Assembly (NCBI GenBank): GCA_026014875.1 | Contig: JAOZHO010000017.1 | Location: 11,611-75,610, forward strand | From: Candidatus Bathyarchaeota archaeon | GTDB taxonomy: Archaea; Thermoproteota; Bathyarchaeia; TCS64 | DNA length: 64,000 bases | Reading direction: 5' to 3' | In this document: one piece after another, positions 1-64,000 of the stretch | Position numbering within the stretch: position 1 is the stretch's first letter | How the letters are laid out: each line of letters opens with the position of its first letter | Program-made: the position numbers and the translations under genes | Notes under the pieces: model-generated | Seen by the model: the letters and a program-made list of their open reading frames with translations, nothing else | Told to the model about the DNA's origin: nothing | Database searches by the model: none

Positions 1-98
1 CACATGTGCGCGCTTTTATAAGTAGAATAACATTTAAATTATGTTGAAACATTACCCAATTTTCGAGAGAACAAGTCGCGCGTGTAGGTGAAAACGAA

Positions 99-536
99 AT
101 GAGTGATCTTTCAAGTGGAGCAAAAGGCAGGATTGGCGAAACTTTAGTGGCTTTAGAATTGGAAAAACGGGGTTGGTTTGTGTACCGACCGGATTTCGAG
201 GAAAAAGTCGATCTCATCGGATTAAGAGAACAAGATGAAATTTTCAAATACATATCTTTACAGGTCAAAACCTCCTTTTTAACAAAAGATCATTCAATAA
301 CAGTTCACAAGAAAAAACACCTAGAAGACCCTACTTTCTATTACGTCTTCTGCTTAATTGATACGTTTGAAAAACAACCCACATTCATTATCGTGCCAAG
401 CGTTGAACTAAACGAGGTAATGGAAAAAGCCTTTAAAACGCCTAGTTGGAAGGAAAAAGGGGCTTACACATTCCATATTCCTTCCAATCTTAGATTGGGC
501 AAATGGGAAAAATATCGAAATCGATTTAAATTTTAG
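99..536 (+). CDS. hypothetical protein, PD-(D/E)XK (Hjc/NucS-like) nuclease-fold candidate, within AT-rich foreign segment
   Basis: 145-aa ORF in a roughly 38% GC segment of an otherwise roughly 60% GC window. N-terminal GxxGExxVxxxLxxxGW followed by PD-x-EEK-VDLIG resembles restriction-endonuclease-like (P)D...(D/E)xK core motifs. Lies immediately upstream of tRNA-fragment copy 1. Confidence 0.4.
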   Translation: MSDLSSGAKGRIGETLVALELEKRGWFVYRPDFEEKVDLIGLREQDEIFKYISLQVKTSFLTKDHSITVHKKKHLEDPTFYYVFCLIDTFEKQPTFIIVPSVELNEVMEKAFKTPSWKEKGAYTFHIPSNLRLGKWEKYRNRFKF

Positions 537-563
537 ACTACGAGTCCAAGCGGACAAGGATTA

Positions 564-611
564 AGGGCTTTGGACCCTCCGACGCGAGTTCGAATCTCGC
601 CCGGGCTACCA
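564..611 (+). repeat. tRNA 3'-half fragment copy 1 (anticodon arm, T-arm GTTCGAATC, acceptor 3' strand, CCA), att-like direct repeat
   Basis: Sequence agggCTTTGGAccct...gcgaGTTCGAATctcgc-ccgggct-a-cca has a T-stem/loop and 3' acceptor plus CCA. No matching 5' acceptor strand lies upstream, so this is a partial tRNA. The loop cTTTGGa suggests anticodon TTG (Gln-like). Confidence 0.6.
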
Positions 612-692
612 ACCAATCTACTTGAATTATCGCGAACGTTATTTCTACAATCCTCAAAAGTTTTTATTATTGACCTAATAAACAAAGATTGT

Positions 693-1070
693 ATGAGAAC
701 AAATTTCAAATCGAAACGCTTTCAATACAATGGAATTCATAAAAAAGTTGTTCCAACCCATGAAAAACGGGGTCGACTCGTTCTAACCTCAGGTATTAAG
801 GGGCCTCATATTTTTCGGGATAGTGTTCATATCCATCAGGAAAATAGTAGTAATATCAACCTCTCTTCAGGTGATTTCAATCTCATTAGAGTAAATGTCA
901 TTCCTAATCAAACAGCAATTGTGAATCTTAGTGGATTTGCATCTTTCGAAGTTTGGCCTGAGATTGGGGTGATATCAATGTTCTCTGGTCTAGTTACGAA
1001 TAATGTTTTACATCTAGAAGCTGACGGGTCGGGAGTTGTACATATCTGTAAACTAATTGCTTCAAGATAA
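693..1070 (+). CDS. hypothetical protein (AT-rich cassette ORF between att copies 1 and 2)
   Basis: 125-aa ORF starting at an internal ATG of the 570..1070 frame. The reported 570 start lies inside the tRNA fragment, so it was trimmed. Low-complexity, AT-rich, no recognisable domain. Confidence 0.25.
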   Translation: MRTNFKSKRFQYNGIHKKVVPTHEKRGRLVLTSGIKGPHIFRDSVHIHQENSSNINLSSGDFNLIRVNVIPNQTAIVNLSGFASFEVWPEIGVISMFSGLVTNNVLHLEADGSGVVHICKLIASR

Positions 1071-1140
1071 TTAAATTAAACATTGACACTTTTCTCTTTA
1101 AAGGCATAGTAGAATTAAAATAACTGGTGTGTGTATGGGC

Positions 1141-1164
1141 GTTCCAATCTCGCCCGGGCTACCA
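1141..1164 (+). repeat. tRNA 3'-end fragment copy 2 (gttcCaatctcgcccgggctacca), att-like direct repeat
   Basis: 24 nt identical to 588..611 of copy 1 except one G/C change. Marks the end of the AT-rich segment 612..1140. Confidence 0.6.
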
Positions 1165-1238
1165 TGTTCCAGATTCGAGTTTCTGCGCGCGAGGTAGATA
1201 TTATACCATGAAGGGACTTTTCTTCATTTGACCTCATC

Positions 1239-2051
1239 ATGGCTAAACACGGAGACATACGAAAACAATGGAATAATCTAGCGGATTACTATATTTCGAA
1301 AGTTAGAGACGGAACAGACTTATGGAGACACTTCCTGAACGCCCCTGCGTTCACGAAGATGATAGGAGACGTACAAGGACTACGAATGCTAGACATGGCA
1401 TGTGGCGAGGGATACTTTTCCAGATTCTATGCCAAGGCCGGTGCACTAGTCACAGGGATAGACTTCAGCGAGAGCCAGATAGCAGCAGCCCAGGAAGCGG
1501 AGACGAGGGCTCCCCTAGGAATCCAGTATCACCTCGCTGATGCCTCTAAAATGGGTAACATTGAATCCGAGAGCTTCGACATCGTCATCAGTTTCATGGC
1601 ATTAATGGACATCGAAAACTACGAGGGAGCAATAATGCAAGCGGCCCGAGTGCTGAAGCCCGATGGTCGATTCGTGTTTATCTTAATCCATCCATGCTTC
1701 GGTTGGTCCAGAAGAGGATATGACGGAGAAATCTTGGTTAGATGGGAGTATAGAAGACTCGAGGACGGCTCCAGAGAGCCCCATTATCTCAAGATTTTCG
1801 AGTATTTCACGAACCATTCATACAAAATGCGGTGGAAGGACGATGAAGGCCACGAGGTTGCTGTCACAACTATGTTCCACCGGACTCTCACAGATTATAT
1901 GAAGACGTTAAGGAAAAACGGATTCCTAGTATCGCAGATCGAGGAGCCGCGGCCCGTTGAGGCTAAATTCGAGCCTAATGACATGAGCAAGCTAACAAAG
2001 ATACCCCACACAATCTGTGTTGAAGCTCTGAAACTTAATCCACATGTGTGA
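1239..2051 (+). CDS. class I SAM-dependent methyltransferase (Methyltransf_11-like)
   Basis: Motif I LDMACGEGYFS and post-I acidic residue (GIDFSE), Rossmann-type MTase layout, 270 aa. Confidence 0.8.
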   Translation: MAKHGDIRKQWNNLADYYISKVRDGTDLWRHFLNAPAFTKMIGDVQGLRMLDMACGEGYFSRFYAKAGALVTGIDFSESQIAAAQEAETRAPLGIQYHLADASKMGNIESESFDIVISFMALMDIENYEGAIMQAARVLKPDGRFVFILIHPCFGWSRRGYDGEILVRWEYRRLEDGSREPHYLKIFEYFTNHSYKMRWKDDEGHEVAVTTMFHRTLTDYMKTLRKNGFLVSQIEEPRPVEAKFEPNDMSKLTKIPHTICVEALKLNPHV

Positions 2052-2088
2052 GGGGGGGTTAGATGACTCTTATCCTACTGCGCGCTCT

Positions 2089-2127
2089 TACCCTCCGACG
2101 CGAGTTCGAATCTCACCCGGACTAGCA
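2089..2127 (+). repeat. tRNA 3'-end fragment copy 3 (diverged), att-like direct repeat
   Basis: accctccgacgcgagttcgaatctcAcccggActaGca, which has a few substitutions relative to copy 1. Confidence 0.55.
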
Positions 2128-2199
2128 GAATTCTTATCATCGAATCAGAGTTCTCAACCCTTATATCTATGGCATGATTCACACCATATGGTTGAATAA

Positions 2200-2475
2200 A
2201 TGGAGAACGCCACAACCATCGACAAACAGGGAAGGCTGGTCCTACCCTCCCACATCCGGGAGGCCCTGGGCCTCAAGGGAGGGGGGGAGGTAACCATAAG
2301 GCTGGACGGCTCCAGGGTCATCATAGAACCCGTCTCCAACGACGTCAAAAAGAATGTCCGGGAGTGGGAAGAACTCGCGAAGAGCCTCAACGCAGAGGCA
2401 TTCACCGAGGAGACCGACGAGAGCTGGAAGTGGACGAGCAGTGACTACGCCCGGAGAAAACTCGGCCTATCCTGA
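2200..2475 (+). CDS. AbrB/SpoVT-type swapped-hairpin antitoxin (VapB-like)
   Basis: KQGRLVLPSHIREALGLKGGGEVTI is typical of the AbrB/MazE N-terminal DNA-binding fold. Sits directly upstream of a PIN gene. Confidence 0.7.
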   Translation: MENATTIDKQGRLVLPSHIREALGLKGGGEVTIRLDGSRVIIEPVSNDVKKNVREWEELAKSLNAEAFTEETDESWKWTSSDYARRKLGLS

Positions 2476-2479
2476 CGGC

Positions 2480-2941
2480 GTCGTCGACGTCGGCATCATC
2501 GTCCCCACGTGCTTCGAGAACCCCCTCAAGGAGCACAGCACGGCGTTCCTCGCGGACGTCCTCACCCAGAGGAAGAAGGCCGCCATACCCGTCACAGCGA
2601 TCATCGGAGCCTACCACGTCGCCACCCGATACCTGCGGATCCCCAGGATGACGGTGAAGAAGACCCTGGGCGGCATCCTGAACACGGGCTCACCCGCCCT
2701 CTACGGCCACGTCTCACCCCAGACGGCCTGGGACGCCCTCGACTACGCCTCCACGTACCTCATCGAGTCGTGGGACGGATACCTCATCTCCCTGGCCCGA
2801 AGCCTCAGGTCGACCGTCGTCTTCTCCCTCGACGAGGAGCTCCGCAAGGTCAGAGAGATAACCCTCGTGAACCCGTTCCCCAGAGAAGACGTCGAGCGGT
2901 ACCACGACTCCCTGAAAAAAGGATTAAGACAACATCCCTAG
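2480..2941 (+). CDS. PIN-domain ribonuclease toxin (VapC-like), GTG start
   Basis: The 2354..2941 frame begins inside the antitoxin in another frame, so it was trimmed to GTG at 2480/2483 (VVDVGIIVP...). Acidic positions fit a PIN fold: N-terminal D, E in CFENP, D in DALDY, and C-terminal VVFSLDEEL (the PIN 'TxDxDF' equivalent). Confidence 0.55.
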   Translation, partial: VVDVGIIVPTCFENPLKEHSTAFLADVLTQRKKAAIPVTAIIGAYHVATRYLRIPRMTVKKTLGGILNTGSPALYGHVSPQTAWDALDYASTYLIESWDGYLISLARSLRSTVVFSLDEELRKVREITLVNPFPREDVERYHDSLKKGLRQHP

Positions 2942-2983
2942 ATCATGCGTCCAACCCCGGGTCAACCAAGGGTGGACGACGCA

Positions 2984-3021
2984 GGACCCCTCCGACGCGA
3001 GACCGAATCTCCCCCGATCTA
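2984..3021 (+). repeat. tRNA 3'-end fragment copy 4 (most diverged), att-like direct repeat
   Basis: ggacccctccgacgcgagaccgaatctcccccgatcta aligns to copy 1 with substitutions and one indel. Confidence 0.5.
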
Positions 3022-3168
3022 TCAATCCTCATCTGCCATGATATCCCGGGTCTTCACTCAATCACGCGCGAGGTCCCCCGTGGCCTCTATGCGCCAGCCC
3101 CGTCAAGGATGTCCCCCCGCATGGGAATGTTTATCTACCATTTTACCATAACTCAAACCAGTGGTATT

Positions 3169-3438
3169 ATGGCATCATTGGTGGAGTCGGACGGGTCAGG
3201 CCGGATAGTGATACCCAAGAGGATACGGGACGAGCACGGAATCACGGGCAGGACCCAGTTCCTCCTCACCAGCAACGGGAAGGGCCAGATCACACTCCAG
3301 AAGATAGACGTCGAGGAGATGGCCCAACGCCTCCAGGAGGAGCTCAGAGACGTCCCCGTCGAGGAGATGGCCAAGTCCATCAGGAAGGAGATAAATGACA
3401 AAATCAGATCAAGGCGCCGGGACCTTCCTCCTCGATAA
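3169..3438 (+). CDS. AbrB/SpoVT-type antitoxin (VapB-like)
   Basis: MASLVESDGSGRIVIPKRIRDEHGI... matches the AbrB swapped-hairpin motif. The long 2509..3438 frame spans att copy 4 and is a GC-frame artifact. The gene overlaps the downstream PIN gene by 44 nt. Confidence 0.65.
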   Translation: MASLVESDGSGRIVIPKRIRDEHGITGRTQFLLTSNGKGQITLQKIDVEEMAQRLQEELRDVPVEEMAKSIRKEINDKIRSRRRDLPPR

Positions 3439-3835
3439 CAACGTCTTCGTCTCCGCCATCAAGGACCCCGCCAGGGAGACGGCCACCCTCACGCTCATCC
3501 TGGAGATGATCCGGGACAAGAGCGTGGGCCTGGTGGGCAACGAGTTCCTGGCGGAGGAGATGGCCCGATACGCCGAGGCCTTCAGGTCGGAGACCGCCTC
3601 CCTCCTCCTCCACGCCCTCATCTCCAAGATGGACATCGTGGACGTCCAGGAGAGATTCACCGCCGCCTGCAGGAGCATCATGGGCACGGAGGACCCCGCC
3701 GACCTCCTCCACGCCGCCACCTGCCTCCAGACGGGCGCCACACTCATCACCAACGACCGCCACTTCAACAGCATAAGAGACCAGGGGATCATCGAGGTCT
3801 GGAGCACGGCAGAGGCCATCCGGAGGCTCCTCTGA
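3395..3835 (+). CDS. vapC: PIN-domain toxin VapC
   Basis: Classic PIN motifs FLLDNNVFVSA (N-terminal D) ... E ... D ... TLITNDRHF, 146 aa. Confidence 0.8.
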   Translation: MTKSDQGAGTFLLDNNVFVSAIKDPARETATLTLILEMIRDKSVGLVGNEFLAEEMARYAEAFRSETASLLLHALISKMDIVDVQERFTAACRSIMGTEDPADLLHAATCLQTGATLITNDRHFNSIRDQGIIEVWSTAEAIRRLL

Positions 3836-3891
3836 GCATCTCGCACCACGGACGTCCCTCCCCGGCCGCCCCACCGAACAGCCCCCCCTGG

Positions 3892-4452
3892 CTATTCACG
3901 CAGTGACTCGGCGAACCTGTGCGCGAAATCCCTTATCCTGTCCCAGTCCCTTAGATCGTTCCTGCCCTTCGCGTCGAGCTCCAGCCCCTTCTCCTTGGAC
4001 AGCCCCAGCATCACCGACTGAGCGATCTTCTTATCCAGGAACCCCATCCGGGACCCCGGCCCCACGTCCAACACCGGACCGAAGGCCTCCATCAGATCCG
4101 CCTCCACCCCCGCCGCCTCGGCCACCTTCTCAAGGAGATCCCTCCGGGCGTTCTCCGGCTCTACCAGCACCGACATGCAGGAGACGAACAGCGCCACCCT
4201 CCTCCCCCTGAGCTCGCCGGCCTTCCTCCTGAGGAACGCCAGGGGCTCCCCCATCCACTTGGATATCTTGACCCCGGAGCCCACCATCACACCGTCGTAC
4301 CCCTCCAGGCTAGGCCAGAGCCTGATCCTCTTGACATCCAGAACGGTGGCCTCCACCCCCTCCTCCCCCAGGAACCCCGCCAGCCTCTCCGCGATCTCCT
4401 CGGCGCTCCCCCACCGCGAGCCATAGGCGATCAGAACCCTCATGATCGACAC
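3892..4452 (-). CDS. flavodoxin-like fold protein
   Basis: MRVLIAYGSRWGSAEEIAERLAG... is a typical flavodoxin phosphate-binding N-terminus. Confidence 0.55.
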   Translation of the reverse strand: MSIMRVLIAYGSRWGSAEEIAERLAGFLGEEGVEATVLDVKRIRLWPSLEGYDGVMVGSGVKISKWMGEPLAFLRRKAGELRGRRVALFVSCMSVLVEPENARRDLLEKVAEAAGVEADLMEAFGPVLDVGPGSRMGFLDKKIAQSVMLGLSKEKGLELDAKGRNDLRDWDRIRDFAHRFAESLRE

Positions 4453-4726
4453 TGCGCCGACAAGGATAAAATAGGTTTACATCGGTCGCCGAGACCCAAT
4501 CCCCAGATCACTCGAATCCCTCCCACGACTCGCATGCAGACATACACACCATTCCTCGGGGACGATGAGGGATCCCCCGTTCATGCCAGCCATCCCGCCT
4601 CGACACACCATTTTCCTGCTCTATTTCCTTCCGTTCTCCGATAGGGGTCGCCCCACAGAAGCCTTGGACCCGCCATCGACGCTTCCCCGATCCGGGGTCG
4701 GCCGGGGCATCGGTTTTGTTAAAAAC

Positions 4727-6034
4727 ATGTTGCTGATTCCATTAATGATCGGAATGGAGTGCGACGTCCTAGTCATAGGCGCAGGAATCCTGGGCCTCAG
4801 CTCGGCCTACCACATCAAGAGGGAGAACCCCGGCAAGAATGTGGCGGTCATCGACAAGCACGGCGGCCCCGGGCAGGGGAACAGCGCCAAGAGCGAGGGG
4901 GGCTTCAGGAACCTCTTCACCTCGGAGACCAACTTCCTCCTCGCGGACTCCACAATCGACTGGTTCAAACACATGGAAGAAGAACTGGGCCACCACATCG
5001 GCCTGTCCTACATCGGCTACCTCTTCCTACTGAACGAGGAGCACTACACCGGCCAGAAGGAGTCCTGGGACAGGATCAGGGACCACGGGGGCGAGATGAG
5101 GGTGCTGGATAGGGAGGAGCTCGAGGAGATGATACCCGGTCTGGTCACCCACTTCGGGGACGACGAGGAGGCGGAGCTCCTGGGGCTAAACCCGGTCGAC
5201 TACGGCGTCTTCGGGAAAAAATGCGGATGCATCGACGCCGACGCCCTCACCAGGGCCTACGAGGCGGAGTTCCTCAATCTGGGCGGCGAGATACACTACG
5301 GCACCGAGGCGAAGAGCCTCACCCTGGAACCCGAACAGGAGCTGGAGATACCCGGGGAGCCCTTCGTCTGGCAGGACGCCCACATAACCGGCGCAGAGAC
5401 CACCCAGGGGAAGATACGAGCCGACACGACCGTCGTGGCCGCCGGGGTCTGGTCGGAGGGGCTCCTGGACCCCCTCGGCGTAGACTCCTTCATGAGGCCC
5501 AAGAAGAGGCAGCTCTTCGTCTTCAAGGACCCCCGGCTGGAATCCCTCTTCAACGTGGAGGGATTCAACGAGTACGGCACCATGCCCCTCACCATCCTGC
5601 CCAAGGCGGGCGTCCTATTCAGGCCGGAGCGGTCCGAGAACACCATCTGGCTGGCGTGCGCGGACAACCTGGGCAGGAAATACGAACTCGAGGAGGACCC
5701 CCAAGCCGAGGAGGGCTTCTACACCGAGAGCATATACCACATCCTGGTGAAGTACTTCCCCTGCTTCGAGGGCGTCCGCCCGATGAACAGTTGGGCGGGC
5801 CAGTACGCCATCAACGGCTACGACGAGCTGCCGGTGGTGACTCCCGCACCCGGCATGATCTACGTGGGCGCGGCCAGCGGAAGCGGCATCATGAAGTGCG
5901 ACTCTATCGCCCGCATAGCGGCGGCCCTATACGCCGGCAGGGAGGAGGCCGAGCTCTACGGCGGGCGCCGCTTCAGGGTGGCGGACCTCGGCATCCACAA
6001 CAGGAACGTCGAGAGGGAGAGCCTGATTCTTTAG
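4727..6034 (+). CDS. FAD-dependent oxidoreductase (DAO family, glycine/sarcosine-oxidase-like)
   Basis: DVLVIGAGILGLSSAY is a dinucleotide-binding motif. The C-terminal GxGxxG-type closing motif is typical of DAO enzymes. The start is probably ATG 4727 or 4754, and the reported 4565 start is an upstream extension. Confidence 0.8.
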   Translation: MLLIPLMIGMECDVLVIGAGILGLSSAYHIKRENPGKNVAVIDKHGGPGQGNSAKSEGGFRNLFTSETNFLLADSTIDWFKHMEEELGHHIGLSYIGYLFLLNEEHYTGQKESWDRIRDHGGEMRVLDREELEEMIPGLVTHFGDDEEAELLGLNPVDYGVFGKKCGCIDADALTRAYEAEFLNLGGEIHYGTEAKSLTLEPEQELEIPGEPFVWQDAHITGAETTQGKIRADTTVVAAGVWSEGLLDPLGVDSFMRPKKRQLFVFKDPRLESLFNVEGFNEYGTMPLTILPKAGVLFRPERSENTIWLACADNLGRKYELEEDPQAEEGFYTESIYHILVKYFPCFEGVRPMNSWAGQYAINGYDELPVVTPAPGMIYVGAASGSGIMKCDSIARIAAALYAGREEAELYGGRRFRVADLGIHNRNVERESLIL

Positions 6035-6333
6035 TTCTCCCTGTTCTTCAGGCCCCGGATCACCCCCTCCACCACGTTGTAGACGGCCTTCAGGGACCAT
6101 CTATCGGGGTCGCCGCCTGCTGGGTAGGAGGCCACGCCGAAGGCTGCGGCGCCTCTGGTCGGCGACGATGTCGCAGGTCATTCTCGGCACGTGCGTTCAG
6201 CCGCACAGGGCATGAGGCCTAAGGGAGATCAGGACTCTCCGTTGTTGGATGATAATCGTTTTTATTAGAGTCTAGGTTAGACTATCCATTCATTGCTTAA
6301 GAGGGAGAACTGTGAGAAAAGGGAGACTGCAGT

Positions 6334-6498
6334 ATGGCTAAGGAAAAAGTTAGATACCCATGCAAATGCAACAAGACCGACCCCGAGCACACCAAAGAAG
6401 ACAGCGGGGAAGGCTGGATGCGATACGTCTGCTCCTCATGTGGCAAAGTCAAGTTCGCGTGGCGCGCTCACGGAGCCAAGAACTTGGACGAGAAGTGA
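6334..6498 (+). CDS. small CxC...CxxC zinc-ribbon protein (54 aa), unlisted because <60 aa
   Basis: ATG at 6334, TGA at 6496. The protein reads MAKEKVRYPCKCNKTDPEHTKEDSGEGWMRYVCSSCGKVKFAWRAHGAKNLDEK. It has 4 Cys in a ribbon arrangement and lies 60 bp upstream of tbp. Confidence 0.35.
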   Translation: MAKEKVRYPCKCNKTDPEHTKEDSGEGWMRYVCSSCGKVKFAWRAHGAKNLDEK

Positions 6499-6557
6499 CA
6501 GCAGTCAATATACCTGACCAGGATATTACCAAGTTTGGTTGAACGCGGGGAAACTGT

Positions 6558-7136
6558 ATGACACAGGAAAAAAGCGTGACACTCAAGGATCTGGATATCA
6601 GCGTAGAGAACGTGGTCGCCACGGCGACACTTCACCAGAAGCTGGACCTCATAGCCATCATGAAGGTGTTCAGGAACGTGGAGTACAGGCCCAAAAAGTT
6701 CCCCGGGCTGGTGTTCAGGCTGAAGAGGCCCAAGACGGCGACCCTCATATTCAGCACGGGTAAAATGGTGTGCACAGGGGCTAAATCGGACAAGTTGGCC
6801 CGGAGCGCCATCAAGAAAGTTGTCAAGGAGCTCAAGAACAACGGCATCATCATCCTGGGCAAGCCCGAAATAGTGATCCAGAACATGGTCGCCACGGCTA
6901 ATCTTCACACATATATCGACCTGGAGGCTGCCGCGGACGTCCTGGACAACGTGATGTATGAGCCCGAGCAGTTCCCCGCTCTCATCTACCGGATGGCGGA
7001 ACCCAAGGTCGTCATCCTCGTCTTCGCCTCCGGGAAGCTTGTCTGCACCGGAGCCAAAAGTGCGGAGATGGTTGACGTGGCCATCATGAAGCTCCACGGG
7101 ATCTTGGATGAGTATGGACTCCTATTCCAAGACTGA
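6558..7136 (+). CDS. tbp: TATA-box binding protein
   Basis: Two direct repeats with ENVVATA(T/N)L...KFPGLVFRL/QFPALIYRM...(I/V)LIFSTGKMVCTGAKS/LVFASGKLVCTGAKS give a canonical archaeal TBP. Confidence 0.95.
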   Translation: MTQEKSVTLKDLDISVENVVATATLHQKLDLIAIMKVFRNVEYRPKKFPGLVFRLKRPKTATLIFSTGKMVCTGAKSDKLARSAIKKVVKELKNNGIIILGKPEIVIQNMVATANLHTYIDLEAAADVLDNVMYEPEQFPALIYRMAEPKVVILVFASGKLVCTGAKSAEMVDVAIMKLHGILDEYGLLFQD

Positions 7137-7261
7137 ACGCCGCATGCCCCTGTCCGAGTGCTAATGATATTCCCTGCGGGACCTATCTCCGTGCGCTCTC
7201 ACTCGGATGCGGCGCGCAGAGTGAGCATTTTATTTGCCCTCATCCCTCTCTGATATCCAAT

Positions 7262-7627
7262 ATGACCGGGAAGATGCTGTTCGTCATCACCAGCGGCCCC
7301 GAAGAGGTGAACAAGGTGAGCTGGGGGCTCCGGATGGCCCTGAACGTCCACACCCACCCCTACGGCGAGAGGCTCGTCGACGAGGTGAAAGTGCTCCTGT
7401 TCTGCGGGGGGGTCCAGATCGTCGACCCCGGCACGCCCCACTACGAGGAGCTGAGCAAGAGGCTCAGGGACCTGAGGGACGCGGGGGTCGAAGTGGCCTC
7501 GTGCATGTCCATCGCAATACGCCTGGGCCTCGAGGAGGAGACACGCTCCCTGGGAATCGAGTGCGTCCACGCCTCGGTCTACGTGGCCCAGTCCGTCAGC
7601 GAAGGCTTCACGATAATGACTTTCTGA
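7262..7627 (+). CDS. DsrE/DsrF-like family protein
   Basis: About 120 aa. MLFVITSGP...VKVLLFCGGVQI...VEVASCMS resembles the DsrE/peroxiredoxin-like sulfur-relay fold. Confidence 0.5.
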   Translation: MTGKMLFVITSGPEEVNKVSWGLRMALNVHTHPYGERLVDEVKVLLFCGGVQIVDPGTPHYEELSKRLRDLRDAGVEVASCMSIAIRLGLEEETRSLGIECVHASVYVAQSVSEGFTIMTF

Positions 7628-7746
7628 CTCGAAAAACGTCGCTTGATCGATTTCCGCTGGTCATCAATACCGTTAGCCGCTGATCGACAACATTATAGAG
7701 GTAGCTGGGTCGATGAAAGAGGAGAGAAAGGGATCCCCCTAGGAGC

Positions 7747-9669
7747 GTGCGTCGATCCATGACACCTGAAATCGAAGTCGTATTCCAACCCCACGGGAAG
7801 CGCGCCAAGTTTTCCCAGGGCGTCACCGTGATGGAGGCGGCGCAGGCCCTCGGCGTGGACATCTCCGCCCTCTGCGGGGGGAAAGGGAAATGCGGGAAGT
7901 GCAAGGTCAGAGTCTTGGGCGGTGTCGGGACGGATTCCAAACCCACAGATAAAGAGCTGAAGCACCTCTCCGAGGATGAGATCCGGGACGGATTCAGGCT
8001 CGCGTGCACCACTCGCCTGGGGGCCTCCACGGTCATCCACGTGCCCCTGAGGAGCAGGATAGGCAGGCAGAGGCTGCAGACGGGGGGCCTCGAAGTCCCC
8101 GTGAAGCTGGACCCCCTCGTGAAAAAGTATCGCGTGACCATGCCCCCGCCCCATCTCAGAGACTCCAGGGCGGACGAGGACAGGCTCCTCGCCTCGTTGA
8201 CCGAGGAACATGGCCTCCCGGAGCTAGGGATCGACTTCGACATCTACCGGGTCCTCCCCAGGGTCGTCCGGGAGGCCAAGTGGGACGCGACCGCCGTCGT
8301 CTGGAAGGACAGGATCATCGCCCTGGAGCCCGGGGACACATCTGACAGGTGCTTCGGGCTCGCCGTTGACGTGGGGACCACCAAGCTCGCCGGCTTCCTC
8401 ATCGACCTCAAGAGGGGGGAGGTCGTCGCCGTGGCTGCGAGGATGAACCCTCAGATCCCCTTCGGGGAGGACGTCATGTCCCGGGTCTCCCATGTCATGA
8501 GCGGGGGATGGGATGCCCTCGAGAAGCTCCAGGACGCCGTCGTCTCGGGGGTCAACGAGATCGTCGTGGAATGCTGCGGGAAAGCCGATGCGAGACCCGA
8601 GGAGATCTACGAGCTCAACTTCGTGGGGAACACGGTGATGCAGCTCCTCCTCCTCGGAGTCTGGCCGAGACACGTCGTTTCCTCCCCCTTCACTCCAGCT
8701 ATAAGGAGGGGGGTCGACGTCAAAGCCGCTACTTTGGGTTTAAGGGTTAATCTAGGTGCCAACGCCCACCACCTGCCGGTGATAGGGGGATTCGTGGGGG
8801 CGGACAACGTCGCGATGGTGCTTGCGTCGGGGATTCTAGAGTCCGACGAGATGATCATAGCCATCGACGTGGGCACCAACACCGAGATCGACCTGGGGAA
8901 CAGGGAGCTTGTCATGGTGGCCTCGTGCGCGTCGGGTCCGGCCTTCGAGGGGATGCACATAAAGTTCGGGATGAGGGCCACCACAGGGGCCATAGAGAAG
9001 GTCGGCATCGACCCCGAGACCTTCGACGTATACTATCGGACCATCGGGGACGCACCTCCCATCGGGATCTGCGGCTCCGGCATAGTGGACGCCCCGGCGG
9101 AGTTCCTCAAGGCGGGCCTCATCATGCCCCGGGGGAACTTCGTCACCGGAATGACTGAGCGGACGGACCGGTTGAGGAAGGGTCCGGACGGCTGGGAATT
9201 CGTGATAGCGTGGGGGAAGGAGACGGATATCGGCACGGACATCGTCGTCACCCTCAAGGACATCAGGGAGCTCCAGAAGGCCAAGGCAGCCATCCACACC
9301 GGCGCAGACCTCCTGATGCAGAGGATGGGAATACGCGAGGCCGAGATCAGCAAGCTCGTGGTCGCTGGGGCCTTCGGCAACTACATCGACCCCGAGAACG
9401 CCCGCATCATAGGGATGTACCCTGAGATTCCCTTGGAACGCATCGAGTTCGCCGGCAACCTCGCAGGAACGGGCGCCAGAATGACACTAATGAGCAGGGA
9501 GATGAGGGAGCACGCCGAGATGATCAGCTCCAGGGTCAGGTACCACGAGCTCGCGGCGGACCCGGGCTTCCAGAAGGAATACATCGACTCCCTGAACTTC
9601 CCCCACTCCGACCTATCGAAATACCCAGAGACCGTGGAGCTACTCCGGAGATACGGTCAGAAGATCTGA
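7747..9669 (+). CDS. RACo-like protein (DUF4445): N-terminal plant-type 2Fe-2S ferredoxin plus ASKHA ATPase domain, putative reductive activator of corrinoid proteins
   Basis: N-terminal CGGKGKCGKCKV ... C is a 2Fe-2S ferredoxin. The central AVDVGTTKLAGFLIDL...NPQIPFGEDVMSRVS and the later AIDVGTNTE are ASKHA phosphate motifs. Length is 640 aa. Confidence 0.65.
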   Translation: MRRSMTPEIEVVFQPHGKRAKFSQGVTVMEAAQALGVDISALCGGKGKCGKCKVRVLGGVGTDSKPTDKELKHLSEDEIRDGFRLACTTRLGASTVIHVPLRSRIGRQRLQTGGLEVPVKLDPLVKKYRVTMPPPHLRDSRADEDRLLASLTEEHGLPELGIDFDIYRVLPRVVREAKWDATAVVWKDRIIALEPGDTSDRCFGLAVDVGTTKLAGFLIDLKRGEVVAVAARMNPQIPFGEDVMSRVSHVMSGGWDALEKLQDAVVSGVNEIVVECCGKADARPEEIYELNFVGNTVMQLLLLGVWPRHVVSSPFTPAIRRGVDVKAATLGLRVNLGANAHHLPVIGGFVGADNVAMVLASGILESDEMIIAIDVGTNTEIDLGNRELVMVASCASGPAFEGMHIKFGMRATTGAIEKVGIDPETFDVYYRTIGDAPPIGICGSGIVDAPAEFLKAGLIMPRGNFVTGMTERTDRLRKGPDGWEFVIAWGKETDIGTDIVVTLKDIRELQKAKAAIHTGADLLMQRMGIREAEISKLVVAGAFGNYIDPENARIIGMYPEIPLERIEFAGNLAGTGARMTLMSREMREHAEMISSRVRYHELAADPGFQKEYIDSLNFPHSDLSKYPETVELLRRYGQKI

Positions 9670-9724
9670 GTCTAGGCAGCCTCGGCTTTTGCTCCTTAGC
9701 CCGGCGCGCGTATATCCGATGTCT

Positions 9725-10699
9725 CTATACTTTTCCCTCTGGTATCGTCACGGAGAATCGGCATCGGGGGTCTCCTGCGAGGACGCTTTCCAGGAGTTCC
9801 ACCTCCAGCTCCTCCCCGAAGACGGTCTCGAAGGGGAGCTTCCCGTAGCCTCCGCTGCAGTAGCACCACTCGGGGGAGACTTCGGGCTCCCCGGTGATTA
9901 TGGAGGACCTCGCGAGGGGGCAGTGGCATGCGTGGTAGCGTTTCATCAAGGGGTCGTCCTCTCCGAGGTAGGCGTCGGGGTCGTAGGGGATCTTGGTGAA
10001 GTATATCCTGTCCCCGCGGCGGACGCCTCCCAGCATCTCCTGGTTCCCCCTGACGAACTCCACCACCCTCGGGGTGATCTCCTGCTCGTACCAGACCTTC
10101 CCCTCGGCGAGGTGCTCCTCCAGCACGGCGACGGCCCTCTCATGCCTCCCCTTGAGGAACTCGTCGACGCTCCCCGACTCCTCGTAGAGCTTCCTGAGGC
10201 CGTCGAAGGCCTCCAACGGTATCCTGTGATGGTTCCCGGCGAGGACCCTCCGGTACACCTCTGGCGGAAGCTCCTCCATGAGCCGCTCCATTAGGCGCTG
10301 GGTCACGTAGGGGACATCCTCCGGGGGGGACCCGAGGGGGGGCATCTCGACGCCGTCGAAGACCCTCTTCATCGTCTCCTCGTCGACCAGGGATTCGAGC
10401 CTCGCCGAGATCGAGGGCAGGACGGTTCTCCCCCCCAGGACGGCGGTGAAATAGATGTAGAGGTCGTTCCTGTCGGTGGCGTAGAAGTAGCGGGACAGGG
10501 CCACTAGGCGGTCCAGGGAGTTCTCCCTCCGGGACACGAGGCGTGCCAGGTAGCCCCTGAGGTCGTCGAGGGTGGCTGATTCGACGGTTTTGTCCCCCAG
10601 CTCTCCTTCGAAATCCCGTACCGCCTCGACGGCCTTCTCGATCTGTGCTTCGTCCTGCTCTCTATTCCGCAGGTATTCCCTGAACTCCTTCTCCCTCAT
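9725..10699 (-). CDS. hypothetical protein with C-terminal Cys/His cluster (HACHCP...CYCSGG...C)
   Basis: 324-aa ORF with good coding potential and no recognised family. Confidence 0.45.
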   Translation of the reverse strand: MREKEFREYLRNREQDEAQIEKAVEAVRDFEGELGDKTVESATLDDLRGYLARLVSRRENSLDRLVALSRYFYATDRNDLYIYFTAVLGGRTVLPSISARLESLVDEETMKRVFDGVEMPPLGSPPEDVPYVTQRLMERLMEELPPEVYRRVLAGNHHRIPLEAFDGLRKLYEESGSVDEFLKGRHERAVAVLEEHLAEGKVWYEQEITPRVVEFVRGNQEMLGGVRRGDRIYFTKIPYDPDAYLGEDDPLMKRYHACHCPLARSSIITGEPEVSPEWCYCSGGYGKLPFETVFGEELEVELLESVLAGDPRCRFSVTIPEGKV

Positions 10700-10756
10700 T
10701 TCTCGGGCCCCTGTCCAGATGGATCATCGGATGGGCGAGGACGGCTATATAATGTT

Positions 10757-10845
10757 GTTCAAATCGTTGTTGCCGTCCAAGCATCGTTTATGGCGAAGCG
10801 GGGGCCTCTGAAGCATCTTTAAGGCTTGTTGCGCTCACGTGGCTG
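10757..10845. repeat. 89-bp direct repeat copy A (about 82% identical to 12204..12292), 58 bp upstream of minus-strand gene start at 10699
   Basis: Manual alignment shows about 16 mismatches in 89 bp versus copy B. A TATATAAT element lies between the repeat and the gene start. Confidence 0.6.
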
Positions 10846-10901
10846 CTCTTACGGCATCATCGCCGCGCGTGCTTCTGGGTAAAGGCGAACACGATGCATT
10901 G

Positions 10902-12143
10902 CTATAATTTGCGGAGTTTGGGCACAATTAAAACCAGTATAACGAAGATGATTACCATAATTGCTCCATAGATACTCTGGGCAAGCGGCGCTCCAAGTGT
11001 TTCAGCTATGGCTCCCAGTGCCACGCTCCCCAGTACGCCAAATCCGATGCTTAGCTGCCATATGCCCATGGCACGGCCCCGCTGCTCTTCGGTAACGTTG
11101 AGTTGGAACAGGATGTGTTGCATGGCGTCGTGTCCCGCCGCTGTTATTCCAACTATGCCTATGAAGAATAGTGAGAGAGGATACGATGATGAGTTGGCGA
11201 ACAGAATCAGTGAAACACCGAATGCGAGGAAGAGGCCGAGTTGTATCCGTCCCTTGTACTCGTAGTCTCCGAGAGAGGCAAGAGTCAGTCCCGCTATTAG
11301 GCCGCCTACCGAGCGTACGGTGCTGAACATGCCGAGGCCGACGGCGCCTACGCCCAGGATGTCCCGGGCAAAGACGGGTAGGAGTGCTGAATAGGAGAAG
11401 CCGAACATCTCACAGGTGGCTGCCATCACCATCAAGGCGAGGATGACCCTGTTGTTCAGGACGATCTGTATTCCCTCAACAAGGTCGCTCCAGAGCGATT
11501 GCGTTTTAGTGATCGCTCTTTCTTCAATCCCCCGGATGTAAGCTGTTATTCCAATTGCCAGGATGTTAGCCGCGGTTATCACGAAGAAAGGCCACTCCAT
11601 ACCAAACAAATGGATTATAATTCCGGCGACGGCACCACCGATGATGCCGATGCCTCGCAATCCAACCGCGTTAAGAGAGATACCGCTCATGGCGCCCTCA
11701 CGGCCGACGATATCCACAATGAAAGCCTGGCGTGCGGGGCCTTCGAAGGCACGGATGGAACCCCAGACAAATGTGATCAGGAGGACATGCCAAAGTTGAA
11801 TCCAGCCTCGCAGGACCAGGTAACCCAATAGAAAACCACAGGCGGAATACAAGGCCAAGGCTACTATCTGTAACTTTTTCCGATCAACCCTGTCGGCTAC
11901 AGCTCCTGCCAACATTCCCAAGATTAGATTTGGTGCCGAGCGTGTTGCCCACACTAGGCCCAGGGATAAGGGGGAATCAGTTAGTTCCAAGACCAACCAT
12001 CCTGAAGACACCATCATCATGATGTTTCCAAGGGACACAGTAATCGTAGTCAAAAAAAAGAGACCAAAATTCCGAGACTTGAAAGGTTGAAAAATCCGTA
12101 TATTGGCGATGCCAGAAAATAGATCAGTCACTTTATTTGCCAC
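10902..12143 (-). CDS. MFS transporter
   Basis: 413 aa with 12 predicted hydrophobic segments and a MFS-like loop 2-3 motif (G..ADRVDRKK). Confidence 0.85.
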   Translation of the reverse strand: MANKVTDLFSGIANIRIFQPFKSRNFGLFFLTTITVSLGNIMMMVSSGWLVLELTDSPLSLGLVWATRSAPNLILGMLAGAVADRVDRKKLQIVALALYSACGFLLGYLVLRGWIQLWHVLLITFVWGSIRAFEGPARQAFIVDIVGREGAMSGISLNAVGLRGIGIIGGAVAGIIIHLFGMEWPFFVITAANILAIGITAYIRGIEERAITKTQSLWSDLVEGIQIVLNNRVILALMVMAATCEMFGFSYSALLPVFARDILGVGAVGLGMFSTVRSVGGLIAGLTLASLGDYEYKGRIQLGLFLAFGVSLILFANSSSYPLSLFFIGIVGITAAGHDAMQHILFQLNVTEEQRGRAMGIWQLSIGFGVLGSVALGAIAETLGAPLAQSIYGAIMVIIFVILVLIVPKLRKL

Positions 12144-12203
12144 GGTTTATGCCTTTCTGTACTCCTACAGCGCCTATTTACATTTACCCCGCGCACGATT
12201 GTC

Positions 12204-12292
12204 GTTCAAAACGTTGTAACCGCCCAAGCATCGATAATGACGAGGCGGGAGCCTCCGAAGCATCTTTAAGGCCGACTGCGCTCACATGGCTG
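12204..12292. repeat. 89-bp direct repeat copy B, 61 bp upstream of MFS gene start (12143) and ending 4 nt before the + strand gene at 12297
   Basis: See copy A. Same orientation, and a GTAAATGTAAATAGG TATA-like element lies between the repeat and the MFS start. Confidence 0.6.
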
Positions 12293-12296
12293 GACC

Positions 12297-12506
12297 ATGA
12301 AGGGCGACGGGAGAGCCAGGAGCAACATCAGTATAGGCGCCGAGGTCGATATAGTCCTCAAGAAGGACCAGAGGACCGGCAGGCTCACCCGGGGAAAGGT
12401 TAAGGACATACTCACGAGGTCAGCGAACCACCCCCACGGCATCAAGGTCCGGCTGACCGACGGGAAGGTCGGGCGGGTCAAAGAAGTAGTTTCTCAACCA
12501 GAGTGA
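12297..12506 (+). CDS. YwbE-like small protein (DUF2196)
   Basis: 69 aa. The run EVDIVLKKDQRTGRLTRGKVKDILTRSANHPHGIKVRLTDGKVGRV closely resembles Bacillus YwbE. Confidence 0.5.
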   Translation: MKGDGRARSNISIGAEVDIVLKKDQRTGRLTRGKVKDILTRSANHPHGIKVRLTDGKVGRVKEVVSQPE

Positions 12507-12558
12507 ATCGGAACTCTTAGTGTTCTCTTCGAGGATATACTGTCTAAATAAATGTAGT

Positions 12559-13026
12559 TCAAGCTGCCTCGGCGACGTCGACGACCCTGAAAGCCACGAC
12601 CTTCCCCAGGTCTCGGGTCCTGATCTCCAGTCCGTACATGTGATTCCCCGACCCGAAGTTGATCCTCTCCGTCTCCATCACCCTGCGGTCCACGAGGAGG
12701 CCCATATTCAGTGTGACGGGGCATACCGCCCCGGGATCCACTCCCACCGCCTCCCTGACCTCCGCGAAGCTCGCGATGCTCACCTTCTCACCGATGGCCT
12801 CCCCGGCTTTCCCGTAGTCCACCCTGTCGCCCCCCAGGAGGAGGACTGCGTATCTCCCCCCTTCCCTGTCCTTGAGGATCATCGTCTTGCAGATCTCGTC
12901 GACGTTGATCTCCTCCTTGGAGAAACGGATCACGTCCTCTATGGAGAGGGCTCTCTCCTCGAGCTCGATGAGCCTGTACTCGACGCCCATGCCGTCCAGG
13001 ACCTCGGCGGATCTCAGCTTCGCCAT
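12559..13026 (-). CDS. YbaK/ProX-type aminoacyl-tRNA deacylase domain protein
   Basis: 155 aa with YbaK/EbsC fold signatures (TMILKDREGGRYAVLLLGGDRVDYGK...). Confidence 0.75.
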   Translation of the reverse strand: MAKLRSAEVLDGMGVEYRLIELEERALSIEDVIRFSKEEINVDEICKTMILKDREGGRYAVLLLGGDRVDYGKAGEAIGEKVSIASFAEVREAVGVDPGAVCPVTLNMGLLVDRRVMETERINFGSGNHMYGLEIRTRDLGKVVAFRVVDVAEAA

Positions 13027-13110
13027 AACGTTTCCCTTTATGGGTTAGTTTGTTAGTTCTTTGATCGGCTATTTGAAATAAATCTTGGGAAAGAGGTGAT
13101 TCGATATAAA

Positions 13111-14559
13111 ATGTCAAACGACCTGAAAGAGAGAGCAGTTGCATGGGTCGAGGAGAACAGCGAGCTCATCGTCGACGCCCACATGAAGTACTGGGAGTGG
13201 GCCGAGGTGGGGCTCCAGGAGATCAAGACCGGGATGCACATGGCCGACGTCCTCGAGGAGCACGGCTTCACCGTGGAGAGGGGCGTCGCCGGGATGCCCA
13301 GCGCCTTCGTCGCGACCTACGGCTCCGGGAAGCCCGTCATCGGGTTGATGGGGGAGCTCGACGCCCTCCCCAGCATATCCAACAAAGCCGTCCCCTACAG
13401 GGACCCCCTGGTCGAGGGGGGGCCGGGCCACGGATGCGGCCACAACAGCTACGCCGCGACGGCTCTGGGGGCGAGCCTCGCGTTGAAGGCGGTGATGGAG
13501 GAGGAGAACATCCCCGGCACCATCAAGTGCTTCGGCTGCCCCGCCGAGGAGACCCTGGTGGGGAAGGTCTTCATGGTCCGGGACGGCTTCTTCGACGGCC
13601 TCGACGCCTGCCTCGGCCACCACCCGGGGAGCATGAACACCTCGGGCCTCCGCAGCGGCAACGCGATGAACAGCGTCAAGTTCGAGTTCTTCGGCAAGGC
13701 GAGCCACGCCGCCGGGAGCCCCGAGCAGGGCATCAGCGCCATGGACGCGGTGGAGCTCATGAACGTCGGGGTCAACTACATGCGGGAGCACATCGTCCAG
13801 GAGGCCAGGGTCCACTACATCGTGGAGGAAGGTGGGGTCCAGCCCAACGTGGTGCCCCCCTACGCCCGGACATGGTACTACGTGAGGGCCCCCCGGCGGG
13901 ACCTCGTGGACAGGTACTACAAACGGCTCCTCAAGATGGCGGAGGGGGCCGACCTGATGGCGGAGACCACCCACAAGGTGGAGTTCCTCACGGGGGTCCA
14001 CAACGGGCTCCCCAACAGGCCCCTCGCGGAGCAGGTAGTCGCGAACATGAGGGAGATCGGAGCCCCCACCTACACCGACGAGGAGCTGGAGTTCGCCGCT
14101 AAGCTCGGCGAGAGTGTCCCCCGCGAGGAGAAGATGGACAGACTCCAAAAGCTCTCCAGATTCATCCCCGAGGCCATGGAGCTGGAACACATCAACCTTG
14201 ACAGCAACATCTACGATCCCTTCGGGGAGGAGATCAAGGGGGGCGGGGGCTCAAGCGACGTCGCCGACGTCGCCTGGAACTGCCCCACACAGCAGTTCAG
14301 CACCGCCTACTTCATCGTCGGGGCCCCGGGCCACAGCTGGCAGCACACCGCCGTCGGGGGGATGAGCATCGGCCACAAGGCCACGATCTTCGCGACGAAG
14401 GTGATGGCGGCCACTGTCGTCGATCTCCTCACCGGCCCGGAGCTCGTCAAGAAGGTGCGGGAGGACTGGGAGGAACGGATGAAGGGGCTCACATACAAGT
14501 CGCCGCTGCCCCCAGACCTGAAGCCACCCCTGGACCAGCTCGAGAAGCAACCCGAGTGA
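13111..14559 (+). CDS. M20D family amidohydrolase (AbgB/hippurate-hydrolase-like)
   Basis: GHGCGHNSYAA is a metal-binding motif. The gene shows M20 catalytic/dimerisation domain order and starts at ATG 13111 (MSNDLKER). Confidence 0.85.
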   Translation: MSNDLKERAVAWVEENSELIVDAHMKYWEWAEVGLQEIKTGMHMADVLEEHGFTVERGVAGMPSAFVATYGSGKPVIGLMGELDALPSISNKAVPYRDPLVEGGPGHGCGHNSYAATALGASLALKAVMEEENIPGTIKCFGCPAEETLVGKVFMVRDGFFDGLDACLGHHPGSMNTSGLRSGNAMNSVKFEFFGKASHAAGSPEQGISAMDAVELMNVGVNYMREHIVQEARVHYIVEEGGVQPNVVPPYARTWYYVRAPRRDLVDRYYKRLLKMAEGADLMAETTHKVEFLTGVHNGLPNRPLAEQVVANMREIGAPTYTDEELEFAAKLGESVPREEKMDRLQKLSRFIPEAMELEHINLDSNIYDPFGEEIKGGGGSSDVADVAWNCPTQQFSTAYFIVGAPGHSWQHTAVGGMSIGHKATIFATKVMAATVVDLLTGPELVKKVREDWEERMKGLTYKSPLPPDLKPPLDQLEKQPE

Positions 14560-14703
14560 TACCCTCACTCCCTTTTTTCTTTGAACTCGGTCAGCATGAG
14601 ATGTCAGAGTTTAGATTCGAGAAGACACAACTTGCGCCCGATTTGATTCGCCTGTTCTTGCAGACCGAAAAGGATATTTTTCCTCCTGTCTCTCCAACAG
14701 GGA

Positions 14704-15180
14704 ATGGTGAACGAAATGCCCGAGACCGTCATCGGCGTCTTGGAGAACGTCCAGACGAAGCCCCCGGGGAGCCTGACCGTGAAGAGCTGCGACCTGGTAT
14801 TCACCGACAGGAGGATGCTCTGCCTCAAGGTCGGGGGATCCAGCCTCGTCGCCGGCATGCTGGGATCGGCTGTTGGCGGAGCAGGCGGAGCCATAGCCTT
14901 CGGACGGGACAACCTCGCAGCCCAGGAGAGCTCGAGGAAGGCGATGGACGGCAGGGGCCTCGACGACATCCTCCGCACCGACGAGGAGAACTATGCGATC
15001 GAGCACTCCGTGGTGGAGAAGGGCTCCTTCAAGACGGGGTTCCTCTCATCCATGGGGTTGATGTCCCCCTTCACGATCCACGCGGGAGGCAGACGATATT
15101 TCTACAACGTCTACAACCGGAGCAAGGAGCAGGTCAAGGCGCTCATCCGAGCCACGATGCCCAACGTGAAGGTCTCCTAG
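14704..15180 (+). CDS. hypothetical protein (PH-like/YokE-like?)
   Basis: 158-aa ORF with a Gly-rich segment. No confident family. Confidence 0.4.
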   Translation: MVNEMPETVIGVLENVQTKPPGSLTVKSCDLVFTDRRMLCLKVGGSSLVAGMLGSAVGGAGGAIAFGRDNLAAQESSRKAMDGRGLDDILRTDEENYAIEHSVVEKGSFKTGFLSSMGLMSPFTIHAGGRRYFYNVYNRSKEQVKALIRATMPNVKVS

Positions 15181-15237
15181 GCTCCGCTCCCAAGTTCATC
15201 GATGAAAGAAAAAGGGATGCCGTAGGCTCTATGCTCT

Positions 15238-15567
15238 CTAGGGGAGCTTTGTTCCGCAGGACTTGCAGAATTTTTGTCCGGGTTCTGCCTCGACGCCGCA
15301 TCCGGGGCAGGTTCTGGCCGCCGGGGCCTCGCCAAGGTAGCCCTTGGATCTCCCCCTCCTGAATATATCCTCGACGAGGGCATCCGCCGAAGAGATGTCG
15401 AGCTCGTTCTCGTGGGGCGCACCGAAGGCGCTCATCGTCTCAGAGAGGATGCGCTGGCGCCCGGCGTCGGAGAGGGCTCCCTCCTCCACCAGGACGTCGA
15501 TGAGCATCGCGATCAGGTTCCGGTTCATGAACATGGCGTGGGGTATCGTGAGATTGGATTCTGCCAT
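15238..15567 (-). CDS. hypothetical protein with C-terminal zinc ribbon (CPGCG...CKSCG)
   Basis: 109 aa with a C-terminal CxxC-x10-CxxC. Confidence 0.45.
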   Translation of the reverse strand: MAESNLTIPHAMFMNRNLIAMLIDVLVEEGALSDAGRQRILSETMSAFGAPHENELDISSADALVEDIFRRGRSKGYLGEAPAARTCPGCGVEAEPGQKFCKSCGTKLP

Positions 15568-15678
15568 TCAAGTCACGATAGAGAAATCGCAGCACGTACT
15601 CTATAATCCTTCTCTTCCAGAGCGGCTGGGAAAAGGAAATAAGGAGATCCAGCTACATCATCCTGATGTGATCCGAGT

Positions 15679-16044
15679 ATGCATACTTCTGAGAGGATGC
15701 TGAAGATATTCACGGCCGTTAGGAACGCTATGCGAAACGAAGAGAATTATGTCATCATTGAGAACCCGGGGAGCGAGAAGATCATCCAGTTCGCAGTGGA
15801 CCCCTCTTCGAGAGAGCTAGTAATGGACATCCCCATCCACGGTTTGACCCAGAACGAGTTCGACGGCCTCATCAACGAGCTGTCAGGGGTCGCCAGGGAC
15901 ACCGCGACTAACGAGGCGATCTCCTTCCAGGAGAGCTATTCATACGAAAGGATCAACGATGCGGTCGCCCAGACGGAGAAAATTTTCAGGGAGGTGTACA
16001 GCCTCCCCCCGAACTTCGATGTCACCATCCAGGTTTTCAGCTGA
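15679..16044 (+). CDS. hypothetical protein (YbjN-like?)
   Basis: 121-aa ORF with weak resemblance to YbjN-type putative sensory/chaperone-like domains. Confidence 0.35.
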   Translation: MHTSERMLKIFTAVRNAMRNEENYVIIENPGSEKIIQFAVDPSSRELVMDIPIHGLTQNEFDGLINELSGVARDTATNEAISFQESYSYERINDAVAQTEKIFREVYSLPPNFDVTIQVFS

Positions 16045-16065
16045 GTGGGAAGGGCTTTTCCCCGG

Positions 16066-16743
16066 TTAGTCCCCGTGGCGTCTGCGGAGGGGCGGCGAGA
16101 GCCTGAGCATTATCAGGACCCGCTCGAAGATTTCCGCCCAATCGGAGAGCTCCTTCTCCCTAGCTTTGGGGCTCAGGATTCCTCCGTCGAACTCCCGTCC
16201 GATCTCCCTCGCGGCCTTGGCTCTGTAGACGCTGAGGGTGCGCTCCCCGAAACGGGCCATCTCCCAGAAGTCCTCGGAGAGGAAGACCAAGATGGGCACC
16301 CGGGTCGCCCCCACTATCCTGAGTTCTTCCATGAGCTCCGGGGAGGCATCCCGCTCGATGAATTTGATCTTCACTTTCTCTCCGCAGGCCTCGGCGAGCT
16401 TCTTCAGCAGGGGCCCCTGGCGGGCGCAGTCTCCGCACCAGATACCTGAGTAGACGAGGACGTTCAGCTCCCGGTCGTATCCCTGGAGGCGCTTCAGCTG
16501 CTCCTCGCTCAGTGCGGGGATCCTCTTCTCCGAGTCCCGCCATCTCTGGATGTGTTCCTGTTCGCTCCCCTCGATGTACGCCTCGTACTCGGAGGCCTTA
16601 TCGAAGTGGGCTCTCCAGAACTCGCTTCGTTTATCTTGATACCCCGGCGTATCACTCAAATTGACCACGCTCCAGTGATCTATCTCGCCCTCTTTATAAC
16701 CGTGCGTTTTAAGAGTGGGGGAGTTGGGTCCTCCCCTTCCCAC
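16066..16743 (-). CDS. thioredoxin-fold protein (TlpA/thioredoxin-like, WCGDC active site)
   Basis: SGIWCGDCARQGP is a CxxC redox motif in thioredoxin context. The protein has a long N-terminal extension. Confidence 0.75.
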   Translation of the reverse strand: MGRGGPNSPTLKTHGYKEGEIDHWSVVNLSDTPGYQDKRSEFWRAHFDKASEYEAYIEGSEQEHIQRWRDSEKRIPALSEEQLKRLQGYDRELNVLVYSGIWCGDCARQGPLLKKLAEACGEKVKIKFIERDASPELMEELRIVGATRVPILVFLSEDFWEMARFGERTLSVYRAKAAREIGREFDGGILSPKAREKELSDWAEIFERVLIMLRLSPPLRRRHGD

Positions 16744-17100
16744 AGAATAGGTTGGCCCTGGGATGCCACTCCGCGGCTAGCGCGGAGGTCCCTCAACGGA
16801 AGTGTGACCGGAATCCATTTCAGGAGACACTCCCAGGGGCCTGCACACTTTGACCCGGACGCCTCTTTAATATATTACGACACAAATGCACCAAAAATCG
16901 GTTCCGCTGTCAAATTTGGGACACGGGTTATTATGTTAACCCGCATGCGAAGTATCGAAACGGATGAACAAGTATCTGAGGCTCTCTTAAACAGGGAATT
17001 ATATTCAAAGCTCAAAGCCTCGTCAAATAGGCTGACTGATCGACCCATCGCATTACTATATTGTGTGAAAAAGAAACAGGGATGATTTTCCCGGCTTTCA

Positions 17101-18060
17101 TCAGATTCTGATCACGTAGATGAGGGTATCCCCCGAGTTGGCGACCGCCGAGGTCCGCGAGTTGTTCGCGACCCCGTCGAAGGGCGCCGTGACAGTCTGC
17201 AGTGTGTCCCCGAAGAGGTCCACGACCTCCCCGAGAACCTGGCCCTCCTTCACCCTCTCGCCGGCAGCCGCCTTCTGGATCCACAGGCCTCCCCGCTCGG
17301 CGTGGAACCTTGCCTGCTCGGGGTTCACCGGGACCCCGACCTTCATCTCGGGGTCCCCCTCCAGCATGCCCATGTGCTTCATGACGTTGACGATGCCGTC
17401 CCTGTGGAATGCGACCTCCTCCTCCCGGACAGGGTACGGGGTCCCCGACTCGGGGGTGATGCAGGGGATGCCGTACTCTCTGAGGGCCTCCCCGCTGCTC
17501 CCCTTGATCTCCGAGGTCTGGATGTAGAGTGTGTCGTAGCACGAGGCCATCTCCATCATCTTCTTCCTGAGCCCCTCGTCCTCGGTGTTCCCGAAGATCA
17601 CGAACTTGTAGATATCCTCGGTGAGGTCCCCGCCGTGGCTGTCGATGAGCGCATCGGCCTTGGAGACAAAGTTCTCGAAGAGGCAGCTCGCGACCCGCCT
17701 GCTCAGGCTCCCGTCGGGGCTCCCGGGGAAGACCCTGTTCTGGTTGACATAGTCCACCGGGTTGATGAAGGCGGCCCGGGCGTTGAACCCGTCGGTGTTC
17801 ACCACCGGGACCAGGATGAGGGTGCCCCTGAGCCCCTCCGGCTCCACCTCCTGGGCCACCCTGAGGACCCCCTCGATGCTCGCGTACTCTAGAGGATGAA
17901 CGCCGCCCAAGACGCAGAGGGTCGGCCCCGGCTCGGAGCCGTTCACGATGACGTAGGGCATCATGACGTCGTGGGTCGAGGCCTCCCCGGCCTTCACGAA
18001 TCCCTTCGCCTTCTCCCCCTGCCCGATCTCCCTATCTCCTACTTTGAAAGACAAAACCAA
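17101..18060 (-). CDS. succinylglutamate desuccinylase/aspartoacylase (AstE/AspA) family zinc hydrolase
   Basis: CVLGGVHPLEYASIEG ... DSHGGD are His/Glu zinc ligands and give the fold typical of the AstE_AspA family. Confidence 0.8.
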   Translation of the reverse strand: MVLSFKVGDREIGQGEKAKGFVKAGEASTHDVMMPYVIVNGSEPGPTLCVLGGVHPLEYASIEGVLRVAQEVEPEGLRGTLILVPVVNTDGFNARAAFINPVDYVNQNRVFPGSPDGSLSRRVASCLFENFVSKADALIDSHGGDLTEDIYKFVIFGNTEDEGLRKKMMEMASCYDTLYIQTSEIKGSSGEALREYGIPCITPESGTPYPVREEEVAFHRDGIVNVMKHMGMLEGDPEMKVGVPVNPEQARFHAERGGLWIQKAAAGERVKEGQVLGEVVDLFGDTLQTVTAPFDGVANNSRTSAVANSGDTLIYVIRI

Positions 18061-18149
18061 TCACATCACTCATGGTTCAACCGATTTAAAACGTTTCAAA
18101 CCGAGGATAAACCTTGTAAATCTTCGAGGCAAATCAGGTTTGAGCCACT

Positions 18150-18938
18150 ATGAGCGTCAAGCTTCATCACAAGAGCTGGGTCACCATCAAGAAGCACCTA
18201 GAGTCCTCGGACACTGTGATCATACCCCTCGGCTCCATGGAGGCCCACGGGGAGCACAAACCCGTGGGATGCTGCTACCTCCTCGCCGAGGCGGCCTCGG
18301 AGGAGGTCTCCGAAAGGACCGGAGTTCCCCTCACCCCCGTTATCCCCTTCGGGATCTCCCCGCCCTACAAGCACTTCCCGGGCACAGTCACGGTGAGCTC
18401 CGAGACCCTCAACCGGTACGTCTACGAGGTCTCCGAGAGCCTCGCGCGCGCCGGCTTCAGGAAGATACTGTTTTTCAGCGCCCACGGCGGCAACAACCTC
18501 TCAGTCCTGAGGGAGGTCTCCTACAGGCTCCGGGAGGAGCACGGCGTCCTATGCGCCGTCATCCACGTCTGGGGCGTCATCTCGAAGATGATCCCCCCGG
18601 ATTTCTGGGGTCCCGGCCACCGCAGGGGCCACGGCGGGGAGCCCACCACCTCGGTGATGCTCCACCTGAAGCCAGACCTGGTTGACATGGCGAAGGCTCA
18701 GCTGAAGCCCCTGAAGGACATCGGGGAGGGCTTCGAAGCCAAGTCCTACGGGAACCACGAGTTCCAGGGGATAGTCCACAGCATCTTCCTCCACGCCGAG
18801 GAGGTGCAGCCCAGCGGGTTCATGGGGGACCCCACCAGGGCCACCCCTGAGAAGGGGAAATTCCTCTACGAGAAGGCAGTAGATCACCTCGTGGACCTCG
18901 TCGAGGCCTTCAGGAAAGTGGACCCCGATCAGGGCTAG
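18150..18938 (+). CDS. creatininase-family amidohydrolase (paralog 1)
   Basis: IIPLGSMEAHGEHKPVGCC ... FFSAHGGN ... GHGGE are metal-binding motifs of the creatininase/ArfB/MftE fold. Confidence 0.85.
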   Translation: MSVKLHHKSWVTIKKHLESSDTVIIPLGSMEAHGEHKPVGCCYLLAEAASEEVSERTGVPLTPVIPFGISPPYKHFPGTVTVSSETLNRYVYEVSESLARAGFRKILFFSAHGGNNLSVLREVSYRLREEHGVLCAVIHVWGVISKMIPPDFWGPGHRRGHGGEPTTSVMLHLKPDLVDMAKAQLKPLKDIGEGFEAKSYGNHEFQGIVHSIFLHAEEVQPSGFMGDPTRATPEKGKFLYEKAVDHLVDLVEAFRKVDPDQG

Positions 18939-19707
18939 CCTGCAGGGGTTATCTCCCAGTCTTTCCCATCCATCTCCCCGATGAAGTCAACCAGGAGGTC
19001 CACCAAGGCGTCCCGCATCAGCCGCCCCTTCTCGGGAGTCGCCTTCGTGGGATCACCGGTCACCGCATAGGGCGTTATCTCGTCGAACCTCCACTTCACC
19101 TGAACGTGGACCGGCAGATCCGGCACGACACCCCTCGCCCTCTCCATCTCCACGAGCTCCGGGGCAACCGCCAGCATCATGGAAGTCTCCCCCTCCCCGC
19201 CGTGGCCCAGCCCGTCCCAGACCTCGAAGGTCCCCTCGGGGAGGAGCTCCCCCGCGGTCACCCACCATGCTTCGAGGACGGCGATCCGCATCTCCGGGTG
19301 CTCGGTCCTGAACTCCCGGGTCGAGGCCTCGATGGCTGGAATGTTCCCGTCGTGGCCGTTGACGATGAGAAGCTTTTTGATCCCGTGGCTGAGGAGGGAT
19401 GCGAAGACCTCCCGGAGGACCCGCATCAGTGTCTCCGTGGTGAGGGTAAGCGCGATGGGGAACGAGGAGTAGTGGACGCTCATCCCGATGGGCAGAGCCG
19501 GGAGCACCAGGAGCCCCTCGACCCTCTCAGCGACAGCCTCAGCGAGATGGGACGCGATGAGGGTATCGGTGCCATGGGGGAGGTGCTCACCGTGGGACTC
19601 CGTTGATCCCACCGCCAGGACGGCCTTGTCGAAGCCCCCGGCCTCGAGTCCATGCCCCGTGAGCCGGAGCAGACGTTTCTCGCTCAAAATTTCACCGTAG
19701 AGCATTA
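18935..19707 (-). CDS. creatininase-family amidohydrolase (paralog 2)
   Basis: LAVGSTESHGEHLPHGTD ... IVNGHDGN ... GHGGEGE. Trimmed to ATG (MLYGEIL) at 19705-19707 because the longer 19978 frame is an extension. Confidence 0.8.
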
Positions 19708-19760
19708 AACCGGATTCGAATATAAGGACAGGAGGATAAAGTCTACGAGGAGGGTTACGG

Positions 19761-20510
19761 ATGTCTGATGAGGGTTCCCCGAGGGGGAGCGTCTGGATCG
19801 AGAATCTCACTTGGGTGGAGGCCGAGAGGGTTCTGGAGGAGTATGAGGTGGTGATGATACCTCTGGGGGCCAGGACCAAGGAGCACGGCCCCCACCTCCC
19901 CCTGAACAACGACTGGGTCATGGCGGAGTACCTCGCCAAGCGGGTGGCTGCTGAGGTCCCCGTCGCGGTGATGCCCACGCTCCAGTACGGATACTACCCC
20001 TCGTTCCTCGAGTACCCGGGCTCAGTCTCCCTGGGCTTCGAGACCTTCAAGGATCTGGTGAAGGACGTCTGCGTCTCCCTGGCGGGCTACGGCGTCCGCA
20101 AATTCTACGTCCTCAACACAGGGGTCTCAACCGCGAGGGCCCTCGGGCCGGCATCCGAGGAGCTCAGGAAGCAGGGGATCGAGATGAGGTTCACCGACAT
20201 CCTGGCCTCCGGGGCCAGGGCCGAGGAGGGGGTCTCCGAGCAGGAGGGGGGCACCCACGCAGACGAGATGGAGACCTCCATGATGCTCTACATCGACCCC
20301 GAGATGGTGGACATGTCCAAGGCCGTGAAGGATTATGATCCATCGGGGGGCCTGGGGCTCACCCGGGACCCCGAGAAAATAGGCTCCAAGTACTCGCCCA
20401 CGGGGGTCTTCGGGGACCCGACGCTGGCCACTGTGGAGAAGGGGAGGGTCGCGGTGGAGGCGAGGGTCCGCTTCATCGTCGAGGAGCTGAGAGCCCTCAT
20501 CGATTCTTAG
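19761..20510 (+). CDS. creatininase-family amidohydrolase (paralog 3)
   Basis: MIPLGARTKEHGPHLPLNNDW ... VLNTG ... GTHADEME. Confidence 0.85.
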   Translation: MSDEGSPRGSVWIENLTWVEAERVLEEYEVVMIPLGARTKEHGPHLPLNNDWVMAEYLAKRVAAEVPVAVMPTLQYGYYPSFLEYPGSVSLGFETFKDLVKDVCVSLAGYGVRKFYVLNTGVSTARALGPASEELRKQGIEMRFTDILASGARAEEGVSEQEGGTHADEMETSMMLYIDPEMVDMSKAVKDYDPSGGLGLTRDPEKIGSKYSPTGVFGDPTLATVEKGRVAVEARVRFIVEELRALIDS

Positions 20511-20519
20511 ACGCCGGGC

Positions 20520-21605
20520 TCACGATCTGAGAAGCCTGAATCCGGGCTTCAGCTTCCTGAGGGAGGCAACGAGTATCTCCACGAGGCCCGACATGTCTTT
20601 GAGGTCAAATGTCTCAACGGGGCTGTGGGAGTACCTTCGGGGAACGCCCACCGTCGTCGCCGGGATTCCTCCCCGGGTCTGGGCCATCGCCGAGGCGTCG
20701 GTCCCCCCGAGCTGGTAGCCCGACTGGTACGGGAGGCCCTCGGCCTCCGCCGTCTCGATTAGCCACTCCCTGAGACGGGAGTGGTAGATCCAGCTCCCCC
20801 TCCTCCCCATCTCCCCGATGTGGATCGCCGGGCCCCTCCCCACCTCGTAGACCATGTCCCTCATGTTGATGTCTGGCTGCCAACCCGAGGGCGCAGTGTC
20901 CACCGCCACAGCTGCGTCCACGTCGAGGTCATGGAGAGCCACGGCCGCCCCCCTGAGGCCCCCCTCCTCCTCCACTGTGCCGATATAGTAAACGGTTGCG
21001 GGTATCTCCTCGTCCTTCAGGGCCTTCGCGACGGCGATGAGCACCGTGAGCCCGGCCTTGTCGTCCACCGCAGGGCTCGTGATCAGGTCGTTGGCGAGCT
21101 CCCGGGGCTCGGCGTCGAAGACGATGGGCGTCCCCACTTTGACCCCCATCCCCTCAACCTCATCCCTGCTCCAGGCCCCCACATCGATGTACATCTCCTC
21201 GATGGGGGGAATCGTGTTCGCCTCGGACGGCGGGGTGACGTGCCCCGGCTTGATCCCCACCACCCCGGGAACCGATCCCTTCTCGGTGGCGAGGCGGACC
21301 CTCTGCCCCAGGATGGCCCGGTTGGAGGCCCCTCCCACCTTCCTGAACCTGATGAATCCCCTCTCGTCGATGTTGAATACCGTGAAGCCCACCTGATCCA
21401 TGTGGGCAGCTAGGGCGACCTTGGGAGCTTTTGGGTCTTTGCCCCGCTGGACCCCCACCACGTTGCCCCTGGGAGTCTCCTGGACCTCGTCCACGTAGGG
21501 GGCCAGGGCCTCCTTGAAGTGCCTGATCATGGGCTCCTCGAAGCCGTAGGGGGAGTCCACAGCCACGAGCCCTATGAAGGTCTCCTTGAGGAATTCGATA
21601 GACAT
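20520..21605 (-). CDS. M42 family aminopeptidase (TET/FrvX-like)
   Basis: Characteristic M42 N-terminus (LKETFIGLVAVDSPYGFEEPMI) and a PDZ-like insert with metal ligands (HMDQVGF..., ...EEGG...). Confidence 0.85.
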   Translation of the reverse strand: MSIEFLKETFIGLVAVDSPYGFEEPMIRHFKEALAPYVDEVQETPRGNVVGVQRGKDPKAPKVALAAHMDQVGFTVFNIDERGFIRFRKVGGASNRAILGQRVRLATEKGSVPGVVGIKPGHVTPPSEANTIPPIEEMYIDVGAWSRDEVEGMGVKVGTPIVFDAEPRELANDLITSPAVDDKAGLTVLIAVAKALKDEEIPATVYYIGTVEEEGGLRGAAVALHDLDVDAAVAVDTAPSGWQPDINMRDMVYEVGRGPAIHIGEMGRRGSWIYHSRLREWLIETAEAEGLPYQSGYQLGGTDASAMAQTRGGIPATTVGVPRRYSHSPVETFDLKDMSGLVEILVASLRKLKPGFRLLRS

Positions 21606-21711
21606 GCATCTCCCTCACCCGTCTACCCTCAATAGCTTAATGGTCGCATCGCAGGGTCCTCGAATAATGTAATAGTTTATCAAGCGCGTTTCGAATAAAA
21701 CTGGGATAGAA

Positions 21712-22206
21712 ATGGGTGACACCAAGGAAAACTTGGCTTCCGCCTTCGCGGGAGAATCCCAGGCGAATCGCCGCTACCTGGCCTTCGCGAAGAAGGCCGT
21801 CGAGGACGGGTTCCCAAACCTCGCCAAGCTCTTCAAGGCCGCCGCGGCCGCCGAGACGATCCACGCCCACAACCACCTCAGGGTGATGGGGGGGATAGGG
21901 TCAACGACCGAGAACGTCCAGGAGGCATTCGACGGGGAGACATTCGAGTTCCAGCAGATGTACCCCGAGTTCCTCGCCGTCGCCAAGGAGGCGGGGGAGG
22001 CCCAGGCCACCTGGTCCTTCGACGTGGCGCTGCAGGTCGAGAAGGTCCACGCCGGGCTCTACGAGGGCGCCCTCGCGTCCATCAACTCCGGGAAGGACTT
22101 GGAGGTCGAAAAGTTCTACGTCTGCAAGGTCTGCGGGAACACCTTCGAGAACGAGCATCCCGATGAATGCCCTATCTGCTACGCTACCGAGTTCAAAGAG
22201 GTATAA
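21712..22206 (+). CDS. rbr: rubrerythrin
   Basis: N-terminal diiron four-helix ExxH motifs (GESQANRRY, AETIHAHNH, ...E..H) plus a C-terminal rubredoxin-like CKVCG...CPIC. Confidence 0.9.
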   Translation: MGDTKENLASAFAGESQANRRYLAFAKKAVEDGFPNLAKLFKAAAAAETIHAHNHLRVMGGIGSTTENVQEAFDGETFEFQQMYPEFLAVAKEAGEAQATWSFDVALQVEKVHAGLYEGALASINSGKDLEVEKFYVCKVCGNTFENEHPDECPICYATEFKEV

Positions 22207-22487
22207 TCTCTTTTTTTCTATAACCACGTATAGTGGTAGCCATGCGCCTCTGGTCCCTCCACTCCCGCTACCTAGACTTGAAAGGACTCGGCGGTCATCA
22301 CCGCGATCTGGTATTTCAGGAGAGGCGGGTCGGATCAAGTCCGGAGGGGCCCCGTCACTCTCGTCTACGTCCCCGTCGGTGACGGCTTCCGCATCGCCCA
22401 CGCCAACTTTGCATGCTACTGAATCTGCAGGACTCGCAGACGCGCCTGATGGCCGTGCAGTAAACTTATCACATATGATCCTGAACA

Positions 22488-23681
22488 TTGGGAGTGTGTC
22501 CGGAATTGGATGAGGGCTTCGAGGAGATCTACACAGTCAGAGACGATTACAAGAGATTCCACCAGGAGAACACGGCTTTCGGGAGGGCCATGAGGGCCGG
22601 GAAGAGGGGATACGTCGACCCCGAGGCGAAGCTGAAACGGATGAAAGACGATATTCCGGGTTACGGCATCGTCGACTACGCCTTCAGCGGCGCCGCCCTC
22701 ACAGCCGCCCAGGCCTCCCACTCCGGCCGCGGGAACCAGGACTCCGGCTTCTACTCCTGGAGCCCCCTGGGGGTGACCCACAAGCCCGAAGGAGTCCCCC
22801 GGTGGGAAGGGTCCCCGGAAGAGGCGGGCAGGATCGTCGCCAAGGCCGGGAAATTCTACGGAGCCGTGAGCGTCGGCTTCACCGAGCTCGATAAACGCTG
22901 GGTCTACAGCCACGACTCCGACGGGAGGCCCATCGTCTTCGAGGACGTCGATGAGGGCTACGTCACCGAGGAGAAGGCGGTGATCCCCGAGAGCCACAGG
23001 TGGGTCATCGCGATCACCGTGCCCATGGAGGTGGATGAGATGATGTACGCCCCGACGGCCCTGAACCCCGTGAGCAACATGGGCTACAGCAGGATGCCCG
23101 TCGTCGCCGGGAGCGTAGCCGAGTTCATCAGGGGCCTCGGGTACCACGCCATCCCCTGCGGCAACGACACCGCCCTCAGCGTCCCCATTGCGATCCAGGC
23201 CGGCCTGGGCCATCTGGGGCGCCACGGCCGCCTCATCACCTGGGAGAGGGGGCCCATGGTGCGCATCGCCAAGGTCTTCACCGACCTGCCCTTCGAACAG
23301 AGCCCCCTCGCCCCTAAGGGGATCATCGAGTACTGCGAGGTCTGCAAAAAGTGTGCCAAGGAGTGCCCCAGCGGCTCCATCCCCGAGGGGCCCCGGACGT
23401 ATGAGGGGTTCAGCGAGGCGAACAATCCGGGGGTCCTCAAGTGGTACTGCAACGCGGACACCTGCCTCGACTACTGGAGGGAGGTGGGCTCAGGGTGCAG
23501 CATCTGCTTCAGGGTCTGCAGCTTCACCAAGGAGAGGGGAATCACCCACGGCATCGTGAAGTGGTTCATCAGGAACGTCCCCCAGCTCAACAGGCTCTGG
23601 GTCTGGACAGACGACTTCCTCGACTACGGGAAGATGGCCGATCCATCGGAGTACTGGGACCTCCCCTACAAGAGGAGCTAG
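22488..23681 (+). CDS. reductive dehalogenase / epoxyqueuosine reductase (QueG) superfamily protein: corrinoid-binding core plus 2x[4Fe-4S] ferredoxin motifs
   Basis: C-terminal CEVCKKCAKECP and C..DTC...C...CSICFRVC look like two Fe-S cluster motifs as in the RdhA/QueG superfamily. Start is uncertain (TTG 22488 or ATG 22590). Confidence 0.5.
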   Translation: MGVCPELDEGFEEIYTVRDDYKRFHQENTAFGRAMRAGKRGYVDPEAKLKRMKDDIPGYGIVDYAFSGAALTAAQASHSGRGNQDSGFYSWSPLGVTHKPEGVPRWEGSPEEAGRIVAKAGKFYGAVSVGFTELDKRWVYSHDSDGRPIVFEDVDEGYVTEEKAVIPESHRWVIAITVPMEVDEMMYAPTALNPVSNMGYSRMPVVAGSVAEFIRGLGYHAIPCGNDTALSVPIAIQAGLGHLGRHGRLITWERGPMVRIAKVFTDLPFEQSPLAPKGIIEYCEVCKKCAKECPSGSIPEGPRTYEGFSEANNPGVLKWYCNADTCLDYWREVGSGCSICFRVCSFTKERGITHGIVKWFIRNVPQLNRLWVWTDDFLDYGKMADPSEYWDLPYKRS

Positions 23682-23699
23682 AAAGGGGGAAATCTCCCC

Positions 23700-24224
23700 T
23701 CAGAATTTCTCTTGGGACACTATCTCCGAGAGGGGCTTCCGCCGATCCGTCTCGTGGAACGCCTTCTCGGCCTCGGGGTAGCCCAGGGGGCTCACGGCGA
23801 CCACGTCGTAGTCTTCAGGGATACCCAGGGCACCCTTGATGGTCTCATTCTCGAAATCCCCTATCCAGCATGTCCCAAGTCCCTCCGCCCTGGCGGCGAG
23901 GATGAACTGGGTGAACGCGATGGAGATGTCCAACAGGAACGACATGTCCCCCATGTAGCCCCCCCTGTTAGAGCCGGTCTTGCGCCCGCAGGCCACCACG
24001 ACTATCGGGGCCTCGTCGATCCACGCTTGCCTGCCGCAGGTCGCCACGACCTCCGCCTTCTTCTCGGAGTCGCTCACCAGGACGAATTTCCAGGGCTGCC
24101 GGTTGCTCCCCGAGGGGGAGAGCCTCACAGCCTCCAGCACCCTCGCCATGGCTTCCGGGTCGGGTTCATCGGGCCTGAAAGTGCGGACGCTCCGCCTCGT
24201 CTTCACGACTTCGTAAAACTCCAT
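23700..24224 (-). CDS. nitroreductase family protein
   Basis: RRSVRTFRPDEPDPEAMARVLEAVRLSPSGSNRQPWKF is the nitroreductase FMN-binding signature. Trimmed to MEFYEVV. Confidence 0.85.
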   Translation of the reverse strand: MEFYEVVKTRRSVRTFRPDEPDPEAMARVLEAVRLSPSGSNRQPWKFVLVSDSEKKAEVVATCGRQAWIDEAPIVVVACGRKTGSNRGGYMGDMSFLLDISIAFTQFILAARAEGLGTCWIGDFENETIKGALGIPEDYDVVAVSPLGYPEAEKAFHETDRRKPLSEIVSQEKF

Positions 24225-24315
24225 GATCCTCGACATGATGAGGGTGCACGGATTCTTAAGATGTGAGGTGAAGGGCATCGACAGTCTTTTTATCACATGT
24301 GAACTACCGCTTTCC

Positions 24316-26007
24316 ATGTCTTCTGATTCCTTCACCTATCAAGCCCGGCAGTGGGCCGGGGCGGGGAGGCTCGACTGCGTCGCCGAGAGGGGCATGATCG
24401 CCTCGAAGCACCCCCTCATCGGGGAGGCCGGCCTCAAGATGATCCGGAAAGGTGGGAACGCCGTGGACGCCGCCATAGCAGCGGCCTTCATGGACTGCGT
24501 CGTGGAGCCCGCGAGCAACGGCATCGGGGGCGAGGGGGTGCTGACCATCCACCTCTCCTCGGGGGAGAACGTCGTCGTCGACTACGTGGGGCGCCCCGCC
24601 AAGAGCTGCGCCCCCGAGATGTTCGAGCTCGAGGAGGACGCGGAGCCGGGCTGGATGGGCTGGAAGAAGGCGAAAGGAGACGCCAACGTGGTCGGCCACA
24701 AGGCCTGCACCACACCGGGCACGGTGGCGGGCCTCGCCAAGGCCCTGGAGATGCATGGAACCCTCAGCCTCGGGGAGACATTGGCCCCGGCTATCGGCGT
24801 GGCGGAGGAGGGATTCGTCGTGGGCTGGGGAACCGCCTCGGCGATCTTCCAGGGGATGAGGCTCTTCAGCAGGAACCCCGGGTGGAGGCGCATCTACCTC
24901 CACGACGAGAGATGGCCCTACAAGCCCTACTCCACGGCCCTCGCCAACCCCGAGCGCCTAGTCAACAAGGACCTCGCAAAGAGCCTCCGCGCCATCGCGA
25001 AAGACGGCCCCGAGGCCTTCTACGAGGGCTGGATCGCCGGGAAGATCGTGGAGGAGATGGAGAGGGGCGGGGGCCTCATCACCGCGGAGGACCTCGCCCG
25101 GTACGAGCCCATCGTCCTAGAGCCCGAGCCCGGGAGCTACAGGGGACACGACGTGGTCTACGACCCCACCCACTCGGGAACCACGATGTTCCAGATCCTC
25201 AAGATCCTAGAGGGGTACGACCTCACAGGCCTCGGTTTCGGGACCCCCGAGACGGTTCACCTCATGGCGGAGGCTATCGGCCTCGCCTTTGCGGACCGCT
25301 TCGAGTACATGGGGGACCCCGGCTGGGTGGATGTGCCCCAGAGGGGGATGGTCTCCGGGGAGTACGCCGCCGGGCTCAGGGAGCGGATCAAGATGGACGA
25401 GGCCGGGGCCATGACCCCCGGGGACCCCTGGCCCCACGAGCCCGAGCACACCACGGCCCTCGCCGTGGGGGACGGGGACGGCAACCTCGTGTCTGTCAAC
25501 CAGACCCTGGTGAACAGCTTCGGCTGCGGGGTCGTGATTCCCGGCACGGGGATATTGATGAACAACGCGATGTACGGCCTCAACCCCAGCCCGGGGACCG
25601 CGAACAGCATCGACGGCAGGAAGCGCCGGATCCAGAATGTCTGCCCCACCGTGCTCCTCAAGGCCGGGGAGTCTTTCATGGCGCTGGGGGCCCCGGGGGG
25701 GAGGGCGATCCAGATATCGGTCGCCCAGGTGATCAGCCACGTCATCGACCACGGGATGGGGATCCAGGAGGCCATCGAGGCCCCGAGAATCTTCAGGGAA
25801 ACCTCGACCGTCTACGCGGATAGCAGGTTCCCCGTCGAGGTGAAGGAGGGGCTCGAGGCGAGGGGCCACGATCTGGTCTGGGTGGAGCAGGAGCTCCAGA
25901 ACTGGGCTAGGCCCGTGGGCGTTCTCAGGGATCCCGGGACGGGGCTGCTCCACGGCGGGGTCCAATGCCACCTGACAGGGTTCGAGTCTGTGGCTATTGG
26001 GCTCTGA
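24316..26007 (+). CDS. ggt: gamma-glutamyltranspeptidase
   Basis: GGNAVDAAIAAAF, the autoprocessing/nucleophile region EHTTALAVGDGDGNLVSV (Thr) and GxxGG. Start at ATG 24316 (MSSDSF). Confidence 0.85.
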   Translation: MSSDSFTYQARQWAGAGRLDCVAERGMIASKHPLIGEAGLKMIRKGGNAVDAAIAAAFMDCVVEPASNGIGGEGVLTIHLSSGENVVVDYVGRPAKSCAPEMFELEEDAEPGWMGWKKAKGDANVVGHKACTTPGTVAGLAKALEMHGTLSLGETLAPAIGVAEEGFVVGWGTASAIFQGMRLFSRNPGWRRIYLHDERWPYKPYSTALANPERLVNKDLAKSLRAIAKDGPEAFYEGWIAGKIVEEMERGGGLITAEDLARYEPIVLEPEPGSYRGHDVVYDPTHSGTTMFQILKILEGYDLTGLGFGTPETVHLMAEAIGLAFADRFEYMGDPGWVDVPQRGMVSGEYAAGLRERIKMDEAGAMTPGDPWPHEPEHTTALAVGDGDGNLVSVNQTLVNSFGCGVVIPGTGILMNNAMYGLNPSPGTANSIDGRKRRIQNVCPTVLLKAGESFMALGAPGGRAIQISVAQVISHVIDHGMGIQEAIEAPRIFRETSTVYADSRFPVEVKEGLEARGHDLVWVEQELQNWARPVGVLRDPGTGLLHGGVQCHLTGFESVAIGL

Positions 26008-27160
26008 CTCGCACGCCTCTTTATCATCGATCAGACATCATAAATTTGCTTGGGGTAATCTCTTTTCGATCGCTTTGAAGAGCTATCTGGACATCAGTAA
26101 GGACGAGGAGAAGCACGCCCTCACCCTCCACGGGGAGAGCGTCGTCATCGACGCGAGCCTCGTCGCGTTCATCGACTACGTGGGGGAGGACATCTGGGTA
26201 GACGACGTCCTCAAGGGAGGATTGACGGCGAGCAACGCCACTGTCTGCATGGGGCGGAGCTTCAACGGGGCCCTCACGGAGCTAGGGGAGCACCACGACT
26301 GGGCTGAGAAGAATGAGAAGGCCCTCATCGCCCTGAAGGCGTCTGACATCGAGAAGGCGAAGAAGGAGAGGAGACACGCCATCATCCTGGGCCCCCAGGA
26401 CAGCAGCTTCCTGGAGGGGAACATCCGATTCCTCGAGACGGCCCGGGAGTGGGGCATCCGCATCATTCAGCTCACCTACAATCACAGGAACGAGGCGGGG
26501 GACGGCTGCAAGGAGCGATGCGACGCGGGGCTCAGCGTCTACGGCGTCAAGCTCGTGGAGGAGATGAACAGGCTGGGGGTCCTCATCGACCTGAGCCACA
26601 CGGGGGACGCCAGCGTCATGGAGGCCATCGAGATGAGCGGGGACCCCGTGAGCTTCACCCATGTCATCCCCCGGTCCACGACTCCCAGGGAGATGGGGGG
26701 CTACGCTAAGTGGATGAGCGGCGGCCCCTACGGCGAGTTCCTCGAGTACTCCCTCCAGAGGGGGAAGAGCGACGAAGCCCTACAGGCCTGCGCCGAGAAG
26801 GGGGGCGTCATCGGGGTGACCCCCTACTTTGCGAAGAAGGCGGGGGACTCGACCCTCACCGACGACCTCATGGACCAGGTGGACGCCACAGTGAACCTCG
26901 TGGGGGCGGACCACGTGGGCTTCGGGTCCGATCTCGACTTCAGGAACAGCGTCACCCGGGGGGCCTATATCTGGAAGCACCCGGACAGGCTCGGAGTAGA
27001 CTACTTCACCCCCATGGACGAGTCCTGGGGATACGGCTGGCTGGAGCACATGCCCAACTTCACCAGGGGGCTCGTGGCCCGGGGCTACTCCGACCCGGAG
27101 ATCGAGGGAATCCTAGGGGGCAACTTCCTCAGGCTCTTCAAGAGGGTCTGGGGGGAATAG
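25997..27160 (+). CDS. membrane (renal-type) dipeptidase, M19 family
   Basis: Zinc ligands in ...IIQLTYNHRNE...LIDLSHTGD...H fit the Peptidase_M19 layout. The start may be downstream of 25997. Confidence 0.75.
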   Translation: MGSDSHASLSSIRHHKFAWGNLFSIALKSYLDISKDEEKHALTLHGESVVIDASLVAFIDYVGEDIWVDDVLKGGLTASNATVCMGRSFNGALTELGEHHDWAEKNEKALIALKASDIEKAKKERRHAIILGPQDSSFLEGNIRFLETAREWGIRIIQLTYNHRNEAGDGCKERCDAGLSVYGVKLVEEMNRLGVLIDLSHTGDASVMEAIEMSGDPVSFTHVIPRSTTPREMGGYAKWMSGGPYGEFLEYSLQRGKSDEALQACAEKGGVIGVTPYFAKKAGDSTLTDDLMDQVDATVNLVGADHVGFGSDLDFRNSVTRGAYIWKHPDRLGVDYFTPMDESWGYGWLEHMPNFTRGLVARGYSDPEIEGILGGNFLRLFKRVWGE

Positions 27161-27239
27161 CTCCTCCCTTTTCCCGCTATCAGTTTTCTCTGGCAAGCCC
27201 TGATAAGCTTCATCAATCTCCAAGGACATTGTTTCAACC

Positions 27240-27659
27240 ATGACCCGTCTCACAAGAGATGAGATCTCGAAAGCCCTCGCCGAGATGAACGAGGCCTTCA
27301 ACGCCCACGACCTCGATGCGGTCTTGGAAAAACTCCACGAAGATATTCTGTTCGAGAACTGGACCGGGGGCAGTGTGAAGGGGATCGAGTCGCTGAAAAC
27401 GGCGTGGTCCCCCTGGTTCAAGGATCACGGAGGCTTCCGGTTTACCCACGAGGACGTCCTCATCGACGAGGAGGAGCAGAAGGCCGTCACTCGCTGGTGT
27501 CTGGACTGGCCGTCCTCGGAGGCGGGCTATGCGGGGCTGCATGAGACTAGGCGGGGCGTCGACGTGATGCGGTTCGAGGACGGCAAGGTCATCGAGAAGC
27601 TCACCTACTCCCAGACCACCCTCGAGATCGATGGTCGCAGTGTGAGGCTCCGAGCCTGA
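27240..27659 (+). CDS. SnoaL/NTF2-like (ketosteroid-isomerase-like) protein
   Basis: 139 aa with the DLDAVLEKLHEDILFENW pattern of the SnoaL_2 fold. Confidence 0.6.
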   Translation: MTRLTRDEISKALAEMNEAFNAHDLDAVLEKLHEDILFENWTGGSVKGIESLKTAWSPWFKDHGGFRFTHEDVLIDEEEQKAVTRWCLDWPSSEAGYAGLHETRRGVDVMRFEDGKVIEKLTYSQTTLEIDGRSVRLRA

Positions 27660-27945
27660 AACTCCCCTTCCCCGGAATGCCAAAACGACAGTTGGATACG
27701 TCATAGGCATCAGGTCTGATAGCCCAGATATTGCGGCGGCTCACCGATCACTGGGAGGATGATTCGGGCAATATGAAGAACCTGGGCATAAGGGAACTCG
27801 GTGTGCATTTGGTTACCTTGGCCTTCGGCTTCGTCATCCTCGCCGGCTGCTTCTGTTTCTTTTAGGATAATCTTTTTAACCTCAGCCACGGCCCTTTAGC
27901 TCCATAACCTGAGCGAAGTGACCGGACCGATGTTAGCTGAATGAG

Positions 27946-29181
27946 ATGACCGAACGTCCATCGAGTAGGTGGGCCTCCATCAAGGGTAACATCGGAGTCA
28001 TGCTTCTCAGCTCAGGACTGTGGAACCTCGCAGGCGCTATGACGTGGCCCTTCTACTCGCTATATGTCCTAGAACTCGGCGGAATGCACGCCGACATAGG
28101 CTTCATATCGGCCCTGGGAGCCGTGACCAGGATCGTCCCCACCCTCTTCGGGGGATACCTCGCGGACGCCCTGGGCAGGAAGAAGATACTCTACTCCATG
28201 AGCTTCCTCCTCGCCGCGAACGAGCTCCTGCTCGCCTTCGCCCCCGACTACAGGTGGCTCTACCTCATCGTCGTGGTGGAGGCCCTGGCGGGGGGGCTCA
28301 GGGACCCCTCGTTCATGTCCCTCATCGCCGACTCCACCAACCCCGACAACAGGGCCTTCTCCCTGTCCCTCTTCCAGGTGGTCCCGCCCCTCTTTGGGCT
28401 CCTCTCCCCCTTCGCCATGGGGGTGCTCATGGACTCCCGGGGGGTCGTGGTGGCGATGAGGTATACCTACACATTCACGTTTCTGATGGCGACCGTGGCC
28501 TCTTTCCTGAGGTACAGGTACATCGAGGAGACCCTCACCAACGGGAAGGGGGTCCAGAAAGATCCGAGAGTAGCCGTGAAGGAGATCCTCCGGGGCTTCA
28601 AGGAGACCCTCCGAGTCCTCCCCTCCAAGCTCTGGCTCTTCCTCTCGATAGACTTCATCTTCACATTCGCCTGGGGCCTCACGGAGCCCTACTTCGTGAC
28701 CTACGCGACGGAGGCGGCCATGCTCACCGGGGCCCAATGGGGGCTCGTAATCATGGGCGCCACGCTCATCCGCACGACGGTGAAGCCCCCCGCGGCACTG
28801 GCCTCGGACAGGTACGGCAGGATCAAGTTCATCCTGGTCTGCATGTTCCTCTGGCCCGCAGGGTTCCTCCTCTTCGTCAACTCAGCGGGATTCCAAGCCC
28901 TCCTGATCGCCAGGCTACTCATCGCATTCGCGGGGAGCCTCGGGGACCCCTCCTGGGAGGCCCTCTTCGTCGACTATCAGCCCAAGGAGCACCGGGGCCG
29001 TTTCAGCGCCATCGCGAGCGTCTCCTGGAGCCTCATCTGGGGCGCCGGGAACGTGGTGGGGGGCCTCATCTACCAGAACGTCTCCAAGAGGATGATCTTC
29101 GACCTCAGCGCGGGGCTCCTGATAATCGGCGCCGTCCTCGCCCTCATCAAGATCAGGGAGCCCGATCACCGGGAGACCTAG
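27946..29181 (+). CDS. MFS transporter
   Basis: 411 aa with 12 hydrophobic segments and a GGYLADALGRKK motif. Confidence 0.8.
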   Translation: MTERPSSRWASIKGNIGVMLLSSGLWNLAGAMTWPFYSLYVLELGGMHADIGFISALGAVTRIVPTLFGGYLADALGRKKILYSMSFLLAANELLLAFAPDYRWLYLIVVVEALAGGLRDPSFMSLIADSTNPDNRAFSLSLFQVVPPLFGLLSPFAMGVLMDSRGVVVAMRYTYTFTFLMATVASFLRYRYIEETLTNGKGVQKDPRVAVKEILRGFKETLRVLPSKLWLFLSIDFIFTFAWGLTEPYFVTYATEAAMLTGAQWGLVIMGATLIRTTVKPPAALASDRYGRIKFILVCMFLWPAGFLLFVNSAGFQALLIARLLIAFAGSLGDPSWEALFVDYQPKEHRGRFSAIASVSWSLIWGAGNVVGGLIYQNVSKRMIFDLSAGLLIIGAVLALIKIREPDHRET

Positions 29182-29229
29182 CCCCGAAGCTGCGCAAACC
29201 GTTTAAACCATGTCCCCTATTCACAGCCG

Positions 29230-30126
29230 ATGTCCGTCGAGGCTATAACAGACACCATCTCGATGATCGACTCCCCCTACCACGGACTCGGGGAGGTGCT
29301 CGAAACATACCTGATACAGGGACAGAAGTCAGCTGTAATCGACCCGGGCCCCGCACCCCTCGTCCCGGGGGTCATCGAGACCCTCGAAGCGACCGGGGTG
29401 ACCCATCTCGACTACATCCTACTGACCCACATCCACATCGACCACGCCGGCGGCTGCTGGAAGATGCTGGAGACGTACCCCGACGCCACGATCCACTGCC
29501 ACCCCCGAGGAGCGGAGCACGTCATCGACCCCTCGAGACTCCTCGCCGCCGCCGGGAAAATCTTCGGCGACGCCCTCAGCGAGTTCGGCGAGGTACGAGG
29601 CGTGCCAGCGGAGAGGGTCGCAGAGTCCACGGACGGTGAGACCCTGAACCTGGGAGGGGTCAGCCTCGAGACGATCTGGACCCCCGGCCACTCAAGCCAC
29701 AGCCAGAGCTACTTCGAGCCGGACTCCGGGGTGGTCTTCGCGGGGGACGCCGCCGGCTACTACCCCGGGAACAAGGGGGTCCTCGTCCCCGATGCCCCCC
29801 CTCCCCACAACCCCGCCCAGGCCGCGGATAGCCTCCTCAAACTGATGAGGTACGAACCGAAGACCATCGCCTACAGCCATTTCGGGTACTACGATGAAGC
29901 GACGACTCGGCTTGAACGCTTCCTCGATCAGACGAGGCTTTGGGATCGACTCGCCCAGGACGGGGTCGAAGCGGGCCTCTCGTTGAACGATATATTCGAT
30001 CTGCTCGTCGAGGAGGATCCCGAAGCCCGGGAGCTCGCCGGAATCGACGAGGAGGGCAAGAGGGCGGTCTACTTCAATCTGAAGAGCTTCGTCGGATATG
30101 CGAAATGGCGGAGAAAGTCTCCGTAA
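29230..30126 (+). CDS. MBL-fold metallo-hydrolase
   Basis: LLTHIHIDHAGG is an HxHxDH motif, with downstream His/Asp ligands. Confidence 0.85.
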   Translation: MSVEAITDTISMIDSPYHGLGEVLETYLIQGQKSAVIDPGPAPLVPGVIETLEATGVTHLDYILLTHIHIDHAGGCWKMLETYPDATIHCHPRGAEHVIDPSRLLAAAGKIFGDALSEFGEVRGVPAERVAESTDGETLNLGGVSLETIWTPGHSSHSQSYFEPDSGVVFAGDAAGYYPGNKGVLVPDAPPPHNPAQAADSLLKLMRYEPKTIAYSHFGYYDEATTRLERFLDQTRLWDRLAQDGVEAGLSLNDIFDLLVEEDPEARELAGIDEEGKRAVYFNLKSFVGYAKWRRKSP

Positions 30127-30253
30127 GGGGATGACCTAGTTCCCTTTTTTTGAGCAGTATTCAGATCACCCACTCGCTTGAAAAAGAGAAAAAAACATCA
30201 GAAAACTCGATTCGACTATAAACTCCTGGCCGCCTCTCGGCGTCTGAGCTTAT

Positions 30254-30433
30254 CTAGAACCTTCTTGGCGGCCTGTGCTTAGCAAAGCACTCACGGCAGT
30301 AAACCGGCCTGCCCTCTGTCGGCTTGAAGGGGACCTCGGCCTCCTTCCCGCAATCAGAGCAGATGATCTTGGTCATCTCACGCGGGCCACGGTCGTATCC
30401 ACCGCGCCTATCTCTATAACCCAATACTTTCAC
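30254..30433 (-). CDS. small CxxC-x17-CxxC zinc-ribbon protein, copy A (59 aa, GTG start; core MTKIICSDCGKEAEVPFKPTEGRPVYCRECFAKHRPPRRF)
   Basis: Hand translation of the minus strand. Paralog of 30752..30934 and not in the ORF track because it is 59 aa. Confidence 0.6.
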   Translation of the reverse strand: MKVLGYRDRRGGYDRGPREMTKIICSDCGKEAEVPFKPTEGRPVYCRECFAKHRPPRRF

Positions 30434-30751
30434 TCCTATTCTGTGTGTATGCTCAGAACGCCTCTCGGTATTCGCCGCACACTGGGCACGCAGGGGTATT
30501 TCTCCCTTTTAAACCATTTTACGCAAAGCCAACCATAAACAACCTAAACCAGAGTCGTGCGCGATGAGGGCGGTTTTATTCAGTCTGAAGAGCTTCGTCG
30601 GATATGCGAAATGGTTGAGAAAGTCTCAGTGACCAGATTACCTGTTTCGGGTCATCCTTCAGAACCCTCACTAGCTTGGAAAAAAAGAAAAAACAATAGA
30701 AAACTCGATTCGACTATAAACTCCTGGCCGCCTCTCGGCGTCTGAGCTTAT

Positions 30752-30934
30752 CTAGAACCTTCTTGGCGGCCTGTGCTTAGCAAAGCACTCACGGCAGTAA
30801 ACCGGCCGGCCCTCTGTCGGCTTGAAGGGAACCTCGTCCTCCTTCCCGCAATCAGAGCACGTGATCTTTGTCATCTCACGCGGGCCGCGGTCGTATCCAC
30901 CGCGCCTGTTGTCTCTATAACCCAATACTTTCAC
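30752..30934 (-). CDS. small CxxC-x17-CxxC zinc-ribbon protein, copy B (60 aa)
   Basis: MKVLGYRDNRRGGYDRGPREMTKITCSDCGKEDEVPFKPTEGRPVYCRECFAKHRPPRRF. Differences from copy A are mostly synonymous, plus one in-frame 3-nt indel. Confidence 0.65.
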   Translation of the reverse strand: MKVLGYRDNRRGGYDRGPREMTKITCSDCGKEDEVPFKPTEGRPVYCRECFAKHRPPRRF

Positions 30935-31100
30935 TCCTATTCTGTGTGTATGCTCAGAACGCCTCGCGGTATTCTCCGCACACTGGGCACGCAGGCGCGG
31001 TTCTCCCTTTTAAACCCTTTTACGCCGACCCAACTATAAACAGGCAAATCCAAAAGAACCTCCTAGAATAAATAACTGGAGAGGACCCGGGGGATATACG

Positions 31101-31766
31101 ATGGAAACAGTCATACTGATACGCCACGGGGAGGCGGAGCACATGGTGAGCGACCTGACAGGGGGCTGGTCCCAGACCCCCCTCACCGAGAAAGGCAGGG
31201 CCCAGGTGCGCGCCCTGGCGACGAGGCTCGAGAAGGATCTCGAGGGGGTCGATTATGCTTTCTACTGCAGCGACTTAAAGAGGGCACACCAGACCGCCGA
31301 TATCATCGCCGAGGCGGTGGGGCGTGAGCCGATCCCCTCCCGGGAGCTCAGGGAGTTCAACAACGGCGTCGCCGCCGGCAGGGCCAAGGAGGAGGTCGCC
31401 CACCTGTACCGCCCCCCATCGGAGTCAATAATGGACTGGCAGCCCTACCCCGAGGCGGAGACGTGGCGGAGGTTCTACCGCAGGATCACGGCGTTCATGG
31501 ACGAGGTCCATGCTGAGGAGGATCGTCCCACCCTCATAGTCTCCCACGGGGGCACCATCGTCAACCTCGTCGCCTGGTGGATCAGGCTCGAGGAGGCCGG
31601 CCTCTCATACACCACGTTCCATACGTCCCCTGCGAGCCTCAGCGTCCTCAATGTCACCCCCCTCAACGAGAGGGCCGTGGAGAGGCTCAACGACACCGCG
31701 CACCTGCATAAACTGGGGCAGGTTCCCCGCCTCCCTCTAGAGGCGAAACCTCAGAGCGCTCCTTGA
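31101..31766 (+). CDS. histidine phosphatase family protein (phosphoglycerate-mutase-like)
   Basis: ILIRHGEAEH is the RHG catalytic motif, with a later His in SHGGTI. Confidence 0.8.
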   Translation: METVILIRHGEAEHMVSDLTGGWSQTPLTEKGRAQVRALATRLEKDLEGVDYAFYCSDLKRAHQTADIIAEAVGREPIPSRELREFNNGVAAGRAKEEVAHLYRPPSESIMDWQPYPEAETWRRFYRRITAFMDEVHAEEDRPTLIVSHGGTIVNLVAWWIRLEEAGLSYTTFHTSPASLSVLNVTPLNERAVERLNDTAHLHKLGQVPRLPLEAKPQSAP

Positions 31767-31800
31767 CTTTGAGTCGCGCACACGTGCCCTTCGGTGATCC

Positions 31801-32685
31801 TCAACGGGTCGTGTCGAGGCTGACGCTGCCGACCCCCAACCTGATGTCAAGTCTCAGGCTGGGCTCCTGGGATTTCTCGTAGGCGTCGTTGGTGTAGACC
31901 CCTCCCAAGGGGAAACCCTTGCTCCGGGTTCGGAGGAAGCCCCCGTGGGCGCTCACGCTGGCGAGCCCCTCTACCGAGACCCTGGTGGGCACGGTCTCGT
32001 CCACGGTGATCCTGAAGCTCCCGACCCCTCCCCCGATGTCCACCCTTGCGTCGCGGTCGAGGCTCTTCCCGGTGAAGCCGAGCCTCATCTCCCCGACCCC
32101 GCCCTCCACCTTCATCCTGTCGAAGTTGGCGTTGAGGAGGCCGCTGGCGTCGAGGTCCCCGGCCCCCGCGGAGAGCTTTAGAAGCCTGAGGGCTTCGGGG
32201 TTGGGGGAATCGAAGCTCAGGGAGTTGTTGCTCACCCCCGCCTGGAGTGTGAGGTCCGTGAGGGGGAGGCCCCCGAGGTCCCAGTCCCCCATGCTCACTC
32301 CGCAATTTACGTCCATGGAGAAGGGCTTCCCGTCCCCCAGCTTGATGTCCCAGCGGTTCACGGGGTTCGACCTGACTCGGACAACGAACCTCTACTCCTG
32401 GACGATCCTCACCCTGTCCCCCTGGACACGGACCACCGGGGCGAGCTCGGAGTCGTCATACTCCACCGTCCCCTCCACGAACCTTCCGGATGCGCCCCCG
32501 GAGACGTTGATCCGCCCCGCGGAGCGGACCACGATCTCGAGCCTCGCCGAGTCCCCCTCCGGGTAGGGGATGTCCAGGGTCTCCACCTTGATCGCCTGGA
32601 GGGTCTCTCCCACGGGCGTGCCGCACGCTGAGCAGAATAAGTCTTCGACTCCCAGCTCTTTCCCACATTTGATGCAAAAGGGCAT
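31801..32685 (-). pseudogene. zinc-ribbon plus DUF4097-like (beta-strand repeat, putative adhesin/LiaG-like) protein interrupted by a single in-frame TAG at 32392-32394
   Basis: ORFs 32392..32685 and 31801..32361 are in the same frame, separated only by TAG plus 10 sense codons. Combined length (about 293 aa) and domain order (N-terminal CxxC..CxxC ribbon, then repeated ...V.V.GG.G...V strands) match a single DUF4097-type protein. Confidence 0.5.
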
Positions 32686-32803
32686 AATGATCCTTTCCCT
32701 GTGATTGAGACTCGGACCCCGTCAAATAAGGTCTTCCAGTGTTGGCTCCGGACCCGATGGATAGTTTTTAGAGCATGAGTGACTCTGAAGCATTTGATCG
32801 ATT

Positions 32804-34294
32804 ATGAGGATAGCGGTGGCTAGCTTCTCCCACGAGACCTGCACCCTCTGCCCCAGGCCGACGACGGTCGAGGATTTCGAGCGGGGCGGGGTTTACTACG
32901 GGGAGGAGGTTCTGGATCGGGTCAGGGGCAGCCCCACGTACATGAATGGGTTCATCAAGGCGGCCGAGGTAGAGTCCGACGTGGAGCTCGTAGGGGTTCT
33001 CAGCGCGGCGAAGAGCTGGGGCGGCTCATCGGGGAGCTGGCTGACCCGGGAGTGCTTCGACAAGTATTCCCTGGGCATCGAGGAGGGGCTCAAGAAGGCG
33101 GGGAAGCTGGACGGGGTCCTCCTGGCGCTCCACGGGGGCATGGCGGCGACGGGGGTCCCGAGGCCCGAGGCAGAGATCGTCCGGAGAGCCCGCAGGGCTG
33201 TGGGGGGCATCCCCATCTTCGTGACATTCGACATGCACGGCAACGAGGACCAGGAGATCGTGGATGCCGTGGATGGCGTCTTCAGCATCAAGACCTTCCC
33301 CCACATCGACTCGGAGGAGACGGGAGTGGCTGCGGCTAAGTGCCTCTTCGAGACTGTCCGGGGGAGTTTCAAGCCTACCATGGCTCTGAGGAAGCCGGGG
33401 GTCATCTCCCCGGGTGTCTTCCAGCACACGGGCTCCCACCCCATGAAGGACATCATCGCTAGGGCGAAGGAGTGGGAGGAGAAGGAGCCCGACGCCCGAT
33501 GGGTCTCCTCGATGCCCGGGTTCCCCTACGCGGACGTCCCCGACGCGGGGTTCACCGTGATAGCCCTCACCAACGGCGACCAGGAGCTCGCGGAGCGCAT
33601 CGCCGACGACATGGCGGACCTCGTCTGGAGCCTCCGGGTCCCCCTCGCGAGCAGGAAGCTACCCAAGCCCAAGGAGGGGGTAGAGAAGGTCCTGAAGCTC
33701 GTCGCAGGGGGGAAGACCCCTGTCATCATCGCGGATCACAGCGACCGCACGGGGGACGGTACCCATGTCCTGGAGCAGCTCCTCAAGCAGGGGGCGAAGA
33801 ACTTCGGCATCTCAACCATCAAGGACCCCAAGGCGGTCCTAGAGATCATGGATCAGGCCGAGGTGGGGGACACCGTGACGGTGAAGGTCGGGGGATACGA
33901 GCACCTCTCCGGGAACCCGGTGGAGCTCACCGGGCGGGTCGAGTTCCTCGGGGACGGAGACTACATCAAGGCGGGGCCCATGAGCAAGGGCAGCAAGACC
34001 CTCCTGGGGCCCACCGCCGTCCTTGACCTAGGGGACAACAACCACGTGGTGATAAGCTCAACCCTCCACCAGGTCACCGACTCTGCGGGCTTCACCGCCT
34101 TCGGCATCGACTTCGACAGCCTGGAGATCATGTCCCTCAAGTCTAGGGTTCACTTCAGGGCCTTCTACGAGAGCGTCGCGGGGTCTATCGTGGAGATCGA
34201 CTCCCCGGGGCTCGGGATAGCGGACCTCACCACCATCGACTACAAGAACGTCCCCAAGGACATCTATCCCTTCGTCGAGGAGCGACCCGGCTGA
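32804..34294 (+). CDS. M81 family metallopeptidase (MlrC/microcystinase C-like, DUF1485+DUF1446)
   Basis: MRIAVASFSHETCTL... N-terminus and overall 496-aa architecture are typical of MlrC-like proteins. Confidence 0.75.
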   Translation: MRIAVASFSHETCTLCPRPTTVEDFERGGVYYGEEVLDRVRGSPTYMNGFIKAAEVESDVELVGVLSAAKSWGGSSGSWLTRECFDKYSLGIEEGLKKAGKLDGVLLALHGGMAATGVPRPEAEIVRRARRAVGGIPIFVTFDMHGNEDQEIVDAVDGVFSIKTFPHIDSEETGVAAAKCLFETVRGSFKPTMALRKPGVISPGVFQHTGSHPMKDIIARAKEWEEKEPDARWVSSMPGFPYADVPDAGFTVIALTNGDQELAERIADDMADLVWSLRVPLASRKLPKPKEGVEKVLKLVAGGKTPVIIADHSDRTGDGTHVLEQLLKQGAKNFGISTIKDPKAVLEIMDQAEVGDTVTVKVGGYEHLSGNPVELTGRVEFLGDGDYIKAGPMSKGSKTLLGPTAVLDLGDNNHVVISSTLHQVTDSAGFTAFGIDFDSLEIMSLKSRVHFRAFYESVAGSIVEIDSPGLGIADLTTIDYKNVPKDIYPFVEERPG

Positions 34295-34345
34295 CTCCCC
34301 CTCGACCTGAATAATTTAAGGCAAGATGAGCATACAGATTCCAAT

Positions 34346-35692
34346 ATGACGCTGTGGGATTCCATCCAGAGAGAGATCGACGAGGCTAACCGGAGAGCCA
34401 TCGAGATCATCAAGCCCAGCGAGCAGGAGACGGAGAGGGGCCTCCGAGTCCACGGGGAGGCCATCGTCTTCGACTTCGGCCCCCCGGGGGGCCCCCTCAT
34501 CTACTCCGATAGGCTCACCGCGAAGATCAACCAGCTCTACGACGAGGGGCGCCTCAGGCAGACCTACGCCCGCTCCAGGGGACCCGCTGACAGGATATCC
34601 AGGTACTACCCCCCCGAGAAGCACCTCAGGTTCGACGGCCTCCCGGGGCGCCTCAGATACGAGGCGGTGAAGGAGCACGCATACGACCCCGAGGCGAAGG
34701 AGGCCTACAAGCGGGCGTGGGGGATCGCGGGGGTCACCGTGATGAGCACCGGGGGAGGGGGTTCGAGTCTGGAGGGCTACGACTTCCACAAGTACAAGAT
34801 GGAGACCCTCAGGGACGTGCTGGTCCCCGCGACATGCGCCGAGGACGTGAGGCGGGCGAAGGCGGAGGGGAGACACGGCATCATCTGGAACACTCAGGAT
34901 CCGAAGCCCTTCTTCAAGAGCGGCGATCTGGACCAGGACCTGGACCGCCTCGACATGTTCCACCGTCTCGGGCTCAGGGAGGTCCAGCTCACATACAACC
35001 TCAACAACCTGGTGGGGGCCGGCTGCACCGAGAGGTACGACTTCGGCCTCACCCGCTTCGGGTTGAAGGTGCTGGAGAGGCTCAACGATCTCCGGATCCT
35101 AGTCAACGTCAGCCACTGCGGGCGTCAGACCACCCTCGACGCCTGCGAGGCCTCGGAGGCTCCCGTGGTCGCGAATCACGCGAGCTGCGAGGAGGTCTAC
35201 GCCCATCCCAGGGCGAAATCCGACGAGGAGATCCACGCCGTCGCCGAGTCCGGGGGCTACTTGGGCATCTGCAGGGTCCCCCACTTCATAGGGTGGAACG
35301 CCACCATCAAGGACCTCTTGGACCACATCGATTACGCCGTCGAACTCGTCGGAGCCGACCACGTGGGGATAGGAACGGACCAGGGCTGGGCTGCTCCCAT
35401 CCCCCGGGGGATCCACGAAGAGTACGCGAAGATCGAAGCCGAGTACATCCCGGCCTCCCGGATGCCCCCGGACGCCCCCATGCCCACGAGGGACAACTAC
35501 GCGGGGTGGTGGTCGGGGTTCAGGCCGGAGCATTTCCCCTACGCCACGGACGAGCGCAACTTCGGCTCCCTCAGCTGGATCAACTGGCCCTACTACACCG
35601 TGGGCCTAGTCTCCCGGGGCTACTCGGACCAGGAGATAACCAAGATCCTCGGGGGGAACTTCCTCAGGGTCTTCGAGAAAGTGGTGGGCTGA
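34346..35692 (+). CDS. membrane dipeptidase, M19 family (second paralog)
   Basis: LREVQLTYNLNN...LVNVSHCG...H ligands fit the Peptidase_M19 layout. Confidence 0.8.
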   Translation: MTLWDSIQREIDEANRRAIEIIKPSEQETERGLRVHGEAIVFDFGPPGGPLIYSDRLTAKINQLYDEGRLRQTYARSRGPADRISRYYPPEKHLRFDGLPGRLRYEAVKEHAYDPEAKEAYKRAWGIAGVTVMSTGGGGSSLEGYDFHKYKMETLRDVLVPATCAEDVRRAKAEGRHGIIWNTQDPKPFFKSGDLDQDLDRLDMFHRLGLREVQLTYNLNNLVGAGCTERYDFGLTRFGLKVLERLNDLRILVNVSHCGRQTTLDACEASEAPVVANHASCEEVYAHPRAKSDEEIHAVAESGGYLGICRVPHFIGWNATIKDLLDHIDYAVELVGADHVGIGTDQGWAAPIPRGIHEEYAKIEAEYIPASRMPPDAPMPTRDNYAGWWSGFRPEHFPYATDERNFGSLSWINWPYYTVGLVSRGYSDQEITKILGGNFLRVFEKVVG

Positions 35693-35782
35693 GCTAGGCC
35701 GCAGTAACAGGGTGTTCGCACCCTTCTTCGCCCCGCTCCGGAGCGGGACTCCCTTCGAGGAGAACGAGTATTTATTTAACCC

Positions 35783-36694
35783 ATGAGTGTTGATTATCGG
35801 ATGCAATCCATGAAGGTTCTAGTCTTATACGGTAAATCCCAGAGCGCCAACGGCGTCGAGCTCAAAGAGACCGCCGTCAGGCTGGGGCACGAGGTCACCT
35901 CCGGGAGCATCATGGATGTCTCCTCGGAGATCTCCAACGAGGCCTCCCGGTTCTGGCTCGGCCGCAACGAGATCACCGACGTGGACGTCTGCTTCGTCCG
36001 GAGCTTCGGCCCCGGGACCTGCGAGCAACTCACCCGGCGCATCAGCCTGATCGAGCATATGGAGCTCTCGGGGATCAGGGTGGTGAACCCCACATACAGC
36101 TTCAGGAGGGCCCGGGACAAGTACTCGACCCAGTACGCCCTCGCCGGGGCGGGGTTACCCATCGCGACCACATACACCACGGAGAGCATGGAGAGAGCCT
36201 ACCGGAGGAGCCGGGAGATGGGGGTCTCCGTCTACAAGCCCATCCTCAGCAGCATGGGAAAGGGCAGCCTCAAGTTCGACGACCCGGAGATCGCCTACAA
36301 CGCCTGGAAGATGCTGAGCAGGGTGGGGATGCCCCTCATCGTCCAAGAGTACCTCGAGAACCCCGGGAGAGACCTAAGGGTCTTCGTGGTGGGAGACGAG
36401 GTTGTGGCCACGGCCTACAAATACGGGGGGCCTGGAGAGTGGAAAACCAACGTGGCCCAGGGAGGAAAGATGGTGGAAGAGCCCGTACCAGAGGACATCC
36501 TCGACCTCGGGATCAGAGCCGCCAAAGCCCTAGGGCTAGACTACTCCGGCGTCGACATCATGGAGACACCGCGAGGCCCAGTGGTCCTGGAAGCGAACGG
36601 CGCCCCGGGATGGCAGGCCCTCAAGGCCGTGACGGGGGTCGACATCGCAGAGAAGATCGTACTGCACGCCACGGAAGGGACCCGAGTTGGCTGA
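35783..36694 (+). CDS. RimK-family ATP-grasp ligase (alpha-L-glutamate ligase / MptN/CofF-like)
   Basis: ATP-grasp motifs (VYKPILSSMGKGS, LIVQEYLE, RVFVVGDEVVATAYK, VLEANGAPGW) in a 303-aa RimK-like architecture. Confidence 0.8.
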   Translation: MSVDYRMQSMKVLVLYGKSQSANGVELKETAVRLGHEVTSGSIMDVSSEISNEASRFWLGRNEITDVDVCFVRSFGPGTCEQLTRRISLIEHMELSGIRVVNPTYSFRRARDKYSTQYALAGAGLPIATTYTTESMERAYRRSREMGVSVYKPILSSMGKGSLKFDDPEIAYNAWKMLSRVGMPLIVQEYLENPGRDLRVFVVGDEVVATAYKYGGPGEWKTNVAQGGKMVEEPVPEDILDLGIRAAKALGLDYSGVDIMETPRGPVVLEANGAPGWQALKAVTGVDIAEKIVLHATEGTRVG

Positions 36695-37061
36695 AAGCGT
36701 CTCGAGGACCCCTGTGAAGATCGTCGTTGAGGGTGTGGGAGAGGCAAAAGGGGAGCTCGTGAGGATCCTCGCCCCCCTCACAGTCGGGACGATCCTCGGC
36801 AAGCTCCCCCTGAAAGGGAGGGCCCACGTCAGGGGCGGGGGGCTCTCGATGATCCTAGGGATCCGGCGGGGAGCGGAGAAGGCGGTGAACTCGGTGAAGG
36901 CCGGGGACATCGCGTACTGGCCGATGCAGGACTCCCTAGTCATCTATTTCCAGGACTCGAAGCCCTATGGTCCCGTCAACAAGGTGGGGACTGTCTCCGA
37001 GAACCTCGAACTCTTCCAGAGTCTCAAAGGCGGAGCCAGGATAAGAATCGAGAAAATATAG
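36687..37061 (+). CDS. hypothetical protein, cyclophilin-like fold candidate (DUF3830-like)
   Basis: 124-aa ORF overlapping the rimK-like stop by 8 nt, so co-transcription is likely. Confidence 0.4.
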   Translation: MAESVSRTPVKIVVEGVGEAKGELVRILAPLTVGTILGKLPLKGRAHVRGGGLSMILGIRRGAEKAVNSVKAGDIAYWPMQDSLVIYFQDSKPYGPVNKVGTVSENLELFQSLKGGARIRIEKI

Positions 37062-37112
37062 CCTATCCCAGAGTTCAGGGATAGCTTGAGCCCTTGCGTT
37101 TATGCTGTCTCG

Positions 37113-37415
37113 CTATTGGGTGAGGGCGTAGACTTTGAGGTTGTGGCTTCTGGAGGCGAGGGTGATAACTTTCTGCTCCATGAGTTCATTGAGGAGCTTA
37201 TTGGCGGTGCTCACCTTCAGGTTGTAGTGGATCGCGAGACCGGTGGGGGTGATGGCCTTCATCTTTCCCAGTTGCTCCATGAGTTCCTCGTTGCTCATAT
37301 CGGGGATGTCCAGGGAGCCGATGGTCTTTTTGAATCGCACTTTCTCCTTGGTCTCCCCCTTCGCCTTCCGCCTCTGCTGCTTCTCGATCTGCTTCATGCT
37401 TCTTTTAGCGGGCAT
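37113..37415 (-). CDS. rps25e: 30S ribosomal protein S25e
   Basis: Lys-rich N-terminus followed by the winged-helix SNEELMEQLGKMKAITPTGLAIHYNLKVSTANKLLNELMEQKVI, typical of archaeal S25e. Confidence 0.75.
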   Translation of the reverse strand: MPAKRSMKQIEKQQRRKAKGETKEKVRFKKTIGSLDIPDMSNEELMEQLGKMKAITPTGLAIHYNLKVSTANKLLNELMEQKVITLASRSHNLKVYALTQ

Positions 37416-37524
37416 AGCGTTTCACATTCTGTATCGGAGAGTCACTGATAAACGTGACGCCAAGGGCCATTGGGCACCCAACCCGAGCGAAACAAGGTTT
37501 AGATAAAGCCTCCCGAATGTACTA

Positions 37525-37761
37525 GTGAGCGCTTTGTACGTCGAGGTCATGATCGATAAGGCTCTGAGGCTGCTACAGTCAGGCCGGGTGGAGCGCCTCG
37601 AAGGTGACAGGTACAACGTGATCGGCAACCACGGGACCTACAACGTCGTCGCGAGGGACGGGAAGGTGATGTGCACCTGCCCGGGGTTCCAGTCCAGGAG
37701 GCGATGCTCCCACTCCTCCGCCGTCACGATCCTCAGAGCCCGGCGTAGACAGAGAAGCTGA
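37525..37761 (+). CDS. small SWIM zinc-finger protein
   Basis: CTCPGFQSRRRCSHSSA fits the SWIM CxCxnCxH signature. 78 aa. Confidence 0.5.
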   Translation: MSALYVEVMIDKALRLLQSGRVERLEGDRYNVIGNHGTYNVVARDGKVMCTCPGFQSRRRCSHSSAVTILRARRRQRS

Positions 37762-37955
37762 TTTCCTGAGATCCGGCCCTAGTCCACACTCTAGAACGGG
37801 GAGCGATCCGCCCCGCAGACCGTGCAGATCTGCTACGCGGTGCTCCTCTCCCAGATGATGAGGACCTTCGCCTTCTCGACGTAAGCCTTGTGGACGTTGT
37901 CTGCAGTGCGTTTATCCATCAGTATACTTTTACTTGAGGGCCGAATGCGGAAAAT

Positions 37956-38011
37956 GTTTATAAGTTACCTTTCGGTAATTACCGTTCAGTAACTTACCAA
38001 ATGGTAAGGAG
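37956..38011 (+). promoter_or_regulatory. promoter/operator: TTTATAA TATA box (37956-37962), two TTACC-N4-GGTAA palindromes (37964-37977, 37993-38006), GGAGG ribosome-binding site (RBS) at 38007-38011
   Basis: Read directly from the sequence. The palindromes straddle the expected transcription start site (TSS) about 25 bp downstream of the TATA box. Confidence 0.5.
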
Positions 38012-38022
38012 GATCTTCGGCT

Positions 38023-38424
38023 ATGCTGAAACTGAAGCTCGAGGAGGACGGCAAGGTCCTGTGGGAGATACCCCTCCAGGCGAAGGCCTGGGACAGACAC
38101 TCCCTGAGGCGGGAACTCGACAAGGTCGAGAGAGACATGGCCCGATTCGAAGCCACATTCAACGCCCTCGCAAACCACGGCAGGATGCGGATGATGCGGA
38201 TCTTCTTCAGAGACACGGAGAGGCCCATGGGCTTCACGGAGCTCATGAACGAGCTCGGGATGAACCCCAAGATCGTCTCAGAGTCCACCAAGCGCCTTAG
38301 GAGCACCGGGCTCATCGAGAAGAACGAGAACGGCAAGTACAGCCCCACCCGAACGGGGGAGGCCCAGTTCCTCATGATGAGCGTCGCGATGAGGCGGATG
38401 CTGGAGATCATGGAACAACTATAG
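38023..38424 (+). CDS. winged-helix transcriptional regulator (ArsR/MarR-like wHTH)
   Basis: 133 aa with the wHTH segment GFTELMNELGMNPKIVSESTKRLRSTGLIEKNENGKYSPT. Lies immediately upstream of hsp20. Confidence 0.6.
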   Translation: MLKLKLEEDGKVLWEIPLQAKAWDRHSLRRELDKVERDMARFEATFNALANHGRMRMMRIFFRDTERPMGFTELMNELGMNPKIVSESTKRLRSTGLIEKNENGKYSPTRTGEAQFLMMSVAMRRMLEIMEQL

Positions 38425-38435
38425 GAGGAAAGTGA

Positions 38436-38993
38436 ATGAATTTCGACGAAATAATCAAGGAGATGGAGGCCTTCCAGAGAAAGGTAATGGGATCCATGCT
38501 CGACGACTTCGGAGACTCCGGACGGTTCAAGCCTTTCGGTGGCTTCGAGGGCATCGACGAGAGGTTCAAGGAGCTCGAGAATGGGGGCCGGTCCGGGATG
38601 CCCCAGGGTGAGTGGCGCTTCGAGCGCATCGACCGCCCCGGGGTCAAGGGGTTCATAGCCAGAGGCATGTTCACCCACCCCGACGTGCTAAAGAAGCCCG
38701 ACGAGATCCTGCCCCCCCTCAGGCCTGAGCCGGGGAGGCCCAGAAGGCCCCTCTACGACATCCAAGCCGAGGAGGGGCGGCTCAGGATCTACATCGAGCT
38801 CCCGGGCGTCGACGAGGATGCCATAAGCCTCGAGGTCATGGACGGGATGCTGAGGCTCCATGCCGGGGACTTTGAGGAGGAGATCGACCTCAACCGCTGG
38901 ATCGTCGACCCCGACAAGATGGCCACCCAGTATGGCAACGGGGTCCTAGAGGTCACCATCCCCAAGGAAGACCTCGAAGAGCAGAGGGTCTAA
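38436..38993 (+). CDS. hsp20: small heat-shock protein, Hsp20/alpha-crystallin family
   Basis: Alpha-crystallin domain PLYDIQAEEGRLRIYIELPGVDEDAISLEV...GVLEVTIPK. Confidence 0.85.
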   Translation: MNFDEIIKEMEAFQRKVMGSMLDDFGDSGRFKPFGGFEGIDERFKELENGGRSGMPQGEWRFERIDRPGVKGFIARGMFTHPDVLKKPDEILPPLRPEPGRPRRPLYDIQAEEGRLRIYIELPGVDEDAISLEVMDGMLRLHAGDFEEEIDLNRWIVDPDKMATQYGNGVLEVTIPKEDLEEQRV

Positions 38994-39613
38994 CCCCCAT
39001 CCATTTTTTGCAGCCTTTTTTCCGCTTCAACGATCACTTCCGCTGTGTCCACGTCGAACAGCGTGAGAAGCTCCGGGTCCCTCTCCCTCAGGGAATCAAT
39101 GGGGATATGCTTCACATCCGGGAGCCTCCTCAGGATCATCCGCAGCCTCATATTTTTCTCCTCGAAAAGCTCCCCGGCAATTCTCAGCGAAGGCTCCACG
39201 CGATAGACAGAGAAGAAAGGCTCAATCCACCCGTTCGGCCACTCGAATGTGGCACCGTCGTGGCCCTCGGCCTCGGCGAAGAGCCACCGGACGACGTCAG
39301 GGACGACGAAGGGCATATCGCATGCGGTGATCAATGCGTATTCCCCGCGAGCCCTCTGGAGACCCGTGATGGCGCCCACCAGGGGTGAGCCGTCCCCGTA
39401 TACGTCGATGAGAATCTCGGCACGATCCCCCAACACGTCGGAGTATTTCCCATGCTGTTCCACAGAGCCCACGACTATGAGCACCTCATCAACGACAGCG
39501 GAGACCCCATTCAAAATATGGCAGACCATGGGCTCATCGGCGAGGTCCAGTAACCCCTTGTCCCTCTTCATCCGGGTCGAGTCCCCCCCGGCGAGGACGA
39601 TAGCGGTTCGCAT
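38990..39613 (-). CDS. mobA: molybdenum cofactor guanylyltransferase MobA
   Basis: AIVLAGGDSTRMKRDKGLL...ITACDMPFV is the MobA nucleotide-binding signature. Confidence 0.85.
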   Translation of the reverse strand: MRTAIVLAGGDSTRMKRDKGLLDLADEPMVCHILNGVSAVVDEVLIVVGSVEQHGKYSDVLGDRAEILIDVYGDGSPLVGAITGLQRARGEYALITACDMPFVVPDVVRWLFAEAEGHDGATFEWPNGWIEPFFSVYRVEPSLRIAGELFEEKNMRLRMILRRLPDVKHIPIDSLRERDPELLTLFDVDTAEVIVEAEKRLQKMDGG

Positions 39614-40133
39614 GCTTGGAATCTACTTTCTCTATGTTTACTAGATTAAAGTACTCCTGTTGGTGGGCATCTGTATCCTATGCTCGTACATGGACTCAGG
39701 CTCGCTGAAACGTAAGATACGGTTTTTTCCCATTTTATTGCGTTTTCAAGCGTTCCCGCCCTGTTTAGGCTCCTTTCACTATCGGTTTCCGATACATTGC
39801 CCGTAATAATCGTTTTATTAACGGAAATTAGGGATGAGACCGAGCATATCGTTCACATGGAAAGGGGTGCGTCGGATGTCGAACATGCCTACCTGGTTCC
39901 TGAAGATATACGTGTTATTCGGATCTTCCTTATTGTTCTGGATTTTAGGCGGCAAAGCATGGTTCATGAGAGAACGAACCTGATGGAAGGATATGCTCAC
40001 CCCCTTTTTTTGGGGGATAGGATCTCGTTAATCGAGCCGTTCCCAGCTCCCGTTTGAGAGAACTCGATGATAAAGTGAACAATTCTGTTAATATAAGATA
40101 ATTTATACGCTTACCCTCCCTAGATAATCCATT

Positions 40134-41021
40134 ATGGCGAAGGGGCTGCCGAGCTACGAGGAGGTCGTGGAGGCCTCCCTCGAGGTCTTCGAGCAGTACG
40201 ACACCGCCCTCACCCTCCGCCAGCTCTACTACCGCCTCGTCTCGAGACACCTCTTCCCCAACACCATCAACAGCTACAAGCGCCTCAGCCGCCTCATGGT
40301 GAAGGCGAGAGAGCGGAGGGATGTCCCGGTGAACTGCCTCGAGGACCGGAGCCGCCGCATCCTGGGGAGGGGGGACGCTGGATTCACCTCGGCCGAGGAG
40401 TTCCTGAAGAAGCGGATCGCGAGCCTCAGGGAGAGCTACAAGGAGTTCAGGCTGCCCATGTGGGTGGATCAGCCCAACTACATCCTGGTGAGCCTGGAGA
40501 AGGACGCCCTGAGCCGCCTCGTGGGCGACATCGCGAACCAGTACTCTGTGCGCACCTTCCCCACCCGGGGCTACCCCAGCTTCACCTACGTCCAGAGGAT
40601 GGCCTCCTACATGAGGAACCGCCTCAGCGGGAAGCCCACCGTGGTCCTCTACTTCGGAGACTTTGACCCCAGCGGCGTAGACATCGAGAGGGACCTCAGC
40701 GAGAGGCTGGGCAAATACGATGCGGGGGACTTCACAGTCGTGAGGGTCGCCCTCACCGACGAGCAGATCACCAAGTACAACCTCCCCCCGATGCCTGTGA
40801 AGACCAGCGACGCCCGATCCGAGGCCTTCCTGGAGGCCTACGGGAACAAGTCGGTGGAGCTAGACGCCCTCGACCCGAATACGCTCAAACTCATGGTGGC
40901 CCAGAGCATCTCCTCCCACATCAACCTCGACGCTTGGAAGAAGAAAGAGGCGGAGATCGAGAAGCTCAAACTCTGGATCAAGCAAAAGCTCGAGAACATG
41001 GAGAACCTTGTCACCGAGTAA
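40134..41021 (+). CDS. Topo VI-A / Spo11-like core protein (5Y-CAP plus Toprim), stand-alone, no adjacent Top6B
   Basis: TLRQLYY (R29, Y32/33) matches the Spo11 KRDI(F/Y)Y catalytic-Tyr motif. YILVSLEKDAL (E122) and LYFGDFDPSGVDI (D176, D178) are the Toprim E and DxD. Spacings Y->E 89, E->DxD 54 and DxD->C-terminus 117 match M. jannaschii Top6A (94/52/118). The protein lacks the roughly 70-aa N-terminal region of canonical Top6A. Confidence 0.7.
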   Translation: MAKGLPSYEEVVEASLEVFEQYDTALTLRQLYYRLVSRHLFPNTINSYKRLSRLMVKARERRDVPVNCLEDRSRRILGRGDAGFTSAEEFLKKRIASLRESYKEFRLPMWVDQPNYILVSLEKDALSRLVGDIANQYSVRTFPTRGYPSFTYVQRMASYMRNRLSGKPTVVLYFGDFDPSGVDIERDLSERLGKYDAGDFTVVRVALTDEQITKYNLPPMPVKTSDARSEAFLEAYGNKSVELDALDPNTLKLMVAQSISSHINLDAWKKKEAEIEKLKLWIKQKLENMENLVTE

Positions 41022-41059
41022 AAGGCCCCCTCGATCCCCCTGCTGAGATAACTTTGAAA

Positions 41060-41536
41060 TTAATTTGTGATGCTTGAGAAACGAGGATTATCCAGCAATC
41101 CCCTGATCGCCTCGTCGCTGTAGCTGAGGAGCTTCCCCAGCCCCCAGGCGAGCTCCAACTCCACCTCCTCGGTGAGAGCGCCCTCCTCAAGGCTGCGTTT
41201 CCTCAACTCCTTCAACCGCCTGTACTCGTCGAGGGTCGCCCGCTCAGCCGCTATGTGGATCACCCGTTTCCCCCGGGTGTACTCTGGGTTGAAGAGCTGG
41301 GTGACTAAAAAGTCGTCGTCGATATCCAGGATTAGCCCGTACTCCTCGGCGATCAGTCTCACATCATCCCAGATGGCGTCGAACTGCTCCACCGTGAGGG
41401 TGGGGCTCAGGGCCAGCCTCTTGCAGCCGGAGCCCACGATCTCAGCGAAGGCGTAGATCATCCCCAGCTGGTACGACCTCTGGTCTAAGACGCTAGAGTC
41501 GAATCTCCTTTTCTCGGATCTATCGACCATTTTCAT
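41060..41536 (-). CDS. hypothetical protein
   Basis: 158-aa ORF convergent with the Top6A-like gene. No recognised family. Confidence 0.4.
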   Translation of the reverse strand: MKMVDRSEKRRFDSSVLDQRSYQLGMIYAFAEIVGSGCKRLALSPTLTVEQFDAIWDDVRLIAEEYGLILDIDDDFLVTQLFNPEYTRGKRVIHIAAERATLDEYRRLKELRKRSLEEGALTEEVELELAWGLGKLLSYSDEAIRGLLDNPRFSSITN

Positions 41537-41585
41537 GAAGAGAGTTCCGAAGGGTTAAAACAGTTATCAGGAAAGACTAGGAACC

Positions 41586-43361
41586 TCAGCCGGCCAGAGC
41601 CGTCGCCTCTTCGATCAACCCCGTCGCCCTGTCGAGGGCTTTGCAAACCCTGTTGGTCTCCCTGACCATCCTCGTCCTCAGGAAGCCCGCCTCGTCGCTC
41701 CCCGGGTCGAGCCCCGCGATTTTTGCAGCGTTCTGGAGGGCCGGGAGGTGTGGGATGCCGTAGGCGGGGTCCTGGTCGAAGGGGCCGGTGTCGGTATAGA
41801 AAGTCGATGTCAGTATTCGGGTTATCTCGACGAGTAGGTCGTTGATTGCGGGAGCCTTCTTCTCACCTAGGCCGTCAATGGCCCCGTTCAACGTCTCCGC
41901 CTTGATCTTAAGTGCCCTGACCCTGTCGAGGACGGGTCCCAGATTGTAGGTTCCCGAAGCTGCCCGGGTCTGGATCTCCGTGGCGGTCTCTTCATACATC
42001 TCCGCGACCTGGGCGAAATCGAAGGGGAAGACCCTGGAGTTCACTGATCGGCGTATGGCGAGGGCCTCCATCCTGATGTCCCTGAGGAGGTTATCCTTGT
42101 CCCCCTTGTCCAGGGTGTCGAAGGCGCTGTGCCACCACCAGGCCCCGCCGCTCCCCCCGATCCATCTGCCCCTGTGGGGGCTCCCCTCGGGGATGTTGGC
42201 CCGGACGGCGACGCTGGGTATCCCTATGCCGTAGAAGGACTGGTCCCCGGCCCTCATGTAGTAGGCCCGGGACTCGATGCCCTCCTGGCCCGAGGCGTCC
42301 TCCGCGGCTATCCGGATGGCCTCCATGGTGCCCATGAGGCCTCCGCCTCCCAGCTCCGAGGCCCCCAGGACTCCGGGGGAGTCGATGTTCATGGAGAGGA
42401 AGCAGTTGCGGTCCAGGTCGTGGAACCTGTTGTCGGCGTACCATGTCGAGGCTGAGTAGCGCCCCGTGGAGTGGCCGGACCACCAGGCGATCCTTACGCT
42501 CCTCTTGAGCTTCCCCTTGTTCTCCTCGAGGAGCCTCGCGAGCTCCAGGAGGGCAGCGTTCCCAGTGCAGTTATCCGTGGTTCCCAGGTACCAGGAGTCC
42601 ATGTGGCCGTGGACAAGCATGAACTTCTCGGGCCTCTCGGAGCCCTCGATCTCTGCGACGGTGAAGGGTATCCTCCTCCACCGGGTGTCCGTCCTCGCCT
42701 TGAGGTTGACCCTCACGGGGCCCTCCTTCGCCATATCCATGAGCCTCTCCCCGTCGCTGTGCTTCACTGAGACCGCGGTGATGTCCGGTATCCTCTCCGC
42801 GGATTCGGGGGTAGGAGTCCCCCAGATCGTGGTGACGATCATCTCATGGAGGACGTCCCCGCCGCAGATGTGGATCTGGGCGATGGCTCCCGCCTGCTGG
42901 GCCGCCCAGACCACCGCGGGGCTCGCGACGCCGTACATCAGTGCGATCTTTCCTTCGACGTTGGAGGCTTTGTACTGGTCCACGAGGTCCCCTAGGCCCG
43001 TGAATAGGCTGCTGGGGGAGACGGGCACGTAGACCATCTCGGCCTCGATTCCCTCCTCGGGGGTGGCCTTGGAGAACGAGTGAGTGATGCACTCCACGTC
43101 CCGGCCTGCCGGGGAGACGACTCTGAGGGACGCCTCCTTGGGGTGGCTTATCAGGGAGTCGAACTCGATGGCCTCATATTTGACGCCGTACTCCTCGAGC
43201 TTCTCCCGTATGTACTCGTGGGCCTTCATCTCCCCCTCGGTCCCGGAGGTCTTGTCCAGGGTCGAGAGGTGCTCCACGTGGCTCCAGGTCTCGTCGATGT
43301 CGATCCCGGAGAGGAACTTTTTCTCTTCTTTCGATAACATCTTCAAACCTCTTCTCTTCAT
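41586..43361 (-). CDS. M28 family peptidase with PA domain
   Basis: HGHMDSWYLGTTDNCTGNAALLELAR and WWSGHSTG are M28 zinc-ligand motifs, with a PA-domain insert. Confidence 0.8.
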   Translation of the reverse strand: MKRRGLKMLSKEEKKFLSGIDIDETWSHVEHLSTLDKTSGTEGEMKAHEYIREKLEEYGVKYEAIEFDSLISHPKEASLRVVSPAGRDVECITHSFSKATPEEGIEAEMVYVPVSPSSLFTGLGDLVDQYKASNVEGKIALMYGVASPAVVWAAQQAGAIAQIHICGGDVLHEMIVTTIWGTPTPESAERIPDITAVSVKHSDGERLMDMAKEGPVRVNLKARTDTRWRRIPFTVAEIEGSERPEKFMLVHGHMDSWYLGTTDNCTGNAALLELARLLEENKGKLKRSVRIAWWSGHSTGRYSASTWYADNRFHDLDRNCFLSMNIDSPGVLGASELGGGGLMGTMEAIRIAAEDASGQEGIESRAYYMRAGDQSFYGIGIPSVAVRANIPEGSPHRGRWIGGSGGAWWWHSAFDTLDKGDKDNLLRDIRMEALAIRRSVNSRVFPFDFAQVAEMYEETATEIQTRAASGTYNLGPVLDRVRALKIKAETLNGAIDGLGEKKAPAINDLLVEITRILTSTFYTDTGPFDQDPAYGIPHLPALQNAAKIAGLDPGSDEAGFLRTRMVRETNRVCKALDRATGLIEEATALAG

Positions 43362-44104
43362 TTCATGCTCGGGGGGACCGGGTACGCCCTCTTGCTGTGG
43401 GTGAGTCCCAGGTCGATGAGGGTCTCAGCGGTCTTAACGGCAGCCTTGACGGGGTTCACGACAGGCACACCGATCTCCTCGGATAGTTTCTCGTCCACCA
43501 TGAGGAAGCCCATGCTCATGCAGCCGTAGGTCACGGAAGCGGCTCCGTACTCATCGACGGCCTTCTTCCCTTCCCTCACCATCGCCTCGTAGGCCTCCCT
43601 GGGCTTGGCCCTGACCTCGGGCACCGTGAGCCCCGTCTGGTGGATCGAGACCAGCTTCATGAGGCCGTCTCTCTCGTGGATCTCGGGGACCTTGACCGGC
43701 CCCTTCCCCACTGTGATGATCGAGAATCTGGAGCCGAGCAGGGAGCAGATGTGCTTCGCGGCGGATCCCGGCGGCACCACGGGGATGGTGAGCACCTCCC
43801 TCAGGGGGGCTATGCCAGGGTCGCCTCCGCAGGGGATGATCACCGCCTGGTAGCCCGCCTCCTCGGCGGCCATCGCGCACTTGAGGTCCCCGATGGTGGA
43901 GAGGGCGGCATCGTAGCTCGACTCGACGGTTCCCAGGTGGCTCTTCTCCGGGTCAGGTTCGAGCCCGAATATGTCGATCTCGGTGCCAGGGGAGGCGATC
44001 TCCCTGAGGACCCCCTCTCTCCTGGCGAGCTCCCCCGAGAGCCTGCCGGTGGAGGCGCTCTCCATCAAGTAGGCGATCTTTCTCATGATCAATCGGAGGT
44101 GCAA
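43358..44104 (-). CDS. Asp/Glu/hydantoin racemase family protein
   Basis: Two-Cys racemase-like layout (AVIIPCGGDP ... VTYGCMSMG), 248 aa. Confidence 0.75.
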   Translation of the reverse strand: MHLRLIMRKIAYLMESASTGRLSGELARREGVLREIASPGTEIDIFGLEPDPEKSHLGTVESSYDAALSTIGDLKCAMAAEEAGYQAVIIPCGGDPGIAPLREVLTIPVVPPGSAAKHICSLLGSRFSIITVGKGPVKVPEIHERDGLMKLVSIHQTGLTVPEVRAKPREAYEAMVREGKKAVDEYGAASVTYGCMSMGFLMVDEKLSEEIGVPVVNPVKAAVKTAETLIDLGLTHSKRAYPVPPSMK

Positions 44105-44612
44105 AGGCTTTACATGATAATAACATTGACGTTAGACTTCGTGATGCGTGGGCCCAGGATGCTAGGAGAAAAGAGGCGGAGAGGTCCAAGGCATGTCAGG
44201 TGCCCTGACATTTAGCTCAGGGACCGCTCCTGTGCGATTTATCGTCAGACGTCTCTTAAGGTTTATGGATTATTTACACATGAATTGAAAGTACACTCCG
44301 GTTTGAACTGGGCGGTTCTCCAAGCATTCCTTTACCGACCCGACCATAGGCCATAGACCCTTCTTTTAAGCGACCTAGTTTCATCCATCTCCCTCCTCCT
44401 GATAGCTGGGTTCCGTTTATATCGTGCCCCGGCTCCTCGCGTGATGGAAGCCATGGGTGAGTCCAGGAATCTCCTTGAGTGGGTGAAGAAGAACAGGCCC
44501 AGAGACCTCAGAGCCAACCGGATTAGAGTCTCCGAGAAGCCTCGTAGGCGCAGGCTGGCTATCAGCTGAATCATGGCTTTTAGGGATAATATTATTCGTG
44601 CTTGACAGAGTC

Positions 44613-45137
44613 TCAGCGTTCATCGATGAGGTTATCGTATCTCATCCATTTCCCGTTCTCCAGATCGTAGAACCAGGCCTTCTTGGGGCGTTCCCGGGCT
44701 CTGGCGCTCACCTCCAGGAGCCTCTCGGCTGAACGCCTGTCCTCGAACCTGATGCGTAGGCCAGTGCGTCCCTCCACAATCTCCGCCAAGGCGGGGCAGT
44801 TGAGGTCGAGGCCCATCTGCTGCCTGCCTTGGGGGCCCTCCCTGAGGGAGAAGGGAAATTGTCGGCAACTCGCAGGCCTCCTGTCGTGAATGCGGCACTC
44901 GGCTTCCCCAAGGTGAGGGCACGTCTCCTCAACTAGCTGGTGGGCGATGACGGTGAAGCCCCTCTCATGGGGGCGTCTCCCGATCCCGACGGCGGGCCTG
45001 ACAGATGCCTCAGGGAACAACTCCTCCTCTCCCGGGAGCAGCGTGAGCCCTCTCAGGACCCCCTTGTCCTCCTGCACGAGGTCCCTGCAACACGTGCCGC
45101 ACCTTCGGCACTCGAAGACCGTTTCATCCCCCGGCAT
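44613..45137 (-). CDS. YkgJ-family cysteine-cluster protein (UPF0153)
   Basis: FECRRCGTCCR ... CPHL...C ... C is the CxxCxxCC signature of the YkgJ Fe-S/Zn-binding family. Confidence 0.75.
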   Translation of the reverse strand: MPGDETVFECRRCGTCCRDLVQEDKGVLRGLTLLPGEEELFPEASVRPAVGIGRRPHERGFTVIAHQLVEETCPHLGEAECRIHDRRPASCRQFPFSLREGPQGRQQMGLDLNCPALAEIVEGRTGLRIRFEDRRSAERLLEVSARARERPKKAWFYDLENGKWMRYDNLIDER

Positions 45138-45637
45138 ATCGAATCATCTTGGAGTTCGGAGTTATTGAACTAACCTGCCTGTGATGCCTCAATGGACCCC
45201 CCTCATTCACTTTCATAAGAGTCCTCAGCCAAGCACGGGGAACTCAGTCAGATGCGGTTTGGTGCATCCATATGGGATGAAAAACGGTGCGTATGGTGTC
45301 AATGAAGATTATTCTCATAAAAATATCTGAGAAAGGTGATGATCAAATATCTCGATGGGTTATGTGACACTCATGTCGAAGGGAGAACGTACACAAGAGC
45401 AAAAAAAGCCGCTACCCCCAAGTATGGTTGAACAACTCTTCAATTTTTAATGATGTAAACGTCAAGCCCGTTGAAACGTGATTGAAAAAAGAGAAGAAAA
45501 ATTTGTAACCCCCGTTTAATGACCCTTCTCTCCGCGAACAGCCAATTTCCGTTATACATATTGAAGTTATATGGCAAATCCTAGCCCCCAGAACCACCCT
45601 TAGTTTTAAATATGAATAAAGAAAGAATAAGATCACC

Positions 45638-45883
45638 ATGAGTGACGTAACATTCAACCTGCAACCAGTAGATGAAAAACCCACAAGGAAATACCGGAAG
45701 GGCAGCAAGTACGACCCCCTCCTCGACGCCTTCATGTCCGGCCCCAACGACCTGGTCTCCGTCAACGTGGCGGGGAAAGACGCCAACTACCTCAGGACCC
45801 AGCTCAACAAGAGGATAGACGCCAGAAACCTCCCCAGCGTCAAAGTCTCCGTCGTCAACAACGTCTGCTACCTGGAGAAATAG
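45638..45883 (+). CDS. hypothetical small basic protein (81 aa)
   Basis: Preceded by a strongly AT-rich 500-bp region and followed by a T-rich terminator-like run (ccccttttttctc). Confidence 0.4.
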   Translation: MSDVTFNLQPVDEKPTRKYRKGSKYDPLLDAFMSGPNDLVSVNVAGKDANYLRTQLNKRIDARNLPSVKVSVVNNVCYLEK

Positions 45884-45997
45884 TAGACCCCAGCCCCCAA
45901 TATACCCCTTTTTTCTCTTAAAACCATAAAACCAGGTTTAACCCCGGGACCCCTTATCCTATGCTACCACCCATAACGAAACACTTCATGGAGAGAA

Positions 45998-46083
45998 TGG
46001 CGCCGCGGAAGGGATTCGAACCCTTGAGGCACAAAGGCCACTGGTTTTCGAGACCAGCACGATAACCACTCTGTCACCACGGC
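45998..46083 (-). tRNA. tRNA-Ser (anticodon CGA), long variable arm, CCA encoded
   Basis: Minus-strand reading GCCGTGG...CTGGT-CTCGAAA-ACCAG...variable arm...AGGGTTCGAATCCCTT-CCGCGGC-G-CCA. The acceptor pairs 7/7 with one G·U. The 86-nt length fits class II tRNA. Confidence 0.8.
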
Positions 46084-46104
46084 CTAATGAAAACAGGCGT
46101 ACAA

Positions 46105-46118
46105 CCCTATTTACTTTT
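46105..46118 (-). promoter_or_regulatory. putative BRE/TATA (AAAAGTAAATAGG on minus strand) about 28 bp upstream of tRNA-Ser 5' end
   Basis: Sequence inspection only. Confidence 0.3.
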
Positions 46119-46775
46119 CGAGTTGAAGCTGCGGACCCCGTCCCAGCCATCCCGAGCCTTCAAACCTAGGACCTCCAAGGCCTCCCTCGCCGAACCGAAC
46201 TTCCTCCGCCGCCCCGTCGTCTCCCTCACCAGGTACTCCGCCGCCCGCAGAGACTTGCGGCTGAACTCCGAATCCGCGAGATCCGCAATGCTCACGATCA
46301 GCGCCTCCAGAGTCTTCGGCCGGGTAGGGCTCTGATCCCCGTGGTGAGAAGCGGCGACGTGGACCACATCCAAGGGAAAACCCCGCTTCAGGAGCTCCGA
46401 GACCAGCAGAGTCAGGTGATCCACCCGCTCCCCCAGGGGCGAGGTCCTGAAAAAAACCCCGCCCACACTCGAATACGCATAGCGCTTCATCACGTCGTGG
46501 ACCAGGGCCCCCGCCAACACGACATCCCGATCCACCTCCCCACCGTAGACCCTCTCCACTAGATCGCACATAGTCACGCAGATGTGAACCATCGCAACGG
46601 TGTGCTCCAAGAGCCCCCCCTCGTAGGCGTGGTGAACATATGCGCCCCCAGGAGCCTCGTCGAACCCCAGCATCGGCCCCCCTAGCTCGATCCCGGGGTC
46701 CTCCAGGAGGGATCTGACCTTCTCCCGGAGCCCTTCGTCGCCGATCATCCCCACGAGCCTGTGAAGCTCGTCCAT
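46107..46775 (-). CDS. HD-domain phosphohydrolase
   Basis: H...HD...H...D motif (VHHAYEGGLLEHTVAMV, ALVHDVMK, ASHHG). Start trimmed to MDELHRL. Confidence 0.75.
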   Translation of the reverse strand: MDELHRLVGMIGDEGLREKVRSLLEDPGIELGGPMLGFDEAPGGAYVHHAYEGGLLEHTVAMVHICVTMCDLVERVYGGEVDRDVVLAGALVHDVMKRYAYSSVGGVFFRTSPLGERVDHLTLLVSELLKRGFPLDVVHVAASHHGDQSPTRPKTLEALIVSIADLADSEFSRKSLRAAEYLVRETTGRRRKFGSAREALEVLGLKARDGWDGVRSFNSKSK

Positions 46776-46953
46776 CAGATGGAGCTCGCCCTTCACTTGA
46801 ATCCCAAATATGAGAATCTGAACACACATAAAACTTACTCAAAGAACGGGATTATCTCCCAGCCCCCGCCACCCCACAAGTAAATCGCTGAAAATGACGC
46901 CGAGGAGATACATCTCGTAAAGAAACGAAGAAGGCTATCGAAACAGGGGATTC

Positions 46954-47397
46954 CTACATCTCCCTGAGCTTCGCCTTGACTTTAACATAAGCCTCTTCGG
47001 GATCCGAGACGCCCTGAACCAGCCTCTCGAAAGGGCAGAAGATGACCCCATCCTCCGTCTTGATGGCATCGGTCTCCTCCCGGAACTGGAAAACGATCCC
47101 ATACTTTTGCAGCATGTCCCTGGCCCCCGTGGTGATGAGCATTGCGTGGACCTCGCTGACCCCCAGGTGGATGTTCAGCAGGACCGCGGCCCTTCCCACG
47201 ATGCGGTCGGCGGTGACGAGCTCTCCGAGGCCCTCCCTGTCCAAGCAGTCGATGGCCTCGATGAGAGGTATAATCCCCCTGCTCCCGCTTGAGAACACGG
47301 TCTCTCCCCCGCTGAAAACGAGGAGGTTCAACCCGGACTCTTCGAGAATGTCCAAGTAACGGCTCGAGCTCATCCCGAGGATGGACAACACCATCAC
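46954..47397 (-). CDS. hypothetical protein (DUF1893/TM1506-like?)
   Basis: 147-aa ORF. Family assignment is tentative. Confidence 0.4.
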   Translation of the reverse strand: MMVLSILGMSSSRYLDILEESGLNLLVFSGGETVFSSGSRGIIPLIEAIDCLDREGLGELVTADRIVGRAAVLLNIHLGVSEVHAMLITTGARDMLQKYGIVFQFREETDAIKTEDGVIFCPFERLVQGVSDPEEAYVKVKAKLREM

Positions 47398-47469
47398 ATT
47401 TACCTCTTGCGCTTCCTAGGTCCCCCTGCAAGGGAAAGAGAAATATTCGGGGAATCCAAGAACCCCCCC

Positions 47470-47877
47470 ATGCACGAGTGGGCGCTTGCGGAGGGCGTTA
47501 TCCAGACGGCCTCGGGAATAGCCGAGGAGCAGGGTCTCGAGAAGATCACGGAGATCGTCGTCCGGATCGGGGAGCTCCAGCAGATTGAGCACGATATCCT
47601 GCAATTCGCCTTGGAGCAGCTCAGGACCCCCCTGATGACGGACGCCAAATTCACCCTGGAGACCGTCCCGGGGAAATTAAAGTGCAGGATCTGCGGCGAG
47701 GAATGGACGTTCAACCCGAAGGGCGTCGGGGAGGAAGAGTCCGAGGCAATCCACTTCATCCCCGAGGTCGCCCACGTCTACATCAGCTGCCCCAGCTGCG
47801 ACAGCCCCGACTTCCAGATCCTCGAGGGCCGAGGAGTCCTCCTCGCATCCATCACGGGCGTGAAACCCGATGATTGA
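47470..47877 (+). CDS. hypA: hydrogenase nickel-insertion metallochaperone HypA
   Basis: MHEWALAEGV N-terminus (Ni-binding MHE) and a zinc site CRICG...CPSCD. Confidence 0.8.
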   Translation: MHEWALAEGVIQTASGIAEEQGLEKITEIVVRIGELQQIEHDILQFALEQLRTPLMTDAKFTLETVPGKLKCRICGEEWTFNPKGVGEEESEAIHFIPEVAHVYISCPSCDSPDFQILEGRGVLLASITGVKPDD

Positions 47878-48595
47878 CCCCCGCCCCGGCCTTATCAGCC
47901 GCCGCCTCGAGGGAGTGGATGAGATCATCGCCGTCTCCAGCGGGAAAGGGGGCGTCGGGAAGAGCATAGTGGCCTCCACCCTCGCCCTCCACCTCGCGGA
48001 GAAAGGCCACAGCGTGGGGCTCCTAGACCTGGACTTCACCAGCCCCGCTACCCACGTCATCCTCGGGATAGACGGCCTCTTCCCTGAGGAGGAGTACGGA
48101 ATCCTCCCCCCCGTCGCCCACGGCATCAAGTACATGTCCATCACTTTCTTCGCCCTCGACAAGCCCGCCCCCCTGAGGGGCGCCGACGTTTCCGACGCCA
48201 TCATTGAGCTCCTCGCCATTACCCGCTGGGGAGACCTCGACCGTCTCGTCATCGATTTGCCCCCGGGCCTCGGGGACGCAACCCTCGATGTCATCCGCTT
48301 CGTAGAGGGCATCCGCTTCCTCGTCGTGACCACACCCTCCAAGGTGGCCTATGAGACAGTCAGGAAGCAGCTTACCCTACTGAAGAGGCTCCGGGTCCCA
48401 GTCATCGGCGTCGTCGAGAACATGGCTAGGAAGCCCTCGGATTACGTGAGTCTCAATGTGGAAAACGACGGGGCCCTATATCTGGGGGCGATCGGCTACG
48501 ATGAGGGGCTCGAGGAGTCCATCGGGGACGAGGCGAGGCTCAAGGAGACCAAGTTCTACGCGGAAGCCTCGAAGCTCTACTCGACTATCAATTGA
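47870..48595 (+). CDS. Mrp/MinD-family P-loop ATPase (archaeal HypB-analog candidate)
   Basis: Deviant Walker A SSGKGGVGKS. Overlaps the hypA stop by 8 nt. Confidence 0.75.
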   Translation: MIDPRPGLISRRLEGVDEIIAVSSGKGGVGKSIVASTLALHLAEKGHSVGLLDLDFTSPATHVILGIDGLFPEEEYGILPPVAHGIKYMSITFFALDKPAPLRGADVSDAIIELLAITRWGDLDRLVIDLPPGLGDATLDVIRFVEGIRFLVVTTPSKVAYETVRKQLTLLKRLRVPVIGVVENMARKPSDYVSLNVENDGALYLGAIGYDEGLEESIGDEARLKETKFYAEASKLYSTIN

Positions 48596-48617
48596 AACCC
48601 GGCGCACGCGGAGGAAT

Positions 48618-49685
48618 CTATTCTATGGGCTTCGGGATGGGGACCCCCAGCTCCTCTGCCAGGGCCACGATGTCCCCCCATGTCTTGTCCTCGATGAAGA
48701 CGCCGTCCCGCAGCCGCTTCTCCTTGCTCCTCCTCTCGGGCTCCCCGGGGATCAGGATCTCCTCGAAGCCGGGGGCCGTGGGGGACTCTTTGACCTTCCT
48801 GAGAAGGTCGTCCACCTTACCCTTGAACCTGTCCAGATCGGTTATCTTCCCGATGTCGATGGCCATCATGAAGATCCCGTTGCCCCCATAGAAAGGCCTA
48901 GACCTGTACTCGTCGCTGTTGGAGGTCCCGGCCTCGGTGAGTATCCCGGTGAGGATCTCAACGAGGAGGGAGAGACCGAATCCCTTGTAGCCCGCGATGG
49001 CCCCGAGGGTCCTAAGCACCCCGCCTCGGGTGTACCAGCTGGGGTCCGTGGTGGGGTTCCCGTCGGGGTCCATGAAGATCCCCTCGGGGAGCTCCTCCCC
49101 CCGGGCCATGGCGACCATAACCTTCCCCCGGGCCCAGACAGAGGTGGCCATGTCCAGCACCATCGGAGGCTCCTCCCCGGTGGGAATCGCGAAGCACAGC
49201 GGATTAGTCCCCAGCTGCTTGGACTTGCCCCCGAAGGGGGCGACGTAGCTCGCGGAGTTCACCGACATTATCCCCAGCATGCCCTCGCGCATCGCCATCT
49301 CGGCGTAGACGTTGCACCGCCCCACGTGCATGCTGTTCCTCACCGTGACGAGGCCCACGACACCGTTCCTCGCCTTCTCGATGCAGACCCCCATCGCGTA
49401 CTTGGCCACCATCTGGCCAAGGTTCCACCCCCCATCGATGACAGCCGAGGTCGGGGTCTCCTCCACGATCCTGATCTCTGCCCCGGGCTTCACGGCCCCC
49501 ATCTTGATCCCCCGAGAGTAGATGGGAAGCCTAATCATCCCGTGGCTGTCGAACCCTGTCAGGTTTGCCTCGACGAGGAGGTCTGAGACGAGCTCGGCGT
49601 CTTCCACGGGGACGCCCAGCCCCGAGAAGATGGATGTCCCGATTGTTCTGAGCTGTTCTGCGCTGAAGGTTGGCATAAATTTCAC
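48618..49685 (-). CDS. Ldh_2 family dehydrogenase (malate/L-sulfolactate dehydrogenase type 2)
   Basis: GFDSHGMIRLP and NSMHVGR are the Ldh_2 signature. Confidence 0.8.
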   Translation of the reverse strand: MKFMPTFSAEQLRTIGTSIFSGLGVPVEDAELVSDLLVEANLTGFDSHGMIRLPIYSRGIKMGAVKPGAEIRIVEETPTSAVIDGGWNLGQMVAKYAMGVCIEKARNGVVGLVTVRNSMHVGRCNVYAEMAMREGMLGIMSVNSASYVAPFGGKSKQLGTNPLCFAIPTGEEPPMVLDMATSVWARGKVMVAMARGEELPEGIFMDPDGNPTTDPSWYTRGGVLRTLGAIAGYKGFGLSLLVEILTGILTEAGTSNSDEYRSRPFYGGNGIFMMAIDIGKITDLDRFKGKVDDLLRKVKESPTAPGFEEILIPGEPERRSKEKRLRDGVFIEDKTWGDIVALAEELGVPIPKPIE

Positions 49686-49758
49686 CAGTCCATGTTGAGA
49701 TACTCTCTTGGTTAATATCTTTTATTGGATGAAAAGGGGGGGAGAGGAGAATGTAAAT

Positions 49759-50922
49759 CTATTTACCGGTGATCTTTCCCGCATGATCCTCGATTGACTG
49801 GGCAATCTCCTCTAGAACCTCGACGGGTTTGATGAGGGGAATCCTCATGTGGCTCTCCCCCGTGACCCCGAAGGCGGTTCCGGGCCGGGCCAGAATCTTC
49901 TTCTCCTTGAGCAGCGACTCGCAGAACTCCTCTGAGCCCATGCCCAGTCCCCCGATGTTGGGAAACAGATAGAACGCTCCCTCTGGGTTGTGGCAGTTGA
50001 TGCCCTCGATCTCGGAGAGGCGGGGCACCATGAATCTGCGTCTCCTGTCGTACTCCTCCGCCATGGCTTTCACGGGTTCCCACGATCCCCGCATGGCCGC
50101 GACTCCCGCAATCTGGACGAAGGTGTTGGTCCTGTAGCCCAGGGGGATCTTCTGGATCCGGGATGTGAGGCTTTTGTCGGCGATGAGGTATCCGAGGCGC
50201 CATCCTGTCATGGCGAATGTCTTGGAAAAGCTGCTGCTGATGAGTGTCCTCTCCCTCATCCCCGGGAGGGAGGCGATGGTCATATGCTCTATCCCGTCCC
50301 AGACGAACTCGCAGTAGACCTCGTCGCTGAGGACGAGGAGGTCCTCATCTATCGCCACGTCGGCTATCCCCTTCAGCTCCTCCTTGGTGAAGACGGTCCC
50401 GGAGGGGTTGTTGGGATTGCAGAGGACTATCATCTTCGTCTTCCCTGTAACCCTCTCGTTCAACGCTTCGAGGTCGAGGCGGTAGCCCTCATCCTCGTCC
50501 AATGGGACCCCCACCTCCCTGGCGCCGATGTACTCGACGAGGTTGGAGTAGGACATGAAATAGGGCTCCAGGAGGACGACCTCTTCCCCGGGGTTCACGG
50601 TGCCCGCCATGGAGGAGAAGAGGGACACACCGCTCCCGGCTGTGACCGTGACATCCCCGACTTCCCAGTCGACGCCGTGTTTGCAGTGGTATTCAGCGAT
50701 GGCGCTCCGCAAAGCGAGGAGGCCGTGGGTAGGGGGGTAATGGGTTTTCCCCTCCGCAATCCCTTTCTGGAGGGCGTCCGTGATGTGGCCCGGAGTGTCA
50801 AAGTCGGGGTCTCCCCCGGCCAAGTTGATCACCCCGTTCATCCCCCTCGCCATCGCGACGACTCTTGCGTGTGATCGCGCCTTCATCGACGCGAGGCGCT
50901 TTTCGAAGAATCTTTCGGCCAT
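49759..50922 (-). CDS. pyridoxal-phosphate-dependent aminotransferase, class I (aspartate aminotransferase family)
   Basis: CNPNNPSGTV and SFSKTFAMTGWRLGY give a PLP-Lys context. Confidence 0.85.
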   Translation of the reverse strand: MAERFFEKRLASMKARSHARVVAMARGMNGVINLAGGDPDFDTPGHITDALQKGIAEGKTHYPPTHGLLALRSAIAEYHCKHGVDWEVGDVTVTAGSGVSLFSSMAGTVNPGEEVVLLEPYFMSYSNLVEYIGAREVGVPLDEDEGYRLDLEALNERVTGKTKMIVLCNPNNPSGTVFTKEELKGIADVAIDEDLLVLSDEVYCEFVWDGIEHMTIASLPGMRERTLISSSFSKTFAMTGWRLGYLIADKSLTSRIQKIPLGYRTNTFVQIAGVAAMRGSWEPVKAMAEEYDRRRRFMVPRLSEIEGINCHNPEGAFYLFPNIGGLGMGSEEFCESLLKEKKILARPGTAFGVTGESHMRIPLIKPVEVLEEIAQSIEDHAGKITGK

Positions 50923-50986
50923 GATATCTCACATCTATCTCGGGGGTCTCCTTAAAAGAGTGAACTTCCGATAGTCGGAGTTGACT

Positions 50987-52159
50987 CTACTCATCGATAT
51001 CCTCGACCATCAAGGAGACACCGAAGGCCACCGCTGAGATGACAGCGAAGAAATAGAACACGTAGTCCATGGAGTACTGGGCTGCCAGGAAACCGGCGAT
51101 GGCCGGGGCGAAGCTCCCGATGCCGTATTTGATAGAGAAGTTGACCCCGTAGGTGACCCCGACGGTGTCCCTATGACTCACGTCCCCTATGAGGGCGTTC
51201 ATCGGAGACTGGGTTATGAAGAAGCTGAACCCGAGAACAGCGACCATCAGGAACATCAGAGCGAGGTTCCCCGGGGCTACGGTGAGGGCCAGCAGGGAGA
51301 CGGTGAACAGCCCGAAGCCGAAGAGAAGAATCTTACGCCGACCCAGCTTGTCCGAGAGCTCCCCCCCGAGGATGTTCCCGAAGGCCCCGACGGTGTACTT
51401 GAAAGTGGAGAGCCCCCCGGCGATGAGGAGGCCAACCCCCTTCACCTCGTTGATGTAAACTAGGATGAACGCCGAGACCCCGTTCCAGAGGGCCCCGCTG
51501 CAGACCACGATGACCGAAACCAGAAGCAGGTTCCTCAGGTGATCCGTGGTGAACATCTTCCTCAGGGTCTCCAGGTAGCCAAGGCGTTTAACGGTGGGGT
51601 CGACCTGGACTGTCTCGTCTATGATGGTCGCCATGTCCACGACCGCCATCACGATCCCTAGTGCCCCCCAGGCCAGGAAGGCGCTCCGCCACCCCAGGTA
51701 AGATCCGATGGCCGTGGTGGTGAAGAATGAGATCGCCATCCCCATGTCGCCGCCGAGCCCCTGGATCCCCATGTAGCGGCCCCGCATCTCCTTGGACAGC
51801 AAGGCCATCGATGCGTACCCGGGGGGATGGAAGAGGCTCGCGCCTATCCCGAGGAGTATCAACGCGAGGGCCGTGATGGGGAGGGAGTGGGAGAGGCTCA
51901 CGAGGATTGCCGAGACTCCGCACAGAGCCATGGATGCCGATATCAGGAGTTTCTTGGAGACTCGGTCCGCGAGGAATCCCACGGGGAGCGACCCCCAGCC
52001 GTAGAATAGGAAGACGAGGGACGTCAGGAGTCCCAAGGTCCCATAATTGCCCAGCTCTCCCTTCAATAGGGGGATAAGTGCGGGGAGGAGCACGAGGTAG
52101 GCGTGCATGATTCCGTGGGAGCCGGCTATGGCGATGACGCTCACGTCTTCTTTCTTCAT
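50987..52159 (-). CDS. MFS transporter
   Basis: 390 aa with 12 hydrophobic segments. Confidence 0.8.
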   Translation of the reverse strand: MKKEDVSVIAIAGSHGIMHAYLVLLPALIPLLKGELGNYGTLGLLTSLVFLFYGWGSLPVGFLADRVSKKLLISASMALCGVSAILVSLSHSLPITALALILLGIGASLFHPPGYASMALLSKEMRGRYMGIQGLGGDMGMAISFFTTTAIGSYLGWRSAFLAWGALGIVMAVVDMATIIDETVQVDPTVKRLGYLETLRKMFTTDHLRNLLLVSVIVVCSGALWNGVSAFILVYINEVKGVGLLIAGGLSTFKYTVGAFGNILGGELSDKLGRRKILLFGFGLFTVSLLALTVAPGNLALMFLMVAVLGFSFFITQSPMNALIGDVSHRDTVGVTYGVNFSIKYGIGSFAPAIAGFLAAQYSMDYVFYFFAVISAVAFGVSLMVEDIDE

Positions 52160-52290
52160 CTAAACATGTCCCCCTGAATCCTATCTGGTGGTGCTTTCAT
52201 CGTATTTATCAGTACTTGAATGGATCCACTCCAAGTTGATCTCCATCGGTTGTTCTACAATTAATGAGACCAGAGCATGCGCTCCCGTCA

Positions 52291-53397
52291 TTATCTGATT
52301 CGGAAACGCCTCTGATAGTAGTACAGGGTTTGAAGAACCAAGAATTGGATGAAGGCGTTCGCCACTGTCGAAAACTGGTCAATATAGAACTGTATCAAGT
52401 TAATCCCCACTAGATAGATGAGCAGCCCAATTGAGCCCAACCCCAATCCTGCCTTTTCCTTGCCAAAAATCAAGAGGGCCGCACTAAGTAGCAAGATCAA
52501 CCCCACGATCCCCTCCATCCCTACTTGGACGGTCGCCCAGAACATTGACATGCTGGTTACCACCGGTAACTTCGCAAGCCTCTCTTGGAGCAGGTCCCTG
52601 AACGCCAATGGGTCGCCCCACACACCGAGATAGTAAACGAGTCGGAGCGACGCAGCCAACCCCATGAGCAACACGCCCACTATGATGAATACTCTGAGTC
52701 TACCTTGGCTCAGCCATCTCCCCTCAAAATCGGTGAACCGGTCGATGGCCCTATCGTAAAGGCTCGGTTCATCGGGGGCGATGTGGATGGCCTCCGAGTC
52801 GACGAACTCCAGGATCTGATCGGCTAGCAGTCCGAGATCGGTGTTCTGCGCCTTCTCTTTGATACGTTTCAGCCTCTCCCTGAGCTCGTCGTGCTCCTCT
52901 GGATCCATGTCGTGGTCTATCGCCTCCTCCAGCGACTCCAAGACTGCATAGAACTCAGTCCTCGTGTCTAACGGGGTCTCTTTGGTCACCCTGCTATAGA
53001 CCAAGACCGAGGTCAGGAAGAACGCGTAGATTATGGGGGCCGCGGCGGGGAAGAAGTAGTCATTGTTCTGGGTGATGAATTTCCCGACTTCGTCTATGAA
53101 CAGCCCAACCCCCACGCCGGATATCACGCTCGTCCACGTGTAGGCCCATCTGTTCGCGTATATGAGGGGGATTAGGCTGCTGATGTACAGGAGGACTCCC
53201 CCGTATAGGACGTGGGCTATATGGAGGGTCTCGTTCCCGAGCTGAGGGTAGCCAGTCAACTCCAGGAAAAATCTGGTGAATGTCACGGAGGCTGCGAAGC
53301 TGAGCAGGTTCAACTGGAGATATCTTTCAGCGCCTTTACGCCTCACGGGCTTGGAAACCCTGCTTATTATCTGGCTCAATCTAGATCCTGTGGACAT
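52291..53397 (-). CDS. polytopic membrane protein, hypothetical
   Basis: 368 aa with multiple hydrophobic helices and an acidic cytoplasmic loop (DHDMDPEEHDELRERLKRIKEK). Confidence 0.5.
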   Translation of the reverse strand: MSTGSRLSQIISRVSKPVRRKGAERYLQLNLLSFAASVTFTRFFLELTGYPQLGNETLHIAHVLYGGVLLYISSLIPLIYANRWAYTWTSVISGVGVGLFIDEVGKFITQNNDYFFPAAAPIIYAFFLTSVLVYSRVTKETPLDTRTEFYAVLESLEEAIDHDMDPEEHDELRERLKRIKEKAQNTDLGLLADQILEFVDSEAIHIAPDEPSLYDRAIDRFTDFEGRWLSQGRLRVFIIVGVLLMGLAASLRLVYYLGVWGDPLAFRDLLQERLAKLPVVTSMSMFWATVQVGMEGIVGLILLLSAALLIFGKEKAGLGLGSIGLLIYLVGINLIQFYIDQFSTVANAFIQFLVLQTLYYYQRRFRIR

Positions 53398-53608
53398 ATT
53401 TAGGAAAGGATTTTATTAAAGAACGCCCCGGAAAAGAATAATCCCCCAATCTCTCCAATAGTGAAACATACTCATTTCGCAAATTAGGATACTATAAAGA
53501 GAGGACCCTCAATTCTAATTCTCTCTAAAATGACCATGTTATGGTCGTCGCATACCGCTACAAACATTAAATTATTTAGCCTGCGCGATATATACAAGGT
53601 GATCCGAC

Positions 53609-53809
53609 GTGTCAACAGCCAAGCTGAAGAAACAGATACTTGTACACCTCGATGAGAAGCCCCTGAGCCTGAGCGAGGTGGCTGAAATGATGGAACTCAA
53701 GGAGAAGAGAACGTTCAAGCTCCTCAGGTCCCTATTCAGCAAAGACCAGATCAAGATGATCCGGGACGAGGACGGCATCAGGAAATACAAAAAAAACGCC
53801 AAGGCTTGA
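53609..53809 (+). CDS. small winged-helix-like protein (66 aa), hypothetical
   Basis: KLKKQILVHLDEKPLSLSEVAEMMEL resembles a wHTH recognition unit. Confidence 0.35.
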   Translation: MSTAKLKKQILVHLDEKPLSLSEVAEMMELKEKRTFKLLRSLFSKDQIKMIRDEDGIRKYKKNAKA

Positions 53810-53944
53810 ACCGGGATACTCGTTTGTTTATGGCCCCTTCGTCTTTAGGGTGAATTAATCCCAGAGCAAGTAAGGCGTCTTTCCGGAGAGACACTTTAAT
53901 AACAGAAATGAATACCTAACTGAAAGTCCAACGAAGGTATCGAA

Positions 53945-55012
53945 TTGGGAAAGATCAAGGTCGCAATAGCGGGACTAGGTAGCTGCGCCTCAGCCCTAAT
54001 ACAGGGCGTTGAGTACTACAAGGACCAGAAGGAGGGGGAGATCCCCGGCCTAATGCACGTCGACTTCGGCGGCTACTTCATCGAGGACATCGAGTTCGTC
54101 GCCGCCTTCGATGTGAACAGCAAAAAGATCGGCAGGGACATCTCGGAGGCCATCTTCGCGGAGCCCAATCTCTGCGCGAAATATGCCGAGGTCCCCGCCA
54201 CCGGGGTGAAGGTTCAGCCTGGCCCAGTCTCCGACGGCGTCGCCCCTCACATGCGGGAGCCCTTCTTCGTCGAGGGCCACGAGCCCGTCGACGTCGCGGA
54301 GATCCTCAGGGAGTCCGAGGCTGACATGCTCATCAACTACCTCCCGGTAGGCAGCGGCGAGGCCACCCAGATCTACGTCCAGTCGGCCCTCGACGCAAGG
54401 TGCGCCTTCGTCAACTGCATCCCCGCGTTCATCGCCTCAGTCCCCGAGTGGGCCGAGAAATTCGTGAACGCCGGCCTCCCCGTCGCAGGGGACGACATCA
54501 AGAGCCAGGTCGGGGCCACCATCCTCCACAGGGCTGTCGCGGAACTCTTTTCTGACCGTGGGGTTCACATCGATTCCACCTACCAGCTCAACATCGGGGG
54601 GAACACCGACTTCCTCAACATGACCGTGGAAAACCGCCTTCACACGAAGCGGGTGAGCAAGACCGAGGCCGTCACGAGCATAATACCCTACGAGGTCCCC
54701 ACCCGGATCGGGCCCAGCGACTATGTTCCCTTCCTTGAGGACCACAAGATCTGTTACATCAGGGTCAACGGTAAGGGCTTCGGGGATCTCCCCGTCACCT
54801 TGGACCTCAAGCTGGTGGTGAACGATTCACCCAACAGCGGCGGCGTGGTCATAGATGTCGTCCGGGCGGTGAAGCTTGCCCTCGACAGGGGCATATCTGG
54901 CCCCCTCACCAGCATCTCGTCCTACGCGTTCAAGCATCCCCCACTCCAGGTTAGCGACGACGTCGCGAAAAATCTGGTGGAAGACTTTATCCAGGGGAAA
55001 ATCGAGCGCTGA
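53945..55012 (+). CDS. myo-inositol-1-phosphate synthase (archaeal type)
   Basis: KVAIAGLGSCASALIQG is the NAD-binding N-terminus, and the downstream NIGGNTDF is characteristic of archaeal MIPS. Confidence 0.85.
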   Translation: MGKIKVAIAGLGSCASALIQGVEYYKDQKEGEIPGLMHVDFGGYFIEDIEFVAAFDVNSKKIGRDISEAIFAEPNLCAKYAEVPATGVKVQPGPVSDGVAPHMREPFFVEGHEPVDVAEILRESEADMLINYLPVGSGEATQIYVQSALDARCAFVNCIPAFIASVPEWAEKFVNAGLPVAGDDIKSQVGATILHRAVAELFSDRGVHIDSTYQLNIGGNTDFLNMTVENRLHTKRVSKTEAVTSIIPYEVPTRIGPSDYVPFLEDHKICYIRVNGKGFGDLPVTLDLKLVVNDSPNSGGVVIDVVRAVKLALDRGISGPLTSISSYAFKHPPLQVSDDVAKNLVEDFIQGKIER

Positions 55013-55063
55013 CATAGGCGACAGACCTGTCCCCCTTATCTTCTTAATGGTAGGCCGTAGGAA

Positions 55064-55333
55064 CTACTTTTTCATCTGCCCCGAGAACAACTCGGCGCCA
55101 ATAAGGCGCTCAGGATTCTTAATCCTCGTCCTGACGGCGGAGTATGGGCTATCCACGGGGCCGAAGACGTCGAAGACCACTCCCACCCTCTTCCCCTTGG
55201 AATCGGTCACCGTCTCCCCGATCTTGGCGTTCCGGCTAGATTCAAGGATCAGGTTCCCGCTGCTCCTGGAGATGTGCATCACCGTGCCGATCCGACTGCC
55301 CTTCCTCATGGGCCCCCGCTTGCGAGCAACCAA
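55064..55333 (-). CDS. gar1: H/ACA ribonucleoprotein complex subunit Gar1
   Basis: RIGTVMHISRSSGNLIL...GKRVGVVFDVFGPVDSPY is the Gar1 beta-barrel signature. Confidence 0.8.
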   Translation of the reverse strand: MVARKRGPMRKGSRIGTVMHISRSSGNLILESSRNAKIGETVTDSKGKRVGVVFDVFGPVDSPYSAVRTRIKNPERLIGAELFSGQMKK

Positions 55334-55375
55334 TTTTCAGAACACCTCTCTCTTTTCTCGAGTGGACGAACCCGT

Positions 55376-55666
55376 TTATCTCTTGGACCTGTTGGAGCGT
55401 ATCCGCGACGCGAGCTCAGCGGTGATGAGGGTTTTCGACTTTGCCTTGTCGACGATGATGGATCCGGTCCTGTCCCATGGCTTCTTCGAGAAGGCCGCCC
55501 CAGGTTTCAGCTCTGGGTTCAGCTCCAAGTCCTCGGCCGCCTTGTAGAGCTCGTCCACCTTGACCCCTCGGAGGGCAAGCCCCTTGGGGACTCTCCTACC
55601 TTTTCCTCGAGTGTTTTCGGACTCGAAGTAGGCTGGCCAGAAGACTAGTCTGCCTTTTGTTCTCAA
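55376..55666 (-). CDS. srp19: signal recognition particle protein SRP19
   Basis: LVFWPAYFESENTRGKGRRVPK is the SRP19 signature. Confidence 0.85.
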   Translation of the reverse strand: MRTKGRLVFWPAYFESENTRGKGRRVPKGLALRGVKVDELYKAAEDLELNPELKPGAAFSKKPWDRTGSIIVDKAKSKTLITAELASRIRSNRSKR

Positions 55667-55693
55667 CCGGGCCTCAACTCGTGAGGGATAGTG

Positions 55694-56173
55694 CTACTCC
55701 TCTTCTATGAGGATTGCGTTGAAGACCCCGTGCTGGCCGGGGCGTGAGACTATCCTTGCGAGCCCCCCCTCGATGCGCACGATGGCTCCCTTGGTTATAA
55801 CTCCCCGCCTGTTGTAGTCTATGTTGGCGGGGTTTTCCACGACGGCCTGGATCTCGAGTCTTTCCGTGGTCCCCGTAGAGGGGTCGGAGACGTTGACAAT
55901 GTTGTCAGAGAAAAGCTTCACCTTGGTAAGACTGCTCTTCCCGGACACCACCCTCCTGATGGTATCGCCCAGTTCCGACTCCAGTGGGCCGCTCCCTGAG
56001 TCCCTGCGCCTCTTGGATCTGTATGCTCTCTTCTTTCCGCCCGTCTTTTTCCGCTTTGTGATTCCGCTCTGCCAGGCCAACTCGTTTTCCTCAGTGTAAA
56101 AGGGTTCAGCCCTTTCTTTAGGCTTAGACCGATGAGAGATATAAAAATGTGTGGAATCCCTCTCAGGAACCAT
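55694..56173 (-). CDS. rps8e: 30S ribosomal protein S8e
   Basis: C-terminal VVENPANIDYNRRGVITKGAIVRIEGGLARIVSRPGQHGVFNAILIE matches archaeal S8e. Confidence 0.85.
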   Translation of the reverse strand: MVPERDSTHFYISHRSKPKERAEPFYTEENELAWQSGITKRKKTGGKKRAYRSKRRRDSGSGPLESELGDTIRRVVSGKSSLTKVKLFSDNIVNVSDPSTGTTERLEIQAVVENPANIDYNRRGVITKGAIVRIEGGLARIVSRPGQHGVFNAILIEEE

Positions 56174-56197
56174 TCCCAGGGGAATTCTCCGGTGCCC

Positions 56198-56830
56198 CTA
56201 GGGGAGCTTGTCCATTGACTCGACGAGAGTGCTCCCTGTGAAGGCTAGGTCGAGGGCCTTCTTCCCGGCGCTCTCCCCTTCCCCGTTGTCGAGTCTGTGG
56301 ATCTTTATCTGATTGAATATCCTCCTGAGCTGTATCCTCGTGTTCGAGGGGTCCGTGCCGAAACCGAAATAGTCCGCGAAGAACGGCGTGGTCTCGATCA
56401 CATACGCCCTGTTCTCGTTTCTCTCCCGGGTGATGAGGCCCATGTCCTCCATCCTCTTCAAGTGGGAATAGATGTGGTTCCCCCTATACTCCACGACCTG
56501 AGACTGGAGTACGGGCTGATGGTAGGCGACGTAGGACAGGGTCTTCAGGGGACCCATCGTGAGGAGGGGCCTCGTTGTGAACCTCTTCACCGACTGATCG
56601 TACCTCTGATTGAGCCTCATGACGGCCCGGTTCCCCGGCAGGACCTTTACCTCCAGGGCGCTCCTCCGCGCTTCGTATCGTAGAGAGAGCTCCCGGATCA
56701 GCCGGGCGATCACCTTGTCGGATTTCGTTCTGACTACTACCTTCATGCTCTCCATGTTCACCGGGCGCCCGGCGGCGTAGAGGGCCGCCTCAAGCATCGC
56801 CAGGCGCTTATTGTTCTGTTGGTTGCTCAT
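56198..56830 (-). CDS. scpB: segregation and condensation protein B (ScpB)
   Basis: Tandem winged-helix organisation. Overlaps scpA by 23 nt downstream of smc. Confidence 0.75.
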   Translation of the reverse strand: MSNQQNNKRLAMLEAALYAAGRPVNMESMKVVVRTKSDKVIARLIRELSLRYEARRSALEVKVLPGNRAVMRLNQRYDQSVKRFTTRPLLTMGPLKTLSYVAYHQPVLQSQVVEYRGNHIYSHLKRMEDMGLITRERNENRAYVIETTPFFADYFGFGTDPSNTRIQLRRIFNQIKIHRLDNGEGESAGKKALDLAFTGSTLVESMDKLP

Positions 56831-57482
56831 CTTCGTTCAACTCTCTGACGTTGACCCGTATGTCGGTCTCTTCCTCGTCCTGGTAGAGGTCCACCTTGAG
56901 CCCTTGGGCCAAGAACAGCAGCATCATGAATACCCGGACCACCTCTATGGGGGTCCAGTCCTCGACGAGGTCGTAGATGCTGAAGGGTCCTCCCCCCATC
57001 TCCACTAGGCGCTCATAGAGCCCCTCCGCCCGTTCCTCCACCTCGAGGAGGTACTGCTCCACGTCGAGGAAGTCGGGTATCTGAACCGGGAGCACGGGGA
57101 CCCGGGGGAGGGTTGACCTCCTCTCCTCCGTGAGGGCCTTCTCCAGGGCCGTGATGAGGTCTGTGACACTCGTCGTCGTGAACTCGAACCTGAACGGGAG
57201 ATTCAGGGCGGGCGGAACGTAGATGTCGGGCCTCGCAATCTGCTGCTTCCTGGGCTCCTCCATCTTGAGGAGAAGCTCAGCCTTCTTCTGGTAGATGATC
57301 ACCGAGGAGTTGATGGCCGTCCCCGCGATCCTGAAGTCGATGCCGACCTTGTTCATCTCCTCCAGGAGGGTGGTGAGGATGTACACCAGATCGATGCTCC
57401 AGGGGCTGGTCCTCCCCAGCTTCCTGTCCTTGAAGAGGATCTCCCAGGGCTCCCGGAGGTAGTAAGGCTTCTTCCTAGGCAC
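56808..57482 (-). CDS. scpA: segregation and condensation protein A (ScpA kleisin)
   Basis: 224-aa kleisin-like protein immediately downstream of smc. Confidence 0.75.
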   Translation of the reverse strand: MPRKKPYYLREPWEILFKDRKLGRTSPWSIDLVYILTTLLEEMNKVGIDFRIAGTAINSSVIIYQKKAELLLKMEEPRKQQIARPDIYVPPALNLPFRFEFTTTSVTDLITALEKALTEERRSTLPRVPVLPVQIPDFLDVEQYLLEVEERAEGLYERLVEMGGGPFSIYDLVEDWTPIEVVRVFMMLLFLAQGLKVDLYQDEEETDIRVNVRELNEDEQPTEQ

Positions 57483-57483
57483 C

Positions 57484-60400
57484 TTACAGCGGCACCTCCA
57501 CCTTCATCGGCAGCGACACGACCCGGCTCCGCCCCTGCTGGGCGAAGACCCCGTAGATCTTGTCAGCGTTATGGACCATGATGTCCTTGAGGCTCACCAT
57601 GAGGAACTGAGCGTCCATCGCGTTCTCCTTCAGTACGTCCGCCAGCCTCGCAGTGTTCAGGTCGTCGAGGTGGGCGTCTATCTCGTCGAAGAGGTAGAAC
57701 GGGGCCTTCAGGAATCTCTGGATCGCGAGGAGGTAGGCTATCGCGGCCACCGATCTCTCTCCGCCGCTGGCTCCCGCGGCGAGCCTCATGGGCTTGCCGG
57801 GGAACTGGACGTATAGGTCGACGCCCCCGGAGAATGGGCTCTCGGGGTTCTGGAGTTCTAGGCGTCCGTCGCCTCCACCTGTGAGCTTCTCGAAGAGGAC
57901 CGAGAAGTTCTCGCAGATATCGTTGTAGGCCGCCATGAATTGCTCGGTCTTCTCCCTCTCCACCTCTTCGATGAACCTCAGGATGGAGCCCTTCTCCTCC
58001 TCGAGCTCGTTGATCCTGACGCTGAGCATCTTGTAGTTGTAGGCGTCCTCCTCGTAGGCTTGGATTGCGAGCTGGTTCACCATCCCGAGGCTACGCTTCT
58101 CCCGCCCGATCCTCTGGAGGGTCCTCTCCACATGGGCGAGGTTGACCCCCTCAGTCTGGAGTATATCCTCGAAGCCCAGCCTCGCCAGATCCTCGAAGCG
58201 CTGCTCGCTCTGGAGCCGAAGCTTCTCGAGCTCGACGTCGAAGGACATCGTCCTCCTCTCGACGTTCACCCTCCTCTGGCCGAGCCTCTCAATATTTCGT
58301 TCGATCCCATTGACGACTCTCCTGTGCTGCTCAAGGATCTTGCCCGTCGCCTCCACCTCGGAGGTTATGCCGTTGAGGACCCCCCGGAGCACCTCTATCT
58401 CCGAGCCCCCCTCGGCGAGCCTCGTAGAGGTCTCCTTCATGTTCTCCTCATAGACCTTGATCTCTCCCTTCCAGCCCTCGATCTGGTCCTTGATGTCCGA
58501 GGTCTTCAGGTTGAGGAATCCGTCGATGTGGTTAGTCTGAATCGAGATTTCGGTCTGGATCTGAGACCTCTCTTTCCGGAGTTCGGCGGTCTCCCTGACT
58601 CGAGTATCATAAGACATCTCGAGCTTGACGACCTCGGATGGTTTCCCTAGACCCCTGAGTTGGGAGATCTCCTTCTTCGCCCTCTCGATCTCATGGAGGG
58701 TCCTCGCCTTCCTCTCCTCGAGGACGACGACCAGGCTTAGCTCCCTCGCCTTATCCTCGATGAGCTTGCCGATGTTCCCGTCGATGGTGGCGATGTTCTT
58801 CTTGTACCTCTCGATCGTCTCCACGGTGTCCCGGATCTGCCGGTCGATTCCGTCTATATTCTTGTTGAAATGGTCGATGTAGCCGGTGAACTCCCTGAGG
58901 CTCCCACCCGACTTTTTGAGATCCGTCATCTTCGAGGAGAGGCTCTTCCTCAAGGCCTTGATAGTCGTGGAGAGACTGTTGATGGATTCCTCGCTGGGGA
59001 TGAGCTTGGTGAGATCCGGGGGGCGCCTCCAGTGCCCTCCCAGTATCCCCCCCTTGGGCTCGAAGAGGTCCCCTGCTAGGGTCACGGATCGATATCCCTT
59101 GCTTGCCAGGGAGATCGCCGATTTCCTGTCCTTAACGACATAGGTGTCTCCCCAGACAAGGTAGACGGCGGTGCGGTACTCCTCGTCGAATCTGATGAGC
59201 TCGGGCATATAGCCCTCTACTCCCGATTCATTGATCTCTGGGAGTGGCCCTGGGGCCTTTATGTCTTTCAGGGGTATGAATCGGGTCATCCCGAGCCTGT
59301 TCTTCTTGAGGCTCTCGATGCACCGGAACGCCGTATCCACGTCGGCGACAACCAAAGCGGTGCTCCAGCCGCTGGCGGCCGTGTTCGCCGCCTTCTGATA
59401 TTTGAGGTCGATCTTCACCAAGGACCTGAGCTGTCCATGATACCCCTGCAGGGCTCCCGCCTCCGCCATCTCGAGGATCCGAGCCTGGGCCTTCTCCTCG
59501 GTGACGATGTTCCCCCAGAGGTCCCTCTTCGCTGCGAACTGGGTTATGGTGAGCTCGGCTTCCTTGGCGAGCTTGTTGGCTCCCAAGATGGTGTCCCGAA
59601 TACCCTTCTGTCGCCCCACCTGACCCTCGATGTTCCCGAGCATCTTCTCGAGCTTCTCGGACTCATCGACCTTGAGGGCCTCGTACTCCCCTATCTTCTC
59701 CCCCAACTTCGACGTGGAGGCGAGAGTGTCCCTCTTCTTCCTCTCCAAGTCGTCGACTCTGCCCTGGATGGTGGCGGAGGTGACGTTCTGCTTGTTGATC
59801 TCGATCTCGAGGCCGCTGAGGCTCTCCTGCATCGGTACGAGGTCCTCGGTGAGCTGCTCGATCCTCTTGAGATTATATTCAGCGAGCTCCTTCTGGGTCT
59901 CGATCTCAGCGGCCTGGTTCTTGAGGCTCTCCTCCTTCTTTCCGATTCTGACGTCGATCCGTTTAGACTTCCTCGTCAGCTCCCGGAGGGTCTTCTGCTT
60001 CTCTCTCTTCTCGACCTTTGATCTCCCGATCTCTTCGAGCTTCGCCTCGATGTTCCTCTGGGTAGCGAGCTTTCTGGATTCGAGTTCCCTCAGACGGTTC
60101 TCGAGGCCTCTCCTCACGGTCTGTTTCTCGACGAGCTCCGACTTCAGGATCGGTAGTCTAGTGTTGCCCTTCTCGGAGGCCTCGTTGGTGAACTCCTCGA
60201 GGCGCTCCCTCGCCTCCTCCCGCTCCGCGAGGAGCTTCTCCCTCTCCTCGACGATCCGCTCGATCTCTGCGCCGCTCTCCGCGATCTTTTTCTTCGTCTC
60301 CCCGATGTTTGATTCGATCCTGTTGATCTGCTCTGAGAGCCGGTAGGCCTCGAGGCGCTTCTCCTCCCGCTCCAAGAGGCGGGACCGGATCGCATCGTTC

Positions 60401-61032
60401 CTCTCACGCTCGAGCCCCATCACTCTGCGACGGACCTCATCCCCCTTCGCCGAGGCGACCTCGATCTTCCGCTCAGCATCATTGAGTCTGACCTGGGCCT
60501 CAGCCTTCTTCTCGTCGTACTCGGTGATCCCGACGAGATCCTCGAGGGCGTTCATCCTCTCCGGAGGTGTCAAGTCGCTGAGGCGGGTGGCGAATCCCTG
60601 GAGGACCATGTTGTAACCCCCGGGGCTGATCCCTGCCATCATGAGGAGCTCGAGGAGGGCCCGCCTCGACGTCTGCTTCCCGTTGAGGAAGTACTTGCTC
60701 TTGCCATCCCGGTCCACTCTCCTCCCGACGCTCACAGTCTTCCGGTCGACAGGGAGAGCCCTGTCGGTGTTGTTGAAATATATGGTGACCTGGGCGTAAT
60801 GGGGCTTCGCCCCGTCATCCCCCGCTCCGTCAAAAATCAAGCCCGACAGGTCGGGAACCCTCATGCGCTTGGATCCCAGCTCCCCGACGACGAACTGGAT
60901 AGCATCGATGATGTTGCTCTTCCCGCTGCCGTTGGGCCCAGTAATGACATTGAATCCCTGCTGGAAGCTGAGCTTCAAGCTTCCGCTGAAGGACTTGAAG
61001 TTCCGGAACATAATCCTGCTGATATACACCAT
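57484..61032 (-). CDS. smc: chromosome segregation protein SMC
   Basis: 1182 aa with N-terminal FKSF + Walker A GPNGSGKSN, long coiled coils, hinge, and C-terminal signature LSGGE... + Walker B DEIDAHLD. Confidence 0.95.
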   Translation of the reverse strand: MVYISRIMFRNFKSFSGSLKLSFQQGFNVITGPNGSGKSNIIDAIQFVVGELGSKRMRVPDLSGLIFDGAGDDGAKPHYAQVTIYFNNTDRALPVDRKTVSVGRRVDRDGKSKYFLNGKQTSRRALLELLMMAGISPGGYNMVLQGFATRLSDLTPPERMNALEDLVGITEYDEKKAEAQVRLNDAERKIEVASAKGDEVRRRVMGLERERNDAIRSRLLEREEKRLEAYRLSEQINRIESNIGETKKKIAESGAEIERIVEEREKLLAEREEARERLEEFTNEASEKGNTRLPILKSELVEKQTVRRGLENRLRELESRKLATQRNIEAKLEEIGRSKVEKREKQKTLRELTRKSKRIDVRIGKKEESLKNQAAEIETQKELAEYNLKRIEQLTEDLVPMQESLSGLEIEINKQNVTSATIQGRVDDLERKKRDTLASTSKLGEKIGEYEALKVDESEKLEKMLGNIEGQVGRQKGIRDTILGANKLAKEAELTITQFAAKRDLWGNIVTEEKAQARILEMAEAGALQGYHGQLRSLVKIDLKYQKAANTAASGWSTALVVADVDTAFRCIESLKKNRLGMTRFIPLKDIKAPGPLPEINESGVEGYMPELIRFDEEYRTAVYLVWGDTYVVKDRKSAISLASKGYRSVTLAGDLFEPKGGILGGHWRRPPDLTKLIPSEESINSLSTTIKALRKSLSSKMTDLKKSGGSLREFTGYIDHFNKNIDGIDRQIRDTVETIERYKKNIATIDGNIGKLIEDKARELSLVVVLEERKARTLHEIERAKKEISQLRGLGKPSEVVKLEMSYDTRVRETAELRKERSQIQTEISIQTNHIDGFLNLKTSDIKDQIEGWKGEIKVYEENMKETSTRLAEGGSEIEVLRGVLNGITSEVEATGKILEQHRRVVNGIERNIERLGQRRVNVERRTMSFDVELEKLRLQSEQRFEDLARLGFEDILQTEGVNLAHVERTLQRIGREKRSLGMVNQLAIQAYEEDAYNYKMLSVRINELEEEKGSILRFIEEVEREKTEQFMAAYNDICENFSVLFEKLTGGGDGRLELQNPESPFSGGVDLYVQFPGKPMRLAAGASGGERSVAAIAYLLAIQRFLKAPFYLFDEIDAHLDDLNTARLADVLKENAMDAQFLMVSLKDIMVHNADKIYGVFAQQGRSRVVSLPMKVEVPL

Positions 61033-61306
61033 TTTTACTCCTCATCCTCCGGTATTTTCCATTCTACCCTTATTCCTATTTCGGATTAAATCCAATGGGG
61101 ACGTCCGTTTGTAGATTTCAATATTCCTTTAAACAATTCAAAACTGACGTTCGCGAAATGGTGGATCTTATACGGTATTATCGAGTATTATGATGGGATT
61201 ATGGAATTACACCACTTCGAAGTCCTTTCCGAAGCCTCGGGGAGCGTAAAACCGGCGTGAACGCCCACATTAAATACAGTTGTAGACAAACTTTGAGCGG
61301 ATCCTG

Positions 61307-62371
61307 ATGAGAACAGAGAGATTATCGAAATCCTTGGAGGATGCGGGGCTCGACGCATACATCGTCACGCGAGAACCCAACATCTTCTACTACACCGGCT
61401 CCATCAGCGGCGGAGTCCTCATCATCGCCCCGGATACCAGCCCCCTACTTTTCACATCTCGCCTCAACCTGTACATAGCCCAAGACAACGCCCAGGGCTG
61501 CAACGTGGAACCGTACACGAAAAAGGACAAAGACGAAAAGATCTTAGAGCGGCTGAACCAGATAGCTCCCGAGAAGATCGGCTTCGATGAGCTCTCCCTT
61601 GGGGAATACAAAGCGCTCGAAGACAAGCTTGGTGATGTGAAACTAAAAGATAACCCGGATCTCGTCTGGGCGATGAGAAGGGTGAAGGACGCCTCGGAGC
61701 AAAAGTTCATGAAGCGGGCTGGAGAACTCTCTGACATCGGGATGGAGGCGATCAGAGAGTTCCTCGCCGAGGGGGTGAGAGAGCACGAGGTCGCCGCAGC
61801 AGCGGCCAACGCGATGAGAAGGGAAGGGGCGGGCGACATCTCGTTTCCATTCATCGTCGCCTCAGGGCCCCGCTCGGCCTACCCCCACGCTGGTGTCTCC
61901 GAGAGGAAGATCCGGAGAGGCGATTTCGTCACCATTGACATGGGCGCCACATACAGGAGGTATTGTTCCGATATAACCCGGACATTCATCGTCGGCTCCC
62001 CCTCCGAGAAGCAGAGGACGATCTACGAGACGGTCCTCGAGGCAAAGGAGGCGGCCCTCCCGGAGATCAGGGAGAGCGCCAAAGGGATCGATGTCGACCG
62101 AATCGCCAGAGACATAATCACGAAGGCTGGATATGGGGAGGACTTTATTCACGGCCTCGGCCACGGGGTGGGCCTCGAGGTCCATGAGCCCCCTTCCCTT
62201 AGCAAGAGGAGCGGGGACACTCTGGCTGTAGGGAACGTTGTCTCCAACGAGCCCGGAATCTACATCAAAGGATTCGGTGGCGTGAGGATCGAGGACACAG
62301 TCCTGGTGACCTCTTCAGGTCCCGAGAGACTCACAAATTTCGATACTGGCTTGGACGCGATGCGCGTCTGA
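61307..62371 (+). CDS. M24 family Xaa-Pro aminopeptidase/prolidase
   Basis: Pita-bread metal ligands (DFVTIDMGA, HGLGHGVGLEVHE, NEPG, IED). Confidence 0.85.
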   Translation: MRTERLSKSLEDAGLDAYIVTREPNIFYYTGSISGGVLIIAPDTSPLLFTSRLNLYIAQDNAQGCNVEPYTKKDKDEKILERLNQIAPEKIGFDELSLGEYKALEDKLGDVKLKDNPDLVWAMRRVKDASEQKFMKRAGELSDIGMEAIREFLAEGVREHEVAAAAANAMRREGAGDISFPFIVASGPRSAYPHAGVSERKIRRGDFVTIDMGATYRRYCSDITRTFIVGSPSEKQRTIYETVLEAKEAALPEIRESAKGIDVDRIARDIITKAGYGEDFIHGLGHGVGLEVHEPPSLSKRSGDTLAVGNVVSNEPGIYIKGFGGVRIEDTVLVTSSGPERLTNFDTGLDAMRV

Positions 62372-62375
62372 TCAT

Positions 62376-63158
62376 CTATTTCCCGTATCTCCTGTGCCTG
62401 TTCTGGTAGCTCCTGATGGCCCTGGCGAGGTCGATCTCCCTGAATTCGGGCCAGTAGACGTCGACGATGAAGAGCTCGCTGTAGGCTGTCTGCCAGATCA
62501 TAAAGTTGCTGAGGCGGGCCTCCCCCGAGGTCCTGATGATGAGGTCGGGATCGGGCTGGGGGAGATGGGCGGTGTAGAGGTGCTTCTCGATGAGGGCCTC
62601 GTCGATGCTCTCCGGGTCGATCTCCCCCTTCCTCACGAGGGCCGCTATCTCCCTCGTCGCGTCGACTATCTCGGCCCTCCCTCCATAAGCGAGGGCGAAG
62701 TTGATGTAGAACTGGTCATAGTCTTTGGTGACGTGCTCCACCTCATCGATGATTGATCTGATCCTCTCGGGGAGGAGGTTGATCCTGCCGATGGCCCGGA
62801 TGTTCACCTTATTATCGTGGATGGCATCAGAGTAGACGAGCTCCTTGAGGTTCTCCTCGTAGATCTTCATGAGTTCGTCCACCTCCTCCTTGGACCGTTT
62901 GAAGTTCTCGGTGGAGAAGGCGTAGAGGGTGAGGGTGTTGATGCCGAGGTCGAAGCACCATTCCATGAACTCCCGTACTTTATCTGCCCCTTCATGGTGG
63001 CCCTGCCAAGGGATGAGCGATCTCTTCGATGCCCACCGCCTGTTTCCGTCCAGGATGATGCCGATGTGCTCGGGTATCCTCTCTTTCTCAATCTGGCTGA
63101 GCAGCCATTGGCGGTATATCTTGTAGACGCCGATGGCGGAGAGGAAGCCTTGGAGCAT
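62376..63158 (-). CDS. uppS: cis-prenyltransferase (undecaprenyl-diphosphate synthase family)
   Basis: HIGIILDGNRRWA and downstream ERIRSIIDEVE...RTSGE.RLSNF motifs. Confidence 0.9.
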   Translation of the reverse strand: MLQGFLSAIGVYKIYRQWLLSQIEKERIPEHIGIILDGNRRWASKRSLIPWQGHHEGADKVREFMEWCFDLGINTLTLYAFSTENFKRSKEEVDELMKIYEENLKELVYSDAIHDNKVNIRAIGRINLLPERIRSIIDEVEHVTKDYDQFYINFALAYGGRAEIVDATREIAALVRKGEIDPESIDEALIEKHLYTAHLPQPDPDLIIRTSGEARLSNFMIWQTAYSELFIVDVYWPEFREIDLARAIRSYQNRHRRYGK

Positions 63159-63219
63159 CGATTATCCATCCATCATCATTTGCCCGCCTGATAAAGCCAT
63201 GCTGTATTTCCCTCACGTG

Positions 63220-63993
63220 TCACTGAAATGGGATCTTCCTGTCCGACCCGTAGATGATGAAGACCGAAGTTATGGTCGTCACGACCCCTGCGAGAGCGTA
63301 GAAGACGAGGGGCGAGAAGAGGGACACTGTCTTGTCGGGCTCGAGGAGGACCTTCGCCGACTCGAGGGCGATGAACCTGATCCAGAAGGTCACAATGATC
63401 CCGACAACGTTCTGCCAGATCTTCGGGTCCTTCCTGATGTAATGGGCGGCGACGCTCCCGATGAGGGAGACCATGCCCCCGAGGATGATGAGGTCGATCG
63501 CGGCGAGCATGAAATGGCCTACGAGGTTGGGGGACTGCTGGACCCACCATGCAAAGTCCTCCCACCAGAGAGGGGGGGGGTTGGGGAGGTATTTCCACGC
63601 GTTGCTGATCCCCCTTATGGCTCCCACGAGGAACAGGATGAAACCGAAGCTCGCGGAGGCTGCGGTGAGCTGGCGGTCGGGGGAGGGGAGGCGGAGCCTC
63701 ACGATGTTGAGCTTGTCCTCCCAGCCGAAGCCCTTGATGAGGAGCACGAGGCCCATCACGAATGTGAGTATCATGCCGGCGTTCTGGAGTTGGTTGAAGA
63801 CTTGGAGGATCCCGACAATGATGAGCATCACCCCGGGCACCCCGAGGCTCACCCTCGAGTAGTAGGGGTCTTCCACCAGCTGCTTCAGGTAGCGGAATAT
63901 CACCGCCCAGGTTTCCTCGAGGCGCTCGCTGTGCTTCACCACGACGTGCTGGATCGAGTTTATCGGGACCCTGGACTGGATCAGAGGGATCAC
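63220..63993 (-). CDS. DUF373-family membrane protein (conserved uppS neighbour in archaea)
   Basis: Polytopic membrane ORF immediately upstream of uppS on the same strand. The start is close to the window edge. Confidence 0.55.
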   Translation of the reverse strand: MIPLIQSRVPINSIQHVVVKHSERLEETWAVIFRYLKQLVEDPYYSRVSLGVPGVMLIIVGILQVFNQLQNAGMILTFVMGLVLLIKGFGWEDKLNIVRLRLPSPDRQLTAASASFGFILFLVGAIRGISNAWKYLPNPPPLWWEDFAWWVQQSPNLVGHFMLAAIDLIILGGMVSLIGSVAAHYIRKDPKIWQNVVGIIVTFWIRFIALESAKVLLEPDKTVSLFSPLVFYALAGVVTTITSVFIIYGSDRKIPFQ

Positions 63994-64000
63994 AGCCTCA

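Follow-up and report, generated by a model that had tools for sequence, protein, structure and literature searches.

In elements of the tyrosine-recombinase type, the attachment site (attP) is a copy of the 3′ part of a tRNA gene, and the element's integrase catalyses recombination between this site and the tRNA gene in the chromosome. [quoted passage not shown] She et al. described 'gene capture' elements in Sulfolobus and Pyrococcus in 2001-2004 (as cited in PMC8371274). Archaea are also known to have tandem integrated elements and arrays that arise when one site is used again (PMC6563490, PMC8371274), and the att sites of Crenarchaeota are 29-69 bp long (PMC6563490). In the tycheposon islands of Prochlorococcus, incoming elements displace their predecessors into the island, where degraded elements and partial tRNAs are scattered (bioRxiv 10.1101/2020.12.28.424599). 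A literature search found no description of such loci in Bathyarchaeota.

The window considered here is the whole 64-kb stretch of Bathyarchaeota DNA that was analysed. Its left end contains four direct repeats, all on the + strand, which are 3′ parts of a tRNA-Gln(UUG) gene. An initial annotation had already recognized them, and local alignment to a Bathyarchaeota tRNA-Gln(UUG) consensus, with blastn-short also used, gave small corrections to their boundaries:

549-611, + strand: copy 1, 61/63 identical to the consensus over tRNA positions 14-76, with anticodon loop and CCA retained
1141-1164, + strand: copy 2, tRNA positions 53-76 (T-loop, acceptor 3′ strand, and CCA), 23/24 identical
2090-2127, + strand: copy 3, tRNA positions 39-76, 35/38 identical to the consensus; junction at which the window and strain L036 diverge
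2984-3024, + strand: copy 4, tRNA positions 37-76, six substitutions and a 1-nt insertion; the most decayed copy

Copy 1 had been placed at 564-611; its right end is the same, whereas its left end extends to 549, with weaker similarity to tRNA-Gln continuing 5′ to ~544. Its anticodon loop reads CTTTGGA (TTG) and matches Bathyarchaeota tRNA-Gln(UUG), in agreement with the Gln-like identity first proposed, and four Bathyarchaeota MAGs have tRNA-Gln genes or fragments that match a 37-nt core of the repeats without a difference. Copies 1-4 have alignment scores of 116, 43, 61, and 45, compared with a top score of 25 and a median of 14 elsewhere in the window on either strand. A 24-mer search allowing up to 3 mismatches returned copies 1-3 only, with 0 matches in 100 shuffles. 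Alignment on both strands of the window detected no tRNA-Gln fragment outside the four copies, including a fifth one sought near 3850, so that within these 64 kb the fragments are not part of a dispersed repeat family. The 5′ part of tRNA-Gln is absent from 1-4000 (the rest of the window has only chance 11-mers), and copy 1 lacks the 5′ acceptor strand. Neither ARAGORN nor Rfam called a tRNA in 1-4500, copy 1 included. The recurrence of 3′ parts only, never of 5′ parts, and nowhere else in the 64 kb, supports serial integration.

The copies begin at four different tRNA positions and are 63, 24, 38, and 41 nt long. Their divergence from a functional tRNA climbs from left to right (2/63, 1/24, 3/38, and 6/41 plus an indel), in the order originally reported. 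The repeats contain no palindrome besides the T-arm, and this arm carries mutations in copies 2-4; the changes, copy 4 among them, disrupt T-stem pairs and the T-loop without compensation, which points to neutral scars rather than functional RNAs. Functional split-tRNA 3′ halves were considered and rejected, given the missing 5′ part, the uncompensated stem mutations, and the lack of an Rfam tRNA call.

The genes associated with the repeats, together with one intergenic motif and the gene that follows the array, are as follows:

99-536, + strand: ORF1, 145 aa, predicted PD-(D/E)xK-fold nuclease (NWE88_02090, MCW3988847.1), in the leftmost segment (1-548, GC 37%)
693-1070, + strand: ORF2, 125 aa, an ORFan in the AT-rich segment 612-1140 (GC 35%)
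1239-2051, + strand: class I SAM-dependent methyltransferase (Pfam Methyltransf_11, E = 5e-23), sole gene of 1165-2089 (GC 48%)
2041-2064, no strand assigned: half of a palindromic intergenic motif typical of the donor-like lineages of the methyltransferase, from alignments
2200-2475, + strand: pair 1 antitoxin, AbrB/MazE-type (VapB-like; Pfam MazE_antitoxin E = 9.5e-10, NCBIfam AbrB E = 5e-12)
2453-2941, + strand: pair 1 toxin, putative PIN-like (weak, sub-threshold PIN match, E = 0.009), overlapping the antitoxin gene
3169-3438, + strand: pair 2 antitoxin, AbrB-type (Pfam MazE_antitoxin E = 7.7e-6), beyond the last scar
3395-3835, + strand: pair 2 toxin, PIN-domain, VapC-type (Pfam PIN E = 3e-11)
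3892-4452, - strand: flavodoxin gene (Pfam Flavodoxin_5), host-like in composition

Thus, the nuclease-like ORF, the AT-rich ORF, the methyltransferase, and VapBC had been correctly named as cargo, except that the VapBC-like pairs number two, not one. Pair 1 is located between copies 3 and 4, and pair 2 after copy 4. The att-like remnants accordingly bound modules up to copy 4, as had been suggested for the array as a whole, whereas pair 2 lies beyond the last detectable scar. An AbrB/MazE antitoxin gene overlapping a downstream PIN toxin gene, the layout of type II VapBC, was found, and in pair 2 both domains are above Pfam cutoffs; pair 1 has a TA-like operon layout, and its toxin is conserved in L036. 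The two pairs share 24-27% identity, and with antitoxins only 27% identical, pair 2 is not a recent duplicate of pair 1. Overall, five units (seven ORFs) are visible, all intact and co-oriented with the fragments, and the interval between scars is only 0.5-0.9 kb. Unit margins measure ~70-80 nt on the upstream side, except for 144 nt in the last unit, and 40-70 nt on the downstream side, and a TATA-like box of its own was read from the sequence for every unit. No pseudogenes or integrase remnants were seen among the units in family searches of 1-6 kb.

With regard to composition, segment GC from left to right is 37%, 35%, 48%, 59%, and 61.5%, with a background of 59.7%. The GC of the first two segments is lower than that of every background window of the same size, with concordant trinucleotide usage, and the nearest relatives of the DNA in the first three segments lie in contigs with a GC content of 36-49%. 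The composition of the two distal segments resembles that of the host, so that position alone speaks for their foreign origin. The comparison of the left end with the rest, which the initial annotation had recommended, thus revealed a transition from foreign (left) to host-like (right) DNA across the segments.

ORF1 has no sequence match in Pfam, NCBIfam, PADLOC, or PDB; its sequence is 100% identical to P0001. A Foldseek search of PDB with its AlphaFold model (pLDDT 86) retrieved PD-(D/E)xK nucleases, namely I-Ssp6803I (TM 0.6), the SPARDA nuclease domain, and Hjc. All 12 homologues have E14, D38, and K57, and all but one have Q55 (E in the exception), giving a D38...Q/E55-x-K57 motif, and the modelled fold identifies ORF1 as a predicted PD-(D/E)xK nuclease. 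ORF1 and copy 1, 12 nt apart, are conserved together in the window and in contig L050 (88% identity), and the homology stops at the 3′ end of the fragment; judging from this conserved linkage, copy 1 is a putative attR-type scar of the element that bore ORF1. In L050, the fragment is decayed and ORF1 conserved, and no fragment occurs within 354 nt upstream of the ORF1 unit. ORF2 has no family match in profile searches, and a set of 1.84 billion cluster representatives contains just two close relatives of it, with 90% and 88% identity. For the methyltransferase, the DNA at 1193-2064 is 87-91% identical to genes in five contigs (L054-L058, 44-49% GC), where it has ordinary gene contexts with no tRNA fragments around it. 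The palindromic motif family has at least nine copies in L054 and 0 copies elsewhere in the window (regex and mismatch search).

Comparison with the metagenome strain L036 puts a breakpoint precisely at copy 3. Beginning immediately after this copy and extending across pair 1, copy 4, and pair 2, L036 is 94% identical to the window; copy 4 is orthologous, with 1 nt different and derived changes in common. To the left, L036 has unrelated DNA with more than one ORF (a GYD-domain gene, GC 42%) and no homology to the window, and its version of copy 3 is only ~68% identical. Polymorphism between related genomes with breakpoints at the repeats was observed at copy 3 in L036 and at the 3′ end of copy 1 in L050.

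At the corresponding place, four further Bathyarchaeota genomes show AT-rich DNA, fragments of tRNA-Gln, or a duplicated tRNA-Gln gene. In L003, an intact tRNA-Gln is followed by at least two fragments, possibly three (a 21-nt one is marginal, E = 0.31); the DNA between fragments has 27-34% GC compared with 62% in the 5′ flank, and the modules, of 0.6-1.1 kb, are co-oriented with the tRNA at their proximal end. A search covering 3.5 kb of downstream and 4.4 kb of upstream sequence in L003 found no integrase. In L002, two intact tRNA-Gln genes 2.4 kb apart bracket DNA of 33% GC, and in L004 the 3′ flank of tRNA-Gln has 49% GC compared with 63% in the 5′ flank. In L001, housekeeping genes lie upstream of an orphan fragment, and hence a fragment is no guarantee of an intact tRNA nearby. 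A search for an empty site, proposed at the outset, found no clean one in related genomes. Between the two tRNA-Gln genes of L002 there is also a flavodoxin remnant (79% identical) in the same relative orientation, so that flavodoxin is linked to tRNA-Gln in both L002 and the window; judging from this arrangement, the flavodoxin gene is probably the original chromosomal neighbour facing the 3′ end of tRNA-Gln. In L036, two other genes occupy its place.

It appears, with a probability of roughly 0.8, that 1-3024, possibly to ~3888, is the distal side of an integration hot spot at tRNA-Gln(UUG) in a high-GC Bathyarchaeon. The attP of each element would have copied 24 to ~65 nt of the tRNA 3′ part, the length varying by element. 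On integration, the copy brought by the element would complete the tRNA (attL) and displace the chromosomal tail to the opposite end of the element (attR). Each fresh insertion at the restored tRNA would then shift earlier elements and scars further downstream, so that the DNA preceding each scar would be the remainder of the element that made it. The fragments would be attR scars decaying neutrally, from the youngest (copy 1) to the oldest (copy 4). Deletion may have cut each element down to one transcription unit, retained because VapBC-like pairs are addictive or because the nuclease and methyltransferase are possibly useful. The donors may have been lower-GC Bathyarchaeia; donor lineages would have the same tRNA-Gln 3′ half, and one att site would therefore work across them. 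Three independent gradients (divergence, GC, and strain sharing) fit serial integration with the newest element nearest the tRNA. Composition, L036, L050, and the other genomes all support the proposal, made in the initial annotation, of serial insertion through the tRNA 3′ half with older attR-like scars moved downstream.

Several observations count against this explanation. Family searches of all ORFs within 1-6 kb and of those overlapping fragments detected no integrase or recombinase, nor a piece of one, and the statement that the window lacks an integrase holds for this region. No intact tRNA-Gln is visible, and no viral or plasmid sequence with this att site was found in searches. The methyltransferase relatives in fragment-free contexts and the host-like composition of the two distal segments also fit less well. 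Moreover, each segment has one intact, co-oriented, promoter-bearing unit, whereas random decay of 10-20 kb elements predicts pseudogenes and mixed orientations.

The last point leads to an alternative that we consider unlikely, in which single-gene cassettes with tRNA-derived sites were captured singly at tRNA-Gln by a trans-acting integrase, the tRNA gene corresponding to attI and the fragments to attC, and the segments were never part of larger elements. The five intact units with uniform margins and no pseudogenes or integrase remnants in 1-6 kb would follow directly, as would the behaviour of ORF1 plus its fragment as a portable unit in L050, the methyltransferase segment consisting of that gene alone, and the similarly small co-oriented modules of L003, where an integrase was likewise not found in the flanks examined. 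Toxin-antitoxin, methyltransferase, and nuclease cargo dominates integron cassettes, archaeal ones included (PMC9668308). However, the differing fragment lengths suggest different attP sites rather than a single type of cassette site, typical cassettes are promoterless, the ORF1 unit of L050 has no preceding fragment in the 354 nt upstream, the L036 segment left of copy 3 has more than one ORF, and L003 has no platform integrase beside its intact tRNA. Intact remnants are also explicable by selection and deletion bias, and just two arrays were examinable. The fullest form of this idea, a Bathyarchaeia tRNA-Gln(UUG) serving as an integron-like capture point, at which a recombinase encoded elsewhere would insert single transcription units one by one into co-oriented arrays stabilised by toxin-antitoxin cassettes and exchanged across lineages of very different GC, is similarly doubtful.

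For copy 1 only, ORF1 could be a free-standing or intron-type homing endonuclease targeting tRNA-Gln, the 63-nt piece being a homology arm or 3′ exon. The top whole-length structural match of ORF1, I-Ssp6803I, is a PD-(D/E)xK homing endonuclease encoded in a tRNA-fMet intron, and both the joint conservation of ORF1 with its tRNA piece and the unusual length of copy 1 would suit this role. On the other hand, the upstream sequence (548 nt in the window, 354 nt in L050) contains neither a 5′ exon nor a 5′ piece of the tRNA, the fold match is generic to small PD-(D/E)xK nucleases (with similar scores for Hjc, EcoRV, and SPARDA), and a fragment that decays in L050 beside a conserved ORF1 poorly fits a functional exon. 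A length of 63 nt also falls inside the known archaeal att range (PMC6563490), and a homing role is highly improbable. Local tandem duplication of tRNA-Gln or its flank with pseudogenisation, involving no mobile elements, might explain the two intact genes of L002 and the sequence immediately 5′ of copy 2, which resembles the leader of intact tRNA-Gln genes. Yet the inter-copy segments are mutually unrelated and range from 35% to 61% GC, the VapBC-like pairs are too dissimilar, the copies have four different tRNA starts, and segments are replaced at fragments in L036 and L050. Together with functional split-tRNA 3′ halves, against which the uncompensated T-arm mutations and the lack of 5′ halves or complementary leaders argue, this explanation is very unlikely.

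Serial integration at tRNA-Gln can finally be set beside the known systems. The initial annotation had pointed to SSV-type integrases, in which a split integrase gene lies over the att site. This variant was not borne out, as ORFs through or next to the fragments have no family matches and include no int(N) or int(C) fragments abutting the repeats; each fragment sits between the end of a gene and the next promoter. Split tRNA genes occur in Nanoarchaeum and Caldivirga. They resemble this locus in having stand-alone tRNA 3′ portions in an archaeal genome, but here these have no 5′ halves or complementary leader, varied start points, and uncompensated mutations. Integrons, including archaeal ones (Ghaly et al. 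2022, PMC9668308), share ordered, co-oriented small cassettes with a site-like repeat at their 3′ ends, the newest unit nearest the insertion point, and frequent toxin-antitoxin and methylase/nuclease cargo. They differ in that the repeats here are tRNA 3′ fragments of 24-63 nt and of heterogeneous length rather than attC palindromes (R''/L''...L'/R' boxes), and the units have their own promoters; no IntI, adjacent attI, or Pc promoter was found in 1-6 kb.

Tandem arrays and tycheposons likewise show serial integration at one tRNA, with older units distal, partial tRNAs as separators, adaptive or defence-flavoured cargo, and content that differs among strains. Tycheposon islands keep recognisable or fragmented integrases, whereas none was detected here in 1-6 kb, and the modules here are uniformly single transcription units. 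In comparison with archaeal tRNA islands (PYG1 and the gene-capture elements), the repeat is again the tRNA 3′ part, beginning near the anticodon arm and running to the 3′ end, foreign-composition DNA precedes the partial copy, and the target, as in PYG1, is tRNA-Gln UUG. Those islands hold one element of 9-23 kb, whereas here four scars are stacked 0.5-0.9 kb apart, no integrase was seen in 1-6 kb, and the intact tRNA would lie outside the window. The locus is a new instance of this well-known kind of genomic island, and its mechanism is not new; its unusual feature is that every segment contains exactly one intact, co-oriented transcription unit.

The four direct repeats of the tRNA-Gln(UUG) 3′ part near the left end of the window are, with a probability of about 0.8, the scars of serial integration at a tRNA-Gln gene by elements that subsequently decayed, and the interpretation offered in the initial annotation is essentially right. 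In window 1-5000, a repeat finder returned a single such four-member family (574-611, 1127-1164, 2090-2127, and 2987-3024), and a 24-mer of this family, searched with up to three mismatches across the entire 64 kb, matched copies 1-3 only, where shuffled sequences predict no match. Local alignment to the intact tRNA-Gln of a Bathyarchaeota MAG locus (L004) yielded scores of 116, 43, 61, and 45 for copies 1 to 4 versus a maximum of 25 in the rest of the window, which confirms the four repeats; the only real correction to their coordinates is that copy 1 is longer (549-611) than first reported. The fragments and the genes between them, all on the same strand, are as follows.

Features of the array (window coordinates; fragments as aligned to the L004 tRNA-Gln)
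99-536, + strand, ORF1, PD-(D/E)xK nuclease fold by model match
549-611, + strand, copy 1, tRNA positions 14-76, 61/63 matching
693-1070, + strand, ORF2, an ORFan
1141-1164, + strand, copy 2, tRNA positions 53-76, 23/24 matching
1239-2051, + strand, class I SAM methyltransferase
2090-2127, + strand, copy 3, tRNA positions 39-76, 35/38 matching
2200-2475 and 2453-2941, + strand, pair 1, AbrB-type antitoxin and weak PIN-like partner
2984-3024, + strand, copy 4, tRNA positions 37-76, six substitutions and one inserted base
3169-3438 and 3395-3835, + strand, pair 2, clear AbrB/PIN (VapBC-type) pair

No tRNA was called in the array region by ARAGORN, in agreement with Rfam, and the tRNA-Gln 5′ part is absent from window 1-4000; across the whole window, ARAGORN found a single tRNA, tRNA-Ser(CGA), at 45998-46083. 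These fragments should not be labelled tRNA genes in annotation. The 37-nt core of copy 1 exactly matches five stretches in four Bathyarchaeota MAGs, four of them within intact tRNA-Gln(UUG) genes and one within a fragment. The tRNA had earlier been guessed to be Gln-like, with anticodon TTG, and this was correct. Divergence from the functional tRNA does increase from copy 1 to copy 4, as had been noticed. In copies 3 and 4, the T-stem pair 50-64 and the conserved T-loop are broken without compensation, which points to neutral decay rather than a conserved RNA. The sequence directly 5′ of copy 2 (1127-1139, GTGTGTGTATGGG) is similar to the leader TGTGTATGG of another tRNA-Gln locus, L003, and leaders of this type directly precede intact Bathyarchaeota tRNA-Gln genes as a conserved feature. 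The likeness could be due to chance, or it could mean that copy 2 is a tRNA gene that has lost an internal stretch. A fifth scar at 3836-3891 was ruled out, as it consists of a 7-nt match scoring at background.

The standard model of tRNA-targeted integration accounts for these features. In it, the attP site of each element would mimic the tRNA 3′ part and be exchanged with the tRNA gene by a tyrosine recombinase, so that the tRNA would be made whole and its former tail left as a distal scar. Re-use of the site would stack the scars, with the oldest farthest from the intact tRNA, which is predicted to lie left of position 1, as is an integrase. The unlike scar lengths (about 63, 24, 38, and 41 nt) imply different elements. 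In line with the initial annotation, no integrase or integrase fragment was detectable in window 1-6 kb or in ORFs across any fragment; this absence at the repeats counts against an SSV-type self-partitioning integrase, which had been named there as a parallel. With regard to parent elements, neither the 34-nt nor the 24-nt att core had an exact match in viral contigs, no relatives of ORF1 or ORF2 were found there, and blastn searches of plasmids and phages returned nothing.

Each array segment holds just one transcription unit, intact and oriented like the fragments, from which it is separated by little DNA: approximately 70-80 nt on the upstream side, rising to 144 nt for the last unit, and 40-70 nt on the downstream side. 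An AT-rich TATA-like stretch can be read about 30 nt before the ATG of each unit, except for ORF1, for which candidates are found some 58-80 nt upstream. ORF1 is 100% identical to MCW3988847.1 (NWE88_02090, annotated as a hypothetical protein of Candidatus Bathyarchaeota archaeon and encoded on a contig of 88,267 nt) and has no match among sequence families. Its structural model is confident (pLDDT 86) and matches the PD-(D/E)xK nucleases I-Ssp6803I, the SPARDA nuclease domain, and Hjc, and the motif D38...Q/E55-x-K57 is kept in 12 homologues; the label 'nuclease-like' therefore holds. ORF2 has only two close relatives among 1.84 billion cluster representatives. As for the VapBC pair previously placed between repeats, pair 1, with its weak PIN partner, does lie between copies 3 and 4, whereas pair 2 sits beyond copy 4, outside the inter-repeat segments. 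The two pairs share just 24-27% identity, and a recent duplication was rejected on this ground.

Base composition changes along the array. GC content is 37% in 1-548, 35% in 612-1140, 48% in 1165-2089, 59% in 2128-2986, and 61.5% in 3025-3888, against a window background of 59.7%, and trinucleotide usage agrees with this gradient. Compared with windows of equal size from the remaining 59.5 kb, the two leftmost segments have lower GC than any, and 1165-2089 lies at the 0.6th percentile. Other low-GC kilobases occur at 45001-46000 (48%), 53001-54000 (48%), and 30001-31000 (53%), versus about 60%. The first of these abuts the 3′ end of tRNA-Ser(CGA); a second integration site at that gene was rejected, as tRNA-Ser repeats were not found.

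Strain comparison adds a relative chronology. Window 2092-3888 and 4646-5272 align at 94% identity with a metagenome contig (L036, Ga0255054_10008679). High identity starts directly after copy 3, within which it is just about 68%, and to the left L036 carries unrelated DNA of 42% GC with a GYD-domain gene. Copy 4 differs by one base between the two strains, which share all of its derived changes. The distal part of the array thus predates the strain split, and everything proximal to copy 3 is a later gain or replacement whose junction lies at the tRNA fragment. A second strain-variable slot lies to the right of the array (window 3888-4646 versus L036 2520-4798), which holds a flavodoxin gene on the − strand in the window and two + strand genes in L036, one encoding a DUF364/DUF4213 protein and the other a 329-aa protein without family match. 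The junctions of the 3888-4646 slot show neither tRNA fragments nor repeats. A second contig, L050, aligns with window 87-608 at 88% identity. The shared stretch comprises ORF1 and the fragment, which is more decayed in L050, and the homology ends at the 3′ end of the copy 1 fragment; ORF1 and copy 1 therefore probably form a portable unit. The empty site that the initial annotation suggested looking for in related genomes was not obtained in clean form among relatives located via the DAO gene (L006, L007, L008, L037, L044, and others), whose upstream neighbourhoods differ from the window and lack tRNAs or fragments. In L006, L037, and L044, an MBL-fold hydrolase and a 114-aa ORF are found upstream of the DAO gene instead.

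The methyltransferase segment (1193-2064) is 87-91% identical to contigs of 44-49% GC (L054-L058), in which tRNA fragments are absent. Many intergenic regions of the lower-GC Bathyarchaeia-like contigs L054 (Ga0115863_1001936) and L058 contain a palindrome about 35 nt long (GTGTGTGTGG-ATAAAATTTAA-CCCCCCACACACA, with GCGCGCG variants), which is present in at least nine copies in 20.8 kb of L054 (1-20834). The window retains a half-motif after the methyltransferase stop codon (2041-2064) and none in the remaining 64-kb window, apart from a possible remnant at 1-13. The GTTAAAT/ATTTAAC boxes of the motif led to its consideration as integron attC sites, a reading that was set aside given the mixed orientation of neighbouring genes and a length of only about 35 nt; the palindrome could be REP-like or act as a terminator.

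Similar arrangements are found at tRNA-Gln loci of other Bathyarchaeota. In L003 (JADHWN010000014.1, 1-3594), downstream of an intact tRNA-Gln lie fragments of 42 nt (2620-2661) and 49 nt (849-897), and possibly a third, a marginal 21-nt match at 2008-2028 (E = 0.31); the fragments are spaced by DNA of 27-34% GC, while the 5′ flank has 62%. AT-rich DNA runs on beyond the last L003 fragment to the locus end, a possible 5′-part fragment (tRNA positions 5-26) lies at 4831-4852, and a further tRNA-Gln(UUG) gene of this MAG lies on a separate contig (L005). In L004, the 3′ flank of tRNA-Gln has 49% GC versus 63% on the 5′ side. In L002 (JAOZHP010000041.1, 4195-6752), two intact tRNA-Gln(UUG) genes 2.4 kb apart enclose 2.1 kb at 33% GC with a Schlafen/AlbA_2 gene and a 246-aa ORF, a layout suggesting either imprecise rearrangement or an element that carried a complete tRNA. 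Also between them, adjoining tRNA-Gln in the same relative orientation as in the window, is a flavodoxin C-terminal remnant 79% identical to window 3891-4114, which would connect the window flavodoxin gene with the ancestral surroundings of tRNA-Gln. Homologues of the L002 gene flanking tRNA-Gln have no tRNA-Gln nearby in two other contigs (L052 and L053), so the synteny of that gene is not conserved. An orphan 50-nt tRNA-Gln fragment (98% identical) at L001 7774-7823 (CP070640.1), with 7 kb of housekeeping genes upstream and no intact tRNA, shows that scars can part from their tRNA, for example through rearrangement. A separate contig, L051 (ENA ERZ25039527 contig_79633, 87,953 nt), has a head-tailed virus-like region with terminase, portal, and capsid genes; between its portal and capsid modules, a 268-aa polyferredoxin-type 4Fe-4S protein is encoded that may be an auxiliary metabolic gene product, being 64% identical to a chromosomal protein of the L002 bathyarchaeon.

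Several observations sit awkwardly with decay of large elements, namely the single intact, co-oriented unit per segment, the lack of integrase remnants, and the methyltransferase relatives in contexts free of tRNA fragments. All three would suit an integron-like system capturing genes cassette by cassette, as would the L003 array, whose modules are likewise small and co-oriented and which has no integrase within several kb of its intact tRNA. However, a deletion bias combined with selection that keeps addictive or useful genes can yield the same single units, so that serial integration and decay is retained and stepwise capture is considered improbable.

It is also unlikely that ORF1 and copy 1 represent a homing-endonuclease unit. 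I-Ssp6803I, a PD-(D/E)xK homing endonuclease encoded in a tRNA intron, is the structure that ORF1 matches best over its whole length, and ORF1 ends 12 nt before the 63-nt tRNA-Gln piece, both being kept together in L050; but the fold match is generic, and no 5′ exon is present in the 548 nt upstream of copy 1 in the window or in 354 nt upstream in L050. Tandem duplication or functional split-tRNA halves are similarly unlikely, since the segments are unrelated and differ in composition, the fragment start points vary, and the mutations are uncompensated.

Bathyarchaeia are an abundant, uncultured sediment group, and to our knowledge their mobile elements have hardly been described. The locus documents tRNA-Gln(UUG) as an integration hot spot used repeatedly by foreign DNA in these archaea. 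The 37-nt tRNA tail is common to lineages of about 47% to 60% GC, which suggests a simple route of gene flow through one att site for all. Scar decay, composition, and strain sharing provide an internal time order that helps to date gene gain. The single intact, co-oriented unit per segment is the one feature meriting study in further genomes; if general, it would indicate cassette-like capture rather than plain decay of large elements.

The locus is a new case, in Bathyarchaeia, of an already well-known phenomenon. Archaeal arrays arising from re-use of one site have been reported (PMC6563490, PMC8371274), and the four window scars (about 24-63 nt) are within or near the 29-69 bp range of crenarchaeal att sites (PMC6563490). 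Prochlorococcus islands also include one-site arrays, with partial tRNAs and degraded elements left scattered (bioRxiv 10.1101/2020.12.28.424599). A close analogue is the PYG1 island of Pyrococcus yayanosii, located between partial and complete copies of tRNA-Gln(TTG) with 44-bp repeats (PMC9897764); tRNA-Gln is the target in both.

Follow-up and report, generated by a model that had tools for sequence, protein, structure and literature searches.

Creatininase is a hexamer, and the P. putida enzyme (CrnA, 1J2T/1Q3K) belongs to family PF02633. The same superfamily includes the archaeal ArfB and the bacterial BrbF (PMC9478397), two characterised cytoplasmic formamidases that cleave a small amide as AFRPP deformylases, and MftE, the peptidyl-dipeptidase of mycofactocin. 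Ectoine is handled by DoeA/DoeB through ring opening and then deacylation, and the gamma-glutamyl cycle pairs a gamma-glutamyltransferase (GGT) with the M19 enzyme DPEP1. The animal glutathione-conjugate pathway draws on GGT, the M19 dipeptidase DPEP1, the AspA-family aminoacylase 3 and the M20 aminoacylase ACY1. Gene sets for peptide fermentation were reportedly described in Bathyarchaeota by Lloyd et al. in 2013. These archaea are regarded as peptide fermenters whose peptidases are mostly intracellular (PMC9534799; PMC9123169).

Here we analyse a 64,000-nucleotide stretch (the window) of a Bathyarchaeota genome, to which BS750m-G27, a MAG from the Black Sea, is closest. Within it, a 24-kb interval holds three creatininase-fold genes, crn1, crn2 and crn3, side by side on alternating strands (+,-,+), just as an earlier note on this DNA had described, among many other amide-bond hydrolases (Table 1).

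Table 1. Features of the interval and of its surroundings, with profile matches
Feature	Position	Strand	Profile evidence and remarks
M20D-type amidohydrolase, 487 aa	13096-14559	+	TIGR01891 236 bits (cut-off 154); PF01546, PF07687
Thioredoxin_9 protein	16066-16743	-	PF14595 E = 1.6e-21
AstE/AspA-family zinc deacylase	17101-18060	-	PF24827 69 bits
crn1	18150-18938	+	PF02633 E = 7.6e-59
crn2	18935-19705	-	PF02633 E = 8.4e-64; ATG at 19705
crn3	19761-20510	+	PF02633 E = 3.6e-56
M42 (TET-type) aminopeptidase	20520-21605	-	PF05343 304 bits
Rubrerythrin	21712-22206	+	PF02915, PF21349; divergent from M42
Reductive-dehalogenase homologue, cytoplasmic type	22488-23681	+	TIGR02486 205 bits (cut-off 160)
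Nitroreductase-family protein	23700-24335	-	PF00881 E = 1.2e-30
Gamma-glutamyltransferase (GGT)	24223-26007	+	TIGR00066 376 bits (cut-off 358)
M19-family amidohydrolase a	25997-27160	+	PF01244 196 bits
SnoaL-like protein	27240-27659	+	PF12680
MFS transporter	27946-29181	+	PF07690 150 bits; candidate importer
MBL-fold hydrolase	29230-30126	+	PF00753; no equivalog model reached
M81 (MlrC-like) metallopeptidase	32804-34294	+	PF07364 248 bits, PF07171 132 bits
M19-family amidohydrolase b, 2I5G-like	34346-35692	+	PF01244 217 bits
RimK-family alpha-L-glutamate ligase (ATP-grasp)	35783-36694	+	TIGR00768 181.5 bits (cut-off 143)
Cyclophilin-like protein	36687-37061	+	PF04126; overlaps RimK end
M28+PA	41586-43361		nearby, outside island
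Asp/Glu racemase	43358-44104		nearby, outside island
Aminotransferase	49759-50922		nearby, outside island

The three creatininase-fold genes

CrnA is among the nearest solved structures to all three proteins (E = 1e-17 to 1e-22), but identity to it is only ~28-33%, the creatininase model TIGR04448 stays at 104-113 bits, short of its cut-off of 235, and the substrate-binding residues Y121, E122, W174 and E177 of CrnA are not conserved. None of the three reached the NCBIfam cut-offs for creatininase, MftE, ArfB or IolN. The trio had been called tandem paralogs; the genes are indeed adjacent and divergent (pairwise identity 29-34%), but the duplication implied by that term does not hold. Out of 200 bootstraps, 94.5% recover each paralog's clade as monophyletic; no two clades are sisters, and identity between clades (29-31%) equals that to P. 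putida creatininase. This phylogeny argues for three old subfamilies brought together and not for duplication.

Ligand patterns are invariant, or nearly so, inside each clade. Like CrnA, crn2 has all six canonical ligands (E34, H36, D45, H120, H178, E183), which are retained across 119 orthologues, whereas crn1 and crn3 each lack two. In crn1, the bridging Asp45 is replaced by Cys and Glu183 is gone; 56/56 orthologues have Cys45 and 54/56 lack Glu183, and among the best 150 representatives of 1.84 billion proteins this is the sole Cys45 clade. Glu34 and His120 are missing from crn3, which has the motifs TKEHG and NTG, and all 117 of its orthologues carry Lys34 and Gly120. The clades also differ in reach: that of crn1 is a small Bathyarchaeia clade, that of crn2 is widespread in Bathyarchaeia and anaerobic bacteria (1508 matches in the homologue search, 401 relatives in the genome scan), and that of crn3 is large (5731 matches). 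Since these are old subfamilies with different metal sites, three different substrates are expected, and the paralogs should be non-redundant.

The ligand losses are complementary, with crn1 keeping what we take to be the M1-type ligands, crn3 the M2-type and crn2 both. Given that the three genes adjoin in one lineage and that fused double-creatininase proteins exist (P0361, P0389, P0484), a hetero-oligomer of complementary half metal sites might be imagined. However, each subfamily is solitary in many genomes, and we regard such an assembly as far-fetched.

Two known functions of the superfamily bear directly on the trio. At least one paralog, most plausibly crn2 or crn3, could be a housekeeping formamidase, an ArfB/BrbF analogue for riboflavin or F420 that lies here by accident; both characterised AFRPP deformylases belong to this family, and crn2 and crn3 have very wide distributions and often sit in housekeeping contexts. 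Yet the ArfB model gives only 31.7 bits for crn2 (cut-off 180) and no match for crn1 or crn3, so that the clustering with ArfB that the earlier note had named beforehand as counter-evidence was not found, and the likeness to BrbF is by description only. Riboflavin genes are absent among the recurrent crn2 neighbours in 80 loci, and bacterial crn2 orthologues (50-57% identity) close Liv-type ABC-transporter operons at their 3' end, in many cases together with asparaginase genes, an importer context that points to catabolism. We consider the formamidase explanation improbable. Maturation of a mycofactocin-type RiPP or cofactor, in which an MftE-like homologue trims a modified peptide, is effectively refuted. 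The MftE model does give comparable scores for all three paralogs (99-109 bits), but these lie under its cut-off of 172, and a radical-SAM enzyme, an MftB-like chaperone and a precursor-peptide gene are absent from the window and syntenic loci, leaving the crn locus without mftA, mftB or mftC.

Gene content of the interval

The region is ordinary Bathyarchaeia chromosome: homologues carry names from that group, and the window also carries TBP, S25e, SMC/ScpAB, UppS and tRNA-Ser, shows no integrase or other mobile-element marks, and has a level GC content throughout the 24-kb interval. Pfam and NCBIfam profile searches recovered every amide/peptide-hydrolase family named in the earlier note. 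All the genes it listed exist, but their order needed correction, as the nitroreductase precedes GGT, the MFS gene precedes the MBL gene and the second M19 gene follows M81; the second creatininase had been given 19707 as its upper coordinate, whereas its ATG lies at 19705. Its list also passed over intervening non-hydrolase genes: Thioredoxin_9, rubrerythrin, the reductive-dehalogenase homologue, SnoaL, a histidine phosphatase, a zinc-ribbon protein, a pair of small zinc-finger genes and the cyclophilin-like gene.

Amide-bond hydrolases make up ~10 of the roughly 27 genes, and six genes fall in MEROPS families (M20, M42, T03, M19 twice, M81). Bathyarchaeota MAGs hold on average 29 peptidases (range 11-57; PMC9534799), which, at the 1.1-2.3 Mb of the chromosomes in our genome scan, corresponds to ~0.35-1.2 per 24 kb. 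Against this expectation, six give a Poisson probability of ~2e-6 to 2e-3, uncorrected for window choice, so the clustering is improbable as chance; cross-species conservation, described below, is the stronger argument.

No hydrolase of the interval, GGT included, has a signal peptide or an N-terminal hydrophobic segment, and on this basis the ten are predicted to be cytoplasmic. The genes form separate transcription units on alternating strands with redox genes between them. The AstE gene diverges from crn1 across an 89-bp spacer and crn2 from crn3 across 55 bp, and no 8-mer common to the divergent spacers was found. The true starts of the nitroreductase and GGT are probably ~24224 and 24316, respectively; nitroreductase orthologues in the relatives L086 and L098 have 173 aa. 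The M20D protein is of the N-acyl-amino-acid hydrolase/carboxypeptidase subtype. The reductive-dehalogenase homologue shows no N-terminal hydrophobic or Tat-like segment; it and the Thioredoxin_9 gene probably lie outside the hydrolytic function.

The two genes previously called M19 dipeptidases do belong to M19, but the second half of that name is doubtful. The nearest structure to protein a is the uncharacterised 2I5G (E = 1.7e-45), and VIDAS stands in place of its N-terminal His-x-Asp; protein b, 35% identical to a, likewise lacks these canonical ligands. The GGT-DPEP1 pairing has a parallel here: GGT overlaps an M19-family gene by 11 bp, and the pair is kept across many Bathyarchaeia (L032, L037, L040, L046, L049, L050, L086). 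In contrast to that system, both proteins are cytoplasmic by prediction and the M19-like one lacks DPEP1's His-x-Asp, which weakens the logic of a GGT plus a dipeptidase. The same loss counts against mercapturate-like processing of thiol conjugates or xenobiotics, an idea invited by the co-occurrence of GGT, M19-like, AstE/AspA-type and M20 genes within 17-27 kb, with a reductive-dehalogenase homologue and nitroreductase alongside (L086 and L098 both retain RDH-NTR-GGT-M19). Moreover, we see no sign that these archaea produce glutathione conjugates or are exposed to them, and distant species have M19-GGT-M42-crn2 with neither dehalogenase nor nitroreductase. We judge this idea very improbable.

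Conservation in related genomes

Gene order is genuinely conserved, but module by module. AstE-crn1-(DUF3830)-crn2-crn3-M42-rubrerythrin is retained in relatives at 75-94% identity, and this core without the DUF3830 gene is syntenic in six of them. It is joined by M20D in L006 (94%) and in L001/2, L087 and L088 (84-86%); the M20D orthologues near the trio in L001, L006, L087 and L088 are 91-94% identical, and all four loci keep Thioredoxin_9 between M20D and AstE. L086 (~75%) retains AstE through MFS, equivalent to 17.1-29.2 kb of the window, with a SnoaL-like gene likewise between M19 and MFS. Rubrerythrin adjoins M42 in L001, L006, L008, L086-L088 and L098, and the reductive-dehalogenase homologue is retained in L008, L086, L087 (two copies) and L098. 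L086 and L091 also have the MFS gene, in L003-L005 homologues with 37-46% identity to it are found upstream of crn1 orthologues, and MFS genes adjoin creatininase genes at several Bathyarchaeia loci. Outside the core, the flanking genes vary from one relative to another, so the core survives rearrangement around it.

Smaller units reach further. AstE adjoins crn1 orthologues in L001/2, L003, L006, L086, L087 and L099, and the pair reappears at 61-68% identity, where it has an Amidohydro_1 neighbour and occurs in two orientations. M42 is the commonest crn2 neighbour in Bathyarchaeia (18 crn2 loci have an adjacent M42 and 11 an adjacent GGT), and M19-GGT-M42-crn2 are adjacent in ~10 more distant GTDB species with crn2 identity of 65-70%; the lineage of the window itself has further genes inserted among these four. 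crn3 adjoins crn2 in close relatives only (L001/2, L006, L086-L088) and at ~70% identity occurs in unrelated gene contexts.

The far end of the interval behaves differently, and the 24-kb island of the earlier note is not a single unit. The M81-M19b-RimK-cyclophilin-like block is retained in near-identical assemblies only, the MBL gene solely in one of these (L091), and an 81% M81 orthologue (L090) has another gene context; the block is a younger, lineage-specific module. Its M81 protein scores 95 bits with the MlrC model (cut-off 999), and its RimK-family ligase reaches none of the MptN, LysX or RimK equivalog cut-offs. The cyclophilin-like gene was considered as an orthologue of the relatives' crn2-adjacent DUF3830 and rejected, as a tblastn search with the DUF3830 protein of L086 gives no match in the window.

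Could the juxtaposition be chance, with peptidase-rich Bathyarchaeia showing synteny through shared descent only and no functional coupling? The separate, alternating transcription units, the unrelated redox and housekeeping genes, the divergent spacers without a common promoter motif and the unconserved M81-RimK block would all fit this, as would crn2 and crn3 orthologues at ~70% identity, which are often solitary in unrelated contexts. Synteny at 75-94% identity could also be partly inheritance without selection. However, M19-GGT-M42-crn2 adjacency at only 65-70% identity, AstE-crn1 in two orientations at 61-68%, a core that stays while its flanks change, and six MEROPS-family genes in 24 kb, far over the genome average, all speak for coupling. 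With no ArfB-like paralog and with neighbours that are syntenic rather than scattered in relatives, we conclude that the juxtaposition is not coincidental, and pure chance is an unlikely, if serious, alternative.

A putative salvage locus

We propose, with a probability of roughly one half, that several small modules of cytoplasmic amide-bond hydrolases, each transcribed on its own, have gathered here and putatively serve to salvage or catabolise small peptides and amides. The modules are AstE-type deacylase with crn1, crn2 with M42, GGT with M19-like, crn3, and M20D, alongside the younger M81 block. MFS transporters would admit small peptides and amide compounds; GGT would remove gamma-glutamyl groups, M20D and AstE N-acyl groups and M42 N-terminal residues, while the creatininase-fold enzymes may cleave cyclic or formyl amides. 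Products freed from blocking or unusual linkages could then pass to transaminases. As to substrates, none of our results favours in particular the non-ribosomal, cyclic or D-residue peptides suggested in the earlier note. Catabolism or salvage, as originally suggested, is the most economical account of the kept juxtaposition, although the separate units and interspersed redox genes sit less easily with it: rubrerythrin, the reductive-dehalogenase homologue, the nitroreductase and the thioredoxin-like gene of the conserved block misfit a purely hydrolytic pathway.

For AstE-crn1, a two-step scheme is most likely by analogy with ectoine DoeA/DoeB: crn1 would open a ring or cleave an amide, and AstE would deacylate the resulting N-acyl amino acid. 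The top NCBIfam model for AstE is DoeB (105 bits, under the cut-off of 403), its top PDB matches are 3NA6 and 6TWM (N-acetyl-DABA deacetylase), and its partner has a fold known for opening cyclic amides. The likeness is one of analogy only, as DoeA is M24-type rather than creatininase-fold and no other ectoine genes are present.

We found no literature mention of creatininase together with Bathyarchaeota, so the cluster of three subfamilies, with its conserved modules, is apparently undescribed. The peptide-fermentation sets known from the same taxon share with it families of intracellular metallopeptidases such as M42, as well as aminotransferases and transporters (PMC9534799). Our best reading is of a multi-promoter, cytoplasmic locus of known enzyme families for putative peptide and amide salvage; as its core is retained in related species, it probably provides these archaea with a toolkit for imported small peptides and amides.

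Creatininase-fold paralogs and their metal-ligand sets

PF02633 matched all three adjacent genes crn1, crn2 and crn3 end to end at E = 1e-56 to 1e-64 (199.5, 215.7 and 190.7 bits, respectively; cut-off 31.3), and these matches already fix the predicted fold as that of creatininase. The nearest solved structures are that of the P. putida creatininase and two from structural genomics (E = 1e-17 to 1e-22). Every score against a more specific model fell below its cut-off, and we therefore reject the identities of true creatininase (TIGR04448, the creatinine amidohydrolase equivalog; 108, 113 and 104 bits for crn1-3, cut-off 235), MftE (TIGR03964; 99-109 bits, cut-off 172), IolN (NF041098, 3-dehydro-scyllo-inosose hydrolase; 72-87 bits, cut-off 245) and ArfB (NF033501, cut-off 180). 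The ArfB model reached crn2 at 31.7 bits and had no match to crn1 or crn3 at E <= 1e-3; a housekeeping formamidase among the three is quite improbable. An MftE-like role is more doubtful still, with no radical-SAM or precursor gene (mftA/B/C-type context) near the crn genes in the window or the syntenic loci. To our knowledge, only about five activities have been characterised in the superfamily (CrnA, ArfB, BrbF, MftE and IolN). BrbF is the formamidase SMc02977 of S. meliloti (PMC9478397).

The earlier note had described the three genes as divergent paralogs, and a tree bears this out. We aligned the three proteins with 352 database matches and the P. putida creatininase, and built a neighbour-joining tree on a 66-sequence subsample. 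Each paralog fell in a clade of its own, monophyletic in 94.5% of 200 bootstraps, a lower bound because a few replicates were NaN from capped distances. A sister relation between any two of the three clades appeared in <2% of replicates. Identity between the clades is 29-31%, equal to their 28-33% identity to the Pseudomonas enzyme. Recent tandem duplication is rejected on these separate clades and on the 29-34% pairwise identity of the paralogs themselves. Thus, three old subfamilies have been brought together.

The clades also differ at the metal site. We take the binuclear metal-site residues to be E34, H36, D45, H120 and E183, with H178 catalytic, in P. putida numbering (Beuth 2003; Yoshimoto 2004). 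All six are kept in the crn2 clade (119 orthologues). The crn1 clade (56 orthologues) has Cys at position 45 in 56/56 and lacks Glu183 in 54/56; the window's crn1 itself carries C45 and T183 at these columns. Lys34 and Gly120 are found in 117/117 orthologues of crn3. When crn1 was searched against 1.84 billion representatives of 50%-identity clusters, 7023 family members were matched at E <= 1e-3. In the best 150 of these 7023, Cys45 is limited to the crn1 clade; many of the 150 have lost H36 or E183. Three proteins (P0361, P0389 and P0484; 521-533 aa) are tandem fusions of two creatininase domains.

Gene content and layout

The gene map of the 13.1-37.1 kb interval was built with Pfam and NCBIfam scans, and G+C of ~85-90% at third codon positions served as the mark of genuine genes where ORFs overlapped. 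Every family that the earlier note had named in this interval was confirmed, but its gene order was partly wrong, its crn2 coordinate was 2 nt off, and it had left out the non-hydrolase genes. About 10 of the ~27 genes are amide-bond hydrolases by family.

Genes of the 13.1-37.1 kb interval and the nearby racemase-peptidase pair
Gene	Position	Strand	Model
M20D amidohydrolase	13096-14559	+	TIGR01891
No named family	14704-15180	+	
Zinc-ribbon protein	15238-15567	-	
No named family	15679-16044	+	
Thioredoxin_9 protein	16066-16743	-	
AstE/AspA deacylase	17101-18060	-	PF24827
crn1	18150-18938	+	PF02633
crn2	18935-19705	-	PF02633
crn3	19761-20510	+	PF02633
M42 aminopeptidase	20520-21605	-	PF05343
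Rubrerythrin	21712-22206	+	
Reductive-dehalogenase homologue	22488-23681	+	TIGR02486
Nitroreductase	23700-24335	-	
Gamma-glutamyltransferase (GGT)	24223-26007	+	TIGR00066
M19-like a	25997-27160	+	PF01244
SnoaL	27240-27659	+	
MFS transporter	27946-29181	+	
MBL hydrolase	29230-30126	+	
Two small zinc-finger genes	30254-30433, 30752-30934	-	PF23477
Histidine phosphatase	31101-31766	+	
Zinc-ribbon/toast-rack-like gene(s)	31801-32685	-	
M81	32804-34294	+	
M19-like b	34346-35692	+	PF01244
RimK-family ligase	35783-36694	+	TIGR00768
Cyclophilin-like protein	36687-37061	+	
M28+PA-domain peptidase	41586-43361	-	
Asp/Glu/hydantoin-racemase family	43358-44104	-	

Orientation alternates through the center of the interval: AstE and crn1 are divergent (89-bp spacer), crn1 and crn2 convergent with a 4-bp overlap (18935-18938), crn2 and crn3 divergent (55-bp spacer), crn3 and M42 convergent (9 bp apart), and M42 and rubrerythrin divergent (106-bp spacer). 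Two pairs have the look of operons: GGT and M19-like a, which overlap by 11 bp, and the RimK-family and cyclophilin-like genes, which also overlap. We looked for a common regulatory motif in the upstream sequences, the four divergent spacers among them, and no 8-mer occurred in three or more regions.

Several family assignments could be sharpened. The M20D gene scored 236.1 bits against TIGR01891 (cut-off 153.75), M42 matched PF05343 at 303.8 bits with all specific equivalogs below cut-off, and GGT passed TIGR00066 (375.6 bits; cut-off 357.85). The AstE/AspA gene scored 69 bits against PF24827 (cut-off 25) and 104.8 against the DoeB equivalog TIGR02994 (cut-off 402.7); its nearest characterised relatives are N-acetyl-diaminobutyrate deacetylases. 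The M81 gene belongs to the general family only, at 95 bits against 999 for the microcystinase MlrC model NF041767. The RimK-family gene passed the alpha-L-glutamate ligase model TIGR00768 (181.5 bits; cut-off 143.4) and none of the MptN, LysX, RimK or CofF equivalogs. M19-like a and b, 35% identical, matched PF01244 at 196 and 217 bits. In renal-type M19 dipeptidases the N-terminal His-x-Asp motif supplies zinc ligands (H20/D22 of human DPEP1). Both proteins lack the motif, reading VIDAS (a) and VFDFG (b), and neither is a renal-type M19 dipeptidase, despite the Pfam match. They fall in a subgroup like the uncharacterised amidohydrolase 2I5G, the nearest structure to both, which reads VIDGL at the same position.

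The dehalogenase homologue lies above the TIGR02486 cut-off (205 versus 160 bits). The protein lacks a Tat or signal segment, and no membrane-anchor gene adjoins its own; the gene is kept in relatives and is present in two copies in one of them (locus L087, 2910-5335). It appears to be a cytoplasmic, non-respiratory type in a Bathyarchaeia genome.

A tandem duplication of a ~500-bp unit spans 30060-31052 (copies 30060-30551 and 30566-31052, ~83-90% identical), each copy with one minus-strand gene for a 59-60-aa treble-clef zinc finger (PF23477). Since the first copy starts inside the MBL 3' end, the duplicated unit took in ~67 nt from the end of the MBL gene. A plus-strand ORF at 31919-32566 was discarded as a wrong-frame antisense artefact, the genuine genes there being on the minus strand. 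These are a zinc-ribbon/toast-rack-N ORF (32392-32685) and a 186-aa ORF (31801-32361), 30 bp apart, which may be a single gene broken by a stop or frameshift.

Otherwise the window is ordinary chromosome, with TBP, ribosomal protein S25e, SMC/ScpA/ScpB, UppS, inositol-phosphate synthase and one tRNA-Ser (45998-46083, the sole tRNA). It also holds further amino-acid and peptide genes: an FAD-dependent (DAO-family) oxidoreductase, two MFS transporters, an Ldh_2-family dehydrogenase, an aminotransferase, an M24 peptidase and the racemase-M28 pair. The pair overlaps by 4 bp at the peptidase start and is probably an operon joining racemisation to aminopeptidase activity; both proteins lack a signal peptide. 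A mobile or genomic island is rejected. Pfam scans of the window found no integrase, transposase or other mobile-element gene, no tRNA flanks the interval, and its G+C is even (0.58-0.66). Plasmid origin is likewise rejected, since 17.0-27.2 kb had no megablast match in PLSDB. The best homologues of crn1, crn2 and crn3 all come from Bathyarchaeota/Bathyarchaeia MAGs. Elsewhere, G+C dips from the window mean of ~0.6 to 0.42 (1-2000), 0.52 (44001-46000) and 0.50 (52001-54000). ORFs 99-1070 and 52291-53397 in these low-G+C stretches have no Pfam match, and a class I methyltransferase lies at 1239-2051, in the first of them.

Conservation of the neighborhood in relatives

We scanned GTDB species genomes anchored on a crn2 alignment (401 relatives, 80 loci kept) and compared each locus fetched with the full set of window proteins. 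Among species-representative genomes, the Black Sea MAG BS750m-G27 (JADHWM010000024; crn2 94% identical) is the closest. The order M20D...Thioredoxin_9...AstE-crn1-crn2-crn3-M42-rubrerythrin is kept in loci L006 (94% identity), L001/L002 (84%), L087 (85%) and L088 (86%). These close relatives vary in the presence of a UbiD gene, an extra MFS gene, and Amidohydro_1 with a permease, and L088 has lost AstE. At ~75% identity, locus L086 (GCA_050053595.1) has a counterpart of the whole window 17.1-29.2 kb, in the order AstE-crn1-DUF3830-crn2-crn3-M42-rubrerythrin, four small genes, then dehalogenase homologue-nitroreductase-GGT-M19-SnoaL-MFS; its flank past AstE is unrelated to the window's. The M81-M19b-RimK-cyclophilin-like block is not conserved in this way: a metagenome scan found the block only in a near-identical assembly (L091, L095; 89-98% identity), and an 81% M81 orthologue has BKACE, HpcH-type aldolase and CoA-transferase genes as neighbors instead.

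More distant relatives retain smaller units. Ten other species, from soil, peat, permafrost and aquifer samples, have a crn2 only 65-70% identical. M19-GGT-M42-crn2 are directly adjacent in 6 of the 10; the other four have GGT-M42-crn2 or GGT-crn2, with contigs ending there. Neither crn1 nor crn3 lies near crn2 in any of these ten species' loci; that the proteins form a hetero-oligomer is very improbable. M42 is the commonest crn2 neighbor in Bathyarchaeia (18 loci). Orthologues of crn1 at 61-68% identity adjoin AstE, in either orientation, with Amidohydro_1 next door (L003, L099), and more distant ones do not keep this arrangement. Orthologues of crn3 at ~70% identity sit in unrelated contexts, and one at 76% lies near M42-rubrerythrin-dehalogenase-nitroreductase-GGT.

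From this pattern we conclude that the 24-kb hydrolase-dense interval is a composite. It consists of an old M19-GGT / M42-crn2 nucleus and an AstE-crn1 pair, with crn3 and some redox genes as later, lineage-specific parts and a young right-hand block. That neighboring genes were inherited together without functional coupling is rather unlikely. The earlier note had suggested a pathway for catabolism or salvage, and this is supported in part: the grouping is not random and its role is most likely catabolic, but it is made up of modules and is not one single pathway.

The comparison brought out some smaller differences. A 138-aa gene for DUF3830 (cyclophilin-like fold) directly follows crn2 on the same strand in most relatives (L006 4252-4656, L086 10765-11181, L087 10823-11239, L001 10796-11212, L007 4515-4925) and is absent beside crn2 in the window and L088, where the ends of crn1 and crn2 overlap by 4 bp. 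The window's cyclophilin-like gene was considered as a relocated copy and rejected, as no similarity was found. Between rubrerythrin and the dehalogenase homologue, 22242-22307 is a relic of a pyrimidine-dimer glycosylase gene (Pyr_excise), reduced to its first 22 codons (68% identity to the protein of L087); the gene is intact at that site in L001, L086, L087, L088 and L098. Three contigs filed under Patescibacteria (L007, DATLAV010000090), Krumholzibacteriaceae (L011, DATKWN010000002) and Desulfaltia (L035, DATKWY010000342) MAGs carry a crn2 74-82% identical to that of Bathyarchaeia with Bathyarchaeia-like neighbors, and are probably mis-binned.

Predicted function and significance

The hydrolases of the 13.1-37.1 kb cluster all lack an N-terminal hydrophobic segment and are therefore predicted to be cytoplasmic. 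This agrees with the report that peptidases of Bathyarchaeota are mainly intracellular (PMC9534799). Creatininase genes in Bathyarchaeia are repeatedly adjoined by MFS transporters, and other Bathyarchaeial crn2 neighbors include an acetamidase/formamidase, a saccharopine-dehydrogenase-like protein and DUF3830. Bacterial crn2 orthologues (50-57% identity; among loci L057-L085, for example Moorella thermoacetica L059, Desulfovibrio sp. L063, Caldatribacterium L085, and also Desulfobacter) take the 3'-terminal position in Liv-type ABC-importer operons (Peripla_BP_6, BPD_transp_2 and two ATPases), often with an asparaginase or isoaspartyl-peptidase-type gene before or after. This bacterial locus looks like a conserved, uncharacterised import-and-hydrolysis operon. 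Cytoplasmic hydrolases with transporter and amidase neighbors point to the handling of imported small nitrogen compounds rather than to cofactor or RiPP biosynthesis. For the non-ribosomal, cyclic or D-residue peptides proposed earlier as substrates we found no specific evidence. Although GGT passes its cut-off, the 2I5G-like character of both M19-family proteins, without His-x-Asp, calls for caution on any gamma-glutamyl logic, and a thiol-conjugate pathway has very little probability.

For crn1, the analogy with ectoine DoeA/DoeB suggests a two-step scheme, because AstE kin deacetylate and crn1 shares its fold with enzymes known to open cyclic amides: crn1 would open a ring or cleave an amide, and AstE would then deacylate the product. 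We give a probability of roughly one in five to a fuller reading, in which the crn1 clade would be a new kind of creatininase-fold enzyme, with Cys replacing the metal-bridging Asp and a Cys/His/Glu site that would bind a single metal, perhaps Fe or Zn. Together with the conserved AstE-type partner, and Amidohydro_1 in some species, it would form an undescribed two- or three-step route that opens and deacylates a cyclic amide or N-acyl compound (for example osmolyte-like or detrital) in sediment Bathyarchaeia, while crn2 and crn3 would act on two further amide substrates.

All the families are known, the locus is no new type of system, and no long-standing question depends on it. Our literature search found no paper joining creatininase and Bathyarchaeota. 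What appears undescribed is the conjunction of three creatininase subfamilies, with fixed but differing ligand sets and conserved modules around them, and a Cys45 clade that appears confined to Bathyarchaeia among the best 150 of the 7023 family members.

Bathyarchaeia are among the most abundant archaea of anoxic sediments and are thought partly to use detrital protein. For the intracellular steps of this metabolism we know only of family-level annotation. The conserved modules supply candidate enzyme pairs (AstE-crn1, M42-crn2 and GGT-M19-like), within a superfamily that counts 7023 50%-identity clusters at E <= 1e-3 and of which one locus displays three subfamilies with distinct ligand sets. 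Of these, crn2 belongs to a wide clade common to Bathyarchaeia and anaerobic bacteria, linked in the latter to Liv-type importers. If substrates were found, they would bring annotation to thousands of "creatininase family" proteins and better models of organic-nitrogen recycling.

Follow-up and report, generated by a model that had tools for sequence, protein, structure and literature searches.

A moderately old tandem duplication of a small CxxC-x17-CxxC protein gene in a Bathyarchaeota genome

The CxxC-x17-CxxC micro-proteins of Methanosarcina mazei have been detected with high confidence by proteomics (PMC12704099). Two members were detected by mass spectrometry, purified on heparin and shown to bind zinc by ICP-MS, and the one published proposal for the family's function is a role in transcription (PMC12704099). 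Our literature search on the CxxC-x17-CxxC family found no functional study. Both NCBI and IMG hold a model that names this very large family, which comprises 7005 representative clusters at E≤1e-3 (clustered at 50% identity), and the locus described below is an ordinary addition to it, not a new kind of system.

Here we describe two copies of such a gene in a 64,000-nucleotide stretch of a Candidatus Bathyarchaeota MAG (hereafter, the window). The account that we favour, with moderate confidence, is a moderately old tandem duplication of a cassette of about 500 bp, which would encode a zinc-binding, RNA-binding micro-protein of 56/57 aa and would have been kept in two copies for output. The units and their neighbours are arranged as follows:

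29230–30126, plus strand: intact MBL-fold hydrolase gene (PF00753, E 1e-25; GenBank MCW3988881.1)
30060–30565: tandem unit A, 506 bp, with the real MBL 3′ end, spacer, small gene copy A, leader and promoter, and junction filler (repeat families D1–D3, alignments A1 and A2)
30125–30153: terminator-like hairpin and T7 of the MBL gene (terminator scan)
30542–30565: junction filler between the units, about 24 nt (AACCAGAGTCGTGCGCGAT...), without homology to the single-copy locus
30566–31045: tandem unit B, about 480 bp, with the MBL 3′-end pseudo-copy, degenerate spacer, small gene copy B, leader and promoter (direct repeats and alignment)
30566–30632, plus strand: duplicated MBL 3′-end fragment, 67 nt, without the upstream gene body
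31101–31766, plus strand: histidine phosphatase gene, divergent from copy B (PF00300, E 3e-41)

The units lie head to tail. Each carries the small gene on the minus strand together with some 65 bp from the 3′ end of the MBL-hydrolase gene, and the homology between them stops near 31045. Direct repeats of 278 nt (90% identity), 141 nt (89%) and 83 nt (83%) occur at spacings of 498–506 nt, and a gapped alignment gives 91% mean identity between the units, in agreement with the initial annotation of two tandem units, about 90% identical, that include the MBL 3′ end. The unit length of 509 bp proposed there does not hold, the period being 498–506 bp, with some 24 nt of non-homologous filler at the junction, but the tandem layout does. 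Tandem Repeats Finder, run with a longest period of 500, reported no repeat at the locus because the period sits at that program limit, and a pairwise repeat finder plus alignment was used in its place. The MBL 3′-end fragment of unit B translates as ..RAVLFSLKSFVGYAKWLRKSQ* with the in-frame stop retained, and the unit B spacer is about 35% diverged (24 of 69 positions). Direct head-to-tail copies, a junction at 30542–30566 and one unit in the collinear locus of a sister MAG (L001) together identify a tandem duplication.

This duplication is genuine, and not an assembly artefact, because three independent metagenome contigs cross the identical junction. They belong to three other assemblies (L009, L090 and L093), with origins in an NCBI metagenome, TARA and ERZ26661914. 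In alignments, L009 carries the identical filler and both L090 and L093 run contiguously over it; L093 includes a complete small gene and, in the same orientation, the 3′ end of another. The L009 contig is looped, a hint of higher copy number in some of the population. The tiny CxxC...CxxC gene is thus truly duplicated in tandem, as first proposed, on the evidence of repeats, alignment and these contigs. That an assembler wrote one locus twice is extremely improbable. The closest single-gene relatives do lie on contigs of 508–639 nt, one of them with a 141-nt exact terminal overlap, which shows that this region is hard on assemblers, and the sister MAG has a single unit; against this, the two copies show indels and roughly 9% mismatched positions, copy B is accompanied by a degenerate spacer of its own and by a specific filler at the junction, the same junction was recovered by three other projects, and a GenBank contig of 88 kb holds both genes.

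The age of the duplication can be approached through the sister MAG, which is collinear with 27842–31766 at ~90% identity. Copies A and B are separated by a dS of 0.17; for the window against L001, dS is 0.18 (MBL gene), 0.21 (histidine phosphatase gene) and 0.29 (MFS gene), flanking genes whose omega is 0.17–0.42. Since the copies' dS matches that of the flanking genes, and the junction recurs in three other assemblies, the duplication is moderately old and not "recent", as it had been called, with a timing that is approximate because the single copy of L001 could reflect assembly collapse or secondary loss. From promoter to 3′ UTR, the two copies agree against L001 at 12 sites, copy A alone differs at 11 and copy B alone at 6. 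Segment-wise distances among both copies, L001, L008 and L009 are roughly star-like and resolve no paralog tree.

The duplicated coding sequences are the following:

30254–30424, minus strand: copy A, TTG start, 56 aa plus stop, (M)GYRDRRGGYDRGPREMTKIICSDCGKEAEVPFKPTEGRPVYCRECFAKHRPPRRF (PF23477, TIGR04272; start by homology to MGYR...)
30752–30925, minus strand: copy B, TTG start, 57 aa plus stop (PF23477 and GenBank)

Both belong to the curated family PF23477 (zf_Tbcl_2)/TIGR04272. The Pfam model matches copy A (E 3.7e-21, 75 bits) and copy B (E 2.1e-20, 72.5 bits) over positions 1–37 of its 37, with a cutoff of 27, and the NCBIfam model TIGR04272, "CxxC-x17-CxxC", gives 75.6 bits (E 1.7e-21) and 71.4 bits with a cutoff of 36. 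The profile search thereby supplies, at E of about 1e-21, the family assignment that the initial annotation had left to later work, and homologous small ORFs do occur in related genomes. In total, 870 word-indexed homologs of the small gene were found, and the exact 57-aa protein of copy B is present in another NCBI assembly. The FmdB/CxxC_CxxC_SSSS zinc ribbon (TIGR02605) stays below its cutoff (13.7 vs 31.3 bits). The pairs C22-x2-C25 and C43-x2-C46 (56-aa numbering) are separated by 17 residues, and all four cysteines are invariant in 43 sequences; relative to copy A, copy B has an Asn insertion, I21T and A29D. Two antisense ORFs on the plus strand (30275–30538 and 30773–31039) were set aside, given the family match and the codon constraint on the minus strand.

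The gene model itself requires correction. The minus-strand ORFs first proposed, starting at GTG, exist (30254–30433, 59 aa; 30752–30934, 60 aa), and their N-terminal extension is kept across the family as GYR-RRGGYDRGPREM: relatives start with MGYR(D/E)RR..GPREM, and P14, R15 and M17 are invariant in the family alignment. The GTG start, however, does not stand. It falls within the conserved, Shine-Dalgarno-like AGGAGTGAAAG, and homology places the start three codons downstream, at a TTG that corresponds to the ATG in relatives. Neither gene had been missed by annotation, as was supposed: GenBank lists both as hypothetical proteins, cut to 40 aa, copy A from an internal ATG (MCW3988882.1) and copy B as MCW3988883.1.

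Judged from its sequence signals, each unit is a complete expression cassette, made up of TATA box, stem-loop, Shine-Dalgarno motif, CDS, 3′ hairpin and T-tract, whose functions are predicted. All of these elements are on the minus strand:

30181–30205: copy A oligo-T tracts (read from the sequence)
30218–30253: copy A two-tier 3′ hairpin directly 3′ of the stop, AUAAGCUC...CGCC-GAGA-GGCG...GAGUUUAU (fold)
30431–30437: copy A Shine-Dalgarno-like AGGAGTG within a nearly invariant stretch (37-sequence leader alignment)
30447–30482: copy A 5′-leader stem-loop (MFE fold; covariance model R1, 91 bits; pair counts)
30507–30513: copy A TATA-like box TTTAAAA, 24 nt upstream of the stem-loop (read from the sequence)
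30680–30704: copy B oligo-T tracts (read from the sequence)
30716–30751: copy B two-tier 3′ hairpin (fold)
30932–30938: copy B Shine-Dalgarno-like AGGAGTG (same alignment)
30948–30983: copy B 5′-leader stem-loop (MFE fold; covariance model R1, 96 bits; pair counts)
31008–31014: copy B TATA-like box TTTAAAA (read from the sequence)

Related loci have the same TATA-like box at the same spacing, and we infer that these boxes act as archaeal promoters; a sigma-70 promoter scan, not applicable to archaea, found nothing. The stem-loop, predicted to lie at the 5′ end of the mRNA, consists in copy A of an outer stem (GUGUGC/GCAUAC), a purine-rich 2x2 internal loop, an inner stem and a GNRA loop; the internal loop often contains tandem G-A. 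Covariance model R1 has 36 matches in 443 kb of loci, all ending at the start codon of the small gene. In the alignment fitted to this model, 93% of cells are paired and 11 of 13 pairs show compensatory changes, values reached by none of 500 shuffles, with slid controls 32–54% paired; the frequent G-U pairs argue for structure at the RNA level. RNAalifold gave no structure for 37 leaders aligned plainly with MAFFT, since the stems are out of register in that alignment; the hairpin is seen in the covariance-model alignment and, independently, in single-sequence folds. Rfam 15 contains no match to the leader or the 3′ hairpin within 29900–31200, even at E≤1, and its gathering scores yield one tRNA in the whole window. 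The 3′ hairpin has no difference between copies, relatives keep a hairpin of other sequence, and the oligo-T tracts likely form an archaeal terminator.

The coding sequences of the two copies differ by eight substitutions and one in-frame 3-nt indel. The count given in the initial annotation (five synonymous, two non-synonymous and the indel) was reproduced, the Nei-Gojobori method giving Sd 5.5 and Nd 2.5 and a dN/dS of 0.12 (Fisher p about 0.002). A comparison of both copies with relatives extends the dN/dS analysis to more homologs, as had been recommended, and returns an omega mostly of 0.1–0.3 (range 0.08–0.60). Purifying selection on the small-gene coding sequence is supported by these values, although the original claim of selection on both copies holds for the coding sequence overall and not for each copy separately, because eight differences are too few for a per-copy assignment. 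The copies are identical over 110 nt (3′ half of the CDS and 3′ UTR) vs 19 differences in the 232 nt upstream (p 0.0007), and L001 differs at 4 sites within the identical stretch. The 3′ half of the gene thus appears to have been homogenised between copies by gene conversion, with constraint as an alternative cause.

The same data can be read in terms of a neutral duplicate, one copy being redundant and decaying, with an apparent constraint that reflects short time and gene conversion. The small number of substitutions precludes a per-copy test, the identity of the 3′ halves is what conversion would yield, several relatives (L001, L094–L098) manage with one copy, and the leader hairpin of copy A is slightly weaker (−14.6 vs −16.9 kcal/mol). 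We consider this reading unlikely. A dS of 0.17 represents substantial time, during which the unconstrained unit B spacer diverged by about a third, yet neither copy has a frameshift or stop, both have retained promoter, Shine-Dalgarno motif and hairpin, the indel is in frame, and the two amino-acid changes affect residues that are variable in the family alignment. Moreover, three further lineages have intact copies upstream of the junction, several copies are usual in the family (8 paralogs in M. mazei), and a second copy is found ≤4 kb away in 5 of 83 other loci.

A dosage benefit from the second copy, as suggested initially, is plausible, and neutral retention with conversion fits equally. 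Divergence of the copies toward different targets, rather than simple dosage, is very unlikely. The first knuckle turn of copy A does contain D29A, copy B carries I21T and the Asn insertion in the RG arm, and A-like (KEAE) and B-like (DNRRGG, KITC, KEDE) proteins are found again in other samples (P0001 and P0005, L008 and L009); but the changed positions are the most variable of the family alignment, the features are mixed in relatives (I with D in L001, T with A in L012 and L015), and the regulatory regions are nearly alike in both copies.

The AlphaFold2 model of the protein consists of a beta hairpin (18–21/28–31) and a helix (44–50) starting from the second CxxC, with a core pLDDT of 79–86. 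This suggests a treble clef, with a knuckle and a helix, rather than a two-hairpin ribbon; the "zinc ribbon" of the initial annotation would then stand in the sense of membership of a CxxC...CxxC zinc-finger family. By analogy with the M. mazei members, the proteins of both copies probably bind zinc through their four cysteines. RGG boxes are typical of RNA-binding proteins. Many family members contain 2–5 copies of the domain, and those examined have RGG/RG-rich linkers. A gene of a related locus (L038:3127–4386) encodes DEAD, Helicase_C and zf_Tbcl_2 (E 6e-17) domains and adjoins a small paralog, and PF23477 is present in 120 of the 120 best homologs of this helicase (66–94% identity). The helicase-tail domain and the RGG-linked repeats point to RNA binding, which domain fusion, composition and analogy lead us to infer for the small protein as well.

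A role in transcription instead, with a protein associated with RNA polymerase or bound to DNA, would fit the label "DNA-directed RNA polymerase" that databases give to some members, the heparin binding, which suits DNA too, and the analogy with TFIIB-type CxxC-x17-CxxC ribbons suggested in the M. mazei paper (PMC12704099). This role seems improbable to us: the small protein scores 13.7 bits with PF03604 (RpoP/Rpb12), below the gathering cutoff of 24, the profile search gave no TFIIB match, the linkers are of the RGG type found in RNA binders, and the sole conserved fusion partner found is the DEAD-box RNA helicase (all of the best 120).

As regards genomic context, DEAD-box genes adjoin the small gene in L018 and L020 and are fused to the domain in L038 and L039, and the 64-kb window contains no DeaD-type helicase with a zf_Tbcl_2 tail. 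In relatives (L001, L014, L094–L098) the histidine phosphatase gene again lies beside the small gene, a conserved arrangement. Neighbour clustering of 84 loci revealed no widely conserved partner gene; a 14-locus "helicase" cluster was rejected, being an artefact of single linkage that grew from the domain-bearing helicases.

In the account that we favour, the protein would be a treble-clef zinc knuckle with a basic tail and an N-terminal arm rich in Arg, Gly and Tyr, and would bind RNA as a free-standing counterpart of the C-terminal tail of Bathyarchaeal DeaD-type helicases, and could serve as an RNA chaperone or as an accessory of a helicase or ribonucleoprotein. The terminal hairpins may stabilise the mRNA, allow the protein to regulate its own message, or both. 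The second copy would owe its retention to a higher output of an abundant protein, and may permit mild divergence at two variable surface positions. A bolder version, which we regard as speculative and rather doubtful, is that the DeaD-tail-like module binds its own 5′ stem-loop, forming an autoregulatory circuit of micro-protein and leader that would be widespread in Bathyarchaeia; the amount of an abundant RNA chaperone would then be set by the number of gene copies. If true, a micro-protein-plus-leader autoregulatory circuit of this kind would be previously undescribed.

Three handles for further work emerge from the locus: a corrected gene model with a TTG/ATG start, where current annotation cuts off the conserved Arg/Gly/Tyr arm; the fact that the domain is consistently fused to DEAD-box RNA helicases, a reason to aim experiments at RNA rather than transcription; and a conserved, covarying 5′ stem-loop, a candidate binding site or stability element. 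The locus is also a clean case, found in nature, of two copies of a micro-protein gene persisting for a time on the scale of species, which bears on the evolution of dosage.

Several known systems resemble parts of this cassette. Ribosomal-protein leaders, the cspA 5′ UTR and the ompA 5′ hairpin are likewise structured mRNA 5′ ends, here paired with a small, probably abundant nucleic-acid binder; the present leader differs in its archaeal promoter context and lack of an Rfam match at E≤1, and its regulatory role is a proposal. The likeness to eukaryotic CNBP-type chaperones concerns mode of action only, that is, zinc knuckles on RGG-rich linkers (P0273, P0276): there is no homology, the ligands are CCHC there and CCCC here, and a CPSF4 knuckle match is weak (E 0.0025) and not significant at the domain level. 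RNA polymerase subunit P/Rpb12 (PF03604) is also tiny, archaeal and eukaryotic, with four zinc-binding cysteines; as its model scores below cutoff and represents a different family, the RNA polymerase labels on some members look like mis-annotation.

HVO_2753 and HVO_0758, from the archaeon Haloferax volcanii, each comprise one zinc-binding domain in about 60 aa. Of the two knuckles here, the first (CSDCG) fits the CxxCG of the Haloferax C(P)XCG micro-proteins and the second (CRECF) does not; these proteins differ in predicted fold and flanking arms, and no relationship was detected with PDB chain 8q5b_A, a "small CPxCG-related zinc finger protein" (E 0.47). Within the same domain family, M. 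mazei A00184, A01980 and six paralogs resemble the present proteins in length, in having one CxxC-x17-CxxC module and a basic C terminus that ends in R-R-Y/F, and in the presence of several paralogs per genome; most had been overlooked or poorly annotated (PMC12704099). They come from another phylum, their N-terminal arm differs (MAFNDRN...), and zinc binding and protein-level expression have been demonstrated in M. mazei (PMC12704099). Finally, the tail of the DeaD-type helicases (L038:3127–4386; P0121–P0240) is fused to a 380-aa helicase core and is without the GYR-RRGG...GPREM arm, but it carries the same Pfam domain in the same phylum, sometimes beside a free-standing small paralog, and its core motif, VPFKPTEGRPVYCR(D/E)CF, is nearly identical to that of the small protein.

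Two small genes on the minus strand of the window, copies A and B (products of 56 and 57 aa), form a tandem paralog pair from a known family lacking functional characterisation. Their origin is an ordinary genomic event, and their value is as experimental leads: a corrected gene model, a helicase fusion and a conserved leader hairpin. The tandem duplication reported in the initial annotation is borne out by a direct-repeat search and a gapped alignment, which give two head-to-tail units with a mean identity of 91%, and both minus-strand ORFs appear in the ORF listing; the observation is confirmed, and its interpretation partly supported. The repeat search gave matches 278 nt long (90% identical), 141 nt long (89%) and 83 nt long (83%); from one copy to the next, their starts are 498, 501 and 506 nt apart.

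Tandem units and their junction (window positions)
29230-30126: MBL-fold hydrolase gene, the MBL gene (PF00753; MCW3988881.1)
30060-30565: unit A, starting within the MBL gene 3′ end
30542-30565: junction filler of ~24 nt, with no counterpart at the single-copy locus
30566 to ~31045, where homology fades: unit B, opening with a 67-nt copy of the MBL gene 3′ end

An assembler could not have made the two units, because the copies differ at ~9% of positions. The same junction is moreover crossed by three short contigs, each from an unrelated assembly: L009 (NCBI JAZHCH013127397) carries identical filler followed by an MBL-tail fragment, the TARA scaffold L090 covers window 30054-30608 in one contiguous alignment, and L093 (ERZ26661914) likewise covers 30228-30790 and carries a complete gene plus, ~509 nt away in the same orientation, the final 12 codons of a second one. 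The first of these is a 639-nt metagenome contig (L009:1-639) with an exact 141-nt terminal overlap, giving a loop with a period of 498 nt. In the population it comes from, successive units may be more alike (homogenised) or number more than two. Short contigs (500-650 nt) carry many of the closest relatives, which would be expected if assembly breaks at the repeat.

The sister Candidatus Bathyarchaeota MAG (L001), whose MBL protein shares 86% identity with its counterpart, is collinear with window 27842-31766 at ~90% identity and has a single unit there. Synonymous divergence between copies A and B is 0.17, to be compared with 0.18 (MBL), 0.21 (histidine phosphatase) and 0.29 (MFS) for the flanking genes of the window against L001, and the site patterns are nearly star-like (A and B agree and L001 differs at 12 sites, A alone differs at 11, B alone at 6). 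By these comparisons the duplication is about as old as a species-level split, and not recent, as had been proposed. In more distant relatives (L010, L013, L014, L094-L098), a histidine phosphatase gene diverges from a lone small gene, on whose other side an M19 dipeptidase gene converges (directly, in L010, L013 and L014); this single-gene arrangement is the ancestral one. A block of SnoaL-like, MFS-transporter and MBL-hydrolase genes (27240-30126) separates the dipeptidase from the small gene only in the lineage of the window and L001, indicating that the three genes were either inserted here or lost elsewhere. Because the units carry a piece of the MBL gene, the duplication must post-date this arrangement.

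The coding sequences of the two copies differ by 8 substitutions (5.5 synonymous, 2.5 non-synonymous) and one in-frame indel, which reproduces the tally reported earlier. The resulting dN/dS of 0.12 (Fisher p ~0.002) is lower than or equal to that of the flanking genes (0.17-0.42), and values against relatives are mostly 0.1-0.3 (full range 0.08-0.60). The two amino-acid changes are at those positions which vary most across the family, and the indel keeps the frame. The unconstrained spacer of unit B, whose unit A equivalent bears the MBL terminator hairpin (30125-30146), is ~35% diverged (24/69 positions), which argues that the similarity retained elsewhere is maintained. Purifying selection, initially claimed for both copies, is supported for the coding sequence overall, and the changes are too few to demonstrate it on each copy alone. 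Copies A and B are identical over the 110 nt formed by the 3′ half of the coding sequence plus the 3′ UTR (window 30269-30378 region, in the alignment of both units, A2) and have 19 differences in the upstream 232 nt (p 0.0007). L001 departs from them at 4 sites of the identical stretch, a pattern suggestive of a gene-conversion tract.

Zinc-ribbon genes this small had been said to be systematically missed by annotation. Both are in GenBank (locus tags NWE88_02265 and NWE88_02270), on an 88-kb contig of a Bathyarchaeota MAG other than L001 to which an exact-sequence look-up assigns the window, as 40-aa calls named "hypothetical protein", and are therefore annotated, but truncated and unnamed.

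Deposited calls and revised starts (window positions, minus strand)
30254-30376: MCW3988882.1, 40 aa, from an internal ATG
30752-30874: MCW3988883.1, 40 aa, from an internal ATG
30422-30424 and 30923-30925: TTG start codons, placed by homology

The deposited calls omit a conserved N-terminal arm of 16/17 residues rich in Arg, Gly and Tyr. Relatives start with MGYR(D/E)RRGGYDRGPREM.K..C.DCG, and a 43-sequence alignment has no variation at P14, R15, M17, the four Cys, V31-P32-F33 and V41; the internal Met thus belongs to the conserved residues of the domain and is not the start. By homology, translation starts at the TTG codons, which correspond to the ATG in relatives and lie 6 nt past the AGGAGTG core of a Shine-Dalgarno-like motif, which sits within the nearly invariant AGGAGTGAAAG. 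The N-terminal extension first described holds as regards the arm, conserved across the family, but not its GTG start, which falls inside the Shine-Dalgarno-like motif. Several database relatives are likewise 40-aa calls, and some carry the wrong label "DNA-directed RNA polymerase", which is unsupported (PF03604 score under cutoff).

The proteins encoded by both copies fall in Pfam PF23477 (zf_Tbcl_2, "probable treble clef zinc finger") and NCBIfam TIGR04272 (CxxC-x17-CxxC domain), each with E ~1e-21 and far over cutoff. Homologous small ORFs are indeed present in related genomes: a word-indexed search found 870 homologs, many named "CxxC-x17-CxxC domain-containing protein", in Bathyarchaeia, Thermoplasmata, Thorarchaeota, Aenigmarchaeota and candidate-phyla bacteria, and an exhaustive profile search gave 7005 representative clusters at E<=1e-3. 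AlphaFold2, run with the family alignment, predicts with moderate confidence a treble-clef arrangement, with the first CxxC on a beta hairpin and a helix beginning at the second; searches by sequence and by fold found no related solved structure. The sole study of the family found in the literature is a 2025 work on Methanosarcina mazei, where mass spectrometry detected eight such small proteins (seven of which UniProt lacks), two were purified (heparin step included) and bound zinc by ICP-MS, and a role in transcription was proposed by analogy (PMC12704099). A second copy lies within 4 kb at 5/83 other loci, and together with the eight M. mazei paralogs this shows that the family is commonly multi-copy, which would fit a dosage effect but does not prove one.

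Each unit contains a TTTAAAA box, a 36-nt stem-loop beginning 24 nt downstream, a ~20-nt linker, the Shine-Dalgarno-like motif and the start codon, and past the stop codon a two-tier hairpin followed by T tracts. Orthologs at many Bathyarchaeia loci have the same leader architecture, with differing stem sequences. A covariance model trained on nine close sequences gave 36 matches in 443 kb of fetched loci, each ending exactly at a small-gene start codon.

Leader stem-loops
30447-30482 and 30948-30983, minus strand: 5′-leader stem-loops of the window (folds and covariance model)
34 loci outside the window, e.g. L023:1722-1781, L049:134-199, L014:3942-4003: leader matches

In the leader alignment 93% of cells pair, with double changes at 11/13 pairs, counts that rest on an alignment fitted to the model and with which independent single-sequence folds agree; 0/500 shuffles reach these values, and slid controls are 32-54% paired. 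The stem-loop has a purine-rich internal loop, often GA/GA, and its frequent G-U pairs favour a sense-strand RNA structure over a DNA palindrome. Archaeal TATA boxes keep a usual spacing to the start site, by which the hairpin would sit at the extreme 5′ end of the mRNA. No Rfam family matches it, and it may be a new cis-acting RNA motif. Another clade of small homologs (MFGSNNFGG...; the L054-L089 group, e.g. L066:3893-4165) has a conserved hairpin of another kind, ACAGU-N5-ACUGU, which precedes the start codon by ~20 nt. The CxxC-x17-CxxC gene family as a whole may have structured leaders.

Other features of the window
32392-32685, minus strand: ORF of 97 aa, Zn_Ribbon_1 plus a weak N-terminal toast-rack match
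31801-32361, minus strand: ORF of 186 aa, no Pfam match
45998-46083, minus strand: tRNA-Ser (CGA), the only Rfam or ARAGORN match in the window

The consecutive ORFs at 31801-32685, in different frames, may be one frameshift-split gene or two genes.

As for function, two loci encode a 419-aa helicase in which DEAD and Helicase_C domains are followed by a C-terminal zf_Tbcl_2.

Helicase genes, on the same strand as, and just downstream of, a free-standing small paralog
L038:3127-4386
L039:3014-4273

The zf_Tbcl_2 domain closes 120/120 of the best helicase homologs (P0121-P0240; at least 66% identity; labelled DeaD, Bathyarchaeota). Many family members have 2-5 domain copies, with RGG/RG-rich linkers in the sequences examined, and the free-standing small proteins combine the Arg/Gly/Tyr arm with a basic tail. 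It is established that RNA is bound by RGG boxes and by the C-terminal extensions of helicases. Against this background, the helicase fusion, the linkers, and the arm and tail make RNA binding the most likely activity, and the role would be that of chaperone or helicase accessory. In P0273, P0274 and P0276, 3-5 tandem domain copies are joined by GGDRGGHRGG-type linkers, a zinc-knuckle-plus-RGG layout that resembles that of eukaryotic nucleic-acid chaperones.
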